From: Anaerolineae bacterium
Lineage (GTDB): Bacteria; Chloroflexota; Anaerolineae; S140-20
Assembly: GCA_027021705.1 (NCBI GenBank)
Contig: JALUTT010000012.1
Location: 1 to 64,000 of the forward strand
DNA: 64,000 nt
Direction of reading: 5' to 3'
Position 1 is the first letter of the stretch, and each line of letters opens with the position of its first letter. Positions 1 through 64,000 of this stretch are shown one piece after another. A program made the position numbers and the translations under genes. The notes beneath the pieces were generated by a model, which searched no databases, was not told the origin of the DNA, and worked only from the letters and a program-made list of their open reading frames with translations.

Positions 1-414
1 GCCGACGTGCGCTGTTTCACCCGCCGATGGTATGAGGGTCCGATGGTCACCCTCCGCGCACGGATGGGCCGGCGTCTGCGCGTCACGGCCGACCATCCCG
101 TTGTCCTGTACGATCCATCGGCCCGGGAATTCCGCATCGTGCTGGCCGAGCAGGTGCGGGCTGGCGATCGCCTGGTCGCGGCCACGGCGCTGCCGGACCT
201 GGAGCAGCCGACCGCTGTAGACCTCATCGAGGCGCTGGCCGAGAGTCCTTTGGAGACTGAGGTCAAAGTGCGTCCTTGGGATGATGCGTTCAATGGGACC
301 TTTGTGACGTTGGAAGTCACCGATGTTGAGGTCGAGCCCTCGGCCGAGTACGTGTACAGCTTGGAGACGACCACGGGGACCCTCTTGACGGCCTCCGGCC
401 TGGTGGCCCACAAC
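1..414 (+). mobile_element. Mini-intein (C-terminal part) inserted immediately before the catalytic Cys
   Basis: Block B-like VTADHP, block F-like YVYSLET, terminal His-Asn at 409-414, Cys+1 at 415-417. No room for an endonuclease domain. Confidence 0.9.
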
Positions 415-981
415 TGCTTCCCCAAAGATGTCAAAGCGCTTGCGTACATGGCCACCGTCCACGGGCAGCACCCCCAGCTTCTCCACGCCGTGATGGAGAT
501 CAACCAGTACCAGCGGCGCAAGGTGATCTTCAAGCTGCGCGAGTTGCTGGGGAGCCTGAAGAACAAGGTGATCGGCCTGCTGGGCCTCTCCTTCAAGCCC
601 AACACCGACGATATGCGGGAGGCTCCCTCCCTCTCCATCGCCCGGATGCTCCTCTCCGAAGGGGCCATCGTCCGGGCCTACGATCCCGTCGCCATGCCCA
701 ACGCCCGCAAGCTGCTCCCCGACGTCCAACTGGCCGACAACCCCTACGAGATGGCCGAGGGGTGCGATGCCCTGGTGGTCGTCACCGACTGGAACGAGTT
801 CAAGCAACTGGATATGGAGCGCATCCGGGACCTGATGCGGCAGCCGGTGCTCATTGACGGGCGAAACATCTACGACCCGGCGCGGATGCGGGCTCTGGGC
901 TTCCGGTATCGGGGCATCGGACGGGGCTACTACACCAATGCGCAGGAAGAGGCCAAGGTGGTCGAGGGGGCTCTGGCTTGA
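1..981 (+). CDS. UDP-glucose/GDP-mannose dehydrogenase family protein (5'-partial), intein-containing
   Basis: After an intein C-terminus (VYSLET...GLVAHN) comes CFPKD with the catalytic Cys, then [13 protein letters not shown] and IDGRNIYD motifs of the UDP-binding domain. ORF is open from the window edge. Confidence 0.93.
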
Positions 982-982
982 A

Positions 983-1045
983 TTACCCTCCCGTAGGTCC
1001 CGCGGTGCCCGGCGACAGCCATAGTAGGGAACCTGCGGGAGGGGC
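983..1045. repeat. MITE/REP-like element, copy 1 (internally shortened)
   Basis: ACCCTCCCGTAGGT...ACCTGCGGGAGGG terminal inverted repeat; internal sequence matches the reverse complement of 26782-26883. Confidence 0.75.
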
Positions 1046-1082
1046 CCTGGGAATTCAGCAACTCAGAGGACGGATAGCACCG

Positions 1083-2375
1083 ATGGATGGAACTCAAATC
1101 GTCAAGAGGCAGTTGGAGAACGGGCTGACGGTGGTGCTCCGGGAGGTCCACCAGGCCCCTGTCGCCAGCTTCTGGCTCTGGTATCGGGTGGGCAGCCGCA
1201 ACGAGGTGCCCGGTCGGACGGGGGCCTCCCACTGGGTGGAGCATATGCTTTTCAAGGGCACGCCCACCTTCCCCAAGGGCACCATAGACCGGCTCATCTC
1301 CCGCGAGGGCGGGGTCTCCAATGCGATGACCTGGATTGACTGGACGACCTACTTCGCCACCTTGCCGGCCGACCGGATCGAACTGGCCCTGCGGATCGAG
1401 GCCGACCGGATGGTCAACGCCCTCTTCGACCCCGACGAGGTGGAGGCGGAGCGGACGGTGATCATCTCCGAGCGGCAGGGGTCGGAGAACAACCCCCGCT
1501 TCCGGCTGGCCGAGGCGATCCAGGCCATCGCCTTCCGGGTGCACCCCTACCACCATATGGTGATCGGCGATATGGCCGACCTGAAGACGATGAGCCGCGA
1601 CGATCTCTACCGGCACTACCGCGCTTACTACGTGCCCAACAACGCCGTGGCCGTGGCGGTGGGGGACTTCGACGGCGAGGCAATGCTGGGGCAGATCGAG
1701 GCCCTCTTCGGCTCCATCCCTCCCGGCCCAGTGCCCCCGCCCCCCCGGCGGGAGGAGCCGCCCCCCGACGGGGAGCGCCGGGTGATCCTCCAGGGTGAGG
1801 GCACCACCGCCTACGTGGACCTCTCCATCCGCGCTCCCCGCGCCCTGGACCCCGACTACTTCCCGATGATCGTGCTGGACGCAGTGATGGTGGGGAGTGG
1901 TGGCCTGGGGATGGGGGGGACCACGACCAACCACACCACCCGCCTCTACCGGAGGCTGGTGGAGGGGGAGCTGGCCACCGCCGTCTACGGGGGCATCACG
2001 CCGACGCTGGACCCCTACCTGGGCGGCTACGGGGCGACGGTGCGGACGGGCCACACGCCCGAGGAGGTGGAGGCGGCCATCTGGGCCGAGATCGAGCGGG
2101 TGAAGCAAGAGCCCATCTCCGAGGAGGAGTTCGCCAAAGCGCTCAAGCAGGCCCGTGCCCAATTCGCCTACTCCAGCGAGAGCGTCACCAGTCAGGCCCG
2201 CTGGTTGGGGTTCGCCGAGATGATGGATTCCTACGAGTGGTTCTTCACCTACCTGGACCGCTTGGCCCAAGTGACCGCCGAGGACGTCCGGCGGGTTGCC
2301 CAGACCTACTTCGACCGGCGCAACCTGATCGTGGGCTGGTACGTACCAGAGGAGAGGAGGGACGATGGCCGATAG
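1083..2375 (+). CDS. M16 (pitrilysin) family zinc peptidase, catalytic subunit
   Basis: LENGL start, HWVEH (HxxEH) motif, YYVPNNA motif. Start taken at ATG 1083. Confidence 0.92.
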   Translation: MDGTQIVKRQLENGLTVVLREVHQAPVASFWLWYRVGSRNEVPGRTGASHWVEHMLFKGTPTFPKGTIDRLISREGGVSNAMTWIDWTTYFATLPADRIELALRIEADRMVNALFDPDEVEAERTVIISERQGSENNPRFRLAEAIQAIAFRVHPYHHMVIGDMADLKTMSRDDLYRHYRAYYVPNNAVAVAVGDFDGEAMLGQIEALFGSIPPGPVPPPPRREEPPPDGERRVILQGEGTTAYVDLSIRAPRALDPDYFPMIVLDAVMVGSGGLGMGGTTTNHTTRLYRRLVEGELATAVYGGITPTLDPYLGGYGATVRTGHTPEEVEAAIWAEIERVKQEPISEEEFAKALKQARAQFAYSSESVTSQARWLGFAEMMDSYEWFFTYLDRLAQVTAEDVRRVAQTYFDRRNLIVGWYVPEERRDDGR

Positions 2376-3651
2376 CTGGCGCTCGCTACCGGGGCCGGAG
2401 AACGTGGCCCGCTACGAACTGGAGAACGGAATCGTCCTGCTGGTCCGCGAGAATGACACCAGCCCCTCCGTGGTGATCACCGGCTCCCTGCTGGTGGGGG
2501 CCGTAGACGAGCCCGCCGAGCAGGCCGGGCTGGCCGCTTTCACGGCGGCCTGCCTGGACCGGGGGACGGAACGCCGCAGCTTCGAGCAGATCTACGAAGA
2601 GGTGGAGTCCATCGGCGCGGCGATCCACGTGGCCGGCGGGGGCCACGTCACCCACTTCGTCGGCAAGAGCTTGGCCGAGGACCTCCCCCGCATCCTGGAC
2701 GTGCTGGCCGACCTGGTGCGCCATCCCACCTTCCCCGAGGAGCAGGTGGAGAAGGTGCGCGGCGAGATCCTGACGGCCCTGGCGGAGCGGGCCAACAACA
2801 CCCAGGCGATGGCCGCCCTCGCCTTCCAGGAGGTCGCTTACCCCCCTGACCACCCCTACAGCCGCAGCGCCCGGGGCTACCCGGAGACGATCCAGCGCCT
2901 CCGGCGAGAGGACCTGGTCCGCTTCTATCGGGAGGGGTACGGCCCTCGGGGGATGATCGTGGCCGTGGTGGGGGCGGTCCAGGCCGAGACGGTGCGGTCT
3001 CAGATCGAGGCGGCCTTCGGCGACTGGGAGGGAGGTGGGTTCCGGCGGGATGGGCTGCCCGAGGCCCCGCCTCCCACCGAGGTCCGGCGCAAGGTGGTCC
3101 CGATGCCCGGCAAGGTCCAGAGCGACATCGTGCTGGGCGTCCCCGGCCCGCCCCGCACCCACCCCGACTTCCTGACGGCCTCGTTGGCCAACACCATCTT
3201 CGGCGTCTTCGGGATGTACGGGCGGCTGGGGCGCAACGTGCGCGACGAGCAGGGGTTGGCCTACTACGCCTTCAGCCGGCTGGACGGCGGGATGGGGCCG
3301 GGGCCTTGGCGGGTGATCGCCGGGGTCCACCCCACCAACGTCCGGCGAACCGTCGAAAGCATCCGACAGGAGATCCGGCGGATGCGCGATGAGCCGATCC
3401 CTGCAGAGGAGCTAGAGGACAACAAAGCCTACATCACCGGCTCCCTCCCCCTGCGGCTGGAGACCAACGAGGGCGTGGCCGGAGCGTTGATCGAGATGGA
3501 GCGCTACGGGCTGGGGCTGGACTACCTGCGCCGCTACCCCGACCTCATCCGCGCCATCACCGCCGAGGAGATCCAACAGGTGGTCCGCCGCTGGCTTGAT
3601 CCCGACGCCTTCGCCCTGGGCATCGCCGGCCCGCCCGAGGAGGCCTCTTAG
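2365..3651 (+). CDS. M16 family peptidase, non-catalytic partner subunit
   Basis: LENG start, no HxxEH, VRDEQGLAY motif; overlaps the previous gene. Confidence 0.9.
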   Translation: MADSWRSLPGPENVARYELENGIVLLVRENDTSPSVVITGSLLVGAVDEPAEQAGLAAFTAACLDRGTERRSFEQIYEEVESIGAAIHVAGGGHVTHFVGKSLAEDLPRILDVLADLVRHPTFPEEQVEKVRGEILTALAERANNTQAMAALAFQEVAYPPDHPYSRSARGYPETIQRLRREDLVRFYREGYGPRGMIVAVVGAVQAETVRSQIEAAFGDWEGGGFRRDGLPEAPPPTEVRRKVVPMPGKVQSDIVLGVPGPPRTHPDFLTASLANTIFGVFGMYGRLGRNVRDEQGLAYYAFSRLDGGMGPGPWRVIAGVHPTNVRRTVESIRQEIRRMRDEPIPAEELEDNKAYITGSLPLRLETNEGVAGALIEMERYGLGLDYLRRYPDLIRAITAEEIQQVVRRWLDPDAFALGIAGPPEEAS

Positions 3652-3712
3652 GCCCCCTTTTGCGCCTTCGCACTTTGGGCTTCCCGGCCATCCCACCTCC
3701 AGGAGCAACGCG

Positions 3713-4501
3713 ATGGTTGAAGAGATGATCACCTTCACCAATGCCGGCCAACGCCTCTACGGGATGCTCCATCGGCCCGACGGCGTCGGCCCCTTCCCCG
3801 CCGTGGCGATGCTCCACGGCTTCACCGGCGATCGCTTCGAGCCCCACCGCCTCTTCGTCAAGACGGCCCGCGACCTGGCAGCCCACGGCATCGCCGCCCT
3901 CCGCTTTGACTTCCGGGGCTCCGGCGAGAGCGAGGGCGACTTCGAGGACGTGACCGTGAGCGGTGAGGTCTCCGACGCCAGGGCTGCGCTGGACTTCCTG
4001 GCCGCCCATCCTGCGGTGGACGCCGACCGGCTGGGGCTGCTGGGCATCAGCCTGGGTGGATGCGTCGCTGCCCTGGTGGCCGGGGACGACGACCGGGTGA
4101 AGGCCCTTGTCCTCTGGTCGGCTGTAGGACACCTGCTGGAAGTGCTGACCGCTCTGGCTCCTCCCGGGGCCGCCGAACAGATGCAGCGCCAGGGCTGGGT
4201 GGACCTGGGCGGATGGAAGCTGGGGATGGGCTTCATCCGCGAGCTCCCCGACCTGGACCCGCTGGGGGCAGCGGCCCGCTACTCGGGGCCGGCCCTCATC
4301 CTCCACGGTGATGCCGACGAGTCGGTGCCCGTCAGCGAGGCCCACGCCTACGCCCGGCGGATGGGGCAGCGGGCTCAAGTCCGCATCATCCCCGGAGCCG
4401 ATCATACCTACAACCGGCTGGACTGGGAGGCCGAGGTGATCCGCCGCAGCCGAGAGTGGCTGGTGGAGCACCTGGTATCTCTTGTTACACCTCACGGGTA
4501 G
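3713..4501 (+). CDS. Alpha/beta hydrolase
   Basis: HGFTG, FDFRGSGES, GISLGG nucleophile elbow, HGDADESV and GADH; AGGAG RBS before ATG 3713. Confidence 0.9.
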   Translation: MVEEMITFTNAGQRLYGMLHRPDGVGPFPAVAMLHGFTGDRFEPHRLFVKTARDLAAHGIAALRFDFRGSGESEGDFEDVTVSGEVSDARAALDFLAAHPAVDADRLGLLGISLGGCVAALVAGDDDRVKALVLWSAVGHLLEVLTALAPPGAAEQMQRQGWVDLGGWKLGMGFIRELPDLDPLGAAARYSGPALILHGDADESVPVSEAHAYARRMGQRAQVRIIPGADHTYNRLDWEAEVIRRSREWLVEHLVSLVTPHG

Positions 4502-4514
4502 GGCGAGGAAGAGT

Positions 4515-4654
4515 TTCGCGGATCGGCTCTGTACGTTTAGGAGCCTTTTCAGCCCCGATGGGCTATCTGAAACACGGTTTCACGTTGGAAACGCGCCTAA
4601 CCTGCGGGAGGGTGAACACGGGAGGACATTCGCGGATCGGCTCTGTACGTTTAG
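4515..4654. repeat. Two perfect 26-bp direct repeats enclosing MITE-like copy 2 (one TIR only)
   Basis: TTCGCGGATCGGCTCTGTACGTTTAG at 4515-4540 and 4629-4654. The sequence at about 4547-4617 is a near-identical reverse complement of about 50087-50157. Confidence 0.85.
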
Positions 4655-4669
4655 TGTGGAGGTGGGCGT

Positions 4670-5881
4670 ATGGAACGACGTTGGAGCACGGGAACCAAAC
4701 GGATCGTCGTCGTGAGCGCGGCGGTGCTCATCTTCCTGGCCTTGAACCGACTGCGGGCGCTGCTGGCTCCCCTCATCATCGCGATGATCCTGGCCTATAT
4801 CCTCAACCCCATCGTGGAGGGGCTGCGGCGGCTCCTGCGCATTCCCCGGACGGCGGCGGCCACCCTCATCTACCTGGCCCTCCTGGCCCTCATCGCCGTG
4901 GGACCGGCTCTGCTCATCCCGCCTTTCATCGCTGCCGTTCAGGGTTTTGCCGGCGACTTCCCCGACCTGGTCGCCCGCTTCGGCGAGCAGTTGGAGCAGC
5001 CCCTGGTCGTCGGCGAGTTCCAACTGGACCTGACCACGGGCTACCGGCAGATTCAGGGCTCCTTGGAAGGGCTCGTCTCCACGGCGGCCCAACAGACCGT
5101 TTCCATCGTCTCCAACGTCGCCTCGGCTCTGTTGTGGTCCATCTTCGTCCTCGTCGCCTCGTTCTACATGGTCAAGGATGCCCCTCACCTGACCCGGTGG
5201 GCTGAGGAGGTCGTGCCCCCTGAGGCCCGCGCCGACTACCGGCGCTTGATGGAGCAGATCGCCGCCACCTGGAACGCCTTCCTGCGTGGTCAGTTGATCC
5301 TCTGCGTCACGATGGGCCTGGTGGTGGGGATCACGATGAGCCTCATCGGCCTGCCCAAAGCCTGGCTCGTCGGTCTGCTCTTCGGCGTGCTGGAGTTTAT
5401 CCCCAACCTGGGGCCGCTCATCGCCTCCATCCCGGCGGTGCTGCTGGCCCTCTTCGAGGGCTCCACCTGGCTCCCCCTCAGCAACCTCTGGTTCACCGTC
5501 TTGGTCATCGGGGTGAACGTGGCCATCCAGCAACTGGAGAACACCATCTTGGTACCCCGCATCATCGGCAGCAGCCTGAACCTGCATCCCCTGGTCGTCC
5601 TCATCGCCGTGCTGGCCGGCTCCCAGGTGGCCGGCATCCTGGGTATCCTCCTGGCCGCTCCTATCGTCGCCACCCTCCGCATCCTGGTCGAGTACGTCTA
5701 TTACCGGTTGCTGGACATGCCCCCCTTCCCAGGGGAGCCGATGGTGACCGAGGGAGCGGCGGTGTCCCTCGGAGGGGGGGAAGAGGCGCTGGGGGATGGG
5801 GCACCGGGGGGTGAGGGGCTGAGGGATGAGGCGATGAGGGATGAGGCACCGAGGGAAGAAGGACCGAGGACCGAGGACTGA
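4670..5881 (+). CDS. AI-2E family transporter
   Basis: LAYILNPIV, FLRGQL, EFIPNLGP, QQLEN..LVPRIIG..LNLHP motifs; multi-pass membrane protein. Confidence 0.9.
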   Translation: MERRWSTGTKRIVVVSAAVLIFLALNRLRALLAPLIIAMILAYILNPIVEGLRRLLRIPRTAAATLIYLALLALIAVGPALLIPPFIAAVQGFAGDFPDLVARFGEQLEQPLVVGEFQLDLTTGYRQIQGSLEGLVSTAAQQTVSIVSNVASALLWSIFVLVASFYMVKDAPHLTRWAEEVVPPEARADYRRLMEQIAATWNAFLRGQLILCVTMGLVVGITMSLIGLPKAWLVGLLFGVLEFIPNLGPLIASIPAVLLALFEGSTWLPLSNLWFTVLVIGVNVAIQQLENTILVPRIIGSSLNLHPLVVLIAVLAGSQVAGILGILLAAPIVATLRILVEYVYYRLLDMPPFPGEPMVTEGAAVSLGGGEEALGDGAPGGEGLRDEAMRDEAPREEGPRTED

Positions 5882-5921
5882 GGACTGAGGACTGAGGACT
5901 GAGGACTGAGGACTGAGGACT
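5800..5921 (+). repeat. Short tandem repeats: 8-mer GAGGGATG-like followed by 7-mer (GAGGACT)n
   Basis: About 8 consecutive GAGGAC[CT] units ending just before the moeA ATG. Confidence 0.9.
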
Positions 5922-5924
5922 AAA

Positions 5925-7160
5925 ATGACCGAGTTCTTCAACGTGATGCCTCCAGCCCAGGCTTTGGAGACCCTTTTTCGGCGGTGGACTGTTGCCGTCC
6001 AGTCGGAGATGGTCCCCACGGCGGAAGCGTTGGGCCGGGTGACGGCGGGGCCGGTGCGCTCCCCCATCTCCCTGCCCGCCTTTCCCCGCAGCACCGTGGA
6101 CGGCTATGCCGTCCGCGCAGCCGACACCGTGGGGGCCAGCGAGGGCCTCCCCGCCTACCTGACCATCGTCGGCGAGGTGCCGATGGGCCAGAGGGCCACG
6201 CTGACCGTTGGCCGAGGACAAGCGGCCATCGTCCACACCGGCGGGATGATCCCTGAGGGGGCCGACGCTGTGGTGATGGTCGAGCGCACCCACCGGCTGG
6301 ACGAGCGAACGCTGGAGGTCTTGCGGGCCGTCGCCGTCGGCGAGAACGTTATCCAGGTGGGCGAAGACGTGCAGGCCGGCGAGGAGATCCTCCCCGCCGG
6401 TCACCGGCTGCGTCCCCAGGACGTGGGAGGGCTCCTGGGTGTCGGCATCACCCAGGTGGCCGTCGCCCGCCGTCCCGTGGTCGCCATCATCGCCACCGGC
6501 GACGAAGTCGTCCCCCCCGACCGGGAACCGGGCCCCGGCCAGGTGCGGGACATCAACAGCTACACCGCCGAAGCGATGGTCCGGCGGGCCGGTGGCATCC
6601 CCCGCCTGATGGGCATCGTCCCCGACGACTTCGAGGCCCTGCTGGAGCGGGCCCGGCAGGGGCTGGCCCAGGCCGACATGCTGGTCCTCTCGGCGGGCAG
6701 TTCCGTCAGCGTGCGGGACATGACCTCGGAGGTGATCAACCGGCTGGGGGCTCCCGGCGTCCTGGTCCACGGGCTCAGCATCCGGCCCGGCAAGCCGACC
6801 ATCCTGGCCCTTTGCGACGGGAAGCCGGTCTTCGGGCTGCCCGGCAACCCCGTCTCGGCGATGGTGGCCTTCGAGTTGGTGGTGACACCCGCACTGTGGC
6901 GGCTGCAAGGGACGACGCCGCCGGAGAAGCGCCGGGTGAAGGCCCGCTTATTGCGCAACCTCTCCTCCGTCGCTGGACGGGAGGACTACGTCCAGGTCCG
7001 GCTGGTGGAGCGGGAAGGAGAGCTCTGGGCCGACCCCATCTTCGGCAAGAGCAACCTCATCTTCACCCTCGTGCGGGCCGATGGCGTCGTCCGGGTTCCC
7101 CTGGACGCCACGGGGATTCCGGCCGGCGAGGAGGTCGAGGTCGTCCTGCACGAGGGCTGA
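5925..7160 (+). CDS. moeA: Molybdopterin molybdotransferase MoeA (gephyrin-like)
   Basis: RSTVDGYAV, TGGMIPEGADAVVMVE, TGDE, PGKP and GLPGNPVS motifs. Confidence 0.93.
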   Translation: MTEFFNVMPPAQALETLFRRWTVAVQSEMVPTAEALGRVTAGPVRSPISLPAFPRSTVDGYAVRAADTVGASEGLPAYLTIVGEVPMGQRATLTVGRGQAAIVHTGGMIPEGADAVVMVERTHRLDERTLEVLRAVAVGENVIQVGEDVQAGEEILPAGHRLRPQDVGGLLGVGITQVAVARRPVVAIIATGDEVVPPDREPGPGQVRDINSYTAEAMVRRAGGIPRLMGIVPDDFEALLERARQGLAQADMLVLSAGSSVSVRDMTSEVINRLGAPGVLVHGLSIRPGKPTILALCDGKPVFGLPGNPVSAMVAFELVVTPALWRLQGTTPPEKRRVKARLLRNLSSVAGREDYVQVRLVEREGELWADPIFGKSNLIFTLVRADGVVRVPLDATGIPAGEEVEVVLHEG

Positions 7161-7191
7161 TAGCGCCCTTTCTGCGAGTGTCCGTTGACCT

Positions 7192-8301
7192 TCATTGACC
7201 GGCGCGTGCTGCCATCAGAGCGCTGACCGTCTCCACGGACACGCCATACCGTTGCAGCACCTGGAAGAGCGGCTCGATCCGGGCAAAGTCCTGCTCGATG
7301 GTTTCATCGTTGAAGACGAGGCCCAGGTATTCGTCGGGTGCAGCCGTCTGCAGGGCCTGCTCCACGTCGGAGAGGTCCACCGCCGCGTCGCCCAGGTGGC
7401 CGATCAGGTAGCCGGCGTTGTAGACCTCCACCACCGGATGGCCGTTGTGGGTGGTCTCCACCGGGCGGCTGAGCAGATCGTCCTTGGAGGGCGTCTCGCC
7501 GGAGTCGGTGGCGAAGTAGAGCACGCCCTCCGGCCAGTCGGTCTCCTCATCGGACATGCCCGCCGAGGTGATGCCCTTCTGGGAGAGGGGGGCCAGGAAG
7601 TCCATCAGAGCGCTCATATCGCCCAGGTAGCCGTAGTCGGTGGCGTACCAGCCGTCGGTGCGCACCGACTGGGGGGCGTTGGTGTAGCCGTCGAAGAACT
7701 TGTGCGTCGGGCCGTGGTGATGCAGGGCGATCTCATGGCCGTTGGCCTCCCAAGCGTGGACGGTGTCCAGCAAGCCGCTCTTGTAGACGTAATCGGCCCA
7801 GGGCCAGGAGAACTGCAAGGTGACCTTGACGCCGTACCGGTCGGCCAGTTGCATGAACTGCTCCAGCTTGGGCCACAGGGCCTTGATGCGCGGCCCCCGG
7901 CTGACCTCCAGATGGAAAGCGATGAAGGCACCCTTGGGGCCGCGTTGACCGGTGGAGGCTTCCGGCGAGGGGGAAGCCGTGGGGACGGCGGGCGTCGGGG
8001 AGATGGGGCCTGGGTGATGGCCGTCCAACGCGGCGGTGCCGGCGTTGTCGTGGCGGTAGCGGGGCCAGATGGCGTTCCCGTAGCCGGTGAGGCCGCTGTT
8101 CTCGATGATGTTCAGGGTGGCATCTTCCTGCAACACGTAGATGACGCCGTCGTGAATCACCGGGCTGGTGAGCACGCGGGCTTCGGAGGCCAGGGCGTAC
8201 TCTTTCACCGGCCGGCCGTCCAGCGTCAGGATCTGCAGCTTCCCATCGGTGGCGAAGAGCACGTAACCTGGAGAGGGAAAGGTGTCAGAGAAGTTTCTCA
8301 T
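7192..8301 (-). pseudogene. 5'-truncated protein: last blades of a PQQ-like beta-propeller, Pro/Thr linker, deacetylase-like alpha/beta barrel
   Basis: TSPVIHDGVIYV and WPRYRHDNAGT resemble the end of a PQQ-type propeller; HLE, VKVTLQFS and GHEIALHHH resemble a polysaccharide-deacetylase-like barrel. No signal peptide; abuts a divergent gene. 5' boundary uncertain. Confidence 0.55.
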
Positions 8302-9607
8302 CTCCCAGAGAGCGAGGAGGGAATCGGCCCGGAGGGATGAGCTGAAACCGGGTGACCGGTCGGGGGCCCGGACCGGGCCGGTCCGGCGGCCCAAGGGACC
8401 CCACCCCGTCCCCGACTACTACACCTTTCGCACCGTCACCTTCACCCCCCGGCGAAGGGGCGTCGCCCCCCCCTCCTCCCTGCCCCCCCGGCTGATCGTT
8501 GCCGGCAAGCCGGGCGTCTGGTCCTGGGAGGCGGTCAATCCGGGGACGGCGGCCCTCATCGAGGTGCTGGACCTGGAGCCGGACGCTCAGGTGCTGGACC
8601 TGGGCTGTGGGACGGGCGTGCTGGGGCTGGCGGCGGCCCTGATGGCCCCCGAGGGCCGGGTGACGCTGGTGGACTGCAACGTGGCCGCCGTGGAGACGGC
8701 CCGTCGGACGCTGGCCCTCAACGGCGTGACCAACGCCGAAGTCCGGCTGGGGGATGGGGTGCTAGGGCTCTCCCCCAACGCCTTCGACGTGGTGGTGAGC
8801 CATCTGCCTCGGGGCCGGGCGGTGATCGGGGCCTTCATCCAGGGGGCGGCCGCCGTGCTCCGGCCGGGGGGACGGTTCTACTTCGTCGCCCACCGGGACG
8901 CGGGCATTCGGCCCGCCATCCTCCACGCCGAGGCGTGCTTCGGGAAGGCCGGCGTCATCCACCGGAAGAAGGGCTACCACGTGGCGATGGCCCGCAAGCC
9001 CGAGGGGCTAGAGGTGCCGCTGCCGGAGCCGGGCTACGTCACCCGCACCGTCGAGGTGGCCGGGCGACAGGCCACCCTGGTCAGCAAGCCAGGGCTCTTC
9101 GCCTGGGACCGGCTGGACGAGGGGACGGCAGCCCTCATCGAAGCGATGGAGGTCCGGCCCGGCGAGCGGGTGTTGGACCTGGGCTGTGGGACGGGGCTGG
9201 TGGGGCTGGTGGCCGCCTGGCGGGGGGGCCAGGTGACGATGGTGGACGCCGACGTGCGGGCCATCGAGGCGGCCCGCCGGACGCTGGAAGCCAACGGCGT
9301 CGAGGGTGTGCGGCTGCTCCTCTCCGACATAGCCTCCGTTTTCCTGAAAGAGGGGCCTCGGAAAGAGCGTTTCGACGTGGTCGTCACCAACCCGCCCTTT
9401 CATCAGGGGGTAGGGGTGGCCTACGAGGTGGGCTGTCAGTTCGTCGTGGACGGGGCCCGGCTGCTGGACCGGCGGGGCCGGCTCTACGTCGTGGCCAACA
9501 AGTTCCTGCGTTACGACCGGCTGATGGCCCGCCTGCTTCCGTCGGTGCGGACCGTCTACGAGGACAACCGCTACCACGTCCTATTGGGGGAGCGCGGGAG
9601 GGGTTAA
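8282..9607 (+). CDS. Class I SAM-dependent methyltransferase with two tandem MTase domains (RsmC-like)
   Basis: Two VLDLGCGTG motifs, PGVWSW/PGLFAW motifs, NPPFH in the second domain. True start unclear, probably downstream of 8282. Confidence 0.85.
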   Translation: MSEKFLISQRARRESARRDELKPGDRSGARTGPVRRPKGPHPVPDYYTFRTVTFTPRRRGVAPPSSLPPRLIVAGKPGVWSWEAVNPGTAALIEVLDLEPDAQVLDLGCGTGVLGLAAALMAPEGRVTLVDCNVAAVETARRTLALNGVTNAEVRLGDGVLGLSPNAFDVVVSHLPRGRAVIGAFIQGAAAVLRPGGRFYFVAHRDAGIRPAILHAEACFGKAGVIHRKKGYHVAMARKPEGLEVPLPEPGYVTRTVEVAGRQATLVSKPGLFAWDRLDEGTAALIEAMEVRPGERVLDLGCGTGLVGLVAAWRGGQVTMVDADVRAIEAARRTLEANGVEGVRLLLSDIASVFLKEGPRKERFDVVVTNPPFHQGVGVAYEVGCQFVVDGARLLDRRGRLYVVANKFLRYDRLMARLLPSVRTVYEDNRYHVLLGERGRG

Positions 9608-10665
9608 TGACCCAGTTGGCCCTCTTTCCCAACCTGGTCGCCCGGTTTCCCTCCACCCGCTATCAGGGAAGCAAGGCCCGCCTGGCGGAATGGATATGGG
9701 AGCAGATTGCTTCCTTAGAGTTCACCACCTGCCTGGACGCCTTTGGCGGCACTGGCGCCGTGGCCTATCGGCTGAAGCAAGCTGGCAAGGCCGTGACGTA
9801 CAACGATCTGCTTCGCTTCAATTACTACATCGGCCTGGCCCTGATCGAGAACAGCCACGTGCGCCTCTCGCCTGGGGAGGTGGAGTGGCTGCTAACCCGA
9901 CACCCCGACATTCGCTATCCCCACTTCGTTCAGGAGACCTTCGCCGACATCTACTTCACCGACGAGGAGAACGCCTGGATTGACCAGACGATCACCAACA
10001 TCCGCCGGCTGGAGGACCCTTACAAGTTCGCCTTGGCCTTCTTTGCCCTGGCTCAGGCCTGCATCGTCAAGCGCCCCTTCAACCTCTTTCATCGCAAGAA
10101 CCTCTACCTGCGTTTCGCCGAGGTGGAGCGCTCGTTTGGGAACAAGGCCAGTTGGGATCGGCCCTTCGAGGCGTGGTTCCGGGCTTTCGTCGAGGAGGCC
10201 AACCAGGCTGTCTTCGACAACGGTCAGCCCAATCGGGCGTTGAACTTTGACGCCCTCCAGGTTCCAGGACAGTACGATTTGGTCTACATAGACCCGCCTT
10301 ATCTCTCTCGGAAGGGGGTAGGGGTGGACTACTACGCTTTCTACCATTTCCTTGAAGGGCTCACCTTTTACGACCAGTGGGGTGAGGAGATAGACTACCA
10401 CTCCAAGCATCGGCGGCTGAAACCTCGCCCTTCTCCCTGGACGAATCGGAAAGCCATCTACGGGGCTTTCGACCGTCTCTTTCGCCGCTTCCGCGAGAGC
10501 ATCTTAGTGGTCTCGTATCGGAGCGATGGCATCCCCTCAGAGTCCGAACTGGTCTCGATGCTGCGTCGGTACAAACGAGAGGTGCGCGTAGAGCGCTTCG
10601 GGCGGTACAAGTACGTGCTCTCCACCAACGCCAAGTCCCAGGAAATCCTCCTCATGGGGATGTAG
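9607..10665 (+). CDS. N6-adenine DNA methyltransferase (D12 class) of a type II R-M system
   Basis: RYQGSK, DAFGGTGAV and YIDPPY motifs; ATG 9607 overlaps the upstream TAA. Confidence 0.92.
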   Translation: MTQLALFPNLVARFPSTRYQGSKARLAEWIWEQIASLEFTTCLDAFGGTGAVAYRLKQAGKAVTYNDLLRFNYYIGLALIENSHVRLSPGEVEWLLTRHPDIRYPHFVQETFADIYFTDEENAWIDQTITNIRRLEDPYKFALAFFALAQACIVKRPFNLFHRKNLYLRFAEVERSFGNKASWDRPFEAWFRAFVEEANQAVFDNGQPNRALNFDALQVPGQYDLVYIDPPYLSRKGVGVDYYAFYHFLEGLTFYDQWGEEIDYHSKHRRLKPRPSPWTNRKAIYGAFDRLFRRFRESILVVSYRSDGIPSESELVSMLRRYKREVRVERFGRYKYVLSTNAKSQEILLMGM

Positions 10666-10667
10666 CG

Positions 10668-11504
10668 ATGACCGTTGCCGAGAAATTCCGTGGGGAAATA
10701 ACGGACTACTTTCAGGAGTTCCAACGTCGGCTGACCACAGATACCGGCGACTGGGTGGTCAAGGGGTTCATTGACGTCTATCGGAACATCTATACCATCT
10801 CGGTGGATACCAAGGTGGTCTCCAAAATCATCGAGTTGATGCTCTTTCCTGTGATCTCCCGGTTTGCCCTGGAACACGGTTATCGGATGGTGCTGAGCAA
10901 ACATCAGACTTACTATCCTGACATCAGCCTGATCGCTTCGGATGGCACCAAGATCGCCCTGGACCTGAAGACGACCTACCGTACCGGCGTCAACACCGTA
11001 AGCGGTTTTACCCTCGGCGCATTCACCGGTTATTTCCGGCAACGGGATTCTACCAAGAACATCATGTTCCCCTACGCGGAATACGCTTGCCATTTCGTTC
11101 TGGGTATCATTTACAGCCGTCAGCAAGAGCTTATAGATGAGCGGCGTGTGTACTCGCTGGAGGAATTGCAGGACATCGTCTCTGTAATTCGTGACTTCAC
11201 CTTCCTGCTCCAGGAGAAGTGGCGTATCGCCAGCGACCGACCGGGAAGTGGAAATACTCGGAACATCGGCTCCGTCAAGCGCATTGACGCCCTAGTCTCA
11301 GGTGAAGGTCCTTTTGCACCCTACGGAGAGGCCGTGTTCGACGATTATTGGATGAACTATCTCACACCCGATATGGCCCGGGCGATTGACTCCGTAGTGC
11401 CTTATCGGAACCTGGAGGAGTATCTGGTTTGGCGACAAAGTGTGATGGGAGTACTGGGGGGCAACCAAGGTCAGGGTGCTTCCGAAGGGGAGGCAGACGG
11501 ATAG
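10668..11504 (+). CDS. EcoRV-family type II restriction endonuclease
   Basis: DTKVVS, YPD, ALDLKTTY (PD-DxK), FTLG and GSGNTRNIGS recognition loop, all matching EcoRV as recalled; visibly lower GC than the flanks. Confidence 0.9.
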   Translation: MTVAEKFRGEITDYFQEFQRRLTTDTGDWVVKGFIDVYRNIYTISVDTKVVSKIIELMLFPVISRFALEHGYRMVLSKHQTYYPDISLIASDGTKIALDLKTTYRTGVNTVSGFTLGAFTGYFRQRDSTKNIMFPYAEYACHFVLGIIYSRQQELIDERRVYSLEELQDIVSVIRDFTFLLQEKWRIASDRPGSGNTRNIGSVKRIDALVSGEGPFAPYGEAVFDDYWMNYLTPDMARAIDSVVPYRNLEEYLVWRQSVMGVLGGNQGQGASEGEADG

Positions 11505-11656
11505 CTCTTGTGGCGGGCCTGTGGCAATCGTTGCACCAGTTGTTCCTCTCGTCCACAACCTCGCAGAGCGCGGATGGGGTCGGTAGGCACAGGGATGATT
11601 TTGATAGCCTCGCCATCATCCAGCCAAATCAGGTGATCGCCCTCGGCGATGTGATA
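11505..11656 (-). pseudogene. AbrB/MazE/SpoVT-family antitoxin remnant lacking its N-terminus
   Basis: Translates as YHIAEGDHLIWLDDGEAIKIIPVPTDPIRALRGCGREEQLVQRL; in-frame TGA just upstream and no start codon. Confidence 0.7.
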
Positions 11657-11759
11657 AGGTGCTTCGTCTGCCTCTCAGCACCGCCCCGCCAGGCCCCGGA
11701 AAATCTCGCCGGCAAAGGCTGTTTTTCGCGCTTCCGCGTCTGATTGCGCAAATGTTACG

Positions 11760-12140
11760 TTAGGTGGTGTCGTCTTTTTCCCATTTGGTCACGCGATGTC
11801 GGATGCGCACAGCTCCTGGAGTAATCACCGTGAATGCCTGTTCCATCTCGCCGCCGTGCGCGGCCAAGGCGGAGGCCACGATCTCCGCCTTGCGGGCCGA
11901 GGAGATGCCGGCCAACCGAATGAGAATGACCCCTCTTGTCATCCGTCCTTGGCGAAACACCAGTTCACCAAAGTCCTTGTCCGCCGTGAGCAATATAGCC
12001 CTTTCCCGATTCGCCAGGTCCAGGACGACATCGTCAGAAATCCCTGGCTCCATTTCGGCAACATACCATACCTGATGGCCGCTTTGGCGCAGCCGTTCCA
12101 CGATGGGACGATCTACACCTTCATCGGCCAAGACCTTCAC
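11760..12140 (-). CDS. DUF5615 PIN-like toxin
   Basis: MKVLADEGV, GISDDVVL, ILLTADKDFGEL, GVILIRL motifs; coupled to the DUF433 gene. Confidence 0.9.
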   Translation of the reverse strand: MKVLADEGVDRPIVERLRQSGHQVWYVAEMEPGISDDVVLDLANRERAILLTADKDFGELVFRQGRMTRGVILIRLAGISSARKAEIVASALAAHGGEMEQAFTVITPGAVRIRHRVTKWEKDDTT

Positions 12141-12376
12141 GCCGGCACCTCTACGGGATACACTACGTCGGCTCGCAATGCCTCGGCTGCAAAGGCCAGT
12201 GCCGCTTGAATCGCCTCCCGTGTCAGCCGGGGATGTGCTTCCAGCAGATCGTCTACCGTCTCACCGGCGGCCAGCTTTTCTAGAATGAGTTCCACCGTGA
12301 TCCGGGTTCCGACGATCACCGGTTTGCCCATCATCACCGAGGGATTCGAGACAATCCATTCCCTCCACGTTTCCAT
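12137..12376 (-). CDS. DUF433 antitoxin
   Basis: NPSVMMGKPVIVGTRITVELIL...LLEAHPRLT...AALAFAA; AGGAG RBS. Confidence 0.92.
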   Translation of the reverse strand: METWREWIVSNPSVMMGKPVIVGTRITVELILEKLAAGETVDDLLEAHPRLTREAIQAALAFAAEALRADVVYPVEVPA

Positions 12377-12565
12377 CGCTTGACTCCTTGTTCGCCAGGA
12401 AGATAACCGCCTAACGGCCTCGAACTCAGCCGCTGCGACCGAGGCGAGCAGAGCAAGCCAAGGGAGAGGTTCGCATAGGGCTTCTTCCCGGAAATCCGAC
12501 ATCTCCACCCGCAGTATTTTACAAGACCTTTCCAGAAAGCACAAGCAAGAGAAGTAAGGAGGCAT

Positions 12566-14638
12566 ATGGCGCGACGCAATGTCTACCTCAAGGACATCCC
12601 CCTGGAAGAGGCCTGGCGTCGCTTCGAGGAGGCGCTGGCTCAGGCCGGCCTGGACCGGCCCTTCTCCGGCGAGGAGGTGCCCCTGCCCGAGGCACTGGGC
12701 CGGGTGACGGCGGCGCCTGTCTGGGCCCGCATCTCCTCCCCCCACTTCCACGCCGCCGCGATGGACGGCTACGCGCTCCGGGCCCGCGATACGGCCGGGG
12801 CCACGGAGACGCGCCCCGTCCGCCTGGCCCTGGTCTCCCCCGACGATGCGCCCCAGGAAGCGCCCGCCCGGTCACCCGACCATCCAACTCCTTCATCCCT
12901 TCCCCCGGCCCAGCCCGTCAACACCGGCCAGCCCCTCCCCCCCTGGGCCGACGCCGTGGTGATGATCGAGCACGTCCAGCACCTGGACGCCCAGGGCGAG
13001 CCGCTGACCAGCGACGAAGGGGCCGCCTTCATCGAGATCAGGGCTGCCGTTGCCCCCTGGCAGCACGTCCGGCCTGTGGGCGAGGACATGGTCGTCACCG
13101 AACTGGTGCTACCGGCCAACCACCGGTTGCGCCCTGTGGACCTGGGGGCCATCGCCGGCTGTGGCCACACCACCGTCCTCGTGCGACGGAAACCCCGCGT
13201 CGCCATCATCCCCACGGGCAACGAACTGGTCCCTGCCGGAACGGAGCCTCGGCCCGGCCAGGTGATCGAGTACAACAGCCTGGTCCTGGCCGCTCAAGTG
13301 ACCGAGTGGGGGGGTGAGGCAACCCGCTGGCCCATCGTTCCCGACGACGAGGCCGTGATCCGTCGGGCCGTGCTGGAAGCGGCCCGGGACCACGACCTGG
13401 TGCTGGTCAACGCCGGCTCCTCGGCCGGCAGCCGGGACTACACCGCCCGCGTCGTCGCCTCCCTGGGACAGCTCCTCGTCCACGGCATCGCCGTCCGGCC
13501 CGGCCACCCCGTCATCCTGGGGACCATCGCCCTGCCGGAGGAGGACACGGAGCCTGCCCGCACCGTTCCGATCATCGGGGTGCCGGGCTATCCCGCCTCG
13601 GCTGCGCTGACCGGCGAGATCTTCGTCCAGCCCCTCCTGGCCCGCTGGCTGGGGCAGCCGCCGCCCCGCAAGCCCTCCCTCCAGGCCACCATCACCCGCA
13701 AGGTCCTCTCGCCGATGGGGGACGAGGAGTACCTGCGGGTGGCCGTGGGACGGGTGGGGGATCGGGTCGTCGCTGCCCCCCTGGCGCGAGGGGCCGGCGT
13801 CATCACCTCCCTCGTCCGGGCCGACGGCATCGTCCGCATCCCCCGCTTCTCCGAGGGGCTGAACGCCGGCGACCCGGTGACGGTGGAGCTCTACGTCCCG
13901 CCCGACACCGTGGAGCGGACCATCGTCGCCATCGGCAGCCACGACCTGTCCCTGGACCTGCTGGCCCAGCACCTGGCGGAGCGGTCGCCGGGCCTCCGCC
14001 TCTCCAGCGCCAACGCCGGTAGCCTGGGAGGGCTCATCGCCCTGCGCCGGGGGGAGTGCCACCTGGCCGGCTCCCACCTGCTGGACCCGGAGAGCGGCGA
14101 GTACAACTGGCCCTACGTCCGGCGCTACCTCCCCGACCTGCCCGTCGTCCTCGTCACCCTGGTGCGGCGGGAGCAGGGGCTGATCGTCGCGCCGGGCAAC
14201 CCCCTGGGGATCACCGGCCTGGCCGACCTGGCCCGCCCCGAGGTCCGCTTCGTCAACCGGCAGCGGGGGGCCGGCACCCGGGTGCTGCTGGACTACCACC
14301 TGGAGCGGCTGGGGATCGCGCCGGAGCAGGTGCGGGGCTACCGGCGGGAAGAGATCACCCACCTGGCCGTCGCCGTCGCCGTCGCCAGCGGTGTCGCCGA
14401 CTGCGGCCTGGGCATCCGGGCCGCCGCCCAGGCCCTGGGGCTGGACTTCGTGCCGGTAGCCTGGGAGCGGTACGACCTGGTGATCCCCCGGACCTTCTAC
14501 GAGGAGGCCAGGGCGGGCGGGTTGCTGGCCCCGCTCCTGGACCTGCTCCACGACGACCGCTTCCGGCAGGCCATCGCCGCCCTCCCCGGCTACGACCCCA
14601 CGCCGATGGGGGAGGAGCCGACGGCGCAGGCCGGATAG
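12566..14638 (+). CDS. moeA: MoeA fused to a C-terminal periplasmic-binding-protein (molybdate-binding-like) domain
   Basis: AMDGYA, TGNE and GVPGYP, followed by IGSHD, GSLGGL, NRQRGAGTR and WERYDL. Confidence 0.9.
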   Translation: MARRNVYLKDIPLEEAWRRFEEALAQAGLDRPFSGEEVPLPEALGRVTAAPVWARISSPHFHAAAMDGYALRARDTAGATETRPVRLALVSPDDAPQEAPARSPDHPTPSSLPPAQPVNTGQPLPPWADAVVMIEHVQHLDAQGEPLTSDEGAAFIEIRAAVAPWQHVRPVGEDMVVTELVLPANHRLRPVDLGAIAGCGHTTVLVRRKPRVAIIPTGNELVPAGTEPRPGQVIEYNSLVLAAQVTEWGGEATRWPIVPDDEAVIRRAVLEAARDHDLVLVNAGSSAGSRDYTARVVASLGQLLVHGIAVRPGHPVILGTIALPEEDTEPARTVPIIGVPGYPASAALTGEIFVQPLLARWLGQPPPRKPSLQATITRKVLSPMGDEEYLRVAVGRVGDRVVAAPLARGAGVITSLVRADGIVRIPRFSEGLNAGDPVTVELYVPPDTVERTIVAIGSHDLSLDLLAQHLAERSPGLRLSSANAGSLGGLIALRRGECHLAGSHLLDPESGEYNWPYVRRYLPDLPVVLVTLVRREQGLIVAPGNPLGITGLADLARPEVRFVNRQRGAGTRVLLDYHLERLGIAPEQVRGYRREEITHLAVAVAVASGVADCGLGIRAAAQALGLDFVPVAWERYDLVIPRTFYEEARAGGLLAPLLDLLHDDRFRQAIAALPGYDPTPMGEEPTAQAG

Positions 14639-14654
14639 CCGAAGGGAGGGGACG

Positions 14655-15572
14655 ATGCCTACGGCGGCAGCCTGGCTGATCCTGGGCCTCTACCTGGGCC
14701 ACGCGGTGCCCCCCTGGCTGGCCGCCCTCCGGCGGGCACGGCAGCGGGTAGGCGACGGGACGGCCCTGCTCTACCTGCTCCCCTACCTGGTGGCGGTGCG
14801 CTTCGCCCCCGCCATCGGAGACCTGGCGCGGTTCGGGCTCTACATCGCCCTGCCCGTCCTCCTACTGCGCTTCCTGCGGCGGGATAGGCCCCACTTGGGG
14901 TACCTGTTGGCAGCCCTGGCCCTCTGGCTCCCGCTGGAGCCGGACCTTTTCCTGCTCCCCTGGCGGTCGGCGGCCATCTCGCCGCTCCTCCAGGCGGTCG
15001 CCCTTCCCGACCTGTCGGTGCCCCTCGTCCCCGGCCTGGCGATCCCCCTGGAGAAGCTGACCGGGGTGGCGCTGGCCCTCTACCTCTTCACCGTGCAGGC
15101 CCCGCTCCCCTCGGTGGGCTTCACCTACCGCTTGGGGCGGGAGGAGCTGCGCAGCGCGATGATCGGTCTGGGAGCCTTCGCCCTGGTGGGCATCCCTGTG
15201 GGGCTGGCCTGGGGCTTCCTGCAGCCGGGCCTGAACTGGCCCGGCGTGGGGCCGACGGTGCTGGGGCTGCTGGGCGGCTACCTGCTGGTCGCCCTGCCCG
15301 AAGAGGTCCTCTTCCGGGGCGTCATCCAGAACGTGCTGGCCCACCGGCTCTCGGCCGGGCCGGCGCTGCCCCTGGCGGCCGTGATCTTCGGCTTGGCCCA
15401 CTTGAACAACGCGACCGCCGGCTTCCCGGTGCCCAACGGGGCCTACGCGGTGATGGCGACGCTGGCCGGCCTGGCCTACGGGTGGGTCTGGCAGCGCACG
15501 CGCAAGGTGACCGCCTCGGCGATCACCCACGCCCTGGTCAACGCGGTGTGGGCCCTGGCCTTCGGCGGGTGA
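14655..15572 (+). CDS. CPBP (Abi/CAAX) family intramembrane glutamic endopeptidase
   Basis: EEVLFRG, IFGLAH and THALVN motifs. Confidence 0.9.
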   Translation: MPTAAAWLILGLYLGHAVPPWLAALRRARQRVGDGTALLYLLPYLVAVRFAPAIGDLARFGLYIALPVLLLRFLRRDRPHLGYLLAALALWLPLEPDLFLLPWRSAAISPLLQAVALPDLSVPLVPGLAIPLEKLTGVALALYLFTVQAPLPSVGFTYRLGREELRSAMIGLGAFALVGIPVGLAWGFLQPGLNWPGVGPTVLGLLGGYLLVALPEEVLFRGVIQNVLAHRLSAGPALPLAAVIFGLAHLNNATAGFPVPNGAYAVMATLAGLAYGWVWQRTRKVTASAITHALVNAVWALAFGG

Positions 15573-15587
15573 ACCCGAGATGTAACG

Positions 15588-15633
15588 GTTCACCCTCCTG
15601 CAGGTTAAGACCGGTGACCTGCGGGAGAGTAGG
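15588..15633. repeat. MITE/REP-like element, copy 3 (ends only)
   Basis: GTTCACCCTCCTGCAGGTTA joined to GACCGGTGACCTGCGGGAGAGTA, i.e. both ends of the 50087-50190 copy with the middle missing. Confidence 0.8.
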
Positions 15634-15645
15634 AGGAGAAGGACG

Positions 15646-15963
15646 ATGAAAGAGTACATCCAGGTGATGACCACGACGGAGACGGAGGAGGAGGCCCGGC
15701 GGATCGCCCGGGCGCTGGTGGAGAGGCGGCTGGCCGGCTGCGTCCAGGTGCTCGGCCCCATCACCAGCACCTACTGGTGGGAGGGGGAGATCGAGACGGC
15801 CCAGGAGTGGCTCTGCCTCATCAAGAGCCGGCGGGACCTCTACCCCGAACTGGAGACCGCCATCCGCGAACTTCACACCTACGAAGTGCCGGAGATCCTG
15901 GCGCTGCCCGTGGTCGAGGGGGACCGGCGCTACCTGGAGTGGCTGGGAGGCGTGCTCCGATGA
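15646..15963 (+). CDS. cutA: Divalent-cation tolerance protein CutA
   Basis: [22 protein letters not shown] motifs. Confidence 0.95.
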
Positions 15964-16487
15964 GGCCCATTCCCGACTCCTACTGGGTGCGCCCTGGTCG
16001 GTTGCTGGCCGGCGAGTACCCCGGCGCGAAGGAGGAGACCCAGGCCCGCCGGAAGGTGCGGCGGATGTTGGAGGCCGGCGTGACCTTCTTCCTGGACCTC
16101 ACGGAGCCGGGCGAGCTGAAACCCTATCTCCCCTTCCTCCGGGAAGAAGCCCAGGCGATGGGTCTCTCGGTAGAGCATCGGCGGATGCCCATCCGGGACC
16201 TGGGGACGCCAAGCCCGGAGGAGATGGAGCGGATCCTGGACACCATAGACGAGGCCATCGAGGCGGGGCACATCGTCTACGTCCACTGCTGGGGCGGAAC
16301 GGGCCGAACGGGGACGGTGGTAGGGTGCTACCTGGTGCGGCACGGGATGAGCGGTGAGGAGGCGTTGGCAGAGATCGCCCGGCTGCGCCAAGGCACGCCC
16401 GACGGCTGGAAACGGTCGCCGGAGACCTGGCAGCAGCGCCAGATGGTGCTGCGTTGGTCGGAGGTAGAAGCTGGGAAGGAGAGGTGA
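15960..16487 (+). CDS. Dual-specificity/protein-tyrosine phosphatase
   Basis: [10 protein letters not shown] (CX5R), LAGEYP and SPETxQQ; ATGA overlap with cutA. Confidence 0.9.
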
Positions 16488-16766
16488 ATGATGACTCAGA
16501 CAACCGTGGGAGTCCGAGAGTTGCAAACCCACCTGAACCGTTACTTGCAGTTGGTCAAAGCAGGGGAAACCATCGTGATCACCGAGCAGGGAGAGCCCAT
16601 TGGGCTCCTCGTGCCGTCGCATCTTCCGTTGGAAGCCCGTATGCGGGCGCTGATCCAAACAGGACTGGTGGCCTGGAGTGGGCACAAGCTTACTCCTATC
16701 ACTCCTGTTGCCAAGGTTCGGGGTAGACGCACGGTGGCCGATCTGCTGCTGGAGGATCGAGGATGA
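16488..16766 (+). CDS. Phd/YefM (prevent-host-death) antitoxin, orphaned
   Basis: VGVRELQTHLNRYLQLVKAGETIVITEQGEPIGLLVP. Confidence 0.9.
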   Translation: MMTQTTVGVRELQTHLNRYLQLVKAGETIVITEQGEPIGLLVPSHLPLEARMRALIQTGLVAWSGHKLTPITPVAKVRGRRTVADLLLEDRG

Positions 16767-16769
16767 TTC

Positions 16770-17264
16770 GAGCTCCTGGCCGACAGCCGCCTCCAGAGCC
16801 GGGTGACGCACCCTCACCCGGAGTGTCTGGCCGGCAGCGCTTTCGTCAACGCGGCCATCTACCACCTGTTGCGGGGCGCCTCGCCGGCTCAGGCGGTGGC
16901 CCAGGCCCTGGACGATGCCGAGGTGCCGCCGCCTCTGCGGGCCGTGATCGAGGCCGCGCCGGCCCGTCGGCGGGAGGAACTGGTCAACAGCGGCTGGGTG
17001 CGCCACACCTTGGAGAGCGCCGTCTGGGGGCTGGTGACCACCGACAGCTTCGAGGAGGCCGTCGTCCAGGTGGTCAACCTGGGTCGGGATGCGGACACGG
17101 CGGGGGCGGTGGTGGGGGCGTTGGCAGGGGCGGCTTACGGGCTCAAGGCGATCCCGGCCCGCTGGCGCGAGGCGTTGCGGGGCGAATGGCCCCTGGGCAG
17201 CGGGCACCTCTGGCGAGAGGAAGACTTCATCGCCCTAGCAGATCGCCTGACAGAGAGCACCTGA
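16770..17264 (+). pseudogene. ADP-ribosylglycohydrolase (DraG-like), C-terminal half only
   Basis: SRVTH, SGWVRHTLE, VNLGRDADTAGAVVGALAGAAYG, IPARW; the N-terminal GDAxG and TDD motifs are absent. Confidence 0.85.
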
Positions 17265-17315
17265 GCTTATGCTGAGGAGACCGGCGTCAGCCGGAACACG
17301 GGAGCCTGAGCTACG

Positions 17316-17608
17316 GGGCCTAGCGGCCTAGCGGCGGACCGAGGGCTGAGGCACTGAGGGCCGAGGACCGAGCGTAGCGGCTTGCGGCGTAGCGACCTGG
17401 CGGCTTAGCGGCCTAGCGGCGGACTGAGGGCTGAGGCACTGAGGACCGAGGGCCGAGGGGCGATGGGCAGGGGGCAAGGGGCAAGGACCAAGGACCATCC
17501 GACCACCTGACCACGCGACCAAGCGACCACGTGACCACCCGACCAAGGGGAAGGACCGAGGACCGAGGACTGAGGACTGAGGACTAAGGACTGCGGACCA
17601 AGCGACCA
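17316..17608 (+). repeat. Mosaic intergenic short tandem repeats (GCCTAGCG, GAGGAC[CT], GGGCAAG, CGACCA[AC]G) with an internal duplication of about 40 bp
   Basis: Repeats directly visible; about 17325-17367 is nearly identical to about 17411-17452. Confidence 0.85.
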
Positions 17609-17625
17609 CAGACAAGGAGGCCACT

Positions 17626-18726
17626 ATGCCCCCCTGGACGCTGCTAACCGATCTCTTCAACACCCTCCGCGAGGTGGACCTCAACGCCATCCGGCGGGAG
17701 GCGGAGCAGCCGGTGCAGATCGCGCTGGTGGCCGCGCCGGGGCCGGCCCGGGAGGCCCTCCTCTCCCCTCCCGATGCCAGTCCGGGCCTCCCGCCGCCTG
17801 CGCCGGCCGTCGTTCTCTACGAGCCCACTCTCCCCGACCTGGCCGACCGGCTGGCCTCCGCCGACCTGATCCTCCTCCTCCCCCACAACGCCGAGGTGGC
17901 CGTCGCCGCCCTCCTGACGGAGTTGCTGAGCCGGCGATGGCCGGGACGACGCCGGCCTCCCCTCCTCGTCTGCGCCCCTCCGACGGCCGTGGGGGAGTGG
18001 CCGGCCGAGGTCACCCTCTTCTGCGACCTGGAGGAGCCCGAGGCCCTCTCCCGCCACTTGGCCCCGGCGATGCTGGCCCGTCTGGAGGGGAAGGCCCTGG
18101 CCGCTGCCCGTCGGCTCCCCCTCCTGCGGGAGCGGTACGCCCGCGACCTGATCGCCGAGGTGGCCGTCTCCAACGCCCTCTACGCCCTCTCCACCGGCCT
18201 GGCCGAAGTGGTCCCCATCCTCGACCTGCCCCTCAACGTGGCCGACGTCGTCGTGCTGACCAAGAACCAGGCGATGATGGCCTACCGGCTGGCCCTGGCG
18301 ATGGGGCTGGAGGCGGACTGGCGGCAGACGGTGCCCGACCTGGCCGCCGTCGTCGGTGGGGGGTTCCTCTGGCGGCAGGTAGCCCGCCAGCTCGTGGGCC
18401 TCATCCCCGTCTGGGGGCTGGTGCCCAAAGTGGCCGTCGCCTACGCCGGCACCTACGCCACCGGCCAGGCCATCTACCACTGGTGCGCCACCGGGCGGAA
18501 GCTGGAGACCGAGGAACTGAAGGCCCTATACCAGCAGGCGCTGGCCGAGGGGCGGAAGGTGGCCTCCCGCCTGATCGAGCAGGCGAAGCGGGAGGACCGA
18601 CTGCGCCTGCCCCGCCCGCGTCTGCGCCGGGGGCGGCGCTGCCCCTCCTGCGGCGAGCGCAATCCCCGCGACGCCCTCTTCTGCGCTTACTGCGGCACCT
18701 CGCTGGAGGGGAGGGCTTCCTCCTGA
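17626..18726 (+). CDS. DUF697/EcsC-like protein with C-terminal zinc ribbon
   Basis: DVVVLTKNQ, ARQLVGLIP, AYAGTYATG; terminal CPSCG..N...FCAYCG; AAGGAGG RBS. Confidence 0.7.
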   Translation: MPPWTLLTDLFNTLREVDLNAIRREAEQPVQIALVAAPGPAREALLSPPDASPGLPPPAPAVVLYEPTLPDLADRLASADLILLLPHNAEVAVAALLTELLSRRWPGRRRPPLLVCAPPTAVGEWPAEVTLFCDLEEPEALSRHLAPAMLARLEGKALAAARRLPLLRERYARDLIAEVAVSNALYALSTGLAEVVPILDLPLNVADVVVLTKNQAMMAYRLALAMGLEADWRQTVPDLAAVVGGGFLWRQVARQLVGLIPVWGLVPKVAVAYAGTYATGQAIYHWCATGRKLETEELKALYQQALAEGRKVASRLIEQAKREDRLRLPRPRLRRGRRCPSCGERNPRDALFCAYCGTSLEGRASS

Positions 18727-18823
18727 AAAACCCTAGGAGTGGCAGGGGCCGTTGTGCGGGAGGGGAATCTGTGCTATAGTTGGTCTATGTGAGCGATAGA
18801 CCTGGGGGTTGGAAGGGGGAAAT

Positions 18824-19129
18824 TTGACCGAGGACCTGCTGCACCAGCTGATCCATATCTTGGACGAAGGGGGCGTCCATACCTACCCAGCCCTGGCCCA
18901 GCGGCTGGGGATCAGCGAAGCGCTCCTGGAGGGCATGCTCCAGGACCTAACCCGGATGGGCTACCTGAGGGCTGTAGGCGGTGTCTGTGACACCCAGTGT
19001 ACCGGCTGTCCCCTAGCCTCAGCCTGCGCTGTGGGCAGGCCAGGCCGCATCTGGGTGCTCACCGACCGAGGGCGACGTTCCGTCGAGCGTGAGGCAGAAG
19101 CGTCTGAACAAATCGAACAGGAGGTATGA
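18824..19129 (+). CDS. FeoC-like winged-helix protein with Cys cluster
   Basis: LAQRLGISEALLEGMLQDLTRMGYL followed by CDTQCTGCPLASAC; TTG start assumed. Confidence 0.75.
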   Translation: MTEDLLHQLIHILDEGGVHTYPALAQRLGISEALLEGMLQDLTRMGYLRAVGGVCDTQCTGCPLASACAVGRPGRIWVLTDRGRRSVEREAEASEQIEQEV

Positions 19130-20637
19130 TGAACGTCAGGGATAAACCATCGTGGGCCGTGTTGCTGCTTGGTGGCGGACTCTTCCTGCTCTTGATGATC
19201 TGGACAGGGAGTGGAACGTCGGCTCTAGCCCCCGCACCTTCTCCTCCGGAGATCCTCTCTACCGACGGTAGCCGTTTGGGCTCCTTCTCCCCGTCCAGGC
19301 CCGCGATAACCGCCACAGCCCCCTTCACCCTCTACCTGCCCGCCATCTTCCGACCCCCCGAACCGATCACGCCCAACGACACCTACTACAGCAGCTACCA
19401 GTGGAACCTGCGCCAGATCGAGGCCCCTATGGGCTGGGCGCTCAACACCGGCAGCGACGGTGTGATCATCGCTGTGTTGGACACTGGTGTGGATCTGACC
19501 CACCCTGACTTGCAGGGGAAGCTGGTTGCCGGCTACGACTTCATCAACAACGACAGCGATCCATCGGACGACCAGGGCCACGGCACCCACGTGGCCGGCA
19601 TCGCTGCCGCCCTCAGCAACAACAGCCGAGGTATCGCCGGAGTCTCCTGGGGGGCCAAGATCATGCCGGTCAAGGTGCTGGGCGCGGACGGCACGGGTTC
19701 TATGTCCGCCATCGCCAGCGGGATCACCTGGGCGGCCAACAACGGAGCCGACGTCATTAACCTGAGCCTAGGTGGGTCGAGCAGCAGTTCCACGCTCCAG
19801 GACGCGGTGAACTACGCCTACAATCAGGGAGTGCTCCTCGTAGCGGCGGCAGGGAACTGGTATCAAAAGGGGAACCCGGTGATCTACCCGGCCGCTTACC
19901 CCCACGTCCTGGCGGTAGCTGCAACAGGGGACCAGGATGAGCACGCCTCCTACTCCGAGACCGGTGACTACGTGGACGTGGCAGCACCAGGGGGGAACCC
20001 CACGGACAGCAACGACAACAACCCCAACCACTGGATCCTGAGCACCTACTGGCGAGGTCGAGGCTACGGCGACTACCTGTGGGTGGTGGGTACTTCCCAG
20101 GCGACCCCCCACGTCGCTGGCCTGGCGGCCCTCATCTGGTCGGTCAATCCATCGCTGACCAACGACCAGGTGGAGCAGATCATCGAGGAGACGGCAGTGG
20201 ATCTGGGGGTTCCCGGGCGTGACGATGTCTTCGGCTACGGACGGATAGACGTCTATGCGGCCTTGAGCCGAGCGCAGACCACTTCCGCCTTGCCGGTGCG
20301 GAGGATGACCGGACGATCGCGCCCCCAATCGGGGTCAGCAATAGCCGTGTCGGCTCCTCGGCTGCCCCTTAGAACGCCGCCGCTCTCCGAGGCGGCCTTT
20401 GTGCCGGGCACTCTTCTGGTGAAGTTCCGGACCGGTGTGAGCGACGCCAGCGCCACCATCCTCCTGAGCCGCTATCCCGTTCAGGTGACGGGGGAGATCG
20501 CCGGGCTGGGCGTGCTCCGCTTGAGCGTGCCGGAAGGACGGGAGCAGGAGATCGGCCATCTGCTGGCCCAAGAGCCTTTCGTCGAGTACGCGGAGCCCGA
20601 CTACTACCTCTACGCCCTCTCCATCCCCTCGCGGTGA
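19126..20637 (+). CDS. Secreted S8 (thermitase-like) serine protease with propeptide-like domain at the C-terminus
   Basis: Triad motifs IAVLDTG, GHGTHVAG, GTSQATPHVAG; hydrophobic N-terminus; C-terminal FVPGTLLVKF...VEYAEPDY. Confidence 0.92.
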   Translation: MMNVRDKPSWAVLLLGGGLFLLLMIWTGSGTSALAPAPSPPEILSTDGSRLGSFSPSRPAITATAPFTLYLPAIFRPPEPITPNDTYYSSYQWNLRQIEAPMGWALNTGSDGVIIAVLDTGVDLTHPDLQGKLVAGYDFINNDSDPSDDQGHGTHVAGIAAALSNNSRGIAGVSWGAKIMPVKVLGADGTGSMSAIASGITWAANNGADVINLSLGGSSSSSTLQDAVNYAYNQGVLLVAAAGNWYQKGNPVIYPAAYPHVLAVAATGDQDEHASYSETGDYVDVAAPGGNPTDSNDNNPNHWILSTYWRGRGYGDYLWVVGTSQATPHVAGLAALIWSVNPSLTNDQVEQIIEETAVDLGVPGRDDVFGYGRIDVYAALSRAQTTSALPVRRMTGRSRPQSGSAIAVSAPRLPLRTPPLSEAAFVPGTLLVKFRTGVSDASATILLSRYPVQVTGEIAGLGVLRLSVPEGREQEIGHLLAQEPFVEYAEPDYYLYALSIPSR

Positions 20638-20831
20638 GTCCTCGGTTCCTCCTCCCAGGCATCAGGCCGACGAGAGGGGCCGGTCCCCAGGGGCGATCCG
20701 CGGGGAACCCAGGCGGCCCGCCCTTCAGACGTATGGGGTGCACGTCGCACAGCGGTGCGCCCCATACCGGTCTGGCGGAACGAAGCGATGGACGGTGTTC
20801 GGTAGACGTCTGGGAGAGGCCGCCGAAGAGA

Positions 20832-21332
20832 CTACAGGAGCACGCAGGTCAAGGAGATGCCCAGCCGCCGGGCGAGGGCTTCTAGGACTGCCTGAGGTGT
20901 CTCCATTCCCTCGCCGGCGGCGCTCAGGAAGAGAAGGTGAGTGAGGCAACGGCAGTCAGAGGCTCCGAAGCGGGGAATAGGTGCTTCGGCTCCGGGCAGG
21001 GCCAGGGCGCCCTGGGCCCACGCGCACTCACGGCGGGCTGCTCCCTCCATCCAACCCACGGCGACCGGGCGGGCACCGGCCACCCGCAGGTAGTCTACGT
21101 GCCAGTGGGGCCGGGCCGGAGGACGGCGGTGATGGGCCAGCCGGGCTGCCAGTCCTCCCGGTCCCCGCGCGCTGCCCAGGTAGAGGTACCGGCCCCGCTG
21201 CAACACGAAGCTCCCCAGCGCTCCCACCGTAAACGGACGAGGCCGGTCTAGGCGCAAGACCAGCGCGTAGGTGCCAGGAGCGGCGGGGATCGCCTCTGGG
21301 TCTGATGCCCACACCGCTACCGGGCTCGCCAT
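20832..21332 (-). CDS. GIY-YIG/Uri superfamily nuclease (DUF123)
   Basis: GTYAL, YLYLGSA, HWHVDYL, FGASDCRCLTHL motifs. Confidence 0.88.
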   Translation of the reverse strand: MASPVAVWASDPEAIPAAPGTYALVLRLDRPRPFTVGALGSFVLQRGRYLYLGSARGPGGLAARLAHHRRPPARPHWHVDYLRVAGARPVAVGWMEGAARRECAWAQGALALPGAEAPIPRFGASDCRCLTHLLFLSAAGEGMETPQAVLEALARRLGISLTCVLL

Positions 21333-21541
21333 CGCTGCCAGAGCAGGGCCGCCGTCCAGGCTAAGCTCGTCCCAATCAGCAAAAGCAATACGCCCAGGCC
21401 GTCCACCAATCGGATGGCGTGGTCGTCGTTGATCTGGTAGAGCATCGGCCCTTCGTAGGCATCGGGCAGGGCCAGGAAGAGCAGCCCCAGCAGAAGGATC
21501 AGGAGGGCCAGGACGGCCAATCCCCGGGTGAAGCCTCCCAT
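21317..21541 (-). CDS. Small two-TM membrane protein
   Basis: Two hydrophobic segments; packed between Trm112 and DUF123 genes. Confidence 0.6.
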   Translation of the reverse strand: MGGFTRGLAVLALLILLLGLLFLALPDAYEGPMLYQINDDHAIRLVDGLGVLLLLIGTSLAWTAALLWQRWRAR

Positions 21542-21544
21542 CGG

Positions 21545-21790
21545 CTACTCCGCCGGCGGGGGAACGGGCAGGTCCTCCACCGCCACGTCCACCCACTTAT
21601 CCCCTTCCTCGATAAGCATCACCGGGATCTCGTCTCGGATGGGATACTTGCGACCGCAGCCCGGCTCCGTGCAGACGAGCCAGGTGTCGTGCACCAGCTC
21701 CAGCCGTCCCGGGTCCGGCCCCTCTCGGCGGGTGGGACCGCTGACGCAGGCGGGACAGCGGAGAATCTCCAACAGTTCCTGGCTGACCAT
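21545..21790 (-). CDS. Trm112 family protein
   Basis: LLEILRCPAC...LVC...CGRKYPIRDEIPVML. Confidence 0.9.
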   Translation of the reverse strand: MVSQELLEILRCPACVSGPTRREGPDPGRLELVHDTWLVCTEPGCGRKYPIRDEIPVMLIEEGDKWVDVAVEDLPVPPPAE

Positions 21791-21838
21791 AGGGCAATCC
21801 TCCCGTATTGTCTGTTGCGCACCAGGTGTACCCGGCTG

Positions 21839-21903
21839 ATTATAGCACAGGCCAGGACTGCGTCAAACAGCCCGTTTGACAAAAGATACCCCCTGAGTAA
21901 GAT
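21839..21903. promoter_or_regulatory. Back-to-back divergent sigma70-type promoters
   Basis: Minus strand: TTGACG-16-TATAAT with TG extension (21866-21839). Plus strand: TTGACA-16-TAAGAT (21876-21903). Confidence 0.65.
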
Positions 21904-21995
21904 TATGGTTGGAGGGCGAAGGGCGGATGGGGATTCCGGCAACGGTGCGGTCTCGGGGTTTCTGTCTCAAGACCGGTCGAGGCAAGGTGAAAACG

Positions 21996-24900
21996 ATGAC
22001 CCTCCACAGAAAGCTGTTTCTCAGCCTGCTTCTCAGCGTGCTAGTTACCCTCGGTATCGGCCTGCTGGCCTATGAAGCCTTTCGGGCGGGGGGCCACCAC
22101 ATCGGGACGGTGGAGTACAACCTCCGTCGGCAGGAAGCGGTTCGAGAGGCCCAGGTAGCCATCCAGCAGATGGTCGTGATCTTGGATCACTACCTCATCA
22201 CCGGTGACCTGACGGACCGTGATCGCTTTGCCGACCTGGCGACCAAAGTGGAGGAGACCCTCGCTACCCTGTGGTCCCTCAAAGCCGAGGGGGAAGTGGA
22301 CCGGGCTCTGTTGGCGGAGATCCGGGGGGGATGGCGGCAGTTCCGCACTCAGGCCAACGTGATCTTGGCCCTGCCGGAGCCCGTGGGCAATGTCCAGAGG
22401 GCGCGCCTGGCCACCCAAGTGGATGGGTTGGCTCGCGAACTGATCGGCGATCTGAAAGAGCTGGATGTCCCCTACCAGGCTCAGGTTGCTGCTACATTGA
22501 TGGCCGCCCGTGCCTTGCAGCGCAAGGTAGGGCTGTTCATCCTGCTCTTCACCTTCCTGCTGATCCTCGGCCAATTGGTCTTCGCCCGCTACCTTTCCAT
22601 CGCGCTGATCCGTCCCTTGAACACCCTCGCCTACGCAGCCCAGGCCCTGGGGCGGGGGAATCTGGACGCCCGCGTTGCGGTGAAGGGGAACGATGAACTG
22701 GCCTACTTGGGTCGGGCCTTCAACGCGATGGCCGAATCCCTGCAGCGCCGCTTGACCGAGCTCCACGCGCTGTCCGAGGTCTCCCGCACCATCCGTGAGG
22801 TCACGGACCGCCAGGCCCTCTTTGCCGATCTGACGACCCGCATCGCCCGGCTGCTGGACGCGGAGCAATGCGCGATCGTTTTGCGGGACGAGGCCAGCGG
22901 GAACTTCCGCCTCCAGTGGCCGGCCCACGGGATGACTCGGGAACAGGCGGCCTTGGGCCGCTTCCCCGCCGACCTGGCGGCAACGTTGTTGGACCATCTC
23001 CCCACCGACGAGGTCCTCATCGTGAACGATCCGACCGGGACGGAGGGGGTGGCGACCGAGTTGACCAAAATCTGGGGCGAACGCTCCTTGCTGATCGCCC
23101 GCCTCCAGGTGGAGGACCGGGTTCTGGGCGGCATTCGGGTGGCCAACAAGCGCTCGGGTGAGGGCTTCACCCAGGACGATGCCCGGCTGCTGGACCTCAT
23201 CGCCGGCCAGGCTGCCCTGGTCATCGAAAAGTTCAACCTCTACCAGCAGCAAGAGGCCAACCTTCAGCGCCGCCGAGCCGAGAGTGAGGCCCTCAGCGCC
23301 ATTGCCACCGCCGCCGTCACGGCGTCTGATCTGGAGGCGGTGTTGGAGACGGCCCTGGACCACCTGTTGTCGGTCCTAGAAGTGGAAGCAGGGGCCATCT
23401 ACCTGCCCGTGGAGGATGCCCCCCGCCTGCTTCGCCTGGCTGCCCAGCGGGGCCTGTTCACCGCTTCGGCCACTGCGATGGCCCATCTTCCGGCCGACGA
23501 GGGGCTCATCGGTCAGATCTACCGAACGGGTGAGCCTATCGTCCTGGAGGGTGCGGTGGCCCGGCCCGAGGAACTTTCCCTTCCCCCGCTGCACGCCGCT
23601 GGCTGCCACTTCCTCGCTGCCGTCCCCCTCCGCTTCCGAGGAGAGGTGCGAGGTGTGCTAGGCGTTGGCAGCCGCCAGCACCGTGCCTTCTCCCAGGAGG
23701 ACCTGGCCTTCCTGGCTGCTGCCGGTGACCAGTTGGGCAATAGCGTGGAAAATACTCGCCTGCGTCGTGAGGCGGACCGCCACCTGCGGAAGATCGGGAC
23801 CCTGGCCATGCTGGCCGAGCGGCTCAATCGCACCGCTTCGACCAGCGAGGTCGTGGGGGAGGCGATAGAGGCCCTGATCGCGCAGTTGGGCCTGACCGCC
23901 TGCTGGTTCCTCGTGCGCACCGACGACCCCTCACGCCCCTTCGCCCTCACGGCAGCCCGTCACCTACCGCCGGCGCTCCAGACCGAGGACGCCTTTGAGG
24001 GGACCTGCCTGTGTCAGACGATGGCCCTGCGAGGGGAACTGACCGAGGCGGTCAACGTGCTCTCTTGCGAGCGGCTGGAGGGCAAGCCACCGGAGGCCAC
24101 GCTGGGCCTCTACTACCACGCTACCGTGCCCGTATACAGCGGAGGAGATCTCGCGGGGTTGCTCAACTTGGGGCTGCCCCAGGGACGCCATTTCGATCCC
24201 GACGATCTCAACTTGCTGAACGCCGCTGCCGAAACCCTGGGGGTCGCCCTGGAGCGAGCCCGCCTGCACGAACAGATCAAAGCTCAGCGTCTGGAAGAGC
24301 AGGAGACCCTGCTACGTCTCTCCCAGACGTTGGTCGGCCTGACCGACCCGCACGCGGTGATGGAAGCCACCGCCCAGACGGTGCAGACCGTCCTGGAAGC
24401 CGATTACATCGCCCTGATGATGCCTGATCCCACGGGCCGATGGCTGGTGTTGGTGGGGGGAGCCGGCTGGGAACCGAGCCTGTACGACCGCTACCGTGTT
24501 GAGGTTGTCCATTCGCGGGAAGGCCACGCCTTCCGGCATCAGGAGCCGATCCAGGAACTCGATGTGCGGAAGGACGGTCCCTTCCCCTGTCCGGTGGAAC
24601 TATTGGACCGGGGCGTAGTCAGCAGCATCACAGTGCCCCTGCGGGGCAAGGGGGGGACCATCGGGACGCTTAGTGTCTACACCGTGCGGCCCCGCCATTT
24701 CAGCGCCGATGAGGTGCGGCTGCTCTCCCTCATCGCTAACCACGCGGCGATGGCCCTGGAACGGGCCTGGGAGCACCAGGCGGTGCGGGCGGGGGAGGCC
24801 CGCTATCGGAGCCTCAACGCCGTCATCGCCGCTGCTGTTGCCGCTTCCGATCTGTCAGGTCTGCTGAACGCGGCGTTGGACCACCTTTTGCAAGCCCTGG

Positions 24901-26738
24901 GTCTGGAGATGGGGGCCATCTGGGTGGACGATCAGCACAGCGTGCGCGGCCTTCCCCCCGCCATTGGCCCTCTCAGCGCCCAGATCGCCCGCGCGACGGG
25001 CCTGGAGCTCATCACCCCCATCGCGGTGGAGGATTGGCTGGAAGTGCCGGAGGACGATCCCTTGGCGGCTGCCGTCCCGCTGATGATCCAGTTTGGCCTC
25101 CGCGCCTCCCTCGTTGCCCCCATCGCGGTCGAAGGACGGTGCATTGGTGGGCTGAGCGTCGTGGCTCCAGAGCCCAGGGGCTGGACGCCTGAGGAGATCG
25201 CCCTGGTGGAAGCGGTAGGGCAGCAACTGGGGAGTGCTGCCGAACGGCTGCGGCTGCTGGCCCGAACCCGGGAGCAGGCCCGCCAGGTCCAGCAGATTAT
25301 GGACACCGTGCCCGAGGGAATGATCTTGCTGGATGCGGAACAGCGCTTGCTCTTGGCCAACCCGACGGCCCAGGACTACCTGGCGCTGCTGGCGGACGTT
25401 CAGGCGGGCGCTCCCCTCACCCACCTGGGCGGGCGCCCTTTCGAGGAGCTCCTGGCCCCTCCGCCGATGGGGATGAACTGCCACGAGGTGGCCCAGGATG
25501 GCCGGATCTTCGAAGTCGTGGTGCAGCCCATCGAAGCCGACAGCGAGGCGGCGGGCTGGGTGCTGGTGCTCCGGGACGTCACCCGGGAGCGAGAGGTCCA
25601 GCAGCGCCTTCAGACCCAGGATCGGCTGGCGGCGGTGGGGCAACTGGCGGCCGGCATCGCCCACGACTTCAACAACATCCTGGCCGTGATGACCCTCTAC
25701 ACCCAGATGGCCCTCCAATCCCCTCAGCTCCCCCCAAAAGCCCGCGAGCATCTGACCACTGTGGCCCAGCAGGCCGAACGGGCTGCTGACCTGATCCAGC
25801 AGATTCTGGACTTCAGCCGTCGCTCGGTGATGGAACCCCGGCCCCTTGCCCTCGTGCCTTTCCTGCAAGACCTGGTCAAGCTGCTGCAAGGAGCTCTGCC
25901 GGAGATGATCCAAGTCGAGCTGACTTATGGCTCCGATGACTACACCGTCAACGCCGACACAACGCGGCTCCAGCAGGTCTTTATGAACCTGGCCTTCAAC
26001 GCCCGGGATGCGATGCCCGAGGGGGGCGTCCTGCGCATCGGGCTGGAGCGGGTCCAGGTCGAGACGGGGCAGCCCCCGCCGCTGCCGGAGATGCCCCCGG
26101 GCGAATGGGTGCGGGTGACGGTGACGGATACGGGAGTTGGCATTCCCTCGGACGTGCTCCCCCGGATCTTCGAACCCTTCTTCACCACCAAGCCCCTCGG
26201 TCAGGGTACCGGGCTGGGGTTGGCCCAGGTTTACGGCATTGTGAAGCAGCACGGCGGCTACATCCACGTGGAGAGCCGGATGGGTCAGGGCACGACCTTT
26301 GCCCTCTACCTGCCCGCGCTGCCCACATCCCGGCCCGGTAGAGGGCCCTCGGCGGGATTGGACCCCGAGCAGGGCAGGGGGGAGATGATCCTGGTGGTGG
26401 AGGACGATGACACGACCCGACGAGCGATGGTCGAGATCCTGGAGATGCTGAATTACCGGGTTCTGGAGGCGGCCAACGGCCAGGAGGCCCTGGAGGTCTT
26501 CGACCGGCATAGCGGTGAGATCGCCTTGGTGCTGAGCGACCTGGTGATGCCGGAGATGGGCGGGAGGACCCTCTTCCAGGCTCTGCGACAGCGGGATGTC
26601 TCGGTGAAGATCGTGGTGCTGACAGGGCATCCCCTGGGGGAGGAGATGGAAGGGCTGCGGGCCCAAGGGGTCGTAGATTGGGTACAGAAGCCCTTCAGCC
26701 TGGAGGAGTTGGCGGACGTGGTGGCCCGGGCGTTGTGA
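21996..26738 (+). CDS. Hybrid sensor histidine kinase: TM sensor, HAMP, five GAF, PAS, HisKA, HATPase, receiver
   Basis: HAMP (NDELAYLGRAFNAM), repeated GAF ends, AHDFNN, NLAFNARDAM, FTTK..GTGLGL, LVVEDD...SDLVMP...KPF. Confidence 0.93.
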   Translation: MTLHRKLFLSLLLSVLVTLGIGLLAYEAFRAGGHHIGTVEYNLRRQEAVREAQVAIQQMVVILDHYLITGDLTDRDRFADLATKVEETLATLWSLKAEGEVDRALLAEIRGGWRQFRTQANVILALPEPVGNVQRARLATQVDGLARELIGDLKELDVPYQAQVAATLMAARALQRKVGLFILLFTFLLILGQLVFARYLSIALIRPLNTLAYAAQALGRGNLDARVAVKGNDELAYLGRAFNAMAESLQRRLTELHALSEVSRTIREVTDRQALFADLTTRIARLLDAEQCAIVLRDEASGNFRLQWPAHGMTREQAALGRFPADLAATLLDHLPTDEVLIVNDPTGTEGVATELTKIWGERSLLIARLQVEDRVLGGIRVANKRSGEGFTQDDARLLDLIAGQAALVIEKFNLYQQQEANLQRRRAESEALSAIATAAVTASDLEAVLETALDHLLSVLEVEAGAIYLPVEDAPRLLRLAAQRGLFTASATAMAHLPADEGLIGQIYRTGEPIVLEGAVARPEELSLPPLHAAGCHFLAAVPLRFRGEVRGVLGVGSRQHRAFSQEDLAFLAAAGDQLGNSVENTRLRREADRHLRKIGTLAMLAERLNRTASTSEVVGEAIEALIAQLGLTACWFLVRTDDPSRPFALTAARHLPPALQTEDAFEGTCLCQTMALRGELTEAVNVLSCERLEGKPPEATLGLYYHATVPVYSGGDLAGLLNLGLPQGRHFDPDDLNLLNAAAETLGVALERARLHEQIKAQRLEEQETLLRLSQTLVGLTDPHAVMEATAQTVQTVLEADYIALMMPDPTGRWLVLVGGAGWEPSLYDRYRVEVVHSREGHAFRHQEPIQELDVRKDGPFPCPVELLDRGVVSSITVPLRGKGGTIGTLSVYTVRPRHFSADEVRLLSLIANHAAMALERAWEHQAVRAGEARYRSLNAVIAAAVAASDLSGLLNAALDHLLQALGLEMGAIWVDDQHSVRGLPPAIGPLSAQIARATGLELITPIAVEDWLEVPEDDPLAAAVPLMIQFGLRASLVAPIAVEGRCIGGLSVVAPEPRGWTPEEIALVEAVGQQLGSAAERLRLLARTREQARQVQQIMDTVPEGMILLDAEQRLLLANPTAQDYLALLADVQAGAPLTHLGGRPFEELLAPPPMGMNCHEVAQDGRIFEVVVQPIEADSEAAGWVLVLRDVTREREVQQRLQTQDRLAAVGQLAAGIAHDFNNILAVMTLYTQMALQSPQLPPKAREHLTTVAQQAERAADLIQQILDFSRRSVMEPRPLALVPFLQDLVKLLQGALPEMIQVELTYGSDDYTVNADTTRLQQVFMNLAFNARDAMPEGGVLRIGLERVQVETGQPPPLPEMPPGEWVRVTVTDTGVGIPSDVLPRIFEPFFTTKPLGQGTGLGLAQVYGIVKQHGGYIHVESRMGQGTTFALYLPALPTSRPGRGPSAGLDPEQGRGEMILVVEDDDTTRRAMVEILEMLNYRVLEAANGQEALEVFDRHSGEIALVLSDLVMPEMGGRTLFQALRQRDVSVKIVVLTGHPLGEEMEGLRAQGVVDWVQKPFSLEELADVVARAL

Positions 26739-26747
26739 GGGAGCAAG

Positions 26748-26928
26748 TTGCAAATTGCGAATTGCGGATTGCGAATTGCAGGTTGCCCTCCCGCAGGTTC
26801 CCTCCACGGCCTGAAGTGCGTTATAGGTGGCCTCCGATAAGCCATTGCTATGCCAGGCACCGCGTGGCCTGCGGGAGGGTGACAACGGTCAGGTAGCTAG
26901 ATTGCGAGTTGCGAATTGCGGGTTGCAA
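26748..26928. repeat. MITE/REP-like copy 4 (26782-26883) embedded in a (TTGCGAA)n heptamer tract
   Basis: GTTGCCCTCCCGCAGG...CCTGCGGGAGGGTGAC terminal inverted repeat; heptamers on both sides. Confidence 0.8.
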
Positions 26929-26947
26929 GGTGCAGAGGAGGGGGACG

Positions 26948-27376
26948 GTGAAGCGGCATTACTATCGGGCGGCCGGCGGCGTGGTGATCCACCAGGGCCG
27001 GGTGCTGCTGCTGAGGCGGCCTCGGAGCGGTGAGGTGCGGTTGCCCAAGGGCCACATCGAGGATGGGGAATCTCCCGAGGAGACCGCGCTGCGGGAGGTG
27101 ATGGAGGAGACGGGCTATGGCCCCCTGGAGGTGCTGGCCGCTCTGGAGGTGCAGCGGGTGGAGTTCGTGGACCCTCACCGGGACCGGATGGTGACCCGCG
27201 ACGAGCACTATTTCCTGATGCGGCCTGCCGAGGGAGCCCGGCAGAGGAGACCGGAGCCTCAGTTCGTCCCCTTCTGGGCTCCTTTGGAGACGGCCCCGGA
27301 GATGCTGAGCTTCGAGAGCGAACGCCGGGTCCTGCGCCGGGCCATCGCCCTCTGGGAGTGTAGGAGCCAACGATGA
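26948..27376 (+). CDS. NUDIX hydrolase
   Basis: Nudix box [28 protein letters not shown] start with RBS. Confidence 0.92.
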
Positions 27377-28323
27377 CGGAACACGAGATGCGCATCTTCG
27401 CCGGCAGCGCCAACCGCCCGCTGGCCGAAGCGGTCGCCCGCTACCTGGGCCAGGAGTTGGGCGACGTGACCATCACCCACCTGCCCGACAGCGAGATCCA
27501 CGTGCAGATCGAAGAACTGGTCCGCCACAAGGACATCTTCATCATCCAGCCCTGCTCGGCCCCCGTCAATGATCACTTGATGGAACTGTTGCTGCTCATT
27601 GACGCCTTCCGGCGGGCCTCCGTCCACAGCGTGACCGCCGTCATCCCCTACTTCCCCTACGCCCGCCAGGAGCGGATGGCGCGGGGGCGGGAGGCGATCA
27701 GCGCCAAGGTGGTCGTGCGGATGCTGGAGGAGATGGGGGTGGACCGGGTGATCTTCGTGGACATCCACTCCCTGGCCATCCAGGGCTTCTTCAACATCCC
27801 GGTGGACCCGCTGACGGCGATGCCGGTGCTGGCCGACTACTTCAAGGGAGACCCCCGCTTCGCCAACGCCGCCGTCGTCGCGCCCGACGTGGGGCGGGCC
27901 CGACTGGCCGGCAAGTACGCCGAGTACCTGGGGCTCCCCCTGGTGGTGATGCACAAGCGGCGGACCGGTTTCGCCGAGACGAAGGCGACCCACGTGGTGG
28001 GGGAGATCGCGGGCAAGGTGCCCATCGTCATTGACGACATCATCGCCAGCGGGAGCGTGCTGGACCAGCTTCCGGCCCTCATTGAGGCAGGGGCCGAGCC
28101 CCCCATCTACCTCTCCATCACCCACCCCGTCCTGCTGCCCACGGCCTTGGCCCGGCTGAACCGGGAGGAGATCGGCGAACTGGTGGTGACGGACACCATC
28201 TACGTGCCGCCGGAGCGCCGCCACCCCAAGCTCCACATCGTCTCCGTCGCCCCTCTGCTGGCCGAGGCGATCCATCGCATCTACGCCGGCCGCTCGGTGA
28301 GCCCCCTGCTGCGGCTGGTCTGA
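27373..28323 (+). CDS. prs: Ribose-phosphate pyrophosphokinase
   Basis: [41 protein letters not shown] motifs. Confidence 0.93.
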
Positions 28324-28329
28324 GGCATG

Positions 28330-28357
28330 TTGCGTGTTGGAAAGGACGTGTTATAAT
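28330..28357 (+). promoter_or_regulatory. Putative extended -10 promoter
   Basis: TTGCGT-16-TATAAT with TG immediately upstream of the -10 box. Confidence 0.5.
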
Positions 28358-28465
28358 CCCTGAGGTGTGCCGGCCGAAGAGCCGGTGCCGGGGGAGGGGG
28401 AGCAATCGGTCGCTACGCCCAGCGCCGTCCGTTCACGACGGCGCACGTTTGTGCAGGAGGGTAAG

Positions 28466-28972
28466 ATGAAGCGCATTCGTGGCCGTGTCTGGAAGTACGG
28501 CGACAACGTGAACACCGATGTGATCTTCCCCGGCAAGTACACCTACACCATCCGCGATCCCCAGGAGATGGCCAAGCACGCCCTGGAGGACCTAGACCCG
28601 GACTTCGCGGCCCAGGTGCAGCCGGGGGACGTCATCGTCGCCGGTCGCAACTGGGGATCGGGGAGCAGCCGGGAGCAGGCGGTGACCGCCCTCAAAGCGG
28701 CCGGCGTGGGAGCCATCATCGCCAAATCCTTCGCCCGCATCTACTACCGCAACTGCATCAACAACGCCCTGCCCGCTCTCATCAGCCCCGAGGCGGTGGA
28801 CGCCCTGGAGAGCGGCGACGAGGTGGAGATTGACCTGGAGGCGGGGGAGATCCGCACGCCCAAGGGCGTCTTCACCTTCCCTCCCCTGCCCGAAGCGGTG
28901 CGGGGGATCATCGAGGCCGGCGGGCTGATCCCCTACACCCGCCGGCGGTTGCACCAAGCGCAGCAAGGGTGA
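28466..28972 (+). CDS. 3-isopropylmalate dehydratase/homoaconitase small subunit (LeuD/HacB type)
   Basis: [38 protein letters not shown]. Confidence 0.9.
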
Positions 28973-28981
28973 GCATAGCGA

Positions 28982-29027
28982 ACTTGCAAATTGCAAATTG
29001 CAATTTGCAATTCGCAATTCGCAATTT
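28982..29027. repeat. Inverted heptamer tracts (TTGCAAA)n/(TTCGCAA)n
   Basis: Directly visible; the two halves are complementary. Confidence 0.85.
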
Positions 29028-29044
29028 GTCCAGGGAGGAGGGAA

Positions 29045-30163
29045 ATGCCCAAGTACCGTATCGCACTGATGCCCGGGGACGGCATCGGCAACGACGTGAT
29101 GGACGCGGCTCAGATCGTGCTGGACAAGATCGCCCTGGATGCCGAGTACGTCCACGCCGACATCGGCTGGGAGTTCTGGCGCACCGAAGGCGATGCCCTT
29201 CCCCAGCGCACGGTGGACCTGCTCAAGGGCTGCACCTGTGCTCTCTTCGGGGCGATCACCTCCAAGCCCAAGGACGAGGCCGAGGCGGAGCTGATCCCCG
29301 AGCTGCGGGGCAAGGGGTTGGTCTACCGCAGCCCCATCGTCCGCCTGCGCCAGCTCTTCGACCTCTACGTCAACCTGCGCCCCTGCAAAGCCTACCCCGG
29401 CAACCCTCTGAACTACCGGGACGACATTGACCTGGTCATCTTCCGGGAGAACACCGAGGGGCTCTACAGCGGCGTCGAGTTCCACCCCGTTCCCCAGGCC
29501 GTGCGGGAGGTGCTGGAGGCCCACAGCCCGGCGATGGCCCGCTTCGCCGACGTGGCCGAGGAGGACCTGGCCATCTCCTGCCGCATCTTCACCCGCCGGG
29601 GATGCCGGCGCATCGTTCGCCGGGCCTTCGAGTACGCCCAGGCCCACGGTTACCCCACCGTCACCGTCGTGGAGAAGCCCAACGTCATCCGCGAGACCAG
29701 CGGGCTGATGGTGCGGGAGGCCCGCCGGATCGCCGCCGACTTCCCCGACGTCGAGCTCTGGGAGACGAACGTGGACGCCCAGGTGATGTGGCTGGTCAAG
29801 AACCCCCAGGACTACGGCGTGCTGGTGACCAGCAACATGTTCGGCGACATCGTCTCCGACCTGGCGGCCCAGTTGGTGGGCGGGCTGGGGTTTGCCAGTA
29901 GTGGGAACATCGGCGACGACTTCGCCATCTTTGAGCCGACCCACGGCAGCGCCCCCAAGTACGCTGGCCAGTACAAGGTCAACCCGATGGCCATGCTCCT
30001 GGCGGTCAAGCTGATGTTGGACTGGCTGGGCGAGCGGGAGAAGGCCCAGGCGCTGGAGTCGGCCATCGCCGGCGTCATCGCCGAGGGGAAGGTGCGCACC
30101 TACGATATGGGGGGCAGCAACACAACCCTCGAGGTGGCCCAGGCCGTCGCCGAGCGGCTATAG
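29045..30163 (+). CDS. Isocitrate/isopropylmalate (possibly homoisocitrate) dehydrogenase
   Basis: GDGIG, NLRP, RENTEG, NMFGDIVSD, FEPTHGSAP. Confidence 0.92.
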   Translation: MPKYRIALMPGDGIGNDVMDAAQIVLDKIALDAEYVHADIGWEFWRTEGDALPQRTVDLLKGCTCALFGAITSKPKDEAEAELIPELRGKGLVYRSPIVRLRQLFDLYVNLRPCKAYPGNPLNYRDDIDLVIFRENTEGLYSGVEFHPVPQAVREVLEAHSPAMARFADVAEEDLAISCRIFTRRGCRRIVRRAFEYAQAHGYPTVTVVEKPNVIRETSGLMVREARRIAADFPDVELWETNVDAQVMWLVKNPQDYGVLVTSNMFGDIVSDLAAQLVGGLGFASSGNIGDDFAIFEPTHGSAPKYAGQYKVNPMAMLLAVKLMLDWLGEREKAQALESAIAGVIAEGKVRTYDMGGSNTTLEVAQAVAERL

Positions 30164-30199
30164 TCCGAGGGAAGAGACTGCCCGCGGGAGAGGCACACA

Positions 30200-30436
30200 A
30201 TGCCTACCGTCAAGCGCATAGGGCCGTATCGGTTCTTCTTCTACTCTGGTGATCGCTTAGAGCCGCCGCACGTGCATGTAGAGCGGGAACACAAAGTTGC
30301 TAAGTTCTGGCTGAATCCCACACGCTTGCAATCCAGCGGACGGTTCCGCCCTCACGAGATACGGCGTATTCAACATCTTGTTGAAGAGCACGAACAGGAG
30401 TTTTTGGAGGCATGGAATGAGTACTTTAGTAGTTGA
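30200..30436 (+). CDS. DUF4160 protein (putative TA module)
   Basis: MPTV..YRFFFYSGD..EPPHVHV...AKFWL...AWNEYF. Confidence 0.9.
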   Translation: MPTVKRIGPYRFFFYSGDRLEPPHVHVEREHKVAKFWLNPTRLQSSGRFRPHEIRRIQHLVEEHEQEFLEAWNEYFSS

Positions 30437-30746
30437 GCATCAGGCCCGCGCGCAGACGGTAGAGGTGACCGATGAGGAGCTGATTGTGGAACTGGACGAT
30501 GGGCGAACTATCAGCGTACCCTTGGCCTGGTTCCCACGGCTGGTACATGGGACACCGATGGAACGGAGGAATTGGCGCTTGATAGGCGACGGCGAAGGTA
30601 TCCATTGGCCTGAGTTGGATGAAGACATCGAAGTCAAGCATTTGCTGGCCGGGATCCCATCCCAGGAAAGCCAGCGCTCTTTGCAGCGATGGCTTGTGAG
30701 TCGCAGCCGTCGGCGCATAGACGAGGCAGAAGATCGCCCTGCCTGA
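30417..30746 (+). CDS. DUF2442 protein (partner of DUF4160)
   Basis: LDDGRTISVPLAWFPRL...GIHWPELDEDI; overlaps the DUF4160 gene. Confidence 0.9.
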   Translation: MSTLVVEHQARAQTVEVTDEELIVELDDGRTISVPLAWFPRLVHGTPMERRNWRLIGDGEGIHWPELDEDIEVKHLLAGIPSQESQRSLQRWLVSRSRRRIDEAEDRPA

Positions 30747-30760
30747 CTTCATTCGGCTCC

Positions 30761-31846
30761 TCAACGGTCCGGTATCCCCTCCCTCACCGCTTCCACGATG
30801 AGCTCTAGATCGGTCGGCGTCAGCGCCGGGTGGACGGGGAGGGAGAGGACCTGGCGGGCCGCCTCCTCCGCCACGGGGAAGTGGCCGTCGTACCCCAGGC
30901 CCCGGTAGACGGGCTGGGCCGGCAGGGTCCGGGGGTAGTAGATGCCCGTCCCGATCCCCCGTGCCCGCAGTTGCTCCACCAGCCCGTCCCGATCCTCCAG
31001 CACCCGGATGGTGTACTGGTGGAAGACGTGGCGGTAACCGGGCCTCACCGAGGGCGGGACAATGCCCGGCAGCCCCTGCAACCGCCGGGTCAGGTAGGCC
31101 GCGTTGGCGATGCGCCGCTCGTTCCACGCCTCCAGCTTCTTCAGTTGGGCCAGGCCGATGGCGGCGTGGATGTCGGTCATCCGAAAGTTGTAGCCCAGTT
31201 GCTCGTTGTAGTAGCGCTGCCGCATCCCGTGGGCGCGGAGGAGCCGGGCCTGCTCGGCGATCCGGTCGTCGTCGGTGGTGATGATCCCCCCCTCGCCCGT
31301 GGTCATGTTCTTGGTCGGGTAAAAGGAAAAGCAGCCCGTGGCGAAGGTCCCCACCTTCCGGCCCTCGATGGCCGCGCCGTGGGCCTGAGCCGCATCCTCG
31401 ATGACCACCAGCCCGTGCCGCTCGGCGACCTCCAGGAGGGCGGGCATCTCCGCCGGGTGGCCGAAGAGGTGGACGGGTAGGATGGCCCGGGTGCGGGGCG
31501 TGATGGCCTCTTCGACCAGCGCCGAGTTCAGGTTGAAGGTCTCCGGCTCGATGTCCACGAAGACGGGCCGGGCCCCCACGTAGAGGACGGCGTTGGCCGT
31601 GGCGATGAAGGTGAAGGGGGTGGTGATCACCTCGTCGCCGGGACCAATGCCGTGGGCCAGCAGAGCGATGTGAAGGGCCGTCGTCCCCGACGAAGTGGCG
31701 ATGGCGTGCTTCACTCCGCAGTAGGCGGCGAAAGCTTCCTCGAAGGCCCGGACGCGGGGGCCTTGGGCCAGTTGCCCCGACCGCAGGACCTCTAGGACGG
31801 CCTTCTCCTCTTCCTCACCGATGAGCGGCTGAGCGATGGGTATCAT
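30761..31846 (-). CDS. DegT/DnrJ/EryC1/StrS sugar aminotransferase (WbpE-like)
   Basis: SGTTALH, PVHLFG, EDAAQAHG, FSFYPTKNMTTGEGG, GYNFRM. Confidence 0.93.
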   Translation of the reverse strand: MIPIAQPLIGEEEEKAVLEVLRSGQLAQGPRVRAFEEAFAAYCGVKHAIATSSGTTALHIALLAHGIGPGDEVITTPFTFIATANAVLYVGARPVFVDIEPETFNLNSALVEEAITPRTRAILPVHLFGHPAEMPALLEVAERHGLVVIEDAAQAHGAAIEGRKVGTFATGCFSFYPTKNMTTGEGGIITTDDDRIAEQARLLRAHGMRQRYYNEQLGYNFRMTDIHAAIGLAQLKKLEAWNERRIANAAYLTRRLQGLPGIVPPSVRPGYRHVFHQYTIRVLEDRDGLVEQLRARGIGTGIYYPRTLPAQPVYRGLGYDGHFPVAEEAARQVLSLPVHPALTPTDLELIVEAVREGIPDR

Positions 31847-31875
31847 TGCGACTTCCTCCTTCCTTTTCCCTCATC

Positions 31876-32027
31876 CCCCACTGCCTCATTGCCTCATTAC
31901 CTCATTACCTCGTTCCCTCATTCCCTCGTTGCCTCATTGCATCCCGACCGTGGAGACGACCGCCGACGGCAGACCGCTGACCGCCGAACGACCGCAGATC
32001 GCCGACTGGGGACTGAGGACCGAGGAC
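31876..32027. repeat. Intergenic 8-mer (CCTCATT[GAC])n and 7-mer repeats
   Basis: Directly visible between the acyltransferase and aminotransferase genes. Confidence 0.8.
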
Positions 32028-32627
32028 TCACTCCTCTCCCCCGAACCGATACGTCTCCCCACAGGTGGGGCAGCGCATCAGGCCCCGCTCCTCCTCCCGG
32101 CCCACTTCGACCAGGCGGGTGGCGCACTTGCAGACGTAGCCGACGAGTCGGGCCGGATTGCCCACCACCAGCCCGTAGTCGGGCACGTCCCGGGTGACGA
32201 CGGCGCCGGCCCCGACCAGGGCGAACCGCCCGATGGTCACGCCGGGCAGGATGACGGACCGGGCTCCTAGGGAAGCTCCATAGCGGACCCGGATGGTCCC
32301 CACCTCCCAGTCGGCGTCCGTCTTCAGCCGACCGTCGGGGGTGATGGCCCGGGGCCGCTTGTCGTTGGTCAGGCAGACCTGCGGGCCGATGAAGACCCCA
32401 TCCTCCACCGTCACGCCGTGGTAGAGCAGGGCCTGGTTCTGGATCTTCACGTTGTCGCCGATCTGGACGCCGAAGTCCACGTAGACGTCCTTGCCCAGGA
32501 TGCAGTTGCGCCCGATGCGGGCTCCCTCCCGCACCTGGGCGTGGTGCCATATCCGGGTGCCCGGTCCGATCTCCGCCTGGGGGGAGACCTGGGCCGTGGG
32601 ATGAATCTGGGGCCTGTCGTCTGTCAC
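32028..32627 (-). CDS. Hexapeptide-repeat sugar N-acetyltransferase (WbpD-like)
   Basis: IHPTA, IWH, VKIQN, TNDKRPR, GAGAVVTRDVP, GNPAR, C-terminal Cys pairs. Confidence 0.9.
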   Translation of the reverse strand: MTDDRPQIHPTAQVSPQAEIGPGTRIWHHAQVREGARIGRNCILGKDVYVDFGVQIGDNVKIQNQALLYHGVTVEDGVFIGPQVCLTNDKRPRAITPDGRLKTDADWEVGTIRVRYGASLGARSVILPGVTIGRFALVGAGAVVTRDVPDYGLVVGNPARLVGYVCKCATRLVEVGREEERGLMRCPTCGETYRFGGEE

Positions 32628-32672
32628 TGGGCTCTCCTCCTCGTGGTGTTGGGGAACGCTGCCGTTCCCCGG

Positions 32673-34262
32673 CTACTCGGTCACCCACTCGTAGATCCTG
32701 ACGGGGCGGCCTCGGGGACGCAACACCGCCCGCAGGATCCAGCCGCTGCTTTCATCCACCCGATAGCCGATGCCGGCGTAGAGCCCTGCCATCGCCTGGG
32801 GGTGGTCCTTCTCCAGCACCAGGTAGCGCACGCCGTAGCGTCGGGCCGCCTCGGCCGCCACCGCCGGGGAGCCGTTGGGGATGGCGACGGCGGGATAGCC
32901 GGTGTAGTAGGTGAAGCTGGGCGGGTCGTTGACCATCACCACCAACGCCGATGCGTCGGCCTCCCCGCCCTCGCGGGCCTGCAGCCAGGCGCCGACGGCG
33001 TGGGGGACGGTCCCTGCCTCGCTCCAGGCGACCAACTGCCGGAGGTAGAGCCCCAGGCTGAGGAGCGCGGCCGCGATCAGTGCCAGGCGGGTGAAGCCCC
33101 GCTGGGCTCGCTCCCGCTCCCAGGTCGGGATGCGTTCGGCGGCCCAGCCGACGGCCCGGTCCAACTCCCCCAGAGCCACCGCCAGGAAGAAGGGGAGCAG
33201 CACCCCGCCGGAGTGGAAGAGCCCTCCCCGCATCCCCGGATAGGTGAAGGCCAGCGTCATCACGGCGTAGAGCAGCAGGGTGTAGACCAGGGCGGGGCGG
33301 ATCAGCCGATGGCGGCGATGTCGCCACAGCCCGACCACGACGAAGGGAGCCAAGAAGATGAAGCCGTGGACGGCGATGAGGGTCTGGAGGGCCGACACCA
33401 GCGCCTCCAGACGGGAGCGCAGGATCGGCCCCACTCCCCAGGCCAGGAAGCTCGCCAGCGTGGGCAGGTCGCCGTAGTTGAAGAGCTCGTCGTAAGCCCG
33501 CAGCCAGAGAGTCCGGCTGCCGGCCGGGGAGAGGGGCAGGCCGATGGCCCGCAGGTTGCGCAGAAACCAGGGGACCATCACCAGCAGGTAGCCGCCCAGA
33601 AGCGGAACCATAAGGCGGAGCGTTGCCTTGCCGGTCCCGCGCTCTCGCCGCTCCAGGAGGATCAGGAGGGCGACCACCAAGAGCAGGAGGCCATCGGCCC
33701 GCGTCAGGTGGGCCAGACCGGTCAGGCCACCGATGAGCAGGGCCTGCTTCCACGTCCCGTCCCCCTCCTGCAGGCTACCCACCTGCCAGAGGGCCACTCC
33801 CCCTACCAGCGCATAGGGAGTGAAGCTCTCGGGCAGCGTCCAGTAGGGCGCATAGAAGCCGCCCAGGAGCATCAGCAGCCCGGCCGCCCAGGCGTGGCGG
33901 CGATTCTGGGAGAAGGACCAGGCGACGACGTAGGCCAGGAGGGGGAGCAGGGCTGCCAGCAATAGGAAGGGAACCTGGAGCCCGCGCCATGCGCCGCCGC
34001 TCAGCCACCCCCCCAGCCCCGCCAGCAGGGCCGGCAGGGGCATCCAGTAGAGGTAGCCGGGGTGGGGAAGGCCGGCGGGAGCATCCAGGTAGTTCCACAC
34101 GAAGGGCTCGTTGAACCCTCGTCCGGCGGCCAGCTCCCGTCCGCCCACGGCGTAGTAGGCAGCGTCCATGTAAGGCGGACCGCTCAGGGGCCAGGCGACC
34201 AGCCCCTGGACGATCAGCGCCACCAAGAAAAGTCGGAAGAGGTCAGGGGGGCGTTGGGTCAT
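32673..34262 (-). CDS. Polytopic GT-C fold glycosyltransferase (ArnT/PMT-like)
   Basis: MDAAYY first loop, YWMPLP, HLTRADG, PWFLRN; many TM segments. Confidence 0.8.
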   Translation of the reverse strand: MTQRPPDLFRLFLVALIVQGLVAWPLSGPPYMDAAYYAVGGRELAAGRGFNEPFVWNYLDAPAGLPHPGYLYWMPLPALLAGLGGWLSGGAWRGLQVPFLLLAALLPLLAYVVAWSFSQNRRHAWAAGLLMLLGGFYAPYWTLPESFTPYALVGGVALWQVGSLQEGDGTWKQALLIGGLTGLAHLTRADGLLLLVVALLILLERRERGTGKATLRLMVPLLGGYLLVMVPWFLRNLRAIGLPLSPAGSRTLWLRAYDELFNYGDLPTLASFLAWGVGPILRSRLEALVSALQTLIAVHGFIFLAPFVVVGLWRHRRHRLIRPALVYTLLLYAVMTLAFTYPGMRGGLFHSGGVLLPFFLAVALGELDRAVGWAAERIPTWERERAQRGFTRLALIAAALLSLGLYLRQLVAWSEAGTVPHAVGAWLQAREGGEADASALVVMVNDPPSFTYYTGYPAVAIPNGSPAVAAEAARRYGVRYLVLEKDHPQAMAGLYAGIGYRVDESSGWILRAVLRPRGRPVRIYEWVTE

Positions 34263-34271
34263 GGGCAGTCC

Positions 34272-35780
34272 TCAGTCCTCCGTCGGCGGTCGTCCAGCGG
34301 TCCTTTTCCTCCGAAACACCAGCGCCCGCCCGTCCTCGTAGAGCGGTTCCCACGCCGGCGAGGCAGCCATTGCCCCGACCAGGGGGCTCTTGGCTTCCAC
34401 AAGGGCGGTCTGCACGCCGTAGCGATCCAAGATCGCCTCCCAACCGGGCTTGGCCAGAGCGACCTGGGCGTATTGGAAAAGGAAATCATCGCCGTAGAGG
34501 TCTGCCCGGCCATCCACGAAGACCCGGTAGTCAGGGTAGAGGTGCCAGATCAGGTATCCTCCCCAGTTGTAGGGGTTGAAGAGGGGAGCGGAAGGACGCT
34601 CCTGCCGCAACCAGGCCAAGGCGTCGGCGGGGAAACCTTGCTCCCTCTCAGCCTGGGCCAGCGTCTCGGGGGAGAGGGCGACGTAGGCTTTGGTCAGGGC
34701 TGCCAGCAGCAGCACGATCACGATCCCTACGTTCAGCGCCCCTTGCCCCCGCCACCGCTGCACCGTACCTGGGGTGTCTGTCAAGGCCCCTGAGCGCTGG
34801 AGTCCTTTCCTTTCGTCACTCCATCCCCTGAGTTGAGACAGAGATGCGCTCAACAGCGGCGTGGCGACCAGAGCGAAGAGCCCCATCGCCCGCTGGGACT
34901 GAAAGGTCAGGTAGGTGAAGGCCAGCAGGTTCAGCAGGTCCGCCAGAGGGGGAGGGCGGCGGGAGAGGCCTAGCACCGCCAAGATGAGCAACACCATCCA
35001 AATAAGCGGCTGGTTGTGGAGTTGGTGGAAGTCGGGAGAGGCCCATTCAGCGATGTACTGCCGAGCGAACCGCTGTCCCGCGTTGTAGAAGGGGTAGGAC
35101 CACATCCGGGGGCCGTAGGGGTTCAAGGGCACCACGAGCAGAGCTGCCAGAGAGGTCAGGAGCCAGGGCCGCCATAGGCGGACGGTAAGCTGCCCCCTTT
35201 CTTTCCAAAGGCGCTCCAGTACTTCACCCAGGAAGGAAAGCCCTAACAGCAACAGCCCCAACACGTAGCCCGCGTGGGCATTGACCCAGAGGACGAAGAG
35301 GAGGGGTATGGGGTAGAGCGCTCGGCGGTCCTCCTGGACGCGGTAACGGTGGAGGAGGAAGGTCAGCAGGGCGGTGAACAGGTAGGTGGTCATCTGGGGA
35401 CGCGGTGTCCAGACCGGCGAGGAGACGGTGGCGGCAAAGACGAGCAGGAAGGCTCGCGGAAAGACTCCCCCCCGCATTTGGGGCCAGAGGAAGGCCAGGG
35501 CCAGGGTCGCCTGGAGGGCGACTAGGAGCCCCACGCCGGCCATCCCCAAGAGCCGGTAGGCCAGGTAGAGGGCGATCTGGGGCAACCAACCGTTGTCCAC
35601 CCAGGGTTGCCCTGCCATCGTGTGGGAGAAGGGGTCCTGATGAGGAATGCGCCCTTCCTGGACGATCCAGCGGCCTGTCGCCAGGTGCCACCAGCCATCC
35701 GGATCTATGGGTGTGCGCACCGCCATGGCGAAGATGGCGATAAAGGTGACCACGATAACCAACCGTCGTCCGTCCAACAC
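34272..35780 (-). CDS. Polytopic membrane protein, putative GT-C glycosyltransferase
   Basis: DPDGWWHL..GR, DPFS, RPQ, LWVNAH, NPYG, YNWGGYL, FVDGR motifs. Confidence 0.75.
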   Translation of the reverse strand: MLDGRRLVIVVTFIAIFAMAVRTPIDPDGWWHLATGRWIVQEGRIPHQDPFSHTMAGQPWVDNGWLPQIALYLAYRLLGMAGVGLLVALQATLALAFLWPQMRGGVFPRAFLLVFAATVSSPVWTPRPQMTTYLFTALLTFLLHRYRVQEDRRALYPIPLLFVLWVNAHAGYVLGLLLLGLSFLGEVLERLWKERGQLTVRLWRPWLLTSLAALLVVPLNPYGPRMWSYPFYNAGQRFARQYIAEWASPDFHQLHNQPLIWMVLLILAVLGLSRRPPPLADLLNLLAFTYLTFQSQRAMGLFALVATPLLSASLSQLRGWSDERKGLQRSGALTDTPGTVQRWRGQGALNVGIVIVLLLAALTKAYVALSPETLAQAEREQGFPADALAWLRQERPSAPLFNPYNWGGYLIWHLYPDYRVFVDGRADLYGDDFLFQYAQVALAKPGWEAILDRYGVQTALVEAKSPLVGAMAASPAWEPLYEDGRALVFRRKRTAGRPPTED

Positions 35781-35855
35781 AGGTTACCTCAGGATGCTGC
35801 GGTACGTTCGGCGCGGAGGTCTTGGGGAAAGTATACTGCAATTCGAGGGGAAAAG

Positions 35856-37517
35856 TCAAGGCAGGAAGCGGTCCAGGTCCAGGTCCTCTGGGGAGACCCG
35901 TCGGGAGAGGTCGTAGAAGATGCGGTAGGGGCCGATCTGGTGCTCCCGCCAGGTGACGCCGACGGCCCGGAAGCGCTGACGCAGCAGGTCGTCCAGCGCC
36001 GGCAGATTGCTGGTTACGTAGACGACGGTGGGGCTGGCGGCCACCATCGCGTCGTAGAGAGGGTAGCGGTTATCTAGAGGGGTGTAGCTTAGTGTCGCTT
36101 TGTAGGGCAGCCGGGCTGTCAGGATGATCTCCTCGTCCGAGAGGAACGCGAGACGGAAGGAGACCCAGTAGTTGCTGTAGCCTCGGGTGCCGTTGTGGGT
36201 CCGCAGGAAGGCCATCAGCGGCTCGTCGTACTCGTGGGGCAGGTGGGAGATCAGGTCGAACTGGGTGGTGATCCCCGGGGGCTGGCGGAGCACGGCCCGT
36301 AGGTTACCGACGACGTTGAAGAGAAGCAGGCCGGCCAGCAGTCCCCAGGCGACCCCGTTCCCCCACCGCGCCCGAAGCTCCCCCAGCAGGTGACCGGTGA
36401 AGAGGACCAAGGGGATGTAGAGGGGCAGGAAGTAGCGCCCGCTGGGATCGTTGCCGAAGGGGGTCAGCACGAAGCCGGCGAGGAGGGTGAGCCAGATACC
36501 CCCCAGGAGAAAGCGGACGTCGGCCGGCCCCCGGCGCAGCCCGTGGAGCAGGCCCCCTAGGTAGAGGGCCAGGGCCAGAGGGGCCAGGGGAAGCGCGTTC
36601 CATTCGACAGCCCAGGGAGGACGTAGACCGAAGAGGGCCGGGAGCCCCAGCACAACGAAGTTGAAGAGGCGGCGCAGGACGGCGATGCCGTAGCCGATCA
36701 GCCCCTGGCCCGGCGTAGGGAGTGTTCCGGCGATGTTGGCCCCCAACGATTGGGCCACGCCGGCGGAGAGGTCACTCAGGTTCCCCAGCCACCAGGGGGT
36801 GGCCCCCACAAGGAGGCCCAGAGCTAGAAGCAGGACATAGCGGGGTGGGCGGAACGGTCTCCAGCGGCGGTACGGTGGGGTCTCGGAGGACGAGCGAAGC
36901 AGCAGGAAGGCGAAGAGGGGGACCAGGTAGACGACGACGAGGCCGAAGGCCCAGAAGGCCAGGCCGGCCCAGACCCCTAGCAGGAATGCCGGGCGGTCCG
37001 TGAGCCGTCCCTCCCTGCTCAGCCGGTGTCCCGCCCACAGAAGCCCGTTGCCGAAGAGAAGCGCTTCGCCGTACCCGCCCAGGGTGGCCGTCGTGTAGAG
37101 GGTGAAGAGGACGGGGGGCAGCGCGACGAGGAGCGCCGCCGTGGTCGCCACAAAACGGTCGCGGTAGAAGTGCCAGGCCAGGCCGTAGGTGGTCAGGAGC
37201 ACGCCGGTGAAGAGGCCCACCTGGACCAGGCGGACCGCTCCGACCGAAGGTCCCAGGAAGGCGAAGGCACCGGCGATGAGCAGGGCGTCCAGGCTGCCCA
37301 TGTAGCGCTGACCGTAGAAGAAAAAGGTCCACTTCCCCTCCAGGATGTGGCGGGCCATCAGGGCTACCACCGCCTCATCGCTGTTGAAGGAAACGGCTCC
37401 GCTAGCGAGGATGATCCCTTTGAGGGCCAACCCCAGGGTGAGGACGGCCCACAGCGCCCAATGGGTGGGAAACCAGCGGAGGAAGAGGGACCGGAAGGAG
37501 CGGGTCAAGGCCGTCAT
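35856..37517 (-). CDS. GT-C fold (family 39-like) glycosyltransferase
   Basis: NSDEAVVALMARHI, FYGQRYMG, GGYGE, RYFLP, YSNYW; ATGA overlap with the upstream gene. Confidence 0.8.
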   Translation of the reverse strand: MTALTRSFRSLFLRWFPTHWALWAVLTLGLALKGIILASGAVSFNSDEAVVALMARHILEGKWTFFFYGQRYMGSLDALLIAGAFAFLGPSVGAVRLVQVGLFTGVLLTTYGLAWHFYRDRFVATTAALLVALPPVLFTLYTTATLGGYGEALLFGNGLLWAGHRLSREGRLTDRPAFLLGVWAGLAFWAFGLVVVYLVPLFAFLLLRSSSETPPYRRWRPFRPPRYVLLLALGLLVGATPWWLGNLSDLSAGVAQSLGANIAGTLPTPGQGLIGYGIAVLRRLFNFVVLGLPALFGLRPPWAVEWNALPLAPLALALYLGGLLHGLRRGPADVRFLLGGIWLTLLAGFVLTPFGNDPSGRYFLPLYIPLVLFTGHLLGELRARWGNGVAWGLLAGLLLFNVVGNLRAVLRQPPGITTQFDLISHLPHEYDEPLMAFLRTHNGTRGYSNYWVSFRLAFLSDEEIILTARLPYKATLSYTPLDNRYPLYDAMVAASPTVVYVTSNLPALDDLLRQRFRAVGVTWREHQIGPYRIFYDLSRRVSPEDLDLDRFLP

Positions 37518-37930
37518 TCCCCTCCCAGGAAGAGGGCACGCCATTCGTCGGGGATCGAGCGGGCTCCCTGGGCCGGAGGACGAAGGGGCGCTTCTGAGGG
37601 TGCAGAGGGGGTCTCGGTGGGGGGGAAGACCGGGATCACCGCCACCTCCCCCTCTTGAGTCATCCGGGCCTGCACGCGGGCCCACCACTCCACGAAAGCC
37701 GGGCTTTCGACGAGTTCTCGTTGCGCCTCCAGCGCCTCCCGCGTCGCCTCGGCGGCCTCGACCTCGGCCTGCAGGCGTGCCTCCTCAGCCCGCATCCGCC
37801 GGATCACGGCCAGCCGCTGGCTGATGTCCACGGCCAGGGGCAGCGCGGCCAACACCACCAGCAGGAGGATGAGGCGAGGCAACAGGGGGTGGGAAGTAGC
37901 GCTTTCCTGGCGTTCCGTCGGGTGCTCCAT
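37514..37930 (-). CDS. FtsB/DivIC septum formation initiator family protein
   Basis: TM helix, coiled coil, then SPAFVEWWARVQARMTQEGE. Confidence 0.75.
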   Translation of the reverse strand: MEHPTERQESATSHPLLPRLILLLVVLAALPLAVDISQRLAVIRRMRAEEARLQAEVEAAEATREALEAQRELVESPAFVEWWARVQARMTQEGEVAVIPVFPPTETPSAPSEAPLRPPAQGARSIPDEWRALFLGGE

Positions 37931-37978
37931 CGGTGGTCCCGGTGGCTGCTCAATCGAGTGGTCGGGCGGTCATCGGAA

Positions 37979-38004
37979 GAAAAAAACCCGACCGAGCGGT
38001 CGGG
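37979..38004 (-). terminator. Rho-independent terminator after tRNA-Leu
   Basis: CCCGACC-GCTC-GGTCGGG hairpin followed by a T8 run on the minus strand. Confidence 0.85.
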
Positions 38005-38006
38005 AG

Positions 38007-38092
<86 letters not shown>

Positions 38093-38116
38093 TTCTGCGG
38101 TCTGAGATCGCCTATA

Positions 38117-38145
38117 ATTGTAAGCCCAAGCGCCGATTTTGTCAA
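38117..38145 (-). promoter_or_regulatory. Sigma70 promoter of tRNA-Leu
   Basis: TTGACA-17-TACAAT. Confidence 0.8.
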
Positions 38146-38272
38146 GGGCGGTACCGCGGTGATCACCCACAAGTGGGCGAGAGAGGGGTCCGTAGCAGGC
38201 CGTCCACGAATTTCTACGAATGCACACAATGGAGCGGATAAGTTGACGGATCCTGTGGCTTCTGGGCGAGTT

Positions 38273-38300
38273 TTGACGAAGCGTCTGCCTGTGCTATAAT
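38273..38300 (+). promoter_or_regulatory. Sigma70 promoter with extended -10
   Basis: TTGACG-16-TATAAT with TG extension. Confidence 0.7.
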
Positions 38301-38361
38301 GGGAAGTGGCATCTTCTTCTGAGAAAAGCCTGAACCCATCCCAGCCACCAGGAGGAGAAGG

Positions 38362-39945
38362 ATGGACCGCAAGACATCCACGCTGGTTCTGGCCGGCTTG
38401 CTGATCCTCTTTGTGATGGTGATCAGCCTGGTGCTCTACCTGAGCAACCCGCCTCGACCCGTCTGGCAGTTGACTCAGGTCTGGAGGCGGACTTTCTCCC
38501 AAACGGAAATCCTCAAAGGGATTAACCTGATCGGCGACAAGACGGACGAGATCTTCCTGGCCGGCCCCTCCGGTGTCGCCATCCTGGACAGCCAGGGAGA
38601 GGTGCGCTTCTCGGCCACCTTCGCCGACGCCAAGGCGACTCTGGGGGATTTGGACGGTACACCGCCCGATGAGTTCGTCGTCGTCCGCCGGGGTGAAGGG
38701 GCATCCTGGCAGGCGGATGCCTTCCGAGGCGATGGGAGCCGCCTCTGGAGCCGGGCCTTGCCCGGCTTGGCGGAGCCCAGCCGGGCGGTATCGGTGGACC
38801 TGGAAGGGGATGGTCGTCGGGAGATCGTCATCGGTGACCAACAAGGGGAACTGGTCTGTCTGAACAGCGATGGGTCCATCCGCTGGCGTTTCACCCTCGC
38901 CTCGGGGTCCTCCAATGCCGATGCCTACATCCGGGGGTTGGATGATCTTCCCCTGGGAGATGGACGGATGGCGGTCGCAGCCGCCACCTATGCGGGTGAC
39001 CTGGTGGTTTTGGACGCCAATGGCGCCCCCCTCTGGCAAAGTTCAGACACGGCCGCGCGATTGCGCCGTCTTCGCGTCTACGACCTGAACGGCGATGGGC
39101 GGGGTGAGATCGTCCTGGGCTGGGAGAACGGTCGGGTTGAGGCCCGGTCGGCCACCAACGGGGAGGCGATTTGGCAAACTCGGCTGGGCCAGCGGGTGCA
39201 GGAGATCCGCGACGTGGAACTGAACGGCAACCCGTCCGACCGTGAGATCGTGGTGGGGGGGAAGTCGGGCGCCGTGGTCGGGTACGATGCCCGGGGCGCG
39301 AACCTCCTCAGCGTCTCGGTCGGAGACAAGGTCAAGCGGCTGGCAGGTGCCGACCTAGACGGTGATGGGCGTGATGAGGTCTTCGTAGGGACCGATGGCG
39401 GATGGCTCTACATCTACACGGCGGCCGGCGAACGTCTGGCCGATATGCCGCTGGAGGGGACGGTGCTGAAGCTGGACACCGGGAAGCGCTTGGCTGAAGG
39501 GGACCTTCTGATAGCGGCCGGCGATACGGTCGGGCTGTGGCGCGTTACCAGCCAGCGTCCACCCTGGTGGTACAACCCGCTGGTGGCGGGCTTCTTGGCC
39601 AGCCTGGTCATCGCCGGTCTGGCCTGGGTCGTCGGCGGCATCTCCCCGCCTCCGAAGCTGGAGTACAGCGCCGAGGAGATGAGCGTCGAGGCCCTCCAAG
39701 CGAAGCGGAAGATGCTCATCGAGAGCTTGAGCGAGATGCGTCGCCTCCAGGAACGGGGTGAGATCCCCCCGGATGCTTACGAAGCCCGGATGCGGGAACT
39801 GCGGTCCCACATCGCCCGCACCGAGGCCGAGCTGATCAAGCTGGGCGTGGAGGTGAAGCGAGAGGTGGCCCAGTGCCCCAACTGCGGTGCGCCCATCGAG
39901 GTCGGCGCCGACCGCTGTCCCTACTGCGGGCAGACGCTGCTCTGA
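38362..39945 (+). CDS. Membrane protein with FG-GAP/PQQ-like beta-propeller, coiled coil and C-terminal zinc ribbon
   Basis: Repeated DLxGDGRxEIV motifs, two TM segments, CPNCG...CPYCG. Confidence 0.75.
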   Translation: MDRKTSTLVLAGLLILFVMVISLVLYLSNPPRPVWQLTQVWRRTFSQTEILKGINLIGDKTDEIFLAGPSGVAILDSQGEVRFSATFADAKATLGDLDGTPPDEFVVVRRGEGASWQADAFRGDGSRLWSRALPGLAEPSRAVSVDLEGDGRREIVIGDQQGELVCLNSDGSIRWRFTLASGSSNADAYIRGLDDLPLGDGRMAVAAATYAGDLVVLDANGAPLWQSSDTAARLRRLRVYDLNGDGRGEIVLGWENGRVEARSATNGEAIWQTRLGQRVQEIRDVELNGNPSDREIVVGGKSGAVVGYDARGANLLSVSVGDKVKRLAGADLDGDGRDEVFVGTDGGWLYIYTAAGERLADMPLEGTVLKLDTGKRLAEGDLLIAAGDTVGLWRVTSQRPPWWYNPLVAGFLASLVIAGLAWVVGGISPPPKLEYSAEEMSVEALQAKRKMLIESLSEMRRLQERGEIPPDAYEARMRELRSHIARTEAELIKLGVEVKREVAQCPNCGAPIEVGADRCPYCGQTLL

Positions 39946-40065
39946 TCGAGGCGGAGAGGCCAAACGCATTGAAGCGGTCGTGGCCCGGCAGCCGGCCCCC
40001 GGTGATGTGCTGACGGGCATCTCGGCCCCTTGGGTGGAGTGACCTTCCAGAGGAGGGACGCGGAC

Positions 40066-41187
40066 GTGGGGTGGGGCGGATCCGAAGGCACGGAAGGGAC
40101 TTCGCGCGCGGAGGGTTCCCAACCCCTACTTGGCCCCTACCTGACCGAAGGGCTGCCCGGCGTGGGTGGGCGGCTGCGGGTCGAGAAGGAGGATTTCCTC
40201 GTCGAGGAGGTACCCGCCTACGAGCCCTGTGGTGAGGGCGAGCACACCTTCGTCGGCATCGAGAAGCGGGGGATCTCCACGTGGGAGGCGGTGGAGCGGC
40301 TGGCCCGGGCGGTGGGGGTCCCGCCCAAGACGGTGGGCTACGCCGGCCTCAAGGATGTCCACGCCGTCGCCCGGCAGGTGCTCTCCTTCCAGGGCGTGCC
40401 GCCGGAGCGGTTGGAGGGGCTGGAGCTTCCCGGCGTGCGGGTGCGCTGGGCCCGACGCCATCGGAACAAGCTGAAGCCAGGCCACCTGCGGGGCAACCGC
40501 TTCACCATCCGGCTGCGCGGCGTCGTGCCCGATGCCGTGCGCCGGGCCGAGCCGATCTTGGAAGCGCTCTTTCGACGCGGGGTGCCCAACTACTACGGCC
40601 CCCAGCGGTTCGGTCGGCGCGGGGACAACCACCTGGTGGGCCTGGCCCTCCTCCAGAACGACCGGGAGCGGCTAGCCGCCCTGGGATACCGCCGCCGACT
40701 GAGCAAACGGGAACGCCGCTTCTTCCTCTCGGCCTTCCAGTCCTACCTCTTCAACCGCTACCTGGCCCGGCGGGTTGCCCGGGGCCTGGTGGACGATCTG
40801 CTCCCCGGAGACATCGCCAAGAAGATGGACACGGGGGGCATCTTCATCGTGGAAGATGTGGACGCAGAACGGCCCCGGGCCCGAGCGTTCGCCATCTCGG
40901 CCACGGGGCCGATCTTCGGCTACAAGATGATGCGCCCCCACCGGGAGGCGGCGGAGATGGAGGCGGAGGTGCTGGCAGAGGCCGGGCTCACCCTGGAGGC
41001 ATTCCGGCCCGCCCGCCTGACGGGCCTCCGCCGGCCCGTCCGCTACCGTCCCGAAGGACTGGACTGGTGGCAAGAAGGTGAGGACCTGGTCGTGACCTTC
41101 TTCGCCCCCTCCGGGAGCTACGCCACCGCCCTGCTGCGGGAGTTGATGAAGCCCGGCCTCTCTCCCCTTCCCTCAGGCCCGGCCTGA
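40066..41187 (+). CDS. truD: tRNA pseudouridine(13) synthase TruD
   Basis: EDFLVEE, YAGLKD, GNRF, PNYYGPQRFG, QSYLFN, GSYAT; GTG start after AGGAGG. Confidence 0.95.
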   Translation: MGWGGSEGTEGTSRAEGSQPLLGPYLTEGLPGVGGRLRVEKEDFLVEEVPAYEPCGEGEHTFVGIEKRGISTWEAVERLARAVGVPPKTVGYAGLKDVHAVARQVLSFQGVPPERLEGLELPGVRVRWARRHRNKLKPGHLRGNRFTIRLRGVVPDAVRRAEPILEALFRRGVPNYYGPQRFGRRGDNHLVGLALLQNDRERLAALGYRRRLSKRERRFFLSAFQSYLFNRYLARRVARGLVDDLLPGDIAKKMDTGGIFIVEDVDAERPRARAFAISATGPIFGYKMMRPHREAAEMEAEVLAEAGLTLEAFRPARLTGLRRPVRYRPEGLDWWQEGEDLVVTFFAPSGSYATALLRELMKPGLSPLPSGPA

Positions 41188-41225
41188 CCGAGCCGGCGCG
41201 GGAACTTGTGGGAGGGGGAGTCTGG

Positions 41226-41306
41226 TCAGATGAACAGGTTGATATCCGCGTCGGCGGCGAAGTCGAGGAAGCCGGCCGCCCCCAGGCAAGAGATGCCCTT
41301 GATCAG
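41226..41306 (-). pseudogene. C-terminal stub of a DsrE/DsrF/DrsH-like (YrkE-type) protein
   Basis: LIKGISCLGAAGFLDFAADADINLFI-stop matches the recalled family C-terminus; no upstream part. Confidence 0.65.
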
Positions 41307-41320
41307 ACGGGGGCCTGAGT

Positions 41321-42541
41321 TCACTCCCAGGTGCGCTGATCGAGGATGGGAGGCGCATCGGCGGGGAGGGCGTCCACGAAGGCGATCTCGGCCCGGAAAC
41401 GGAGGGCGTCGCGGATAGCCCGGGCCAGGCGTTCGGCCAGGGCTTCCCGGTCGGCGCCGGGGTCGGTCGGCACCACCCGGCAGGTCAGGTAGTCCACGTG
41501 GGCCTCCCGGGTGACGACCATCTGCCAGGCGGCCACATCGGGGAAGCGGGCCATCACCTCGGCGGCCTGGCGGGGATGGAGGAACATCCCGCGCACCTTG
41601 ACGGCGTCGCCCACCCGGCCCTGCCAACCCACCAGCCGGGGGGTGGGACGTCCGCAGGGACAGGGCTCGGGGTCCAGCGCCGACAGGTCTCCGGTGCCGA
41701 AACGGATGAGGGGGTAAGCTTCGTGGAAGAGGGTGACGACGACCTCGCCGGTCTGGCCCGGCGGGAGGGGCTGGCCGGTGTTGATGTCGCAGACCTGGAC
41801 CAGGGCGTCCTCGGGCAGGTGCCACCCGGCCTCCTCCTCGCACTCGTAGCCCAGGTTACCGGCCTCGGCGGTTCCGTAGCCCTGGCGGACGGTGAGGCCG
41901 TAGCCCTGAAGGTGCTGTCGAAGGGAGGGGGGGAGCGGTTCGGCGGTGACGAAGGCGACGCGCAGGGGCCATCGGTGGGGATCGTGCCCCAGGGCTTTTG
42001 CCTTCTCCAGCAGGGCTTTCAAATAGCTGGGCAGGCCGATGTAGCCCGTCACGCCCAGACGGACCATCGCTTCGATCTGTTGCTCCTGGCTGCCGATGCC
42101 GCCGGGGAGGACGACGCATCCCAAGGCCCGCAGGCCGGACTCGAACATCGCGCCGGCCGGGGTCAAGTGGTAACTGAAGGCGTTGAGGACGATGTCGCCC
42201 GGTCGGAAGCCGGCCGCTTCCAAGGCCGGGGCCCAGCGCCAGTAGTCGGCCACGTCGGCCTCGGGCTCGTTGATGGGGCCGGGCGACTGGAAGACCCGGC
42301 GCAGTCGGGCCGGTTCCACGGCCAAAAGCCCTCCGAAGGGCGGATCGGCCTGCTGGAGGGCGATGAGGTCGTCCTTGCGCAGGACGGGGAGCCGGGCCAG
42401 GTCCGCTGCCGACCGTATGGCGTCGGGCGTGAGTCCTGCTTCCTCGAAGCGCCGACGGGTGGCCGGCGCGTGGGCGTAGGCATGGGCGACGATGGCGCGA
42501 ACCCGTTCGTCGAAGGTCGCGTAGAAGGTTGCCACGTCCAA
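41321..42541 (-). CDS. Phenylacetate-CoA ligase family protein
   Basis: LPVLRKDDL, SPGP, QGYGTAEAG, IRFGTGDLS, GRVGDAVKVRGMF. Confidence 0.88.
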   Translation of the reverse strand: MDVATFYATFDERVRAIVAHAYAHAPATRRRFEEAGLTPDAIRSAADLARLPVLRKDDLIALQQADPPFGGLLAVEPARLRRVFQSPGPINEPEADVADYWRWAPALEAAGFRPGDIVLNAFSYHLTPAGAMFESGLRALGCVVLPGGIGSQEQQIEAMVRLGVTGYIGLPSYLKALLEKAKALGHDPHRWPLRVAFVTAEPLPPSLRQHLQGYGLTVRQGYGTAEAGNLGYECEEEAGWHLPEDALVQVCDINTGQPLPPGQTGEVVVTLFHEAYPLIRFGTGDLSALDPEPCPCGRPTPRLVGWQGRVGDAVKVRGMFLHPRQAAEVMARFPDVAAWQMVVTREAHVDYLTCRVVPTDPGADREALAERLARAIRDALRFRAEIAFVDALPADAPPILDQRTWE

Positions 42542-42544
42542 CGG

Positions 42545-43111
42545 TTACTCCTCCTCCTGGAGCAGGGCCTCTAAGGCCGCGTAGAAGGCGTCCAAGCTCT
42601 CCACCCGGGCAGCCAGGCTCACCAGTTCGCGCAAGAGCCGAGGGTCCTCAATAGCCGCCAAGCGTTCCTCCATCTCTTGGGCAACCCGATGGGGGAGGTC
42701 AAAGCGCGTCACCAGGAAATCCACGATGGCTTCCCGTCGAGCCTGCAAGAGCCCCTGCTGGAGCCCCTGCTGGAGCCCCTGCTGGAGTCCCTGCTGGAGC
42801 CCCTGCTGAAGCCCCTGCCGAAGGCCCTCCTGAAGCCCCTCACGCATCCCCTCCTCCCTCCCCTTGCGGATGCCTTCCTCGATCCACTCCTCGATGAAAC
42901 CAACCTCGCGCATCATCTCCACCTCCTCTCGAAAGAAGTCCCACAGAAAGTCCCGCTCAAAGTATCGGCTCGCCACCGTCACCGCCGCCGCCAACAACTC
43001 CGCCCGCCGCCGCTCATCCCGCTCCTCCAGGATCAGCCGCCGCTCCTCCACCAACACCCCCTCGTCTCGCTCCTCGGTCACCACCACCAGCAGCGGAGCC
43101 AAGGCCCGCAA
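42545..43111 (-). pseudogene. C-terminal part of an Rpn/YhgA-like (putative transposase) protein with GLQQ repeats
   Basis: EEWIEEG...(GLQQ)n...LVTRF tail; nuclease N-terminus absent; internal AGGAGGT RBS before ATG 42916. Confidence 0.7.
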
Positions 43112-43133
43112 CTCCCCGCTCCGTATCCGACCT

Positions 43134-43928
43134 TTATGAAAGCCACCGTTTGCGCCGCTTGTAGTGTTTGACGTCTCGGTAGGACTTGCGCTTCCCGACC
43201 TCCGTCAGCCCCAGGTAGAACTCCTTGACATCCTCGTTGTCGCGCAGGGTAGCGGTGTCGCCTTCCAACACAATGCGGCCATTTTCCATTATATAGCCAT
43301 AGTCGGCGATGGAGAGGGCCAGGTTGGCGTTCTGCTCCACCAGCAGGATGGTGGTTCCTTCCTCCCGGTTGATGCGCTGGATGATCCCGAAGATTTCCTG
43401 CACCAGGAGGGGAGCCAACCCCAGAGAGGGCTCGTCCAGGAGCATCAGCCGGGGGCGGGCCATCAGCGCCCGTCCGATGGCCAGCATCTGCTGCTCGCCG
43501 CCGGAGAGGTAGCCGGCCTTGGCCTTCCGGCGCTCCTTCAGCCGGGGGAAGTAGTGGTAGACGTGCTCGATGTCCTCTCGAATCCGCTGGCGGTCAGGCC
43601 GGGTGTAGGCGCCGGCCAGCAGGTTCTCTTCCACGGTCAGATGCTCGAAGACCCGCCGCCCTTCCATCACCTGGAAGATGCCCATCCGCACGATCTCGGC
43701 GGCCTCTTTTTTGTCAATACGCTCCCCGGCGAACTCGATGGAGCCGTCGGTCACCTCGCCGTTCTCGGGCTTGAGCAGGCCGGAGATCGCCTTGAGGGTC
43801 GTCGTCTTGCCCGCCCCGTTGGCCCCCAGCAGGGCAACGATCTGGCCCTCGCCGACCTCCATCGAGAGCCCCTTCAGCACCAGGATAAAGTCGTTGTAGA
43901 TGACCTCAACGTTGTTGAGGGTGAGCAT
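43134..43928 (-). CDS. ABC transporter ATP-binding protein (LivF-like)
   Basis: GANGAGKT, LSGGEQQM, LLDEPSLGLAP, VEQN. Confidence 0.93.
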   Translation of the reverse strand: MLTLNNVEVIYNDFILVLKGLSMEVGEGQIVALLGANGAGKTTTLKAISGLLKPENGEVTDGSIEFAGERIDKKEAAEIVRMGIFQVMEGRRVFEHLTVEENLLAGAYTRPDRQRIREDIEHVYHYFPRLKERRKAKAGYLSGGEQQMLAIGRALMARPRLMLLDEPSLGLAPLLVQEIFGIIQRINREEGTTILLVEQNANLALSIADYGYIMENGRIVLEGDTATLRDNEDVKEFYLGLTEVGKRKSYRDVKHYKRRKRWLS

Positions 43929-43943
43929 AGCGGCCTCCTGTGG

Positions 43944-43975
43944 GGTGCCCGGCACCCCACGGGGTGCCGGGCACC
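43944..43975. repeat. Perfect 15-bp inverted repeat hairpin between SBP and ATPase genes
   Basis: GGTGCCCGGCACCCC-AC-GGGGTGCCGGGCACC. Confidence 0.75.
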
Positions 43976-43991
43976 AGACCCAGGGTCAAGA

Positions 43992-45194
43992 CTATCCACC
44001 GGGCACCGAGATGTAATCGGTGAGCTGGACCCACTGGCCGTTCTCGACCTTGAAGAGGCGCAGGGACTTGGTCCCCCGGTGATCGGTGGGTGAGAAGGAG
44101 ACAGGGGCCGTGACGCCACCCGTGTCGAAGTTCTGCAGGCTCTCCAGGGCGGCCCGGATGTTCTCGCCGTTGACCTCCTTCCCGTCCTTGACCACCTTGC
44201 GGATGCCCTCGGTCATCACGGCCATCGTCCACCAGCCCTGGATGTAGTGGAGTCCCTTCTCCTGCAGGGAGGAGCCCTTGCCCTTGAGGAACTCGTCGGC
44301 ATCCTTCATGCCGGGGACGGAGACGCTGGGAGGCGTGAAGGGCATCGCGCCAATGACCCCTTCGGCCGCGTCCTTGGCCAAGTTGATCAGAATCTCATCG
44401 GCGCACCAGTTGAGGCAGATGAATTGGACCTCATCTGTCATGCCCAGGCTCTGGGCGTTCTTCAACGCCATCGCAGCCGGGCTGGAGACCGTCTGCATCA
44501 CCACGTAGTTGGCCCCGAAGTCCCGAATCCGGGTCAGTTCAGCGGTGAAGTCCGTGGCTCCCTTGGGCTGGGCCAGTTCCATCATCTCAATGCCCTTGGG
44601 CTCTCCGAAAGCTTTGCCATCCTCCCAGGGGGAGAGGCCGAAAGGGCTGTCATGGTGGAAGAGGACGACCTTGGGGTTGCCGCTCATCCCCTTGGCCTTC
44701 CAGTCGTCCAGGATCCACTGAAGGACGATGATGAACTGGTCGGAGTAGGTGGTGCCCACCAGGAAGTTGTAGGGGGCCTCGTCAATCTTGGCCAGGTTGG
44801 CCGAGTAGGAGGCGGACATGAAGGGGATCTTGTCCTCAGCGATGCGCCCTCGCAGCGCCTCCGTATCGCCGGTGCCCCACCCCATGAAGGCTACCACGCC
44901 CTCCTGGACATACTGGGAGTAGAGCTGCTCAGCCTGGTCCACCTTGTAGGCGTAGTCTTGGAAGATCAGCTCGATGGTACGGCCTTCGACGCCGCCCTTG
45001 CCGTTCAGCCACTCCACGTAGTCACGCACCCCTTCGGAGTAGGGCGTGCCCACGTCGGAAGTGGGGCCGGTCAGGTCGAAGATCGCACCGACCTTGATGG
45101 GGCCGCCTTTGGCTCCCCCTCCTCCCCCACAGGCCGTGACGACGAGGGTGGAGAGGAGCACGATGGTGAGAACAGCCGACAGCTTGCGGTTCAT
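43992..45194 (-). CDS. ABC transporter substrate-binding lipoprotein (Liv-type)
   Basis: Lipobox-like VTAC, IKVGAIFDLTGP, GWGTGDT. Confidence 0.92.
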   Translation of the reverse strand: MNRKLSAVLTIVLLSTLVVTACGGGGGAKGGPIKVGAIFDLTGPTSDVGTPYSEGVRDYVEWLNGKGGVEGRTIELIFQDYAYKVDQAEQLYSQYVQEGVVAFMGWGTGDTEALRGRIAEDKIPFMSASYSANLAKIDEAPYNFLVGTTYSDQFIIVLQWILDDWKAKGMSGNPKVVLFHHDSPFGLSPWEDGKAFGEPKGIEMMELAQPKGATDFTAELTRIRDFGANYVVMQTVSSPAAMALKNAQSLGMTDEVQFICLNWCADEILINLAKDAAEGVIGAMPFTPPSVSVPGMKDADEFLKGKGSSLQEKGLHYIQGWWTMAVMTEGIRKVVKDGKEVNGENIRAALESLQNFDTGGVTAPVSFSPTDHRGTKSLRLFKVENGQWVQLTDYISVPGG

Positions 45195-45402
45195 AGCTCT
45201 CCTCCTTGTGCAAAGGTCTGGCTACAGATGGTCGCTCCAGGGCCTTGGTCTCCGTTTTGGGCGCTCACCTCCTTTCTGCTGGTCGGTCTCTTGGCATCTC
45301 CCCATCCTCCGCGCCAAGCTCAGCCTGAGAGGGAAATCGGGAGACGGCTCCGATCGCTCCTGGCGGTGGGAGCCGTCCCCCTGTCCCAGTCCAGGTCAGA
45401 CC

Positions 45403-46059
45403 CTACTCGCAGGGAGCCACCCAGACGTTGACCAACTCGATGCCGGCCTCCTGCAATGCCCGACGGATGGCTTCCTCACCTGCGCCCTCAATGCGCATCG
45501 TGATGAAGAGATGCTCCGGATCATCCCCTTTGAAGCTGCCAATGGCGTGGATGTTGCCCTGGATAGAAGCGATGACACTGGTGGCCCGGGCCAACTGTCC
45601 GGGGAGATCGGGGACGCGGATGGTGATCCGCACGGGGCACTCGCCCCCTCCCAAGATCTCCACGAACAGCTTGAAGATGTCGGTTTCGGTGATGATACCC
45701 ACCAGCTTGCCGTCATCTACAACGGGGAGGCTGCCGATCTTGTGCTCGACCATGATGCGAGCCGCTTCTTCCACAGGCAGGTCCCCTTCGACGGTGATCA
45801 CAGGGCTGGTCATCACCTCTTCGACCTTCAGCTTGGAGAGCAGGTAGTTGATCTCAAAGACGCTGAGGCTGGTGGCGGCCGAAGGGGAGGCGTGGAGCAT
45901 GTCCTTCTCAACGACGATCCCCACCAGGCGCCCCTTCTTGTCCACCACGGGTAGCCGGCGGAAACGATGCTCCCGCATCAGGCGGAAGGCCTCAGGAAAG
46001 GAGGTCTCAGGCGTAACAGTCACAGGATTGGGCGTCATACGGTCTCGAACAAGCATCAC
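45403..46059 (-). CDS. CBS-pair plus ACT domain protein (AcuB-like)
   Basis: MTPNPVTV, RRLPVVD, GSLPVVDDGKLVGIITETD, DLPGQLA. Confidence 0.88.
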   Translation of the reverse strand: MMLVRDRMTPNPVTVTPETSFPEAFRLMREHRFRRLPVVDKKGRLVGIVVEKDMLHASPSAATSLSVFEINYLLSKLKVEEVMTSPVITVEGDLPVEEAARIMVEHKIGSLPVVDDGKLVGIITETDIFKLFVEILGGGECPVRITIRVPDLPGQLARATSVIASIQGNIHAIGSFKGDDPEHLFITMRIEGAGEEAIRRALQEAGIELVNVWVAPCE

Positions 46060-46099
46060 TCACTCCTCTCGTCAGTAGGATGACAAAGGTTGGATACGG

Positions 46100-47149
46100 T
46101 CAGTAAGAGAAGGGCCATAGGGCGAAGTAGCTCTTGATGTCACGCCAGATCTTGGCCAGCCCCTCGGGCTCGATCACCAGGAAGAAGATGATCACAATGC
46201 CGAAGATGCCTTGCTGGATGAAGGGGAGCAACTGGGCCATGGCCGGGATGGTGGTCTGGAACTGGCGGCCTACGTTGGTGATGAAGGCCGGCACCAGGAC
46301 CATGAAAGCAGCACCATAGATGGAGCCGGAGACCGACCCCAGGCCGCCGATGATGATCATCGCCAGGTAGAGGATGGAGGTCTCGATGGTGAAACGCTCC
46401 CAGGAGATGATGCCCCGGTAGTGGGCGGTGAGCGCGCCGGTGAGCCCGACGAAGAAGGACGAGGTGGCGAAGGCCAGCAGCTTGTACAGGAAGAGGTTGA
46501 TCCCGATCACCTCGGCTGCGATGTCCTGGTCCCGGATGGCGACGAAGGCCCGCCCAACCCGGGTGCGGAAGAGGTTGGCGGTGAAGAGGGTTGTGGCCGC
46601 GGCAAAGGCCATGATGATCCAGTAGAAGGTCCGATCGCCGCGCAGGGCGACCCCCAGCACGACGTTGGCCTCCCGGCGGAGGACCAGGGCCTCCACTCCG
46701 CCGGTCAAGCTCGTCCAGTGGGTGATCAGCCAGTCAATGATCTGCTGGGCTGCCAGGGTGGCGATGGCCAGGTAGAGCCCCTTCAGCCGCAGGGAGGGGA
46801 TGCCGAAGATGGCCCCCACACCGGCGGTCAGCAGGCTGGCGGCCGGGATGGTCAGCCAGATGGGCCAGCCCAGCCGGTTGGCCATGATGCCGGCCCCGTA
46901 AGCTCCCACGGCCATAAAGGCCCCCTGCCCCAGGGAGATCTGGCCGGTGAACCCGGTCAGGATGTTGAGGCCGATGGCCCCGATGGCCGCCAGCCCGATC
47001 TGGTTGGCCAGCGTCAGCCAGTAGCGGTTCGCCACGAAGGGGAAGACGAGGATGAAGCCCAGCAGAAGCACCAGGCGCGCCTTCTCCATCCACGTGTGGC
47101 GGAAGGCCATATCCTGCTGATAGGTAGTGTGGAAGATGCCGCATTCCAT
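46100..47149 (-). CDS. Branched-chain amino acid-type ABC permease (LivM-like)
   Basis: GLNILTGFTGQISLGQ, LRLKGLYLAIATL, IIGGLGS. Confidence 0.92.
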   Translation of the reverse strand: MECGIFHTTYQQDMAFRHTWMEKARLVLLLGFILVFPFVANRYWLTLANQIGLAAIGAIGLNILTGFTGQISLGQGAFMAVGAYGAGIMANRLGWPIWLTIPAASLLTAGVGAIFGIPSLRLKGLYLAIATLAAQQIIDWLITHWTSLTGGVEALVLRREANVVLGVALRGDRTFYWIIMAFAAATTLFTANLFRTRVGRAFVAIRDQDIAAEVIGINLFLYKLLAFATSSFFVGLTGALTAHYRGIISWERFTIETSILYLAMIIIGGLGSVSGSIYGAAFMVLVPAFITNVGRQFQTTIPAMAQLLPFIQQGIFGIVIIFFLVIEPEGLAKIWRDIKSYFALWPFSY

Positions 47150-47164
47150 AGCGCGTTCCCTCGC

Positions 47165-48037
47165 TTATACCCGCTCGATGATCTCCTGCCCGAAGAGGCC
47201 GTAGGGGCGGACCATCAGGATGAGGACCAGAACGATGAAGGGAATCACCTGGCTGAGCCCCTGGCCGATGTAGCCGCCGGTGTAAGCTTCCAGCAGGCCG
47301 ATGATGGCCCCGCCCAGGATGGCCCCGGGGATGGAATCCAACCCTCCCAGGATGACGACGGGGAAGACCCGCAGGCCAACACCGCTCACATCCCCGCTCA
47401 CCCCAACGATGTTGGCCACCATCACGCCGCCCACCGCAGCGGTGGCGGCGGCGATGGACCAGGAGACGGCGAAGACCCGCCGGACGCTGATGCCCATCGA
47501 GAGGGCCGCCTGCTGGTCGTCGGCGATGGCTCGCATGGCGATCCCCTCCCGCGAGTAGCGGAAAAAGAGGGAGAAGAGCCCCAACAGGATCAGCGCGATG
47601 ACGATGGCCAGCAGGCGATCCATCCCTACCACCGCCGTACCCAGGTAGACTTCGTGGCTAGGGATGAAGGGGGGGAATTCCCGAGGCACCGGTCCCCAAA
47701 TGGCGTTGACGATCGCTTTGAGGAGGCTGGAGAGGCCGATGGTGACCATGATCATCGAGATGATGGGCTCGCCGATGAGGGGACGGAGGACGAAGCGCTC
47801 GATGAGCACACCGATGAAGACGGCGACCACCAGGGTCAGCAGCACGCCCAGGGGCCAGATCAGCCCCTGCTGGGCGACGAAAAAGAAGGTGAGGTAGGCA
47901 CCGAAGAGGAGCAGTTCCCCCTGGGCGAAGTTGAGGACATCGCTGGATTTGTAGATGAGGACGAACCCCAGGGCGACCAGGGCATAGATCGCCCCATTGG
48001 TCAGACCGGAGACGGTCAACTGCACCAACTTTTCCAT
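47165..48037 (-). CDS. Branched-chain amino acid-type ABC permease (LivH-like)
   Basis: GAIYALVALGFVLIY, LNFAQG, ILGGLDS, RPYGLFG. Confidence 0.92.
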   Translation of the reverse strand: MEKLVQLTVSGLTNGAIYALVALGFVLIYKSSDVLNFAQGELLLFGAYLTFFFVAQQGLIWPLGVLLTLVVAVFIGVLIERFVLRPLIGEPIISMIMVTIGLSSLLKAIVNAIWGPVPREFPPFIPSHEVYLGTAVVGMDRLLAIVIALILLGLFSLFFRYSREGIAMRAIADDQQAALSMGISVRRVFAVSWSIAAATAAVGGVMVANIVGVSGDVSGVGLRVFPVVILGGLDSIPGAILGGAIIGLLEAYTGGYIGQGLSQVIPFIVLVLILMVRPYGLFGQEIIERV

Positions 48038-48149
48038 AAGCGAACCCCTGACGTTGTCTGGATGCCTCGCGGATGGGAAGAGTCCTGAACGTCCGGTCGA
48101 GGAAGGAGGACTTCAAAAGCCCGGCGCAATCGAGAAGGGGCCAACCCCG

Positions 48150-50057
48150 TCAGCTACCGGCGTGCTCTCCATCCATCGTCTCGATGCGCAGTGCGGTCTG
48201 GATGGTGGCCGTGCGCCCATCCTGGTAGGTGATCACCGTCTCCACAGCGATGCTGTCCCGGTCGCTGTAGAGGGCCCCCACCAGGTTCTCGTAGCGCTGA
48301 GCGATGAAGCGGCGGCGGACCTTGCGCGTGCGGGTGAGTTCGGCGTCGTCGGCGTCCAGCTCTTTGTGCAGGAGGAGGAAGCGTTGGATGCGGGCCGCCG
48401 GCGGCAGGTCCTTGTTGGTCCGCTCCACATCCTTGCGAATGAGGTCGTACACCTCAGGCTTTTGGGCCAGGTCGGTGTAGGTGGTGTAGGGAATCTGGTG
48501 CTTCTCGGCCCACTTGCCCACGTTGGCGAAGTCAATGTTGATCATCGCGCTGACGAAGGGGCGATCCCCGCCGAAGACCACCGCCTCACGGATGTAAGGG
48601 CTGAACTTGAGCTTGTTCTCGATGAACTGGGGCGAGAACTTGGTGCCGTCGTGCAACGTCATCACGTCCTTGGCCCGGTCAATGACGATGAGGTGGCCGT
48701 CTTCGTCGAAATAGCCGGCGTCGCCCGAATGGAGCCAGCCATCTTTCAGCGTTTCCGCCGTCGCTTCTGGGTTCTTGTAGTAGCCGATGAAGACGGCGGG
48801 GCTTCGGGAGAGGATCTCGCCGTTCTCGGCGATGCGCACCTCCGTCTCCGGGATGGGTAGCCCGACGGTCTGGAACTTGATGTCTCCATCCCGGTGGACC
48901 ACGGAGATGCCGCTGATCTCTGTCTGGCCGTAGATCTGCTTGAGGTTGACGCCCAGGGCGTGGAAGAAGCGGAAGACATCGGGGCCTAGGGCTGCGCCCC
49001 CCGTGTAAGCGCGACGGACGAAGCGCAGCCCCAGCTTGTCCTTGATAGGCTGGAAGACGAGCCAGTCGGCCAGCCGGTACTTGAGCCTCAGGGTCAGGGA
49101 GGGCTCCCGCTTCTCAAAGCGGGTATCGGCCATCGCATAGCCGATAGGCATCGCCCAGTTGTAGACCAATCGCTTCAGCCAGGTGCTATCCTCGATCTTC
49201 ACCTGGACCTGGGAGACCATGCTCTCCCAGATGCGGGGGGGCGAGAAGATCACCCGGGGACCGATCTCGCGGATGTTCTCCTGGGCGGTCTCCGGCTCCT
49301 CGGGGAAGTTGACGGTGAAGCCAACCCACAGGGCGCTGGAGACGGACATCATCTGCTCGCCGATCCAGGCCAGGGGCAGGAAGGAGACGAACTGGTCCTC
49401 GGGCTCCATCGGGTCCACGGCCAGCAGGTTGCGGGCCATGCTGAGCAAGTTGCGGTGGGTGAGCATCGCCAGCTTCGGCTTGCCCGTGGTGCCGGAGGTG
49501 GTGGAGAGGATGGCAACGTGGTTGGGCTCGGTGCGCCGCACGTTTTCCATAAACAGCCCTGGGTGGGAGCGGGCGTAGACGCGCCCCATCTCCTCCACGT
49601 CGGGGAAGTAGAGCAAGAAGGGCTCCCGGTAGTTGCGCAGCCCCTTGGGGTCGTAGTAGATGACCCGCTCCACCTTAGAGAGCCGGTCCCACACCTCCAG
49701 CACTTTGTCCACCTGCTCCTGGTCCTCGACGATAAGGAAGCGGGCGTCGCAGAAATCGGCCAGGTACTGGACCTCGCTGGCGATGGAGTCCTGGTAGATG
49801 CCCATGGAGATGGCACCGGCGGCCTGGGCGGCCAGTTCGGCGTAGAGCCACTCGGGACGGTTGTCCCCGATGATGGCGATCTTGTCTCCCGGCTGGAGCC
49901 CCAGGCTGATGAGCCCCAGGGAGAAGAGGCGCACGTGCTCCACGTACTCAGCCCAGGTGACCTCCTGCCAGATGCCGAACTCCTTCTCCCGCAGGGCCAC
50001 CCGGTCGCCAAACTGGCGGCCGTTCCGAACCAGCAGCTTCGGCAGCGTGTCTTCCAT
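48150..50057 (-). CDS. Long-chain fatty acid-CoA ligase (AMP-binding)
   Basis: TSGTTGKPK, YGQTE, GWLHSGDAG, IDRAKD, ELTRTRKVRR. Confidence 0.92.
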   Translation of the reverse strand: MEDTLPKLLVRNGRQFGDRVALREKEFGIWQEVTWAEYVEHVRLFSLGLISLGLQPGDKIAIIGDNRPEWLYAELAAQAAGAISMGIYQDSIASEVQYLADFCDARFLIVEDQEQVDKVLEVWDRLSKVERVIYYDPKGLRNYREPFLLYFPDVEEMGRVYARSHPGLFMENVRRTEPNHVAILSTTSGTTGKPKLAMLTHRNLLSMARNLLAVDPMEPEDQFVSFLPLAWIGEQMMSVSSALWVGFTVNFPEEPETAQENIREIGPRVIFSPPRIWESMVSQVQVKIEDSTWLKRLVYNWAMPIGYAMADTRFEKREPSLTLRLKYRLADWLVFQPIKDKLGLRFVRRAYTGGAALGPDVFRFFHALGVNLKQIYGQTEISGISVVHRDGDIKFQTVGLPIPETEVRIAENGEILSRSPAVFIGYYKNPEATAETLKDGWLHSGDAGYFDEDGHLIVIDRAKDVMTLHDGTKFSPQFIENKLKFSPYIREAVVFGGDRPFVSAMINIDFANVGKWAEKHQIPYTTYTDLAQKPEVYDLIRKDVERTNKDLPPAARIQRFLLLHKELDADDAELTRTRKVRRRFIAQRYENLVGALYSDRDSIAVETVITYQDGRTATIQTALRIETMDGEHAGS

Positions 50058-50086
50058 AAGCCCTCACCGCTCGAGCGTTGGTAACT

Positions 50087-50190
50087 GTTCACCCTCCCGC
50101 AGGTTAGGCGTGTTTCCAACGCGAAACCGTGCTTCAAATAGCCCATCGGGGCTGAAAGCGCCCTCGACCGGTGACTTGCGGGAGGGTAAA
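50087..50190. repeat. MITE/REP-like element, copy 5 (apparently complete)
   Basis: GTTCACCCTCCCGCAGGTTA...TGACTTGCGGGAGGGTAAA terminal inverted repeats; body shared with the copy at about 4547-4617. Confidence 0.85.
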
Positions 50191-50275
50191 GCTGAATAGA
50201 TACGAGCGTTGTCTACAGAGTCAATGGTTCCAAACCCGTCTCCTGCCCTGGACGGAGGATCTGGTCACCCCCGTC

Positions 50276-51127
50276 TCAGGTTGTATCCCGGATGCTCTCC
50301 AGGCGCACGTTGTCAATCAAGCGGACGCCGTCAATCCAGGCGGCCAGGGAGAGCAACCCTCGCCTGACCTCTCCCTCCAGTTCCCGAAGCGTCTCCAAGT
50401 CGGCCAGGCTGACGTACTCCACCTCGATGCGCGGTTCCTGAGCCAGTTCCTCGCGGACGATGGCCCGCAGCCGGTCTGCGTCGCGCTCCCCTCCCTGCCA
50501 AGCGGTCTGAGCCGCCCGCAGGGCCCGGTAGAGGGTGGGGGCAACGGCCCGTCCCGCCGGGGAGAGCAGTACATTGCGCGAGCTGAGGGCCAACCCATCA
50601 GGCTCACGCACCGTTGCCACCTCCCGGACCTCGACGGGGATGTTGAGGTCGGTGACGAGCTGCTTGACCACGATCGCCTGTTGGGCATCCTTCTGACCGA
50701 AGTAGGCCCGATCGGGCTGAACGATGTTGAGCAGCTTGGTCACCACCGTCGTCACGCCGTCGAAGTGGCCGGGGCGGTGCTTCCCCTCCAGAACCTCTGT
50801 GATCTCCCGGACGTGGACGACGGTTCGAAAGCCCGCCGGGTACATCTCCTCGACGGAGGGGATGAAGACCAGGTCCACGCCGGCCTCTTCCAGGAGGCGC
50901 ATGTCACGGGGCAAGTCCCGGGGATAGCGGGCCAGGTCCTCAGCCCGGTCGAACTGGATGGGGTTGACGAAGATGCTGACCACCGTGGCTGCGTTTTCCT
51001 GTTTCGCCCGGTGCACCAGCGCCATATGGCCGGCGTGCAGATAGCCCATCGTGGGCACAAAGCCTACAGGTGCTGGTAGATTCGCCCGCGCCGCCCGGAG
51101 GTCAGCGATCGTCTCGCACACCACCAT
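50276..51127 (-). CDS. panC: Pantoate--beta-alanine ligase
   Basis: VPTMGYLHAGH, SIFVNPIQF, RPGHFDGV, FGQKDAQQ, GLALSSRN, RLIDN. Confidence 0.96.
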   Translation of the reverse strand: MVVCETIADLRAARANLPAPVGFVPTMGYLHAGHMALVHRAKQENAATVVSIFVNPIQFDRAEDLARYPRDLPRDMRLLEEAGVDLVFIPSVEEMYPAGFRTVVHVREITEVLEGKHRPGHFDGVTTVVTKLLNIVQPDRAYFGQKDAQQAIVVKQLVTDLNIPVEVREVATVREPDGLALSSRNVLLSPAGRAVAPTLYRALRAAQTAWQGGERDADRLRAIVREELAQEPRIEVEYVSLADLETLRELEGEVRRGLLSLAAWIDGVRLIDNVRLESIRDTT

Positions 51128-51140
51128 AGGCTGTCCTCTC

Positions 51141-51944
51141 TCACAGGGTGTACGCCCCACTCCCCTGCCCCAGGTAGGCCTGGATGACCAGAGGGTTGTT
51201 CCTGACCTCCTCCGGCGATCCCTCGGCGATGAGACGGCCAAAGTCCAGGACCACCACCCGGTCGGAGATGTCCATGACCACGCCCATATCGTGCTCGATG
51301 AGGACGATGGTCACGCCCCGCTCTTCGTTGATGTCGAGGATGAAACGGGCGATGTCCTCTTTTTCCTCGACGTTCATCCCGGCCATAGGCTCGTCGAGGA
51401 GCAAGATTTTGGGCTCCAGGGCCAGGGCCCGCCCCAACTCAACCCGCTTCTGAAGGCCGTAGGGGAGGCTGCCGACCACCTTCTTGCGGATCGGTTCGAT
51501 CTCCAGGAAGTCTATGATCTCCTCGACGATCCGCCGGTGTTCTACCTCCTCCCGCTGAGCCCGCCCCCAGAAGAGGCCGCCGCTGAGCAGCCCTGTCCGC
51601 ATATGGATGTGTCGGCCCAGCATCAGGTTCTGGAGCACGGTCATGCCCCGGAAGAGCTCGATGTTCTGGAAGGTGCGGGCGATGCCCCGCCGGGCGATCT
51701 GGTGGGGGGAGAGGCGGGTGATCTCTTCTCCCTCGAAGGTGATGCGCCCCTCGGTCGGGCGGTAGAGGCCGCTGACGCAGTTGAGGAGACTGGTCTTGCC
51801 GGCACCGTTGGGGCCGATGATGGCCAGGATCTCGCCCTGGTAGACCTCCAGGCTGACGCCGGCCAGAGCCGCGACGCCGCCGAAGTGGAGAACCAGGTTC
51901 TCCACAGCCATCTGGACGATCCCGCGTTCCGAAGCACCGTCCAC
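51141..51944 (-). CDS. ABC transporter ATP-binding protein (LivG-like)
   Basis: FGGV, GPNGAGKT, RTFQN, LPYGLQK, DEPMAG, IEHDM, VIQAYLG. Confidence 0.93.
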   Translation of the reverse strand: MDGASERGIVQMAVENLVLHFGGVAALAGVSLEVYQGEILAIIGPNGAGKTSLLNCVSGLYRPTEGRITFEGEEITRLSPHQIARRGIARTFQNIELFRGMTVLQNLMLGRHIHMRTGLLSGGLFWGRAQREEVEHRRIVEEIIDFLEIEPIRKKVVGSLPYGLQKRVELGRALALEPKILLLDEPMAGMNVEEKEDIARFILDINEERGVTIVLIEHDMGVVMDISDRVVVLDFGRLIAEGSPEEVRNNPLVIQAYLGQGSGAYTL

Positions 51945-52331
51945 GGGTCCCTCCTCTCACGCACAACGAAGTCGCAGAAGCCTCTACACAAGCACCTCCG
52001 CCCATCAGAGGCGGATCGGTGCCACGATTTGGGGTCGTTCGCAGGGGAAATGCCTTCTGGGGGAGGGCTCGGATGCCCCCCTACACAGGGAGATCTCGCC
52101 GAATTCGCTTCGCCTGAATCGGAGCTGGATGAAGGGGGCGATGGCAACGGTATCCGCTGGAGGAAAACCCAACGAGGCCAGCCAGGAAGGGCCTGACACG
52201 CCGTGTTGGGTCAATCCCCGCCCACTCCCGGACGAGGGAACGGTCGCTTCGGCCATAATTCCCTCTCCTCGCCTGTTGGTCTATCCCTGGCTGGACGCTT
52301 CGCGGGGAGCTCACGTGGAAGCACCGAGCAG

Positions 52332-52360
52332 ATTATAGCATACGGGAGAGGAAAAAGCAA
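52332..52360 (-). promoter_or_regulatory. Putative promoter of the ABC/acyl-CoA ligase operon
   Basis: TTGCTT-17-TATAAT with TG extension, about 380 nt upstream of the first gene. Confidence 0.6.
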
Positions 52361-52369
52361 GCAGGAATG

Positions 52370-52401
52370 GAACAGGCCAGGCTCCGGAGCCTGGCCTGTT
52401 C
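52370..52401 (-). terminator. Perfect 32-bp palindrome, likely terminator of the beta-helix gene
   Basis: GAACAGGCCAGGCTCCGGAGCCTGGCCTGTTC equals its own reverse complement; just downstream of the stop at 52419. Confidence 0.65.
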
Positions 52402-52418
52402 GCTCTCCGGGAAGCTCA

Positions 52419-55400
52419 CTAGCCCTGATTCCTGGTCACGATGGGGAGGAAGATGTGCCGGACCGGGTCCAGCCAGGCCGGCAGCCCGTCATGGCCGAAG
52501 GGGGGAGGCTCTGGATCGGTGTGACTCTCGTCGGTGTCGGGCACCCCGTCGCCATCGCTGTCGGGGTCCTGGAAGTTGGGGATGCCATCCCCATCCACGT
52601 CGTTGTCCTGGCAGTTGGGAATGCCGTCGCCGTCGCTGTCCACCGTCGTGTTGCTGCAGAACTCGTCCCCGCTGGTGCCGTCGTACCATTCGTCGCCATC
52701 GGGCGTGCCGTCGCCATCGCTGTCGGTATCCAACCGGTCCGGTGTGCCGTCGCCGTCCGTGTCCTGGTCGGGATGGGGGCAGGTTGCGCCTCCCGTGGGG
52801 GCTGTGGTGCAGCCGGCCTCCGCCCAGTCGGGCACGCCGTCGTTGTCGCTGTCGGCGTCCAGGTAGTCGGGCAGGCCATCCCCATCGCTGTCCACGGAGC
52901 TGTCGTTCCCCGTGCCGGGGTTGTCTACCAGCCCCTCTTCGGTGTCGGGGATGCCGTCGTTGTCGTCGTCGGTGTCCTGATCGTCGGGCACGCCGTCGTT
53001 GTCGCTGTCGGTGTCCCGGTAGTTGGGCACGCCGTCACCGTCGGTGTCCCCGCTCCCCTCGGCGCTGTCGGCCACGCCGTCGTTGTCGCTGTCGGCATCC
53101 TGGTAGTCGGGGGTGCCGTCGCCGTCGCTGTCGCAGGGGTCGCCGGAGCCGACGCCGGTGGAGCAAGTTCGCTCGTCAGCGTCAGGGATGCCGTCGCCAT
53201 CGCTATCGGTATCCCGGTAGTTAGGGATGCCGTCGCCGTCACTGTCCCCGGTCCCCTCGACGCTGTCAGGGATGCCGTCGTTGTCGCTATCGCTGTCCCG
53301 GTAGTCGGGGGTGCCGTCACCGTCGCTGTCGCAAGGGTCGCCCGAGCCGACGCCGGTAGAGCAGATTCGCTCGTCGGCGTCGGGGATGCCGTCGTTGTCG
53401 CTATCGCTGTCCCGGTAGTCGGGGGTGCCGTCGCCGTCGCTGTCCCCGGTCCCCTCAACGTCGTCGGGAATGCCGTCGTTGTCGTAGTCCCCGTCGCTGG
53501 AGGCGGCGAAGACGTTGACCTGGGCGATCTGGTAGCGGCAGAGGGTCTGGGTCGGGTCGCTGAGGATGCCGGTGGCGCGGCAGAAGGGCAGGTTGACCTC
53601 GCCGGAGACCTCGGTGGTGGTGGTGATGCCGTCGAAGTCGAAGTAGCGGGAGCCCAACTGGGCACCGCCGACCTGGACCAGGTGGGAGGTGTAGGTCACC
53701 CAGTTGCCCTGCCAGTCCACCTCGTACTCGATGACCTCGAACCAGGTGGTGGTGCCGTCGCTTTCGTTCTCCACGTTGCCGTAAGAGATGCCCGTGGGTC
53801 CCCAGATGCCGTCGCTGCCGCCGGCCGAGGCGAAGCTGCTGCCCACACAGGGGCCGCTGGGGCATGCCTGGCCGCCGTCCTGGCGGGTGATGGTCACCAT
53901 CAGGCCGCTGGTGAGCGTCTGGGTGCCGCTGACCACCTCGACGGCGACGAACCAGCGCTGGGAGATGTGGGGCTCACCGCTGTTGTTGCCGAAGGTGTTG
54001 TCCTGCAACAGGGTGGCCTTGTTCAGCGGGGCCGTGTCCCGGGACTGGATGCCGTCGTTGCCGTTGCCGCTGATGGTGTTGCCGGCGATGTAGGGCATCG
54101 AGAGGAGGTCGTCCGCCGCGTTGTCCGGCCCGTCGGTCCCGAAATAGACCCGGTTGACGATGCCGAAATCCTTGTTCTGGGCGATGGTGTTGCTGACGAG
54201 GCGTGGCGAACCGCCGTAGTTGAAGACGCCGATGCCGGTACACCAAGCGTAGGTGCATCCCTGACCGGTGCCGGTGATCACGTTGCCCTGGATCAGGTTG
54301 TCGCCAGAAGCAGGCGTGGTGTAAGGGGCGCTGTTGCGGTGGGTCGTCTGGTTGACGATCCCGTACTTGTCATTGGAGGTGACGGTGTTGGTCAGGACCA
54401 GATTGTGCTGAGGCGGGGTCACGAGGGAGGTACCACTCCCTCCTGAGAAGCGAAGGCCGATGTAGTTGAAGCGGATCCGGTTGTCCTGGATCACGTTGTA
54501 ACCCGCGCCATCGTAGAGGTAGAGGCCGCCGGCCCCTGTATCGCTGAGGGAGCCCAGGTCCCCATTCCCCAGGTCCTCGCTGCCGTTGACGCCCGTGCCG
54601 ATGTAGTTGTTTTGGATCACGTTGTGGAGGGCCTGAGTCCCGCTGATGAAGATGCCGGCCCGTCCGTTGTGGGCGATGATGTTGCGGTCGGAGGCGTTGG
54701 GGCCGCCGATGGTGTTGGTGTAGGCGTTCACCATCTGGATGCCATCCCGGTTCGTCGTCCGCCCGTTCCCCAGCCCGACGGTGCCGGTGAGGTCGGTGCC
54801 GATCTTGTTGCCGACGATGACGGCCTGGGTGGTGTTGGGACCCAGGTAGATGCCGTTGTAGCGGTTGCTCGAGACGGTGTTGCCCTGGATGGTGAGGCCC
54901 ACGACGTTGGCATGGGCGTAGATCCCCCCGGTCCCCTGATTGCCCCGGGCCGCGTTGCCGGCCGCGTTCAGGCCGATGATGTTGTTGACGATGGTCACCT
55001 GCTGGGTGCCTGTGAGGTAGATGCCGTGGAGGCCGTTGCTCGAGATGAGGTTCCCCTGGATCGTCGTCGTCACCGCGCCAAAGAGGGCGATGCCGCTGGA
55101 GCCATTGGACCGCGTGATGGTCCCTGTGGCGTCGAGGCCGATGGTGTTGCTCAGCACCCGGGTGCCCAAAGCATCGAAGACGCGCAGGCCGTTGCTCCCA
55201 TTCCCGGAGAGGATGTTACCTTGCACAACGTTGCCCACAGCGCCGCTGCCAGGACCGGACACGTGGTAGATGTAGATTCCCCGCTTGGCGTTGCTCCGGC
55301 TGGCACCGCTCAGGTCCAGGCCGATCCAGTTGTTCACGATCTGGTTGTCGTTCGCTTGTGTTCCATTACCGTTCACGAGGATGCCGTTCTCCGGTGAACC

Positions 55401-55841
55401 GGTGATGGACAACCCCTCGATCCGGTTGTTGGAGGATTGGATGATGAGCAGGCCGGTGTTGGTCCCCACGGAACCGCTGCTGTAGCGGATCTCCACGTCG
55501 GGTGTCCCGTCGTTATCCAGATCGCCGTCAATGGTCGTCCCATCGTCGCTGATGGTCAGGGAGCCGAGGGTGATCGTGATCACCCCGCCGGTGTTGAAGG
55601 TAATGCTGTCGGCCCCCGAGTTGGCATTGGCGTAGGCGATCGCGTCCCGCAGCGAGCAGTCCCCATCCGTCCCCGGATTTCCACTCCCGCCGCAATCGCC
55701 GTCGCTTTCGTCCACGAGGGTGTTGACGGTGAGCGATGCTGCTTGCCCAACGCGGCTGGACAAGAGGGCGAAGAGCAAGGTCAGCGCAATCCCCACGATC
55801 AAAGCCGTTCCTGCGATCCGAATGATGCCTCTCATAGTCAC
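52419..55841 (-). CDS. Large secreted protein: CSLREA-type N-terminus, parallel beta-helix repeats, TSP3-like Asp-rich repeats, C-terminal IFLPIV motif
   Basis: Signal peptide, CSLRDAI, repeated N.IG/GN.IS.N, DSDGDG.P.Y.D repeats, ends [12 protein letters not shown]. Confidence 0.85.
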
Positions 55842-55973
55842 TGCTCCTTTTTTCCCTATGCCTTCTCGGACATCTTCCCCTGTACCCAGAATATGGCCTA
55901 TTCTACATCGAACAGTAGGAATTGGTCAAGCGCCGGTGGGCTACATCGGGCGGTGCAAAGCCTGGGGAAAGCC

Positions 55974-56002
55974 GATGCGGGTGGCGTTGCGCCACCCGCA
56001 TC
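55974..56002 (-). terminator. Hairpin downstream of the thioester-domain adhesin gene
   Basis: GATGCGGGTGGCG-TTG-CGCCACCCGCATC, perfect 13-bp stem. Confidence 0.55.
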
Positions 56003-56036
56003 CTCTTTCCACGATTGGCTGAAAGCAATTCTTGGT

Positions 56037-59000
56037 TTAGCGGCCTCCTCCGATCACCAAGGGCAGGTAGACAGCGTAGGAGTAGCCACCACCGGCGGCG
56101 GCATCGGGGTCCAGATAGTCGGGAATGCCGTCTCGGTCGCTATCCTTCAGCCCTTCCTGGCTGTCGGGGATCCCGTCCCCATCGCTATCGTTGTCCAGAT
56201 AGTTGGGGATCCCATCGTCGTCGGCGTCGTTGTCGGTGCACACGGGATCGTTGGCTGTGCAGCCGGCCAACGGGTCGTCGGGACCACTGCTCCACTCCTG
56301 GGCGTCCGACAGCCCGTCGTCGTCGGAGTCGGTGTCCAGGAAGTCGGGGGTTCCATCCCCGTCGCTATCCCGATCCGGGTTGGTGCAGAGGTTGTCCCCA
56401 TCGGCCGGCCGGAGGAGTCCCGCGCTGGAAATGACAGGGGCACAACCCGATTCCACGCTGTCGGGGATGCCGTCCCCGTCGGAGTCCAGGTCCAGGAAGT
56501 TGGGCGTGCCGTCGCCGTCGGCGTCGTCGGCCCCTTCGATGGCATCGGGGATGCCGTCGTCATCGGAGTCCAGGTCCAGGAAGTTGGGCGTGCCGTCACC
56601 ATCGGCGTCCTCGGCCCCCTCGACGGCATCGGGGATGGTGTCGCCGTCGGAGTCGAGGTCAAGGAAGTTGGGGGTGCCGTCGCCGTCGGTGTCACTGGCC
56701 CCCTCAACCGCATCGGGGATGGTGTCGCCGTCGGAGTCGAGGTCAAGGAAGTTGGGCGTGCCGTCACCATCGGCGTCCTCGGCCCCCTCGACGGCATCGG
56801 GGATGGTGTCGCCGTCGGAGTCGGTGTCCAAGAAGTTGGGGGTGAGATCGCCATCGGCGTCGCCCGTCCCCTCAGCGGCGTCGGGAATCCCATCGCCGTC
56901 AGCATCGGTATCCTGGTAGTTGGGGGTACCATCCCCATCGGTATCGCCGTTCCCCTCGTCGGTGTCGGGGATGCCGTCCCCGTCGCTGTCGGCTCCGGCC
57001 TGGATGTCGGGATCCAGGTAGTCAGCCACGCCATCCCCATCGGCATCACCCGTTCCTTCAACACTGTCGGCAACGCCATCGCCGTCGGCGTCGGTGTCCA
57101 GGTAGTTGGGGGTGCCGTCGCTGTCGGCGTCGCCGGTGCCTTCGGTGGCGTCGGGGATACCATCGTTGTCCGAATCGGTGTCCAGTGCGTCTATGGTGCC
57201 GTCGCCATCGCTGTCGGTGGGGCTGGCGGGATCGCCTACCTCGGTGGCGTCGTCAATGCCGTCGCCGTCGGAGTCCCCGCTGTTGGGGTTGGTGCCGATG
57301 GCTGCCTCTTGGCTGTTGGTCAGCCCATCGCCATCCTGGTCCGCATCGGGGCCATCGGTGTCGTCGGCATCCAGGAAGTTGGGGATACCATCGCCATCGG
57401 CATCGCCGGTTCCCTCGACAGCGTCAGGCGTCCCGTCGTTGTCGGCGTCGGTGTCCAGGTAGTTGGGGGTGCCGTCGTTGTCGGCGTCGCCTGCGCCCTC
57501 GGTGCTGTCGGCGATGCCGTCGCCGTCGGAATCGGCGTCCAGGTAGTTGGGCGTCCCGTCGTTGTCGGCGTCGCCCGCGCCCTCGGTGCCGTCGGCGATG
57601 CCGTCACCGTCGGAATCGGTGTCCAGGTAGTTGGGGGTGCCGTCGTTGTCGGCGTCGCCCGTGCCCTCGTCAGCGTCGGCGATGCCGTCGCCGTCGGCGT
57701 CGGTATCCAGGTAGTTGGGGGTGCCGTCGTTGTCGGCGTCGCCGGTGCCCTCGGTGCCGTCGGCGATGCCGTCACCGTCGGCGTCGGTATCCAGGTAGTT
57801 GGGGGTGCCGTCGTTGTCGGCGTCGCCCGTGCCCTCGTCGGCGTCGGCGATGCCGTCGCCGTCGGCGTCGGTGTCCAGGTAGTTGGGGGTGCCGTCGTTG
57901 TCGGCGTCGCCGGTGCCCTCGACAGCGTCAGGCGTCCCGTCGTTGTCGGCGTCGGTATCCAGGTAGTTGGGGGTGCCGTCGTTGTCGGCGTCGCCGGTGC
58001 CCTCGGTGCCGTCGGCGATGCCGTCACCGTCGGCGTCGGTGTCCAGGTAGTTGGGCGTCCCGTCGTTGTCGGCGTCGCCCGCGCCCTCGGTGCTGTCGGC
58101 GATGCCGTCGCCGTCGGCGTCGGTATCCAGGTAGTTGGGGGTGCCGTCGTTGTCGGCGTCGCCGGTGCCCTCGGTGCCGTCGGCGATGCCGTCACCGTCG
58201 GCGTCGGTATCCAGGTAGTTGGGGGTGCCGTCGTTGTCGGCGTCGCCTGTGCCCTCGTCAGCGTCGGCGATGCCGTCACCGTCGGAATCGGTGTCCAGGT
58301 AGTTGGGGGTGCCGTCGTTGTCGGCGTCGCCCGTGCCCTCGTCAGCGTCGGCGATGCCGTCGCCGTCGGCGTCGGTGTCCAGGTAGTTGGGCGTCCCGTC
58401 GTTGTCGGCGTCGCCCGCGCCCTCGGTGCCGTCGGCGATGCCGTCACCGTCGGCGTCGGTATCCAGGTAGTTGGGCGTCCCGTCGTTGTCGGCGTCGCCG
58501 GCGCCCTCGGTGCTGTCGGCGATGCCGTCGCCGTCGGCGTCGGTATCCAGGTAGTTGGGGGTGCCGTCGTTGTCGGCGTCGCCGGTCCCCTCGGTGCCGT
58601 CGGCGATGCCGTCACCGTCGGAATCGGTGTCCAGGTAGTTGGGCGTCCCGTCGTTGTCGGCGTCGCCCGTGCCCTCATCCAGATCGGGGATGCCATCCCC
58701 GTCGGCATCAACGGAGACAACCACCTGATCCTGGGCACTGGCCTGGCCGCCCAACCCGTCGCTGCCGGAGGCCGTCACGGTGAAGGTGATGACGTTCGCC
58801 TGACCGGCTACGGTGCTGCCGCTGCAGGTCATTGTCGCGCCGGGATCCAGCGTCGTGGAGGGGCAGGTGATGGTGAAGCCGGCATCCACGGTGATCTGCT
58901 CCAGCGGGGCGTCACCGGTGTTGGTAATGACCGCGGTGAGGGTCAGTGTCTCCCCGGGATAGGCATGGGCCGGACCGCCAGCCTGGAGATCGAGGGCCGG

Positions 59001-60779
59001 GTGGAGCAGGTCCACCGTGTGCGTGGCGCTGACAGAGGTCGCCTGCCCCAGCAGCGACTCGGTGGCGGTGGCCGTGGCCGTGTTGGGCAAGGGGTCCGGA
59101 GCCTGGGTCGGGATCGCGTAGCTCACGCTGCAGGAGCGAGCCTCGCCGACGGCCAGGCTGCCGGTCGAGCAATCGGCGATCACGCCGCCCAGCAGGGGGT
59201 CGCTGACCTGCACGTTCTGCAGCGGAACGTTGCCGGTGTTGGTGACGGTGAAGTGGTAGGTGATGGTCTCCCCGGCGTGAGCCTGGGCCGGTCCGAGCTT
59301 GCTGAGGGCCAGCGCCGGCTGGGGCCGAAGGTTGCCCAACGCCACCTCTTTAACATCCCCGGAGCCCACCGTCACGGTTCCGGAGATGCCGGTGGTGGCG
59401 TACCAGCCGCTCTGGAGCGTCTCCTGGACGTAGTAGGTGCCGGCGGTTAGGTCTGGCGGATCGCGGTTGGGATCAGAACTGAAGACGACCCGTCCCTGGT
59501 CATCGGTCACCCCCTTCATCCCCACGACGGCGGAACCGTCGTCGCGGAAGAGCTGGAGTTCCCAGCCAGCCAGCGGCGCTTCGCCGGCGTCCCAGGTGCC
59601 GTCCAGATCATCGTCCTGGAAGGTCCGCCCGATGATGACGGGCAGCTTCACCTGGCCGAAGCCAACGGACCGGGTGTCGTTGTTCACCGTGACGGTCTGG
59701 GCTGTGGCTGTGGTGGAGTACCAGCCGCTTTGGAGCACTTCGACGACGGTGTAGGTGCCGTTGAGGCCGCTGAAGGTGACCTGGCCGTTGGCGTCGGTGG
59801 TCTGCTGGGCGATGAAGGCACCATTTCGGTAGAGGCGGATCGTCCAGCCGGCCAGTGCCGGCTCTCCCTCATCGTGGACCCCGTTCATGTTGTAGTCGTC
59901 GAAGCTGAGGGCTGTGATGGAGCCGTTGCCCGTCCAGGTGCCGGTGGCGTAGCCGTAGACCAGGCCGCTGCTCTCCTCACCCAGGACCAGCTTCTGCTTG
60001 TTGGTGTCCACCCCCACAAAGACGGTTCCCACAGGGAGGGAGAGGGTGGCCGAGGCGGTGATGTGGGCGGTCCCCGCCATGCCCAGGCTGAGGGTGAAGG
60101 TCGCCTCTCCGTTGGCATCGGTGGTGACCACATCCGTGGAGAGAGTTCCCTGGCTGGTGGCCAAGGTGACCTGGCGGCCGGCCACCGGCGTCCCACCTTG
60201 GGTGACGGTGACGGTGAAGGTTTGGCTGGCCCCAACGGGGTTGACGGTGCTGGCCGGGGTGATGACGATGTTGGGCGCATCAGCGGCGCAGGCATCGGCC
60301 GGAACCGCCTGGATGATCTCCCAGGCTCGCTGGCCGATGGTGGTGTTGGGGTCCGGCTGGAAGCCATCGGAGAAGTACCAAACGGCCGCCTGACGGGCTG
60401 CCATCTCTTGGTTCCGATTGCTCAGGGTGCCGGGAGCCCCATCGGGCCAGGGTGTGTAGTTGTTGGAACGAGGTGGGTAGTGGATCAGCAGCCACTTGAC
60501 CCGGCAGTCCATCTCCTGGTCGCTGGCCACGAAGGTGTCCCCCACGCCGACATGGTGGAGCATATCGGTGCAGAAGACGGGGACGGTGGGGCCATTGGTC
60601 AGGTCCATGTAGATGGTTCCGCCCCACCCGCTCCACGGACTGCCGTTAAGCGTGCCTTCAACCGTCGCCCCGGGCTTCCACCCGGACACTGTGCCGGTCT
60701 CGCCATCGGCCCAGGCAACGGGCACAGTGAGCAGCAAGAGTATCGTTACGATCGCTAGAGTTCGGTATCCCTTTTTCAT
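56037..60779 (-). CDS. Large surface adhesin: thioester domain, Ig-like/SdrD-B-like domains, TSP3-like Asp-rich repeats, C-terminal VYLPLV motif
   Basis: Signal peptide MKKGY...; VFCTD, RQAAVWYFSD, QKLV; DYNMNG..D.GE..LAGW repeats; VTNTGNVPL; ends AVYLPLVIGGGR. Confidence 0.85.
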   Translation of the reverse strand: MKKGYRTLAIVTILLLLTVPVAWADGETGTVSGWKPGATVEGTLNGSPWSGWGGTIYMDLTNGPTVPVFCTDMLHHVGVGDTFVASDQEMDCRVKWLLIHYPPRSNNYTPWPDGAPGTLSNRNQEMAARQAAVWYFSDGFQPDPNTTIGQRAWEIIQAVPADACAADAPNIVITPASTVNPVGASQTFTVTVTQGGTPVAGRQVTLATSQGTLSTDVVTTDANGEATFTLSLGMAGTAHITASATLSLPVGTVFVGVDTNKQKLVLGEESSGLVYGYATGTWTGNGSITALSFDDYNMNGVHDEGEPALAGWTIRLYRNGAFIAQQTTDANGQVTFSGLNGTYTVVEVLQSGWYSTTATAQTVTVNNDTRSVGFGQVKLPVIIGRTFQDDDLDGTWDAGEAPLAGWELQLFRDDGSAVVGMKGVTDDQGRVVFSSDPNRDPPDLTAGTYYVQETLQSGWYATTGISGTVTVGSGDVKEVALGNLRPQPALALSKLGPAQAHAGETITYHFTVTNTGNVPLQNVQVSDPLLGGVIADCSTGSLAVGEARSCSVSYAIPTQAPDPLPNTATATATESLLGQATSVSATHTVDLLHPALDLQAGGPAHAYPGETLTLTAVITNTGDAPLEQITVDAGFTITCPSTTLDPGATMTCSGSTVAGQANVITFTVTASGSDGLGGQASAQDQVVVSVDADGDGIPDLDEGTGDADNDGTPNYLDTDSDGDGIADGTEGTGDADNDGTPNYLDTDADGDGIADSTEGAGDADNDGTPNYLDTDADGDGIADGTEGAGDADNDGTPNYLDTDADGDGIADADEGTGDADNDGTPNYLDTDSDGDGIADADEGTGDADNDGTPNYLDTDADGDGIADGTEGTGDADNDGTPNYLDTDADGDGIADSTEGAGDADNDGTPNYLDTDADGDGIADGTEGTGDADNDGTPNYLDTDADNDGTPDAVEGTGDADNDGTPNYLDTDADGDGIADADEGTGDADNDGTPNYLDTDADGDGIADGTEGTGDADNDGTPNYLDTDADGDGIADADEGTGDADNDGTPNYLDTDSDGDGIADGTEGAGDADNDGTPNYLDADSDGDGIADSTEGAGDADNDGTPNYLDTDADNDGTPDAVEGTGDADGDGIPNFLDADDTDGPDADQDGDGLTNSQEAAIGTNPNSGDSDGDGIDDATEVGDPASPTDSDGDGTIDALDTDSDNDGIPDATEGTGDADSDGTPNYLDTDADGDGVADSVEGTGDADGDGVADYLDPDIQAGADSDGDGIPDTDEGNGDTDGDGTPNYQDTDADGDGIPDAAEGTGDADGDLTPNFLDTDSDGDTIPDAVEGAEDADGDGTPNFLDLDSDGDTIPDAVEGASDTDGDGTPNFLDLDSDGDTIPDAVEGAEDADGDGTPNFLDLDSDDDGIPDAIEGADDADGDGTPNFLDLDSDGDGIPDSVESGCAPVISSAGLLRPADGDNLCTNPDRDSDGDGTPDFLDTDSDDDGLSDAQEWSSGPDDPLAGCTANDPVCTDNDADDDGIPNYLDNDSDGDGIPDSQEGLKDSDRDGIPDYLDPDAAAGGGYSYAVYLPLVIGGGR
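57405..58705 (-). repeat. About 15 near-identical 84-bp (28-aa) coding tandem repeats
   Basis: Unit DADNDGTPNYLDTDADGDGIADxxEGxG counted in the translation; more diverged units continue to about 56100. Confidence 0.92.
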
Positions 60780-60883
60780 CGCCGTATCACGCTCCCAAAG
60801 TGATTTTCGACAGACCGACTGCCCCCATTCCAATCTATCACTTCCCGTTTTAACCCTCATAAAGGAAATGTTAAAATCAGATT

Positions 60884-60920
60884 AAAAAATCCCCGGCTCG
60901 TGGGAGGGAGAGCCGGGGAT
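60884..60920 (-). terminator. Rho-independent terminator after the DUF4230 gene
   Basis: ATCCCCGGCTC...GAGCCGGGGAT stem followed by a T-run on the minus strand. Confidence 0.8.
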
Positions 60921-60945
60921 GGCGGGCCTGAGCTACTTTCGAGGG

Positions 60946-61584
60946 TCACTCGCTGGTGACGAACTCGACCTGGTCGTAGCCGACGAGCTGAAGCAGCCGG
61001 CGGATCTCCTGCTCGGCGTTGCGCTGGGCCCGCTCCAGGATGCCGTTATCCAGGGCGGTCTGGCGGAAGCTCTCCACGGCCTGCTGGCGGGCCTCGCTCT
61101 CAATGACCTCGTTGGGGGAGACGAGGGGAGCTTCCTTACGTCGGTAGACATAGGTGCAATCGCGATCCTCGAAGAGGAAGACATCGAAGATCTCGGCTGG
61201 CGGCAGGCGGATGATGACGGTGCCGTTGTTGACCCGGACGTCATCCTCGGTCAGCTTCTTGAGGTCCACGCCAGCCGTCACCTTGCCGCAGGCGACCAGG
61301 AGCAGGTAGTCATCGGGCCAGATTTCCAGCAACCCTCGGGGGATGGTGACATCCACAACCGTGGAAAGGAAGTAGGCTTCGGTCTGCAATCGGGCCAGAG
61401 GGCGGAGTTGGTCAATGGCCGGCGGCAGCACGGTCACCGTGGGGGTGGGCTGGGCTATGACCTTTCGGACTCCTTGCGTGATCTGTTTGGGAAGATTCTC
61501 GTAGGTGAACCATACCGAACCGACCAGGACCACGATGGCGAAAAGATTGACGACGCTAGAAATGTTCAGACGAGAGCCACGCAT
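60946..61584 (-). CDS. DUF4230 domain protein
   Basis: N-terminal TM, LARLQT, GKVTAGVDL, IRLPPAEI, GILERAQRNA. Confidence 0.82.
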   Translation of the reverse strand: MRGSRLNISSVVNLFAIVVLVGSVWFTYENLPKQITQGVRKVIAQPTPTVTVLPPAIDQLRPLARLQTEAYFLSTVVDVTIPRGLLEIWPDDYLLLVACGKVTAGVDLKKLTEDDVRVNNGTVIIRLPPAEIFDVFLFEDRDCTYVYRRKEAPLVSPNEVIESEARQQAVESFRQTALDNGILERAQRNAEQEIRRLLQLVGYDQVEFVTSE

Positions 61585-61623
61585 AATTGCCCTCCTTCAA
61601 ATGGGTAGAAACAATGATGGAGA

Positions 61624-61655
61624 GGGTGCGATGCACCTGACGGCGCGTCGCACCC
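61624..61655. repeat. REP-like hairpin
   Basis: GGGTGCGATGCACC-TGAC-GGCGCGTCGCACCC imperfect inverted repeat. Confidence 0.55.
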
Positions 61656-61672
61656 AAGCGTGCCCTTTCTGC

Positions 61673-62152
61673 TCATCCCTTCACCGGACGGAAATGGACG
61701 ATGTCCAGGATGCTACCCCGACGTTCCGCTTTCTCCTTGAAGACCGCCTCCACCCGCATCCCCAGGCGGACCTGGTCCGGCTCCACGTCGCCCAGGAAGT
61801 GGACCAGCCCGCCGTCGGTGCCGTCCAACTGGATGAAGGCGAGGAGGCGGGGCTCCGGCAGGGGCTCCCCGTCCAGGTCCTGGTGGGCGACGGTGTAGGT
61901 GTAGACGTAACCGGTGGTGGGCACCTCTACCCACTCCTCCAGGTGGGCGAAGCACGCTTCGCAGTAGAGGCGAGGCGGCACGTAGATGAGGTCGCATTCC
62001 GGGCAGCGGGTGCCCAGGAATCGTCCATGCTCCTGGATCTCGCGGAAGAAGCGCTCGCCGGCGATGCCCACGGTGTAGCGGCTCTGGATGGGGATTTCGC
62101 CGAGCCAGGCTTTTGTCTGATCCAGCCGGGTAACGCGCTCTATCAGGGCCAT
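61673..62152 (-). CDS. Zn-ribbon/OB-fold (DUF35) protein
   Basis: GTRCPECDLIYVPPRLYCEAC, GYVYTYT, GMRVEAVF. Confidence 0.9.
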   Translation of the reverse strand: MALIERVTRLDQTKAWLGEIPIQSRYTVGIAGERFFREIQEHGRFLGTRCPECDLIYVPPRLYCEACFAHLEEWVEVPTTGYVYTYTVAHQDLDGEPLPEPRLLAFIQLDGTDGGLVHFLGDVEPDQVRLGMRVEAVFKEKAERRGSILDIVHFRPVKG

Positions 62153-62193
62153 CGTACCTCCTTCAGCACTGTTGTACTCGACGGGCGGCGAAC

Positions 62194-62700
62194 CTACGAC
62201 GCTACCGGCTTGAAGTAGGCGATGTCGGTGATCGCACCGGTGCGCTCCTCGGCAGGCTTCCAGACGGCCTGCACCCGCATCCCGATCTTCACCGCCTCCG
62301 GGTCCACCTCGCCCAGGAGGTGCATGATGCCCATCCCCGGCGATGCGCCATCTATGGCGATGACCGCCGGGATCTGGGGCTCCTCCAGGTGCACCATATC
62401 CCAGGTAATGTAGCAGAGGGAGTAGGTGACGACGGTACCGGTGTCCTGGAGGGGCACCCAGGCGTCGGTGGGCAGGAAGCAGTGCTCGCAGACCATCCGG
62501 GGAGGGATCAGCACGCGCCGACAGCCGGGGCAGTGGCGACCGACCAGGCGGCCGGCCTTCAGTTCCGCCAGGAAGCGCCCGATAGCGACGCCGGCGTCCC
62601 AGGCGTAGCGGGCCTTCGGGTCCCAGGTCTCGAAGAGGACACGCCCCTCCTCGAAATCTTTGCTGCGCAGGTACACGGTGTCGTAGACGTGTTCTTTCAT
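62194..62700 (-). CDS. Zn-ribbon/OB-fold (DUF35) protein
   Basis: GRHCPGCRRVLIPPRMVCEHC, GTVVTYS, GMRVQAVW. Confidence 0.9.
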   Translation of the reverse strand: MKEHVYDTVYLRSKDFEEGRVLFETWDPKARYAWDAGVAIGRFLAELKAGRLVGRHCPGCRRVLIPPRMVCEHCFLPTDAWVPLQDTGTVVTYSLCYITWDMVHLEEPQIPAVIAIDGASPGMGIMHLLGEVDPEAVKIGMRVQAVWKPAEERTGAITDIAYFKPVAS

Positions 62701-62719
62701 CGTTTGTCTCCTCGCAATT

Positions 62720-62843
62720 GGTCGCTTGGTCGTTTGGTCGGGTGGTCGTTTGGTCGGGTGGTTGCTTGGTCGGCCGGCCGCTTCCGTCATCGGATCTTCC
62801 GGCTACCCGACCACCGGACCACCAGACCACCCGACCACCCGAC
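62720..62843. repeat. Two oppositely oriented 8-mer tracts, (GGTCGnnT)n and (GACCACCn)n
   Basis: Directly visible; the tracts are mutually complementary. Confidence 0.8.
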
Positions 62844-64000
62844 TAAATTCCCAAGACCACGACGGTTCCGACCTGCATCAGGTCGCCCCAGGCCTGGGCC
62901 ACGCCGCGCCGGGGCTGCCCGGGCACCTGGCGGTCGCCGGCCTCCCCGCGAAGCTGCCAGAAGATCTCGGCCACCTTCATCAGGCCGGCAGCAGCGATGG
63001 GGTTGCCCACACCCAGCAGCCCACCGCTGGGGCAGACGGGCAGGTCTCCATCCCGCTGGGTGATCCCCAGGGCGGTGGCCTCCGGGGCCTTGCCCTTGTC
63101 GAAGAGCATCAGCCCTTCCAGGTGGTGCAGTTCCTTGTAGTCAAAGGGGTCGTAGGGCTCGGCGATGTGGATCTGCTTGCGAGGCTCGGTGATGCCGGCC
63201 ATCTTGTAGGCCATCCGGGCTGCCTCCTCCACGTAGGTCGGGTAGGAAAGGTCCCGATTGGTCCAGTAAGCGGTGTCCAGGCTCCACCCCACCCCTTCGA
63301 CCCAGACGGGCTTGTTGGTGACCCGGCGGGCGACGGACTCGGCAGCCATCACGATGGCCACGGCCCCGTCGCTGATGGGGCTGACGTCCAGCCGCTGCAC
63401 GGGCCAGGCCAGCACCTCCGAGTTGAGCACATCCTCCACGGTGATGTTGGGATCGCCCAGGAGGGCCGCCGGGTGGTCGGCAGCGTTGCGCTTGTTCTTG
63501 ACGGAGACGAGGGCGATGTCCCGCTTGTTCAGCCCGTAACGGCTCATGTAGGCGTTCATCTCCAGCGCGAAGATCCACAGCAGGTTGGGCCCCAAGGGGC
63601 GCTCCAGGGTGTGGTCGAAGATGGTCAGGAACGCGCCCTGGGGGTGAGGCTGGCAGGAGGACATCTTCTCCTCGCAGACGACCAGCACCGTGTCGAAGAG
63701 GCCGCTGGCGACGTGGTACCAGCCCTGGATGACGGAGAAGACGCCGGTGCCCCCGCCCACGTAACCTCGGATGACCGGCTTGCCCCAACCGCCGGCCCCA
63801 TCGGAGAGGTACTCGCTCTTCATATGGACGCCGTCGAAGGCCTCCGGTGCCGTGCCGATGACGACGGCGTCAATGTCGTCGAGGGTCATCTCGCAGGATT
63901 CCAAGGCTTTGCTGGCGGCCTCCCAAGCCAGTTCCTTGGGGGTCTCCTGGGCACGGCGGACGAATTTGGTCATCCCCGCGCCGACGATAGCAACGCGGTC
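62843..64000 (-). CDS. Thiolase-superfamily (SCP2-like) protein, 5'-partial
   Basis: RVAIVGAGMTKF, VSVKN, SPISDGA, EPYDPF, CPSGGLL; reading frame open to the window edge. Confidence 0.9.
   Translation of the reverse strand, partial: DRVAIVGAGMTKFVRRAQETPKELAWEAASKALESCEMTLDDIDAVVIGTAPEAFDGVHMKSEYLSDGAGGWGKPVIRGYVGGGTGVFSVIQGWYHVASGLFDTVLVVCEEKMSSCQPHPQGAFLTIFDHTLERPLGPNLLWIFALEMNAYMSRYGLNKRDIALVSVKNKRNAADHPAALLGDPNITVEDVLNSEVLAWPVQRLDVSPISDGAVAIVMAAESVARRVTNKPVWVEGVGWSLDTAYWTNRDLSYPTYVEEAARMAYKMAGITEPRKQIHIAEPYDPFDYKELHHLEGLMLFDKGKAPEATALGITQRDGDLPVCPSGGLLGVGNPIAAAGLMKVAEIFWQLRGEAGDRQVPGQPRRGVAQAWGDLMQVGTVVVLGI

Follow-up and report, generated by a model that had tools for sequence, protein, structure and literature searches.

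AccI from Acinetobacter, the type enzyme of the PF09545 family, cuts GTMKAC, and the sites of SalI (GTCGAC) and ClaI (ATCGAT), two enzymes that are both sensitive to adenine methylation, are the two true palindromes contained in RTCGAY. It is textbook knowledge that hosts avoid the sites cut by their own Type II systems, and such avoidance of orthodox Type II sites in host genomes has been described (Rusinov et al. 2015, PMC4687349). There, strong avoidance is taken as a sign of long residence, avoidance in a genome lacking the system as the trace of a lost one, and a system without avoidance as a recent arrival. The word RTCGAY itself is recorded in Bifidobacterium breve, where M.Bbr28III has this specificity (bioRxiv 10.1101/2024.07.15.603628) and where, according to PMC5829577, RT(m5C)GAY is the most abundant motif by methylated sites. 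These records supply the match that an earlier note on the present DNA had been unable to make between RTCGAY and a known enzyme.

The window, the whole stretch of 64,000 nucleotides that was analysed, lies on contig C12 of the source genome (G000; 5,190,633 bases in 183 contigs, 94.9% complete). The earlier note had reported by eye that RTCGAY is absent from it and that RTCGAR, YTCGAY and YTCGAR are all present, and counting confirmed both points. Among the 205 NTCGAN sites of the window, 96 were RTCGAR, 72 were YTCGAY and 37 were YTCGAR, and none was RTCGAY, for which 34.4 (order-4 Markov), 75.4 (order-3) or 65.0 (order-1) sites were expected from window composition. The eight Ile-Asp coordinates that it listed also carry ATTGAC or ATAGAC as described. 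The features of the window are as follows:

1..64000, no strand: stretch free of RTCGAY, 0 of 205 NTCGAN sites against 34-75 expected
853..858, + strand: ATTGAC in the sequence, with Ile-Asp written ATT-GAC instead of ATC-GAC
Starts at 1335, 27598, 28030, 28829 and 29426: further ATTGAC examples in the sequence
1284..1289, + strand: ATAGAC, where the rare ATA encodes the Ile of Ile-Asp; another instance begins at 16245

The whole genome contains 135 RTCGAY sites (80 ATCGAC/GTCGAT, 31 ATCGAT and 24 GTCGAC), compared with summed per-word expectations of about 2,970 (order-4), 5,450 (order-3) and 4,690 (order-1). When we counted all 4,096 hexamers, as the earlier note had proposed, the four RTCGAY words took four of the five lowest ranks by observed/expected ratio (O/E 0.014-0.055 for all four), the remaining one being ACGCGT. 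Since the non-palindromic ATCGAC/GTCGAT, with its 80 sites and an O/E of 0.03-0.055, is as depleted as both true palindromes, the pattern points to one degenerate specificity and not to separate SalI-like and ClaI-like ones, which would leave ATCGAC/GTCGAT in place. The removal of RTCGAY from this genome is thus nearly total, exact and word-specific.

A candidate restriction-modification cassette was found on contig C22 of the same genome:

C22, 12146-13189, + strand: AccI-family endonuclease, 348 residues (PF09545)
C22, 13189-15342, + strand: gamma-class methyltransferase, 718 residues (PF02384, PF07669)

The stop codon of the endonuclease gene overlaps the start of the methyltransferase gene (ATGA). 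The endonuclease matches PF09545 RE_AccI with an E-value of 1.5e-15 and a score of 57.5 bits (cut-off 22), aligned only over profile positions 35-142 of 366, and the adjoining methyltransferase matches PF02384 and PF07669, with DPAFGSG at residue 176 followed by NPPY at 288. Sequence matches of the methyltransferase in the PDB are adenine-specific enzymes (e.g. 7lni and 8w0p), and, based on the gamma-class order and the NPPY motif, N6-adenine methylation is predicted. The model of the endonuclease (pLDDT 83.9) resembles the PD-(D/E)XK proteins D212 (Z 10.5, rmsd 4.1 over 152 aligned residues) and Hjc (Z 8.3-9.1), and several restriction enzymes at Z 4-7. In addition, 81 of 83 endonuclease homologs retain PD..ExE, and all 62 methyltransferase homologs whose sequence covers the position contain NPPY. 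The endonuclease has a PD-(D/E)XK fold whose conserved acidic residues are probably catalytic, and the pair is an orthodox Type II system that looks intact.

The C22 endonuclease shares its Pfam family with AccI, its homologs are named 'AccI family restriction endonuclease' in the source records, and GTCGAC is covered by GTMKAC as well as by RTCGAY. However, the genome shows no avoidance of the remaining GTMKAC words (O/E 1.29 for GTAGAC/GTCTAC and 0.98-1.5 for GTATAC), whereas ATCGAT and ATCGAC, which lie outside the AccI site, are purged, and these word statistics speak indirectly against GTMKAC as the site of the C22 enzyme. The B. breve systems have the same recognition word but, in the records cited above, a C5-cytosine methyltransferase, while the C22 partner carries the adenine-type NPPY. 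Compared with the pattern described in PMC4687349, the case is alike in that a genome with separate endonuclease and methyltransferase genes shows a strong deficit of a palindromic site, and unlike in its extreme degree (O/E of about 0.03) and in that the avoidance is here used to deduce what an uncharacterised enzyme clade recognises. To our knowledge, no member of this endonuclease clade has a measured site.

About 2,275 homologs of the endonuclease are detectable, and all homologs listed, at least 120, carry the PF09545 label. We ranked RTCGAY among 330-352 palindromic patterns under an order-3 model at 83 homolog-bearing loci from other organisms, pooled by clade; single cassettes are too short for a one-by-one test. 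All 61 homolog loci that extend at least 1.5 kb downstream, from DNA of 31-65% GC, have the endonuclease before the methyltransferase, and the cassette is a conserved mobile unit. Around the homologs, RTCGAY was the most depleted pattern in clade A (68-77% identity; 7 observed against 80.4 expected) and in clade C (124 against 383.9) and the second in clade B (17 against 64.7). Inside the cassettes alone it ranked first in clades A, B and C (5/24.6, 3/17.6 and 19/76.5), so that for three of the four clades it stood first or second both in the surroundings and within the cassettes. The O/E values around the homologs of these clades were 0.09, 0.26 and 0.32 for RTCGAY as against 0.93, 0.77 and 0.61 for GTMKAC. 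Inside the cassettes, too, GTMKAC had no comparable deficit, and the mirror control YTCGAR was normal both around and inside them. Host flanks were purged (O/E at most 0.25) at 14 of 19 non-redundant loci, compared with 10 of 32 class relatives that contain no cassette; the Fisher p-value of 0.004 is uncorrected for relatedness and overstates the significance if, as may be the case, the metagenome contigs with homologs come from clusters of related organisms. The lineage at 67% identity (L033/L043/L044 of Latescibacterota, plus L054) showed no depletion in its flanks (22 observed, 23.2 expected) or cassettes (16 and 21.9), which in the terms of PMC4687349 corresponds to a recent arrival, and the flanks of two clade C loci, L076 and L095, were unpurged. 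These results show that RTCGAY depletion is associated with the cassette in other organisms.

Among 41 genomes of the class, G000 included, the cassette family occurs in only three: G000, G039, where it is intact, and G028, where the methyltransferase is kept and all that remains of the endonuclease is its final 23 codons, fused to the methyltransferase. All three are purged (O/E 0.05 in G039 and 0.04 in G028). The ten relatives that are equally purged and lack the cassette include nine without a C5 methyltransferase, and G001, from the same family as G000, is partially depleted (7 observed, 24.9 expected) and has no cassette. Purged genomes make up roughly one third of the class as sampled, mostly with no remaining system, and four further genome samples are almost free of TCGA. 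Four other methyltransferases of G000, all of the beta class, were considered as the cause and rejected, as they do not track the depletion: the C80 enzyme has homologs of 70-76% identity in the unpurged G013 and G019 (O/E 0.88 and 0.94), the C28 enzyme of 73% in the unpurged G005 and G012, the C83 enzyme of 53% in the unpurged G033, and the C99 enzyme of 51-62% in the unpurged G016, G018 and G024.

Based on these observations, we consider it probable that the purge reflects long selection in the lineage against its own restriction target, with the C22 cassette as the candidate system; its RTCGAY specificity is suggested by co-occurrence word statistics. The C22 endonuclease would cut unmethylated RTCGAY and the methyltransferase would shield the sites of the host, presumably by turning them into RTCG(m6A)Y. 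Every site would be slightly self-toxic when methylation occasionally fell short or when the cassette was lost and regained, so sites would disappear individually by synonymous and near-neutral changes along ordinary codon preference, until long-resident DNA was about 97% purged. The proposal of the earlier note that the depletion is the footprint of a restriction-modification system with RTCGAY specificity is supported. What the enzyme recognises, which base is methylated and the role of self-restriction in the selection are each our inference.

Selection on translation instead of on the DNA word, as codon-pair bias or dipeptide avoidance, is at odds with the avoidance seen in all three reading frames, and we give it practically no weight. 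In frame 1, ATC-GAC occurs 28 times against 1055 expected and GTC-GAC 9 times against 1524; in frame 2, where Ser codons stand in the R_AY context, 0.7% of them are TCG (12 cases) as against 7.5-26% in the seven other contexts; and in frame 3, where Arg codons stand in the RT_Y context, 0.1% of them are CGA (3 cases) as against 6-12% elsewhere. The Ile-Asp dipeptide is somewhat rare (O/E 0.645), but Asp-Ile is low too (0.737), so that this deficit is not specific, and Val-Asp stands at expectation (1.007) despite the loss of GTC-GAC. The earlier note had allowed that neighbours such as ATC-GAG might be equally depleted, but pairs one flanking base away are normal: 2422 observed and 2426 expected for ATC-GAG (1.00), 1639 and 1405 for TTC-GAC (1.17), 1942 and 2357 for GTC-GAG, and a ratio of 1.11 for ATC-GAA, the controls lying at 0.8-1.2. 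The avoidance therefore targets the DNA word whatever the reading frame, which refutes the codon-pair explanation. The route that the earlier note had favoured, in which a methyltransferase marks RT(m5C)GAY and spontaneous deamination yields RTTGAY/RTCAAY, is also very improbable. The known RTCGAY methyltransferases of B. breve are of the m5C type in the cited records, ATTGAC has an O/E of 1.8, and ATT-GAC is over-used 9.57-fold (1020 observed, 106.6 expected), but ATA-GAC, which requires a C-to-A change, rises equally (313 against 31.9, 9.80-fold), so that the Ile-Asp rewriting is proportional to background use. Val-Asp has shifted to GTG-GAC (2.04-fold) and GTA-GAC (2.29-fold) and not to the deamination product GTT-GAC (0.78-fold), and in frame 2 TCG is replaced by TCC or AGC, whereas TCA, the bottom-strand product, stays at 3.3% in the R_AY context. 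The general excess of RTTGAY for which the earlier note had proposed a test is not seen genome-wide (GTTGAC 1.09, GTTGAT 0.91, ATTGAT 0.63), and in B. breve the abundance of methylated RT(m5C)GAY sites described in PMC5829577 is not suggestive of a purge. The genome-wide search for C5 enzymes that it had called for found no PF00145 methyltransferase in the 94.9%-complete assembly, nor was a Vsr gene found there; its statement that the window holds no cytosine methyltransferase stood, none of the DNA methyltransferase matches found in the genome lying on contig C12. The replacement codons follow ordinary codon preference, and this spectrum contradicts m5C decay.

A more serious competitor, which we nevertheless regard as unlikely, is that the purge is the ghost of another RTCGAY system that was lost, is unassembled or belongs to an unrecognised family, with the C22 cassette having come in later or independently, perhaps because a genome already free of its sites could tolerate it. 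Given the ten purged relatives without the cassette, purging in the class has mostly occurred without it, and its co-occurrence with the purge in G000 could be partly coincidental; G028, and possibly these ten, would be lost-system traces in the sense of PMC4687349, and G001 and the incompleteness of the 183-contig assembly point the same way. The GC3 of the cassette is 0.72-0.73, below the 0.85-0.9 or so of typical native genes, and one ATCGAC lies inside its methyltransferase gene, which fits a later arrival and is harder to square with a near-complete purge. However, a vanished system leaves unexplained both the top rank of RTCGAY inside cassettes from unrelated DNA of widely differing GC and the purged state of all three genomes of the class that carry the cassette or what is left of it, and the other four methyltransferases do not track the depletion.

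The case is unusually clean, with no site in 64 kb, about 97% of sites removed genome-wide, and Ile-Asp and Val-Asp pairs visibly rewritten. It provides a testable specificity call (RTCGAY, probably with m6A) for a widespread uncharacterised AccI branch, and, if confirmed, an enzyme specificity documented so far, in the literature searched, only for m5C-type Bifidobacterium systems. The genomes form a natural series: intact and purged (G000, G039), endonuclease deleted with methyltransferase kept and still purged (G028), present and unpurged (the 67% lineage), and purged with nothing left (the ten relatives). We lean, by a modest degree, towards the broader proposal that this large, uncultured branch of about 2,275 homologs, always paired with an NPPY methyltransferase, is an RTCGAY-specific Type IIP family, a second solution to the word using m6A instead of m5C, gained and lost across Chloroflexota and other phyla, leaving near-total purges that outlast the genes, with resident phage sharing the older avoidances of the host but not that of RTCGAY.

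The surviving sites lie mainly in recently arrived, lower-GC DNA and on phage contigs. Their median local GC is 0.611 as against 0.664, and 55% of them, as against 10%, fall in windows below 0.62 GC. Survivors serve as a free marker of recent acquisitions and of mis-binned or phage contigs in this assembly. Two phage contigs (with tail, baseplate and terminase genes) account for 28 of the 135, and RTCGAY is at expectation there, with 28 observed against 29 expected.

RTCGAY (ATCGAC, GTCGAT, ATCGAT and GTCGAC) is absent from the window, and the observation is real and extreme. The 205 NTCGAN sites comprise 96 RTCGAR, 72 YTCGAY, 37 YTCGAR and 0 RTCGAY, against 34 (order-4 Markov model) to 75 (order-3) RTCGAY sites expected from the window's own composition, which confirms the absence that an earlier note had claimed from reading by eye; at all eight places where that note had read ATTGAC or ATAGAC, the word was found. 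The window occupies positions 1-64000 of contig C12. The whole assembly (5,190,633 bases in 183 contigs, 66% GC, completeness 94.9%, contamination 4.5%) contains 135 RTCGAY sites, namely 80 ATCGAC/GTCGAT, 31 ATCGAT and 24 GTCGAC, and the expectations summed per word are about 2,970 (order-4), 5,450 (order-3) and 4,690 (order-1). The proposed hexamer count thus placed RTCGAY far below Markov expectation in both window and genome, and four of the five lowest observed/expected (O/E) ranks among the 4,096 hexamers belong to RTCGAY words. Since the non-palindromic ATCGAC/GTCGAT is depleted to the same degree as the two palindromes, one degenerate specificity is required. Other strongly avoided palindromes in the genome are ACGCGT (19 sites), CGTACG (58), CAGCTG (207), CCGCGG and CTCGAG; the first three are also purged in the family relative G001. 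The reversed word CAGCTG, being itself avoided here, was unusable as a control in the search for GTCGAC.

Frame and codon usage were examined in 2,318 crude high-GC3 ORFs, together 66% of the genome. In frame 1, the observed/expected counts under independent codon use were 28/1,055 for ATC-GAC, 3/345 for ATC-GAT, 9/1,524 for GTC-GAC and 9/498 for GTC-GAT. In frame 2, TCG made up 0.7% of Ser codons (12 cases) in the R_AY context and 7.5-26% in the seven other contexts, and in frame 3 the CGA share of Arg codons was 0.1% (3 cases) in RT_Y and 6-12% elsewhere. Because the one-base neighbour pairs are normal (O/E 1.00 for ATC-GAG, 1.11 for ATC-GAA, 1.17 for TTC-GAC and 0.82 for GTC-GAG), the depletion is not one shared with words such as ATCGAG, the outcome that the earlier note had set against its own claim. 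With avoidance in all frames and normal neighbours, codon-pair bias was rejected, and the purge targets the DNA word, not translation. In the same ORFs the Ile-Asp dipeptide is scarce (O/E 0.645) and Val-Asp is not (1.007); as Asp-Ile is likewise low (0.737), the Ile-Asp scarcity is at most a possible effect of the DNA purge on proteins.

The reading of the purge as a restriction-modification footprint is supported, and m5C deamination, which the earlier note had favoured as its cause, was rejected. Among Ile-Asp replacements ATT-GAC rose 9.57-fold and ATA-GAC, by as much, 9.80-fold; among Val-Asp replacements GTG-GAC rose 2.04-fold and GTA-GAC 2.29-fold, with the C-to-T product GTT-GAC at 0.78, and the replacement codons track background codon preference. 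TCA, the product of bottom-strand deamination, was not enriched in the R_AY context in the ORFs of the genome. The predicted RTTGAY excess was not general: genome-wide O/E values were 1.09 for GTTGAC, 0.91 for GTTGAT and 0.63 for ATTGAT, and only ATTGAC was raised (1.80), comparably with ATAGAC (1.23) and GTGGAC (1.61). Neither a C5 methyltransferase (PF00145) nor a Vsr gene was found in the 94.9% complete assembly. The footprint is one of restriction avoidance, not of mutation.

The earlier note had known no enzyme for RTCGAY, a statement now outdated: RTCGAY is the specificity of M.Bbr28III of Bifidobacterium breve, confirmed by bisulfite sequencing (bioRxiv 10.1101/2024.07.15.603628), and it appears among the restriction sites to avoid for strain UCC2003 (PMC12592239). 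A full-text literature search for RTCGAY or its m6A spellings returned none beyond the Bifidobacterium breve reports, with supplements and REBASE outside its scope.

Family searches showed that N6/N4-type methyltransferases are numerous in the genome, and a Pfam scan of 113 ORFs around twelve such loci revealed the following two genes on contig C22, outside the window.

C22:12146-13189, + strand, endonuclease of 348 residues with a GTG start, PF09545 (RE_AccI)
C22:13189-15342, + strand, methyltransferase of 718 residues, PF02384 and PF07669

The stop of the endonuclease overlaps the start of the methyltransferase (ATGA). The match of the endonuclease to PF09545 covers profile positions 35-142 of 366, with E 1.5e-15 and 57.5 bits (cut-off 22). 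In the methyltransferase, motif I (DPAFGSG, residue 176) precedes motif IV (NPPY, residue 288), which is the gamma-class adenine order, and its sequence matches in the PDB are adenine-specific enzymes. No NCBIfam family matched the endonuclease, and the methyltransferase matched below threshold only. Homologs of the endonuclease number about 2,275, and the few named ones are called 'AccI family restriction endonuclease' and come from Anaerolineae, Chloroflexota and Binatia MAGs. In a check for insertion of the cassette, the gene preceding it proved not to adjoin mutS in the class relatives G001-G003. Literature searches on the AccI family, RE_AccI, PF09545 or M.AccI returned nothing relevant, and those on AccI with GTMKAC only cloning or marker papers. 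AccI itself recognizes GTMKAC, as described in Pfam; this is not what the genome avoids, with O/E 1.29 for GTAGAC/GTCTAC and about 1 for GTATAC.

An AlphaFold model of the endonuclease was built from a 22-sequence alignment (pLDDT 83.9, pTM 0.80). Foldseek found nothing in the PDB at E <= 0.001 (best E 0.038, Cfr10I), and the endonuclease profile matched nothing meaningful among PDB sequences (best E 0.067, a peptidoglycan-binding protein). Among the PDB comparisons tried, a nuclease fold was revealed by a wider structure aligner only, in which the model resembled PD-(D/E)XK nucleases (D212, Z 10.5; Hjc resolvases, 8.3-9.1; I-Ssp6803I, 7.6) and, among restriction enzymes, NhoI (7.2), BsaWI (6.1) and then DpnI, MspI and AgeI (5.2). 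P107-D108 and E152-x-E154 do not vary in the alignment, and 81 of 83 homologs retain them; these residues are presumably catalytic.

We then asked whether the depletion travels with the cassette. The 83 homolog loci (80 from metagenomes and, as the whole yield of a single-protein scan of genome contigs, 3 from species genomes; among them four near-duplicate pairs) span endonuclease identities of 41-77% and GC contents of 31-65%, and a methyltransferase homolog lies directly downstream in every one of the 61 loci that leave 1.5 kb or more for it. We ranked 330-352 palindromic patterns, either plain or degenerate at one position in each half, against an order-3 expectation per locus. RTCGAY was the most depleted pattern in clade A (68-77% identity; 7 observed/80.4 expected), the second in clade B (53-61%; 17/64.7) and again the first in clade C (41-49%; 124/383.9); a cruder order-1 model ranked it 8th, 5th and 3rd, respectively. 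Across these clades the O/E of GTMKAC was 0.93, 0.77 and 0.61, and that of the mirror control YTCGAR 0.86-1.07. Cassettes always move together with their own nuclease, and when they were tested by themselves RTCGAY ranked first in each of the clades A, B and C (5/24.6, 3/17.6 and 19/76.5). Of the 19 non-redundant loci whose flanks outside the cassette have 5 or more expected sites, 14 have purged flanks (O/E <= 0.25). A lineage at 67% identity (L033, L043 and L044, a Latescibacterota MAG with matching metagenome contigs, plus L054) differs from all other clades in having unpurged flanks (22/23.2) and an unpurged cassette (16/21.9); recent transfer, inactivity or changed specificity are candidate reasons for the lack of avoidance in L033, L043 and L044. 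The flanks of the clade C loci L076 and L095 are unpurged as well. In loci with unpurged flanks a single cassette has 1-5 expected sites.

For controls, contig 1 of each of the 40 class relatives was sampled over at most 20 kb. In the pooled 39 without an endonuclease match, RTCGAY had an O/E of 0.68 and ranked 23rd of 352. Among the 32 relatives that lack the cassette and could be tested, its O/E is bimodal, so same-class genomes are only partly useful as a negative control: ten are purged at 0.00-0.18 (G006, G009, G011, G022, G027, G029, G031, G035, G038 and G040), and some twenty are not (0.55-1.22). TCGA itself is almost missing from four more samples (G004, G014, G015 and G036), which suggests TaqI-like pressure. 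The purged share of cassette flanks (14/19) exceeds that of relatives (10/32) with Fisher p 0.004 and Mann-Whitney p 0.0007, in tests that ignore relatedness. Searches of the 41 genomes with the single protein, the Pfam model and the family alignment found the endonuclease only in the genome under study, in G039, where it is intact in a 303-residue frame, and in G028, as a remnant in the following gene.

G028:C17:316-2583 (locus L158), methyltransferase of 755 aa, 58% identical to its C22 counterpart

This ORF opens with the last 23 endonuclease codons, and the remaining endonuclease is gone. Both G039 and G028 are purged (O/E 0.05 and 0.04), and G028 is a decayed system whose footprint persists.

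The sites that survive in the genome are for the most part markers of DNA that is foreign or arrived recently, as judged from phage contigs, low local GC and clustering. RTCGAY density is 0.017/kb on contigs of at least 30 kb, 0.158/kb at 3-10 kb and 0.346/kb below 3 kb. Two contigs, C91 (1-9311; 9.3 kb; 20 sites; phage tail protein and baseplate hub) and C159 (1-5742; 5.7 kb; 8 sites; large terminase), extracted as loci L172 and L173, carry 28 of the 135 sites, which is at their pooled expectation (29), and, like the host, are low in CAGCTG (0/4.8), ACGCGT (1/5.2-7.4) and CGTACG (2/4.8-8.3). Possible identities are a wider-family phage that has not adapted to the RTCGAY system, a prophage protected by methylation, and mis-binned contigs. 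The 76 survivors on contigs of at least 10 kb have a median local GC of 0.611 against 0.664 in random windows, lie below 0.62 GC in 55% of cases against 10%, and form 17 adjacent pairs less than 5 kb apart against 5.7 expected.

Taken together, the C22 pair of AccI-family endonuclease and adenine methyltransferase is probably the agent of the purge, with a specificity that we infer to be RTCGAY. The main alternative, which we consider rather unlikely, is that another, now missing system made the footprint. The ten relatives that are purged though they lack the cassette speak for such events, and lost systems or another family may account for them; cassette presence was rejected as the explanation of most purged relatives, being too rare (2 besides this genome among 40), and a Bifidobacterium-type system does not explain the ten either, because a C5 methyltransferase occurs in G031 only. 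On the other side stands the depletion that accompanies the cassette across clades A, B and C. According to Rusinov et al. 2015 (PMC4687349), site avoidance is caused by orthodox Type II systems and grows with residence time, avoidance without a system is a trace of loss, and a system without avoidance suggests recent arrival; this general behaviour agrees with the present case on all four points. The phenomenon is known, and what is new is the specificity call for an uncharacterised, widespread AccI-family branch, together with a natural series that runs from gain through decay to ghost footprints.

None of the methyltransferases on C80, C28, C83 and C99 tracks RTCGAY depletion. The C80 enzyme, beside an Mrr-type nuclease domain protein, has 70-76% orthologs in unpurged G013 and G019 (O/E 0.88 and 0.94), the orphan C28 enzyme has 73% orthologs in G005 and G012 (0.93 and 0.76), and G033 (0.79) carries a 53% homolog of the C83 enzyme. 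Homologs of the C99 enzyme at 51-62% occur in G016, G018 and G024 (0.56-0.80) and also in purged G040. The NgoMIV-family pair on C77 was dismissed as belonging to the wrong family of sites, and C19 and C181, each with a fused Type IIG-like enzyme, were set aside since PMC4687349 reports no avoidance for such types.

The C77 pair (about 100.6-102.9 kb; locus L171:3666-5857) consists of an N6/N4-type methyltransferase followed by an NgoMIV-family endonuclease (PF09015, E 4e-101). GCCGGC is abundant despite this pair (11,051 sites, O/E about 1-2); the system is either a recent arrival or of different specificity within its family. TCCGGA is depleted (393 sites, O/E 0.16-0.28). The C80 enzyme is a beta-class methyltransferase (C80:18139-20600; locus L018:5637-8119). 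Genome-wide CAGCTG counts are low in three of the four relatives with its 70-76% ortholog (180, 36 and 32). In the remaining one, G019, the count is 736 and the 20-kb sample shows no depletion (9/10.9), and CAGCTG is low too in many genomes without the ortholog. Two defence islands were noted, one at C87:5000-17500 (locus L023) with a DUF1156 methyltransferase, DUF499, DUF7680 and an SNF2-type helicase, and one on C139 (locus L019) with an 887-residue N6/N4 methyltransferase, an AAA/SMC-like ATPase and a Schlafen/AlbA_2 protein. The fused enzymes have 1,178 aa (C19) and 1,128 aa (C181), and the latter adjoins a low-GC stretch with five RTCGAY sites.
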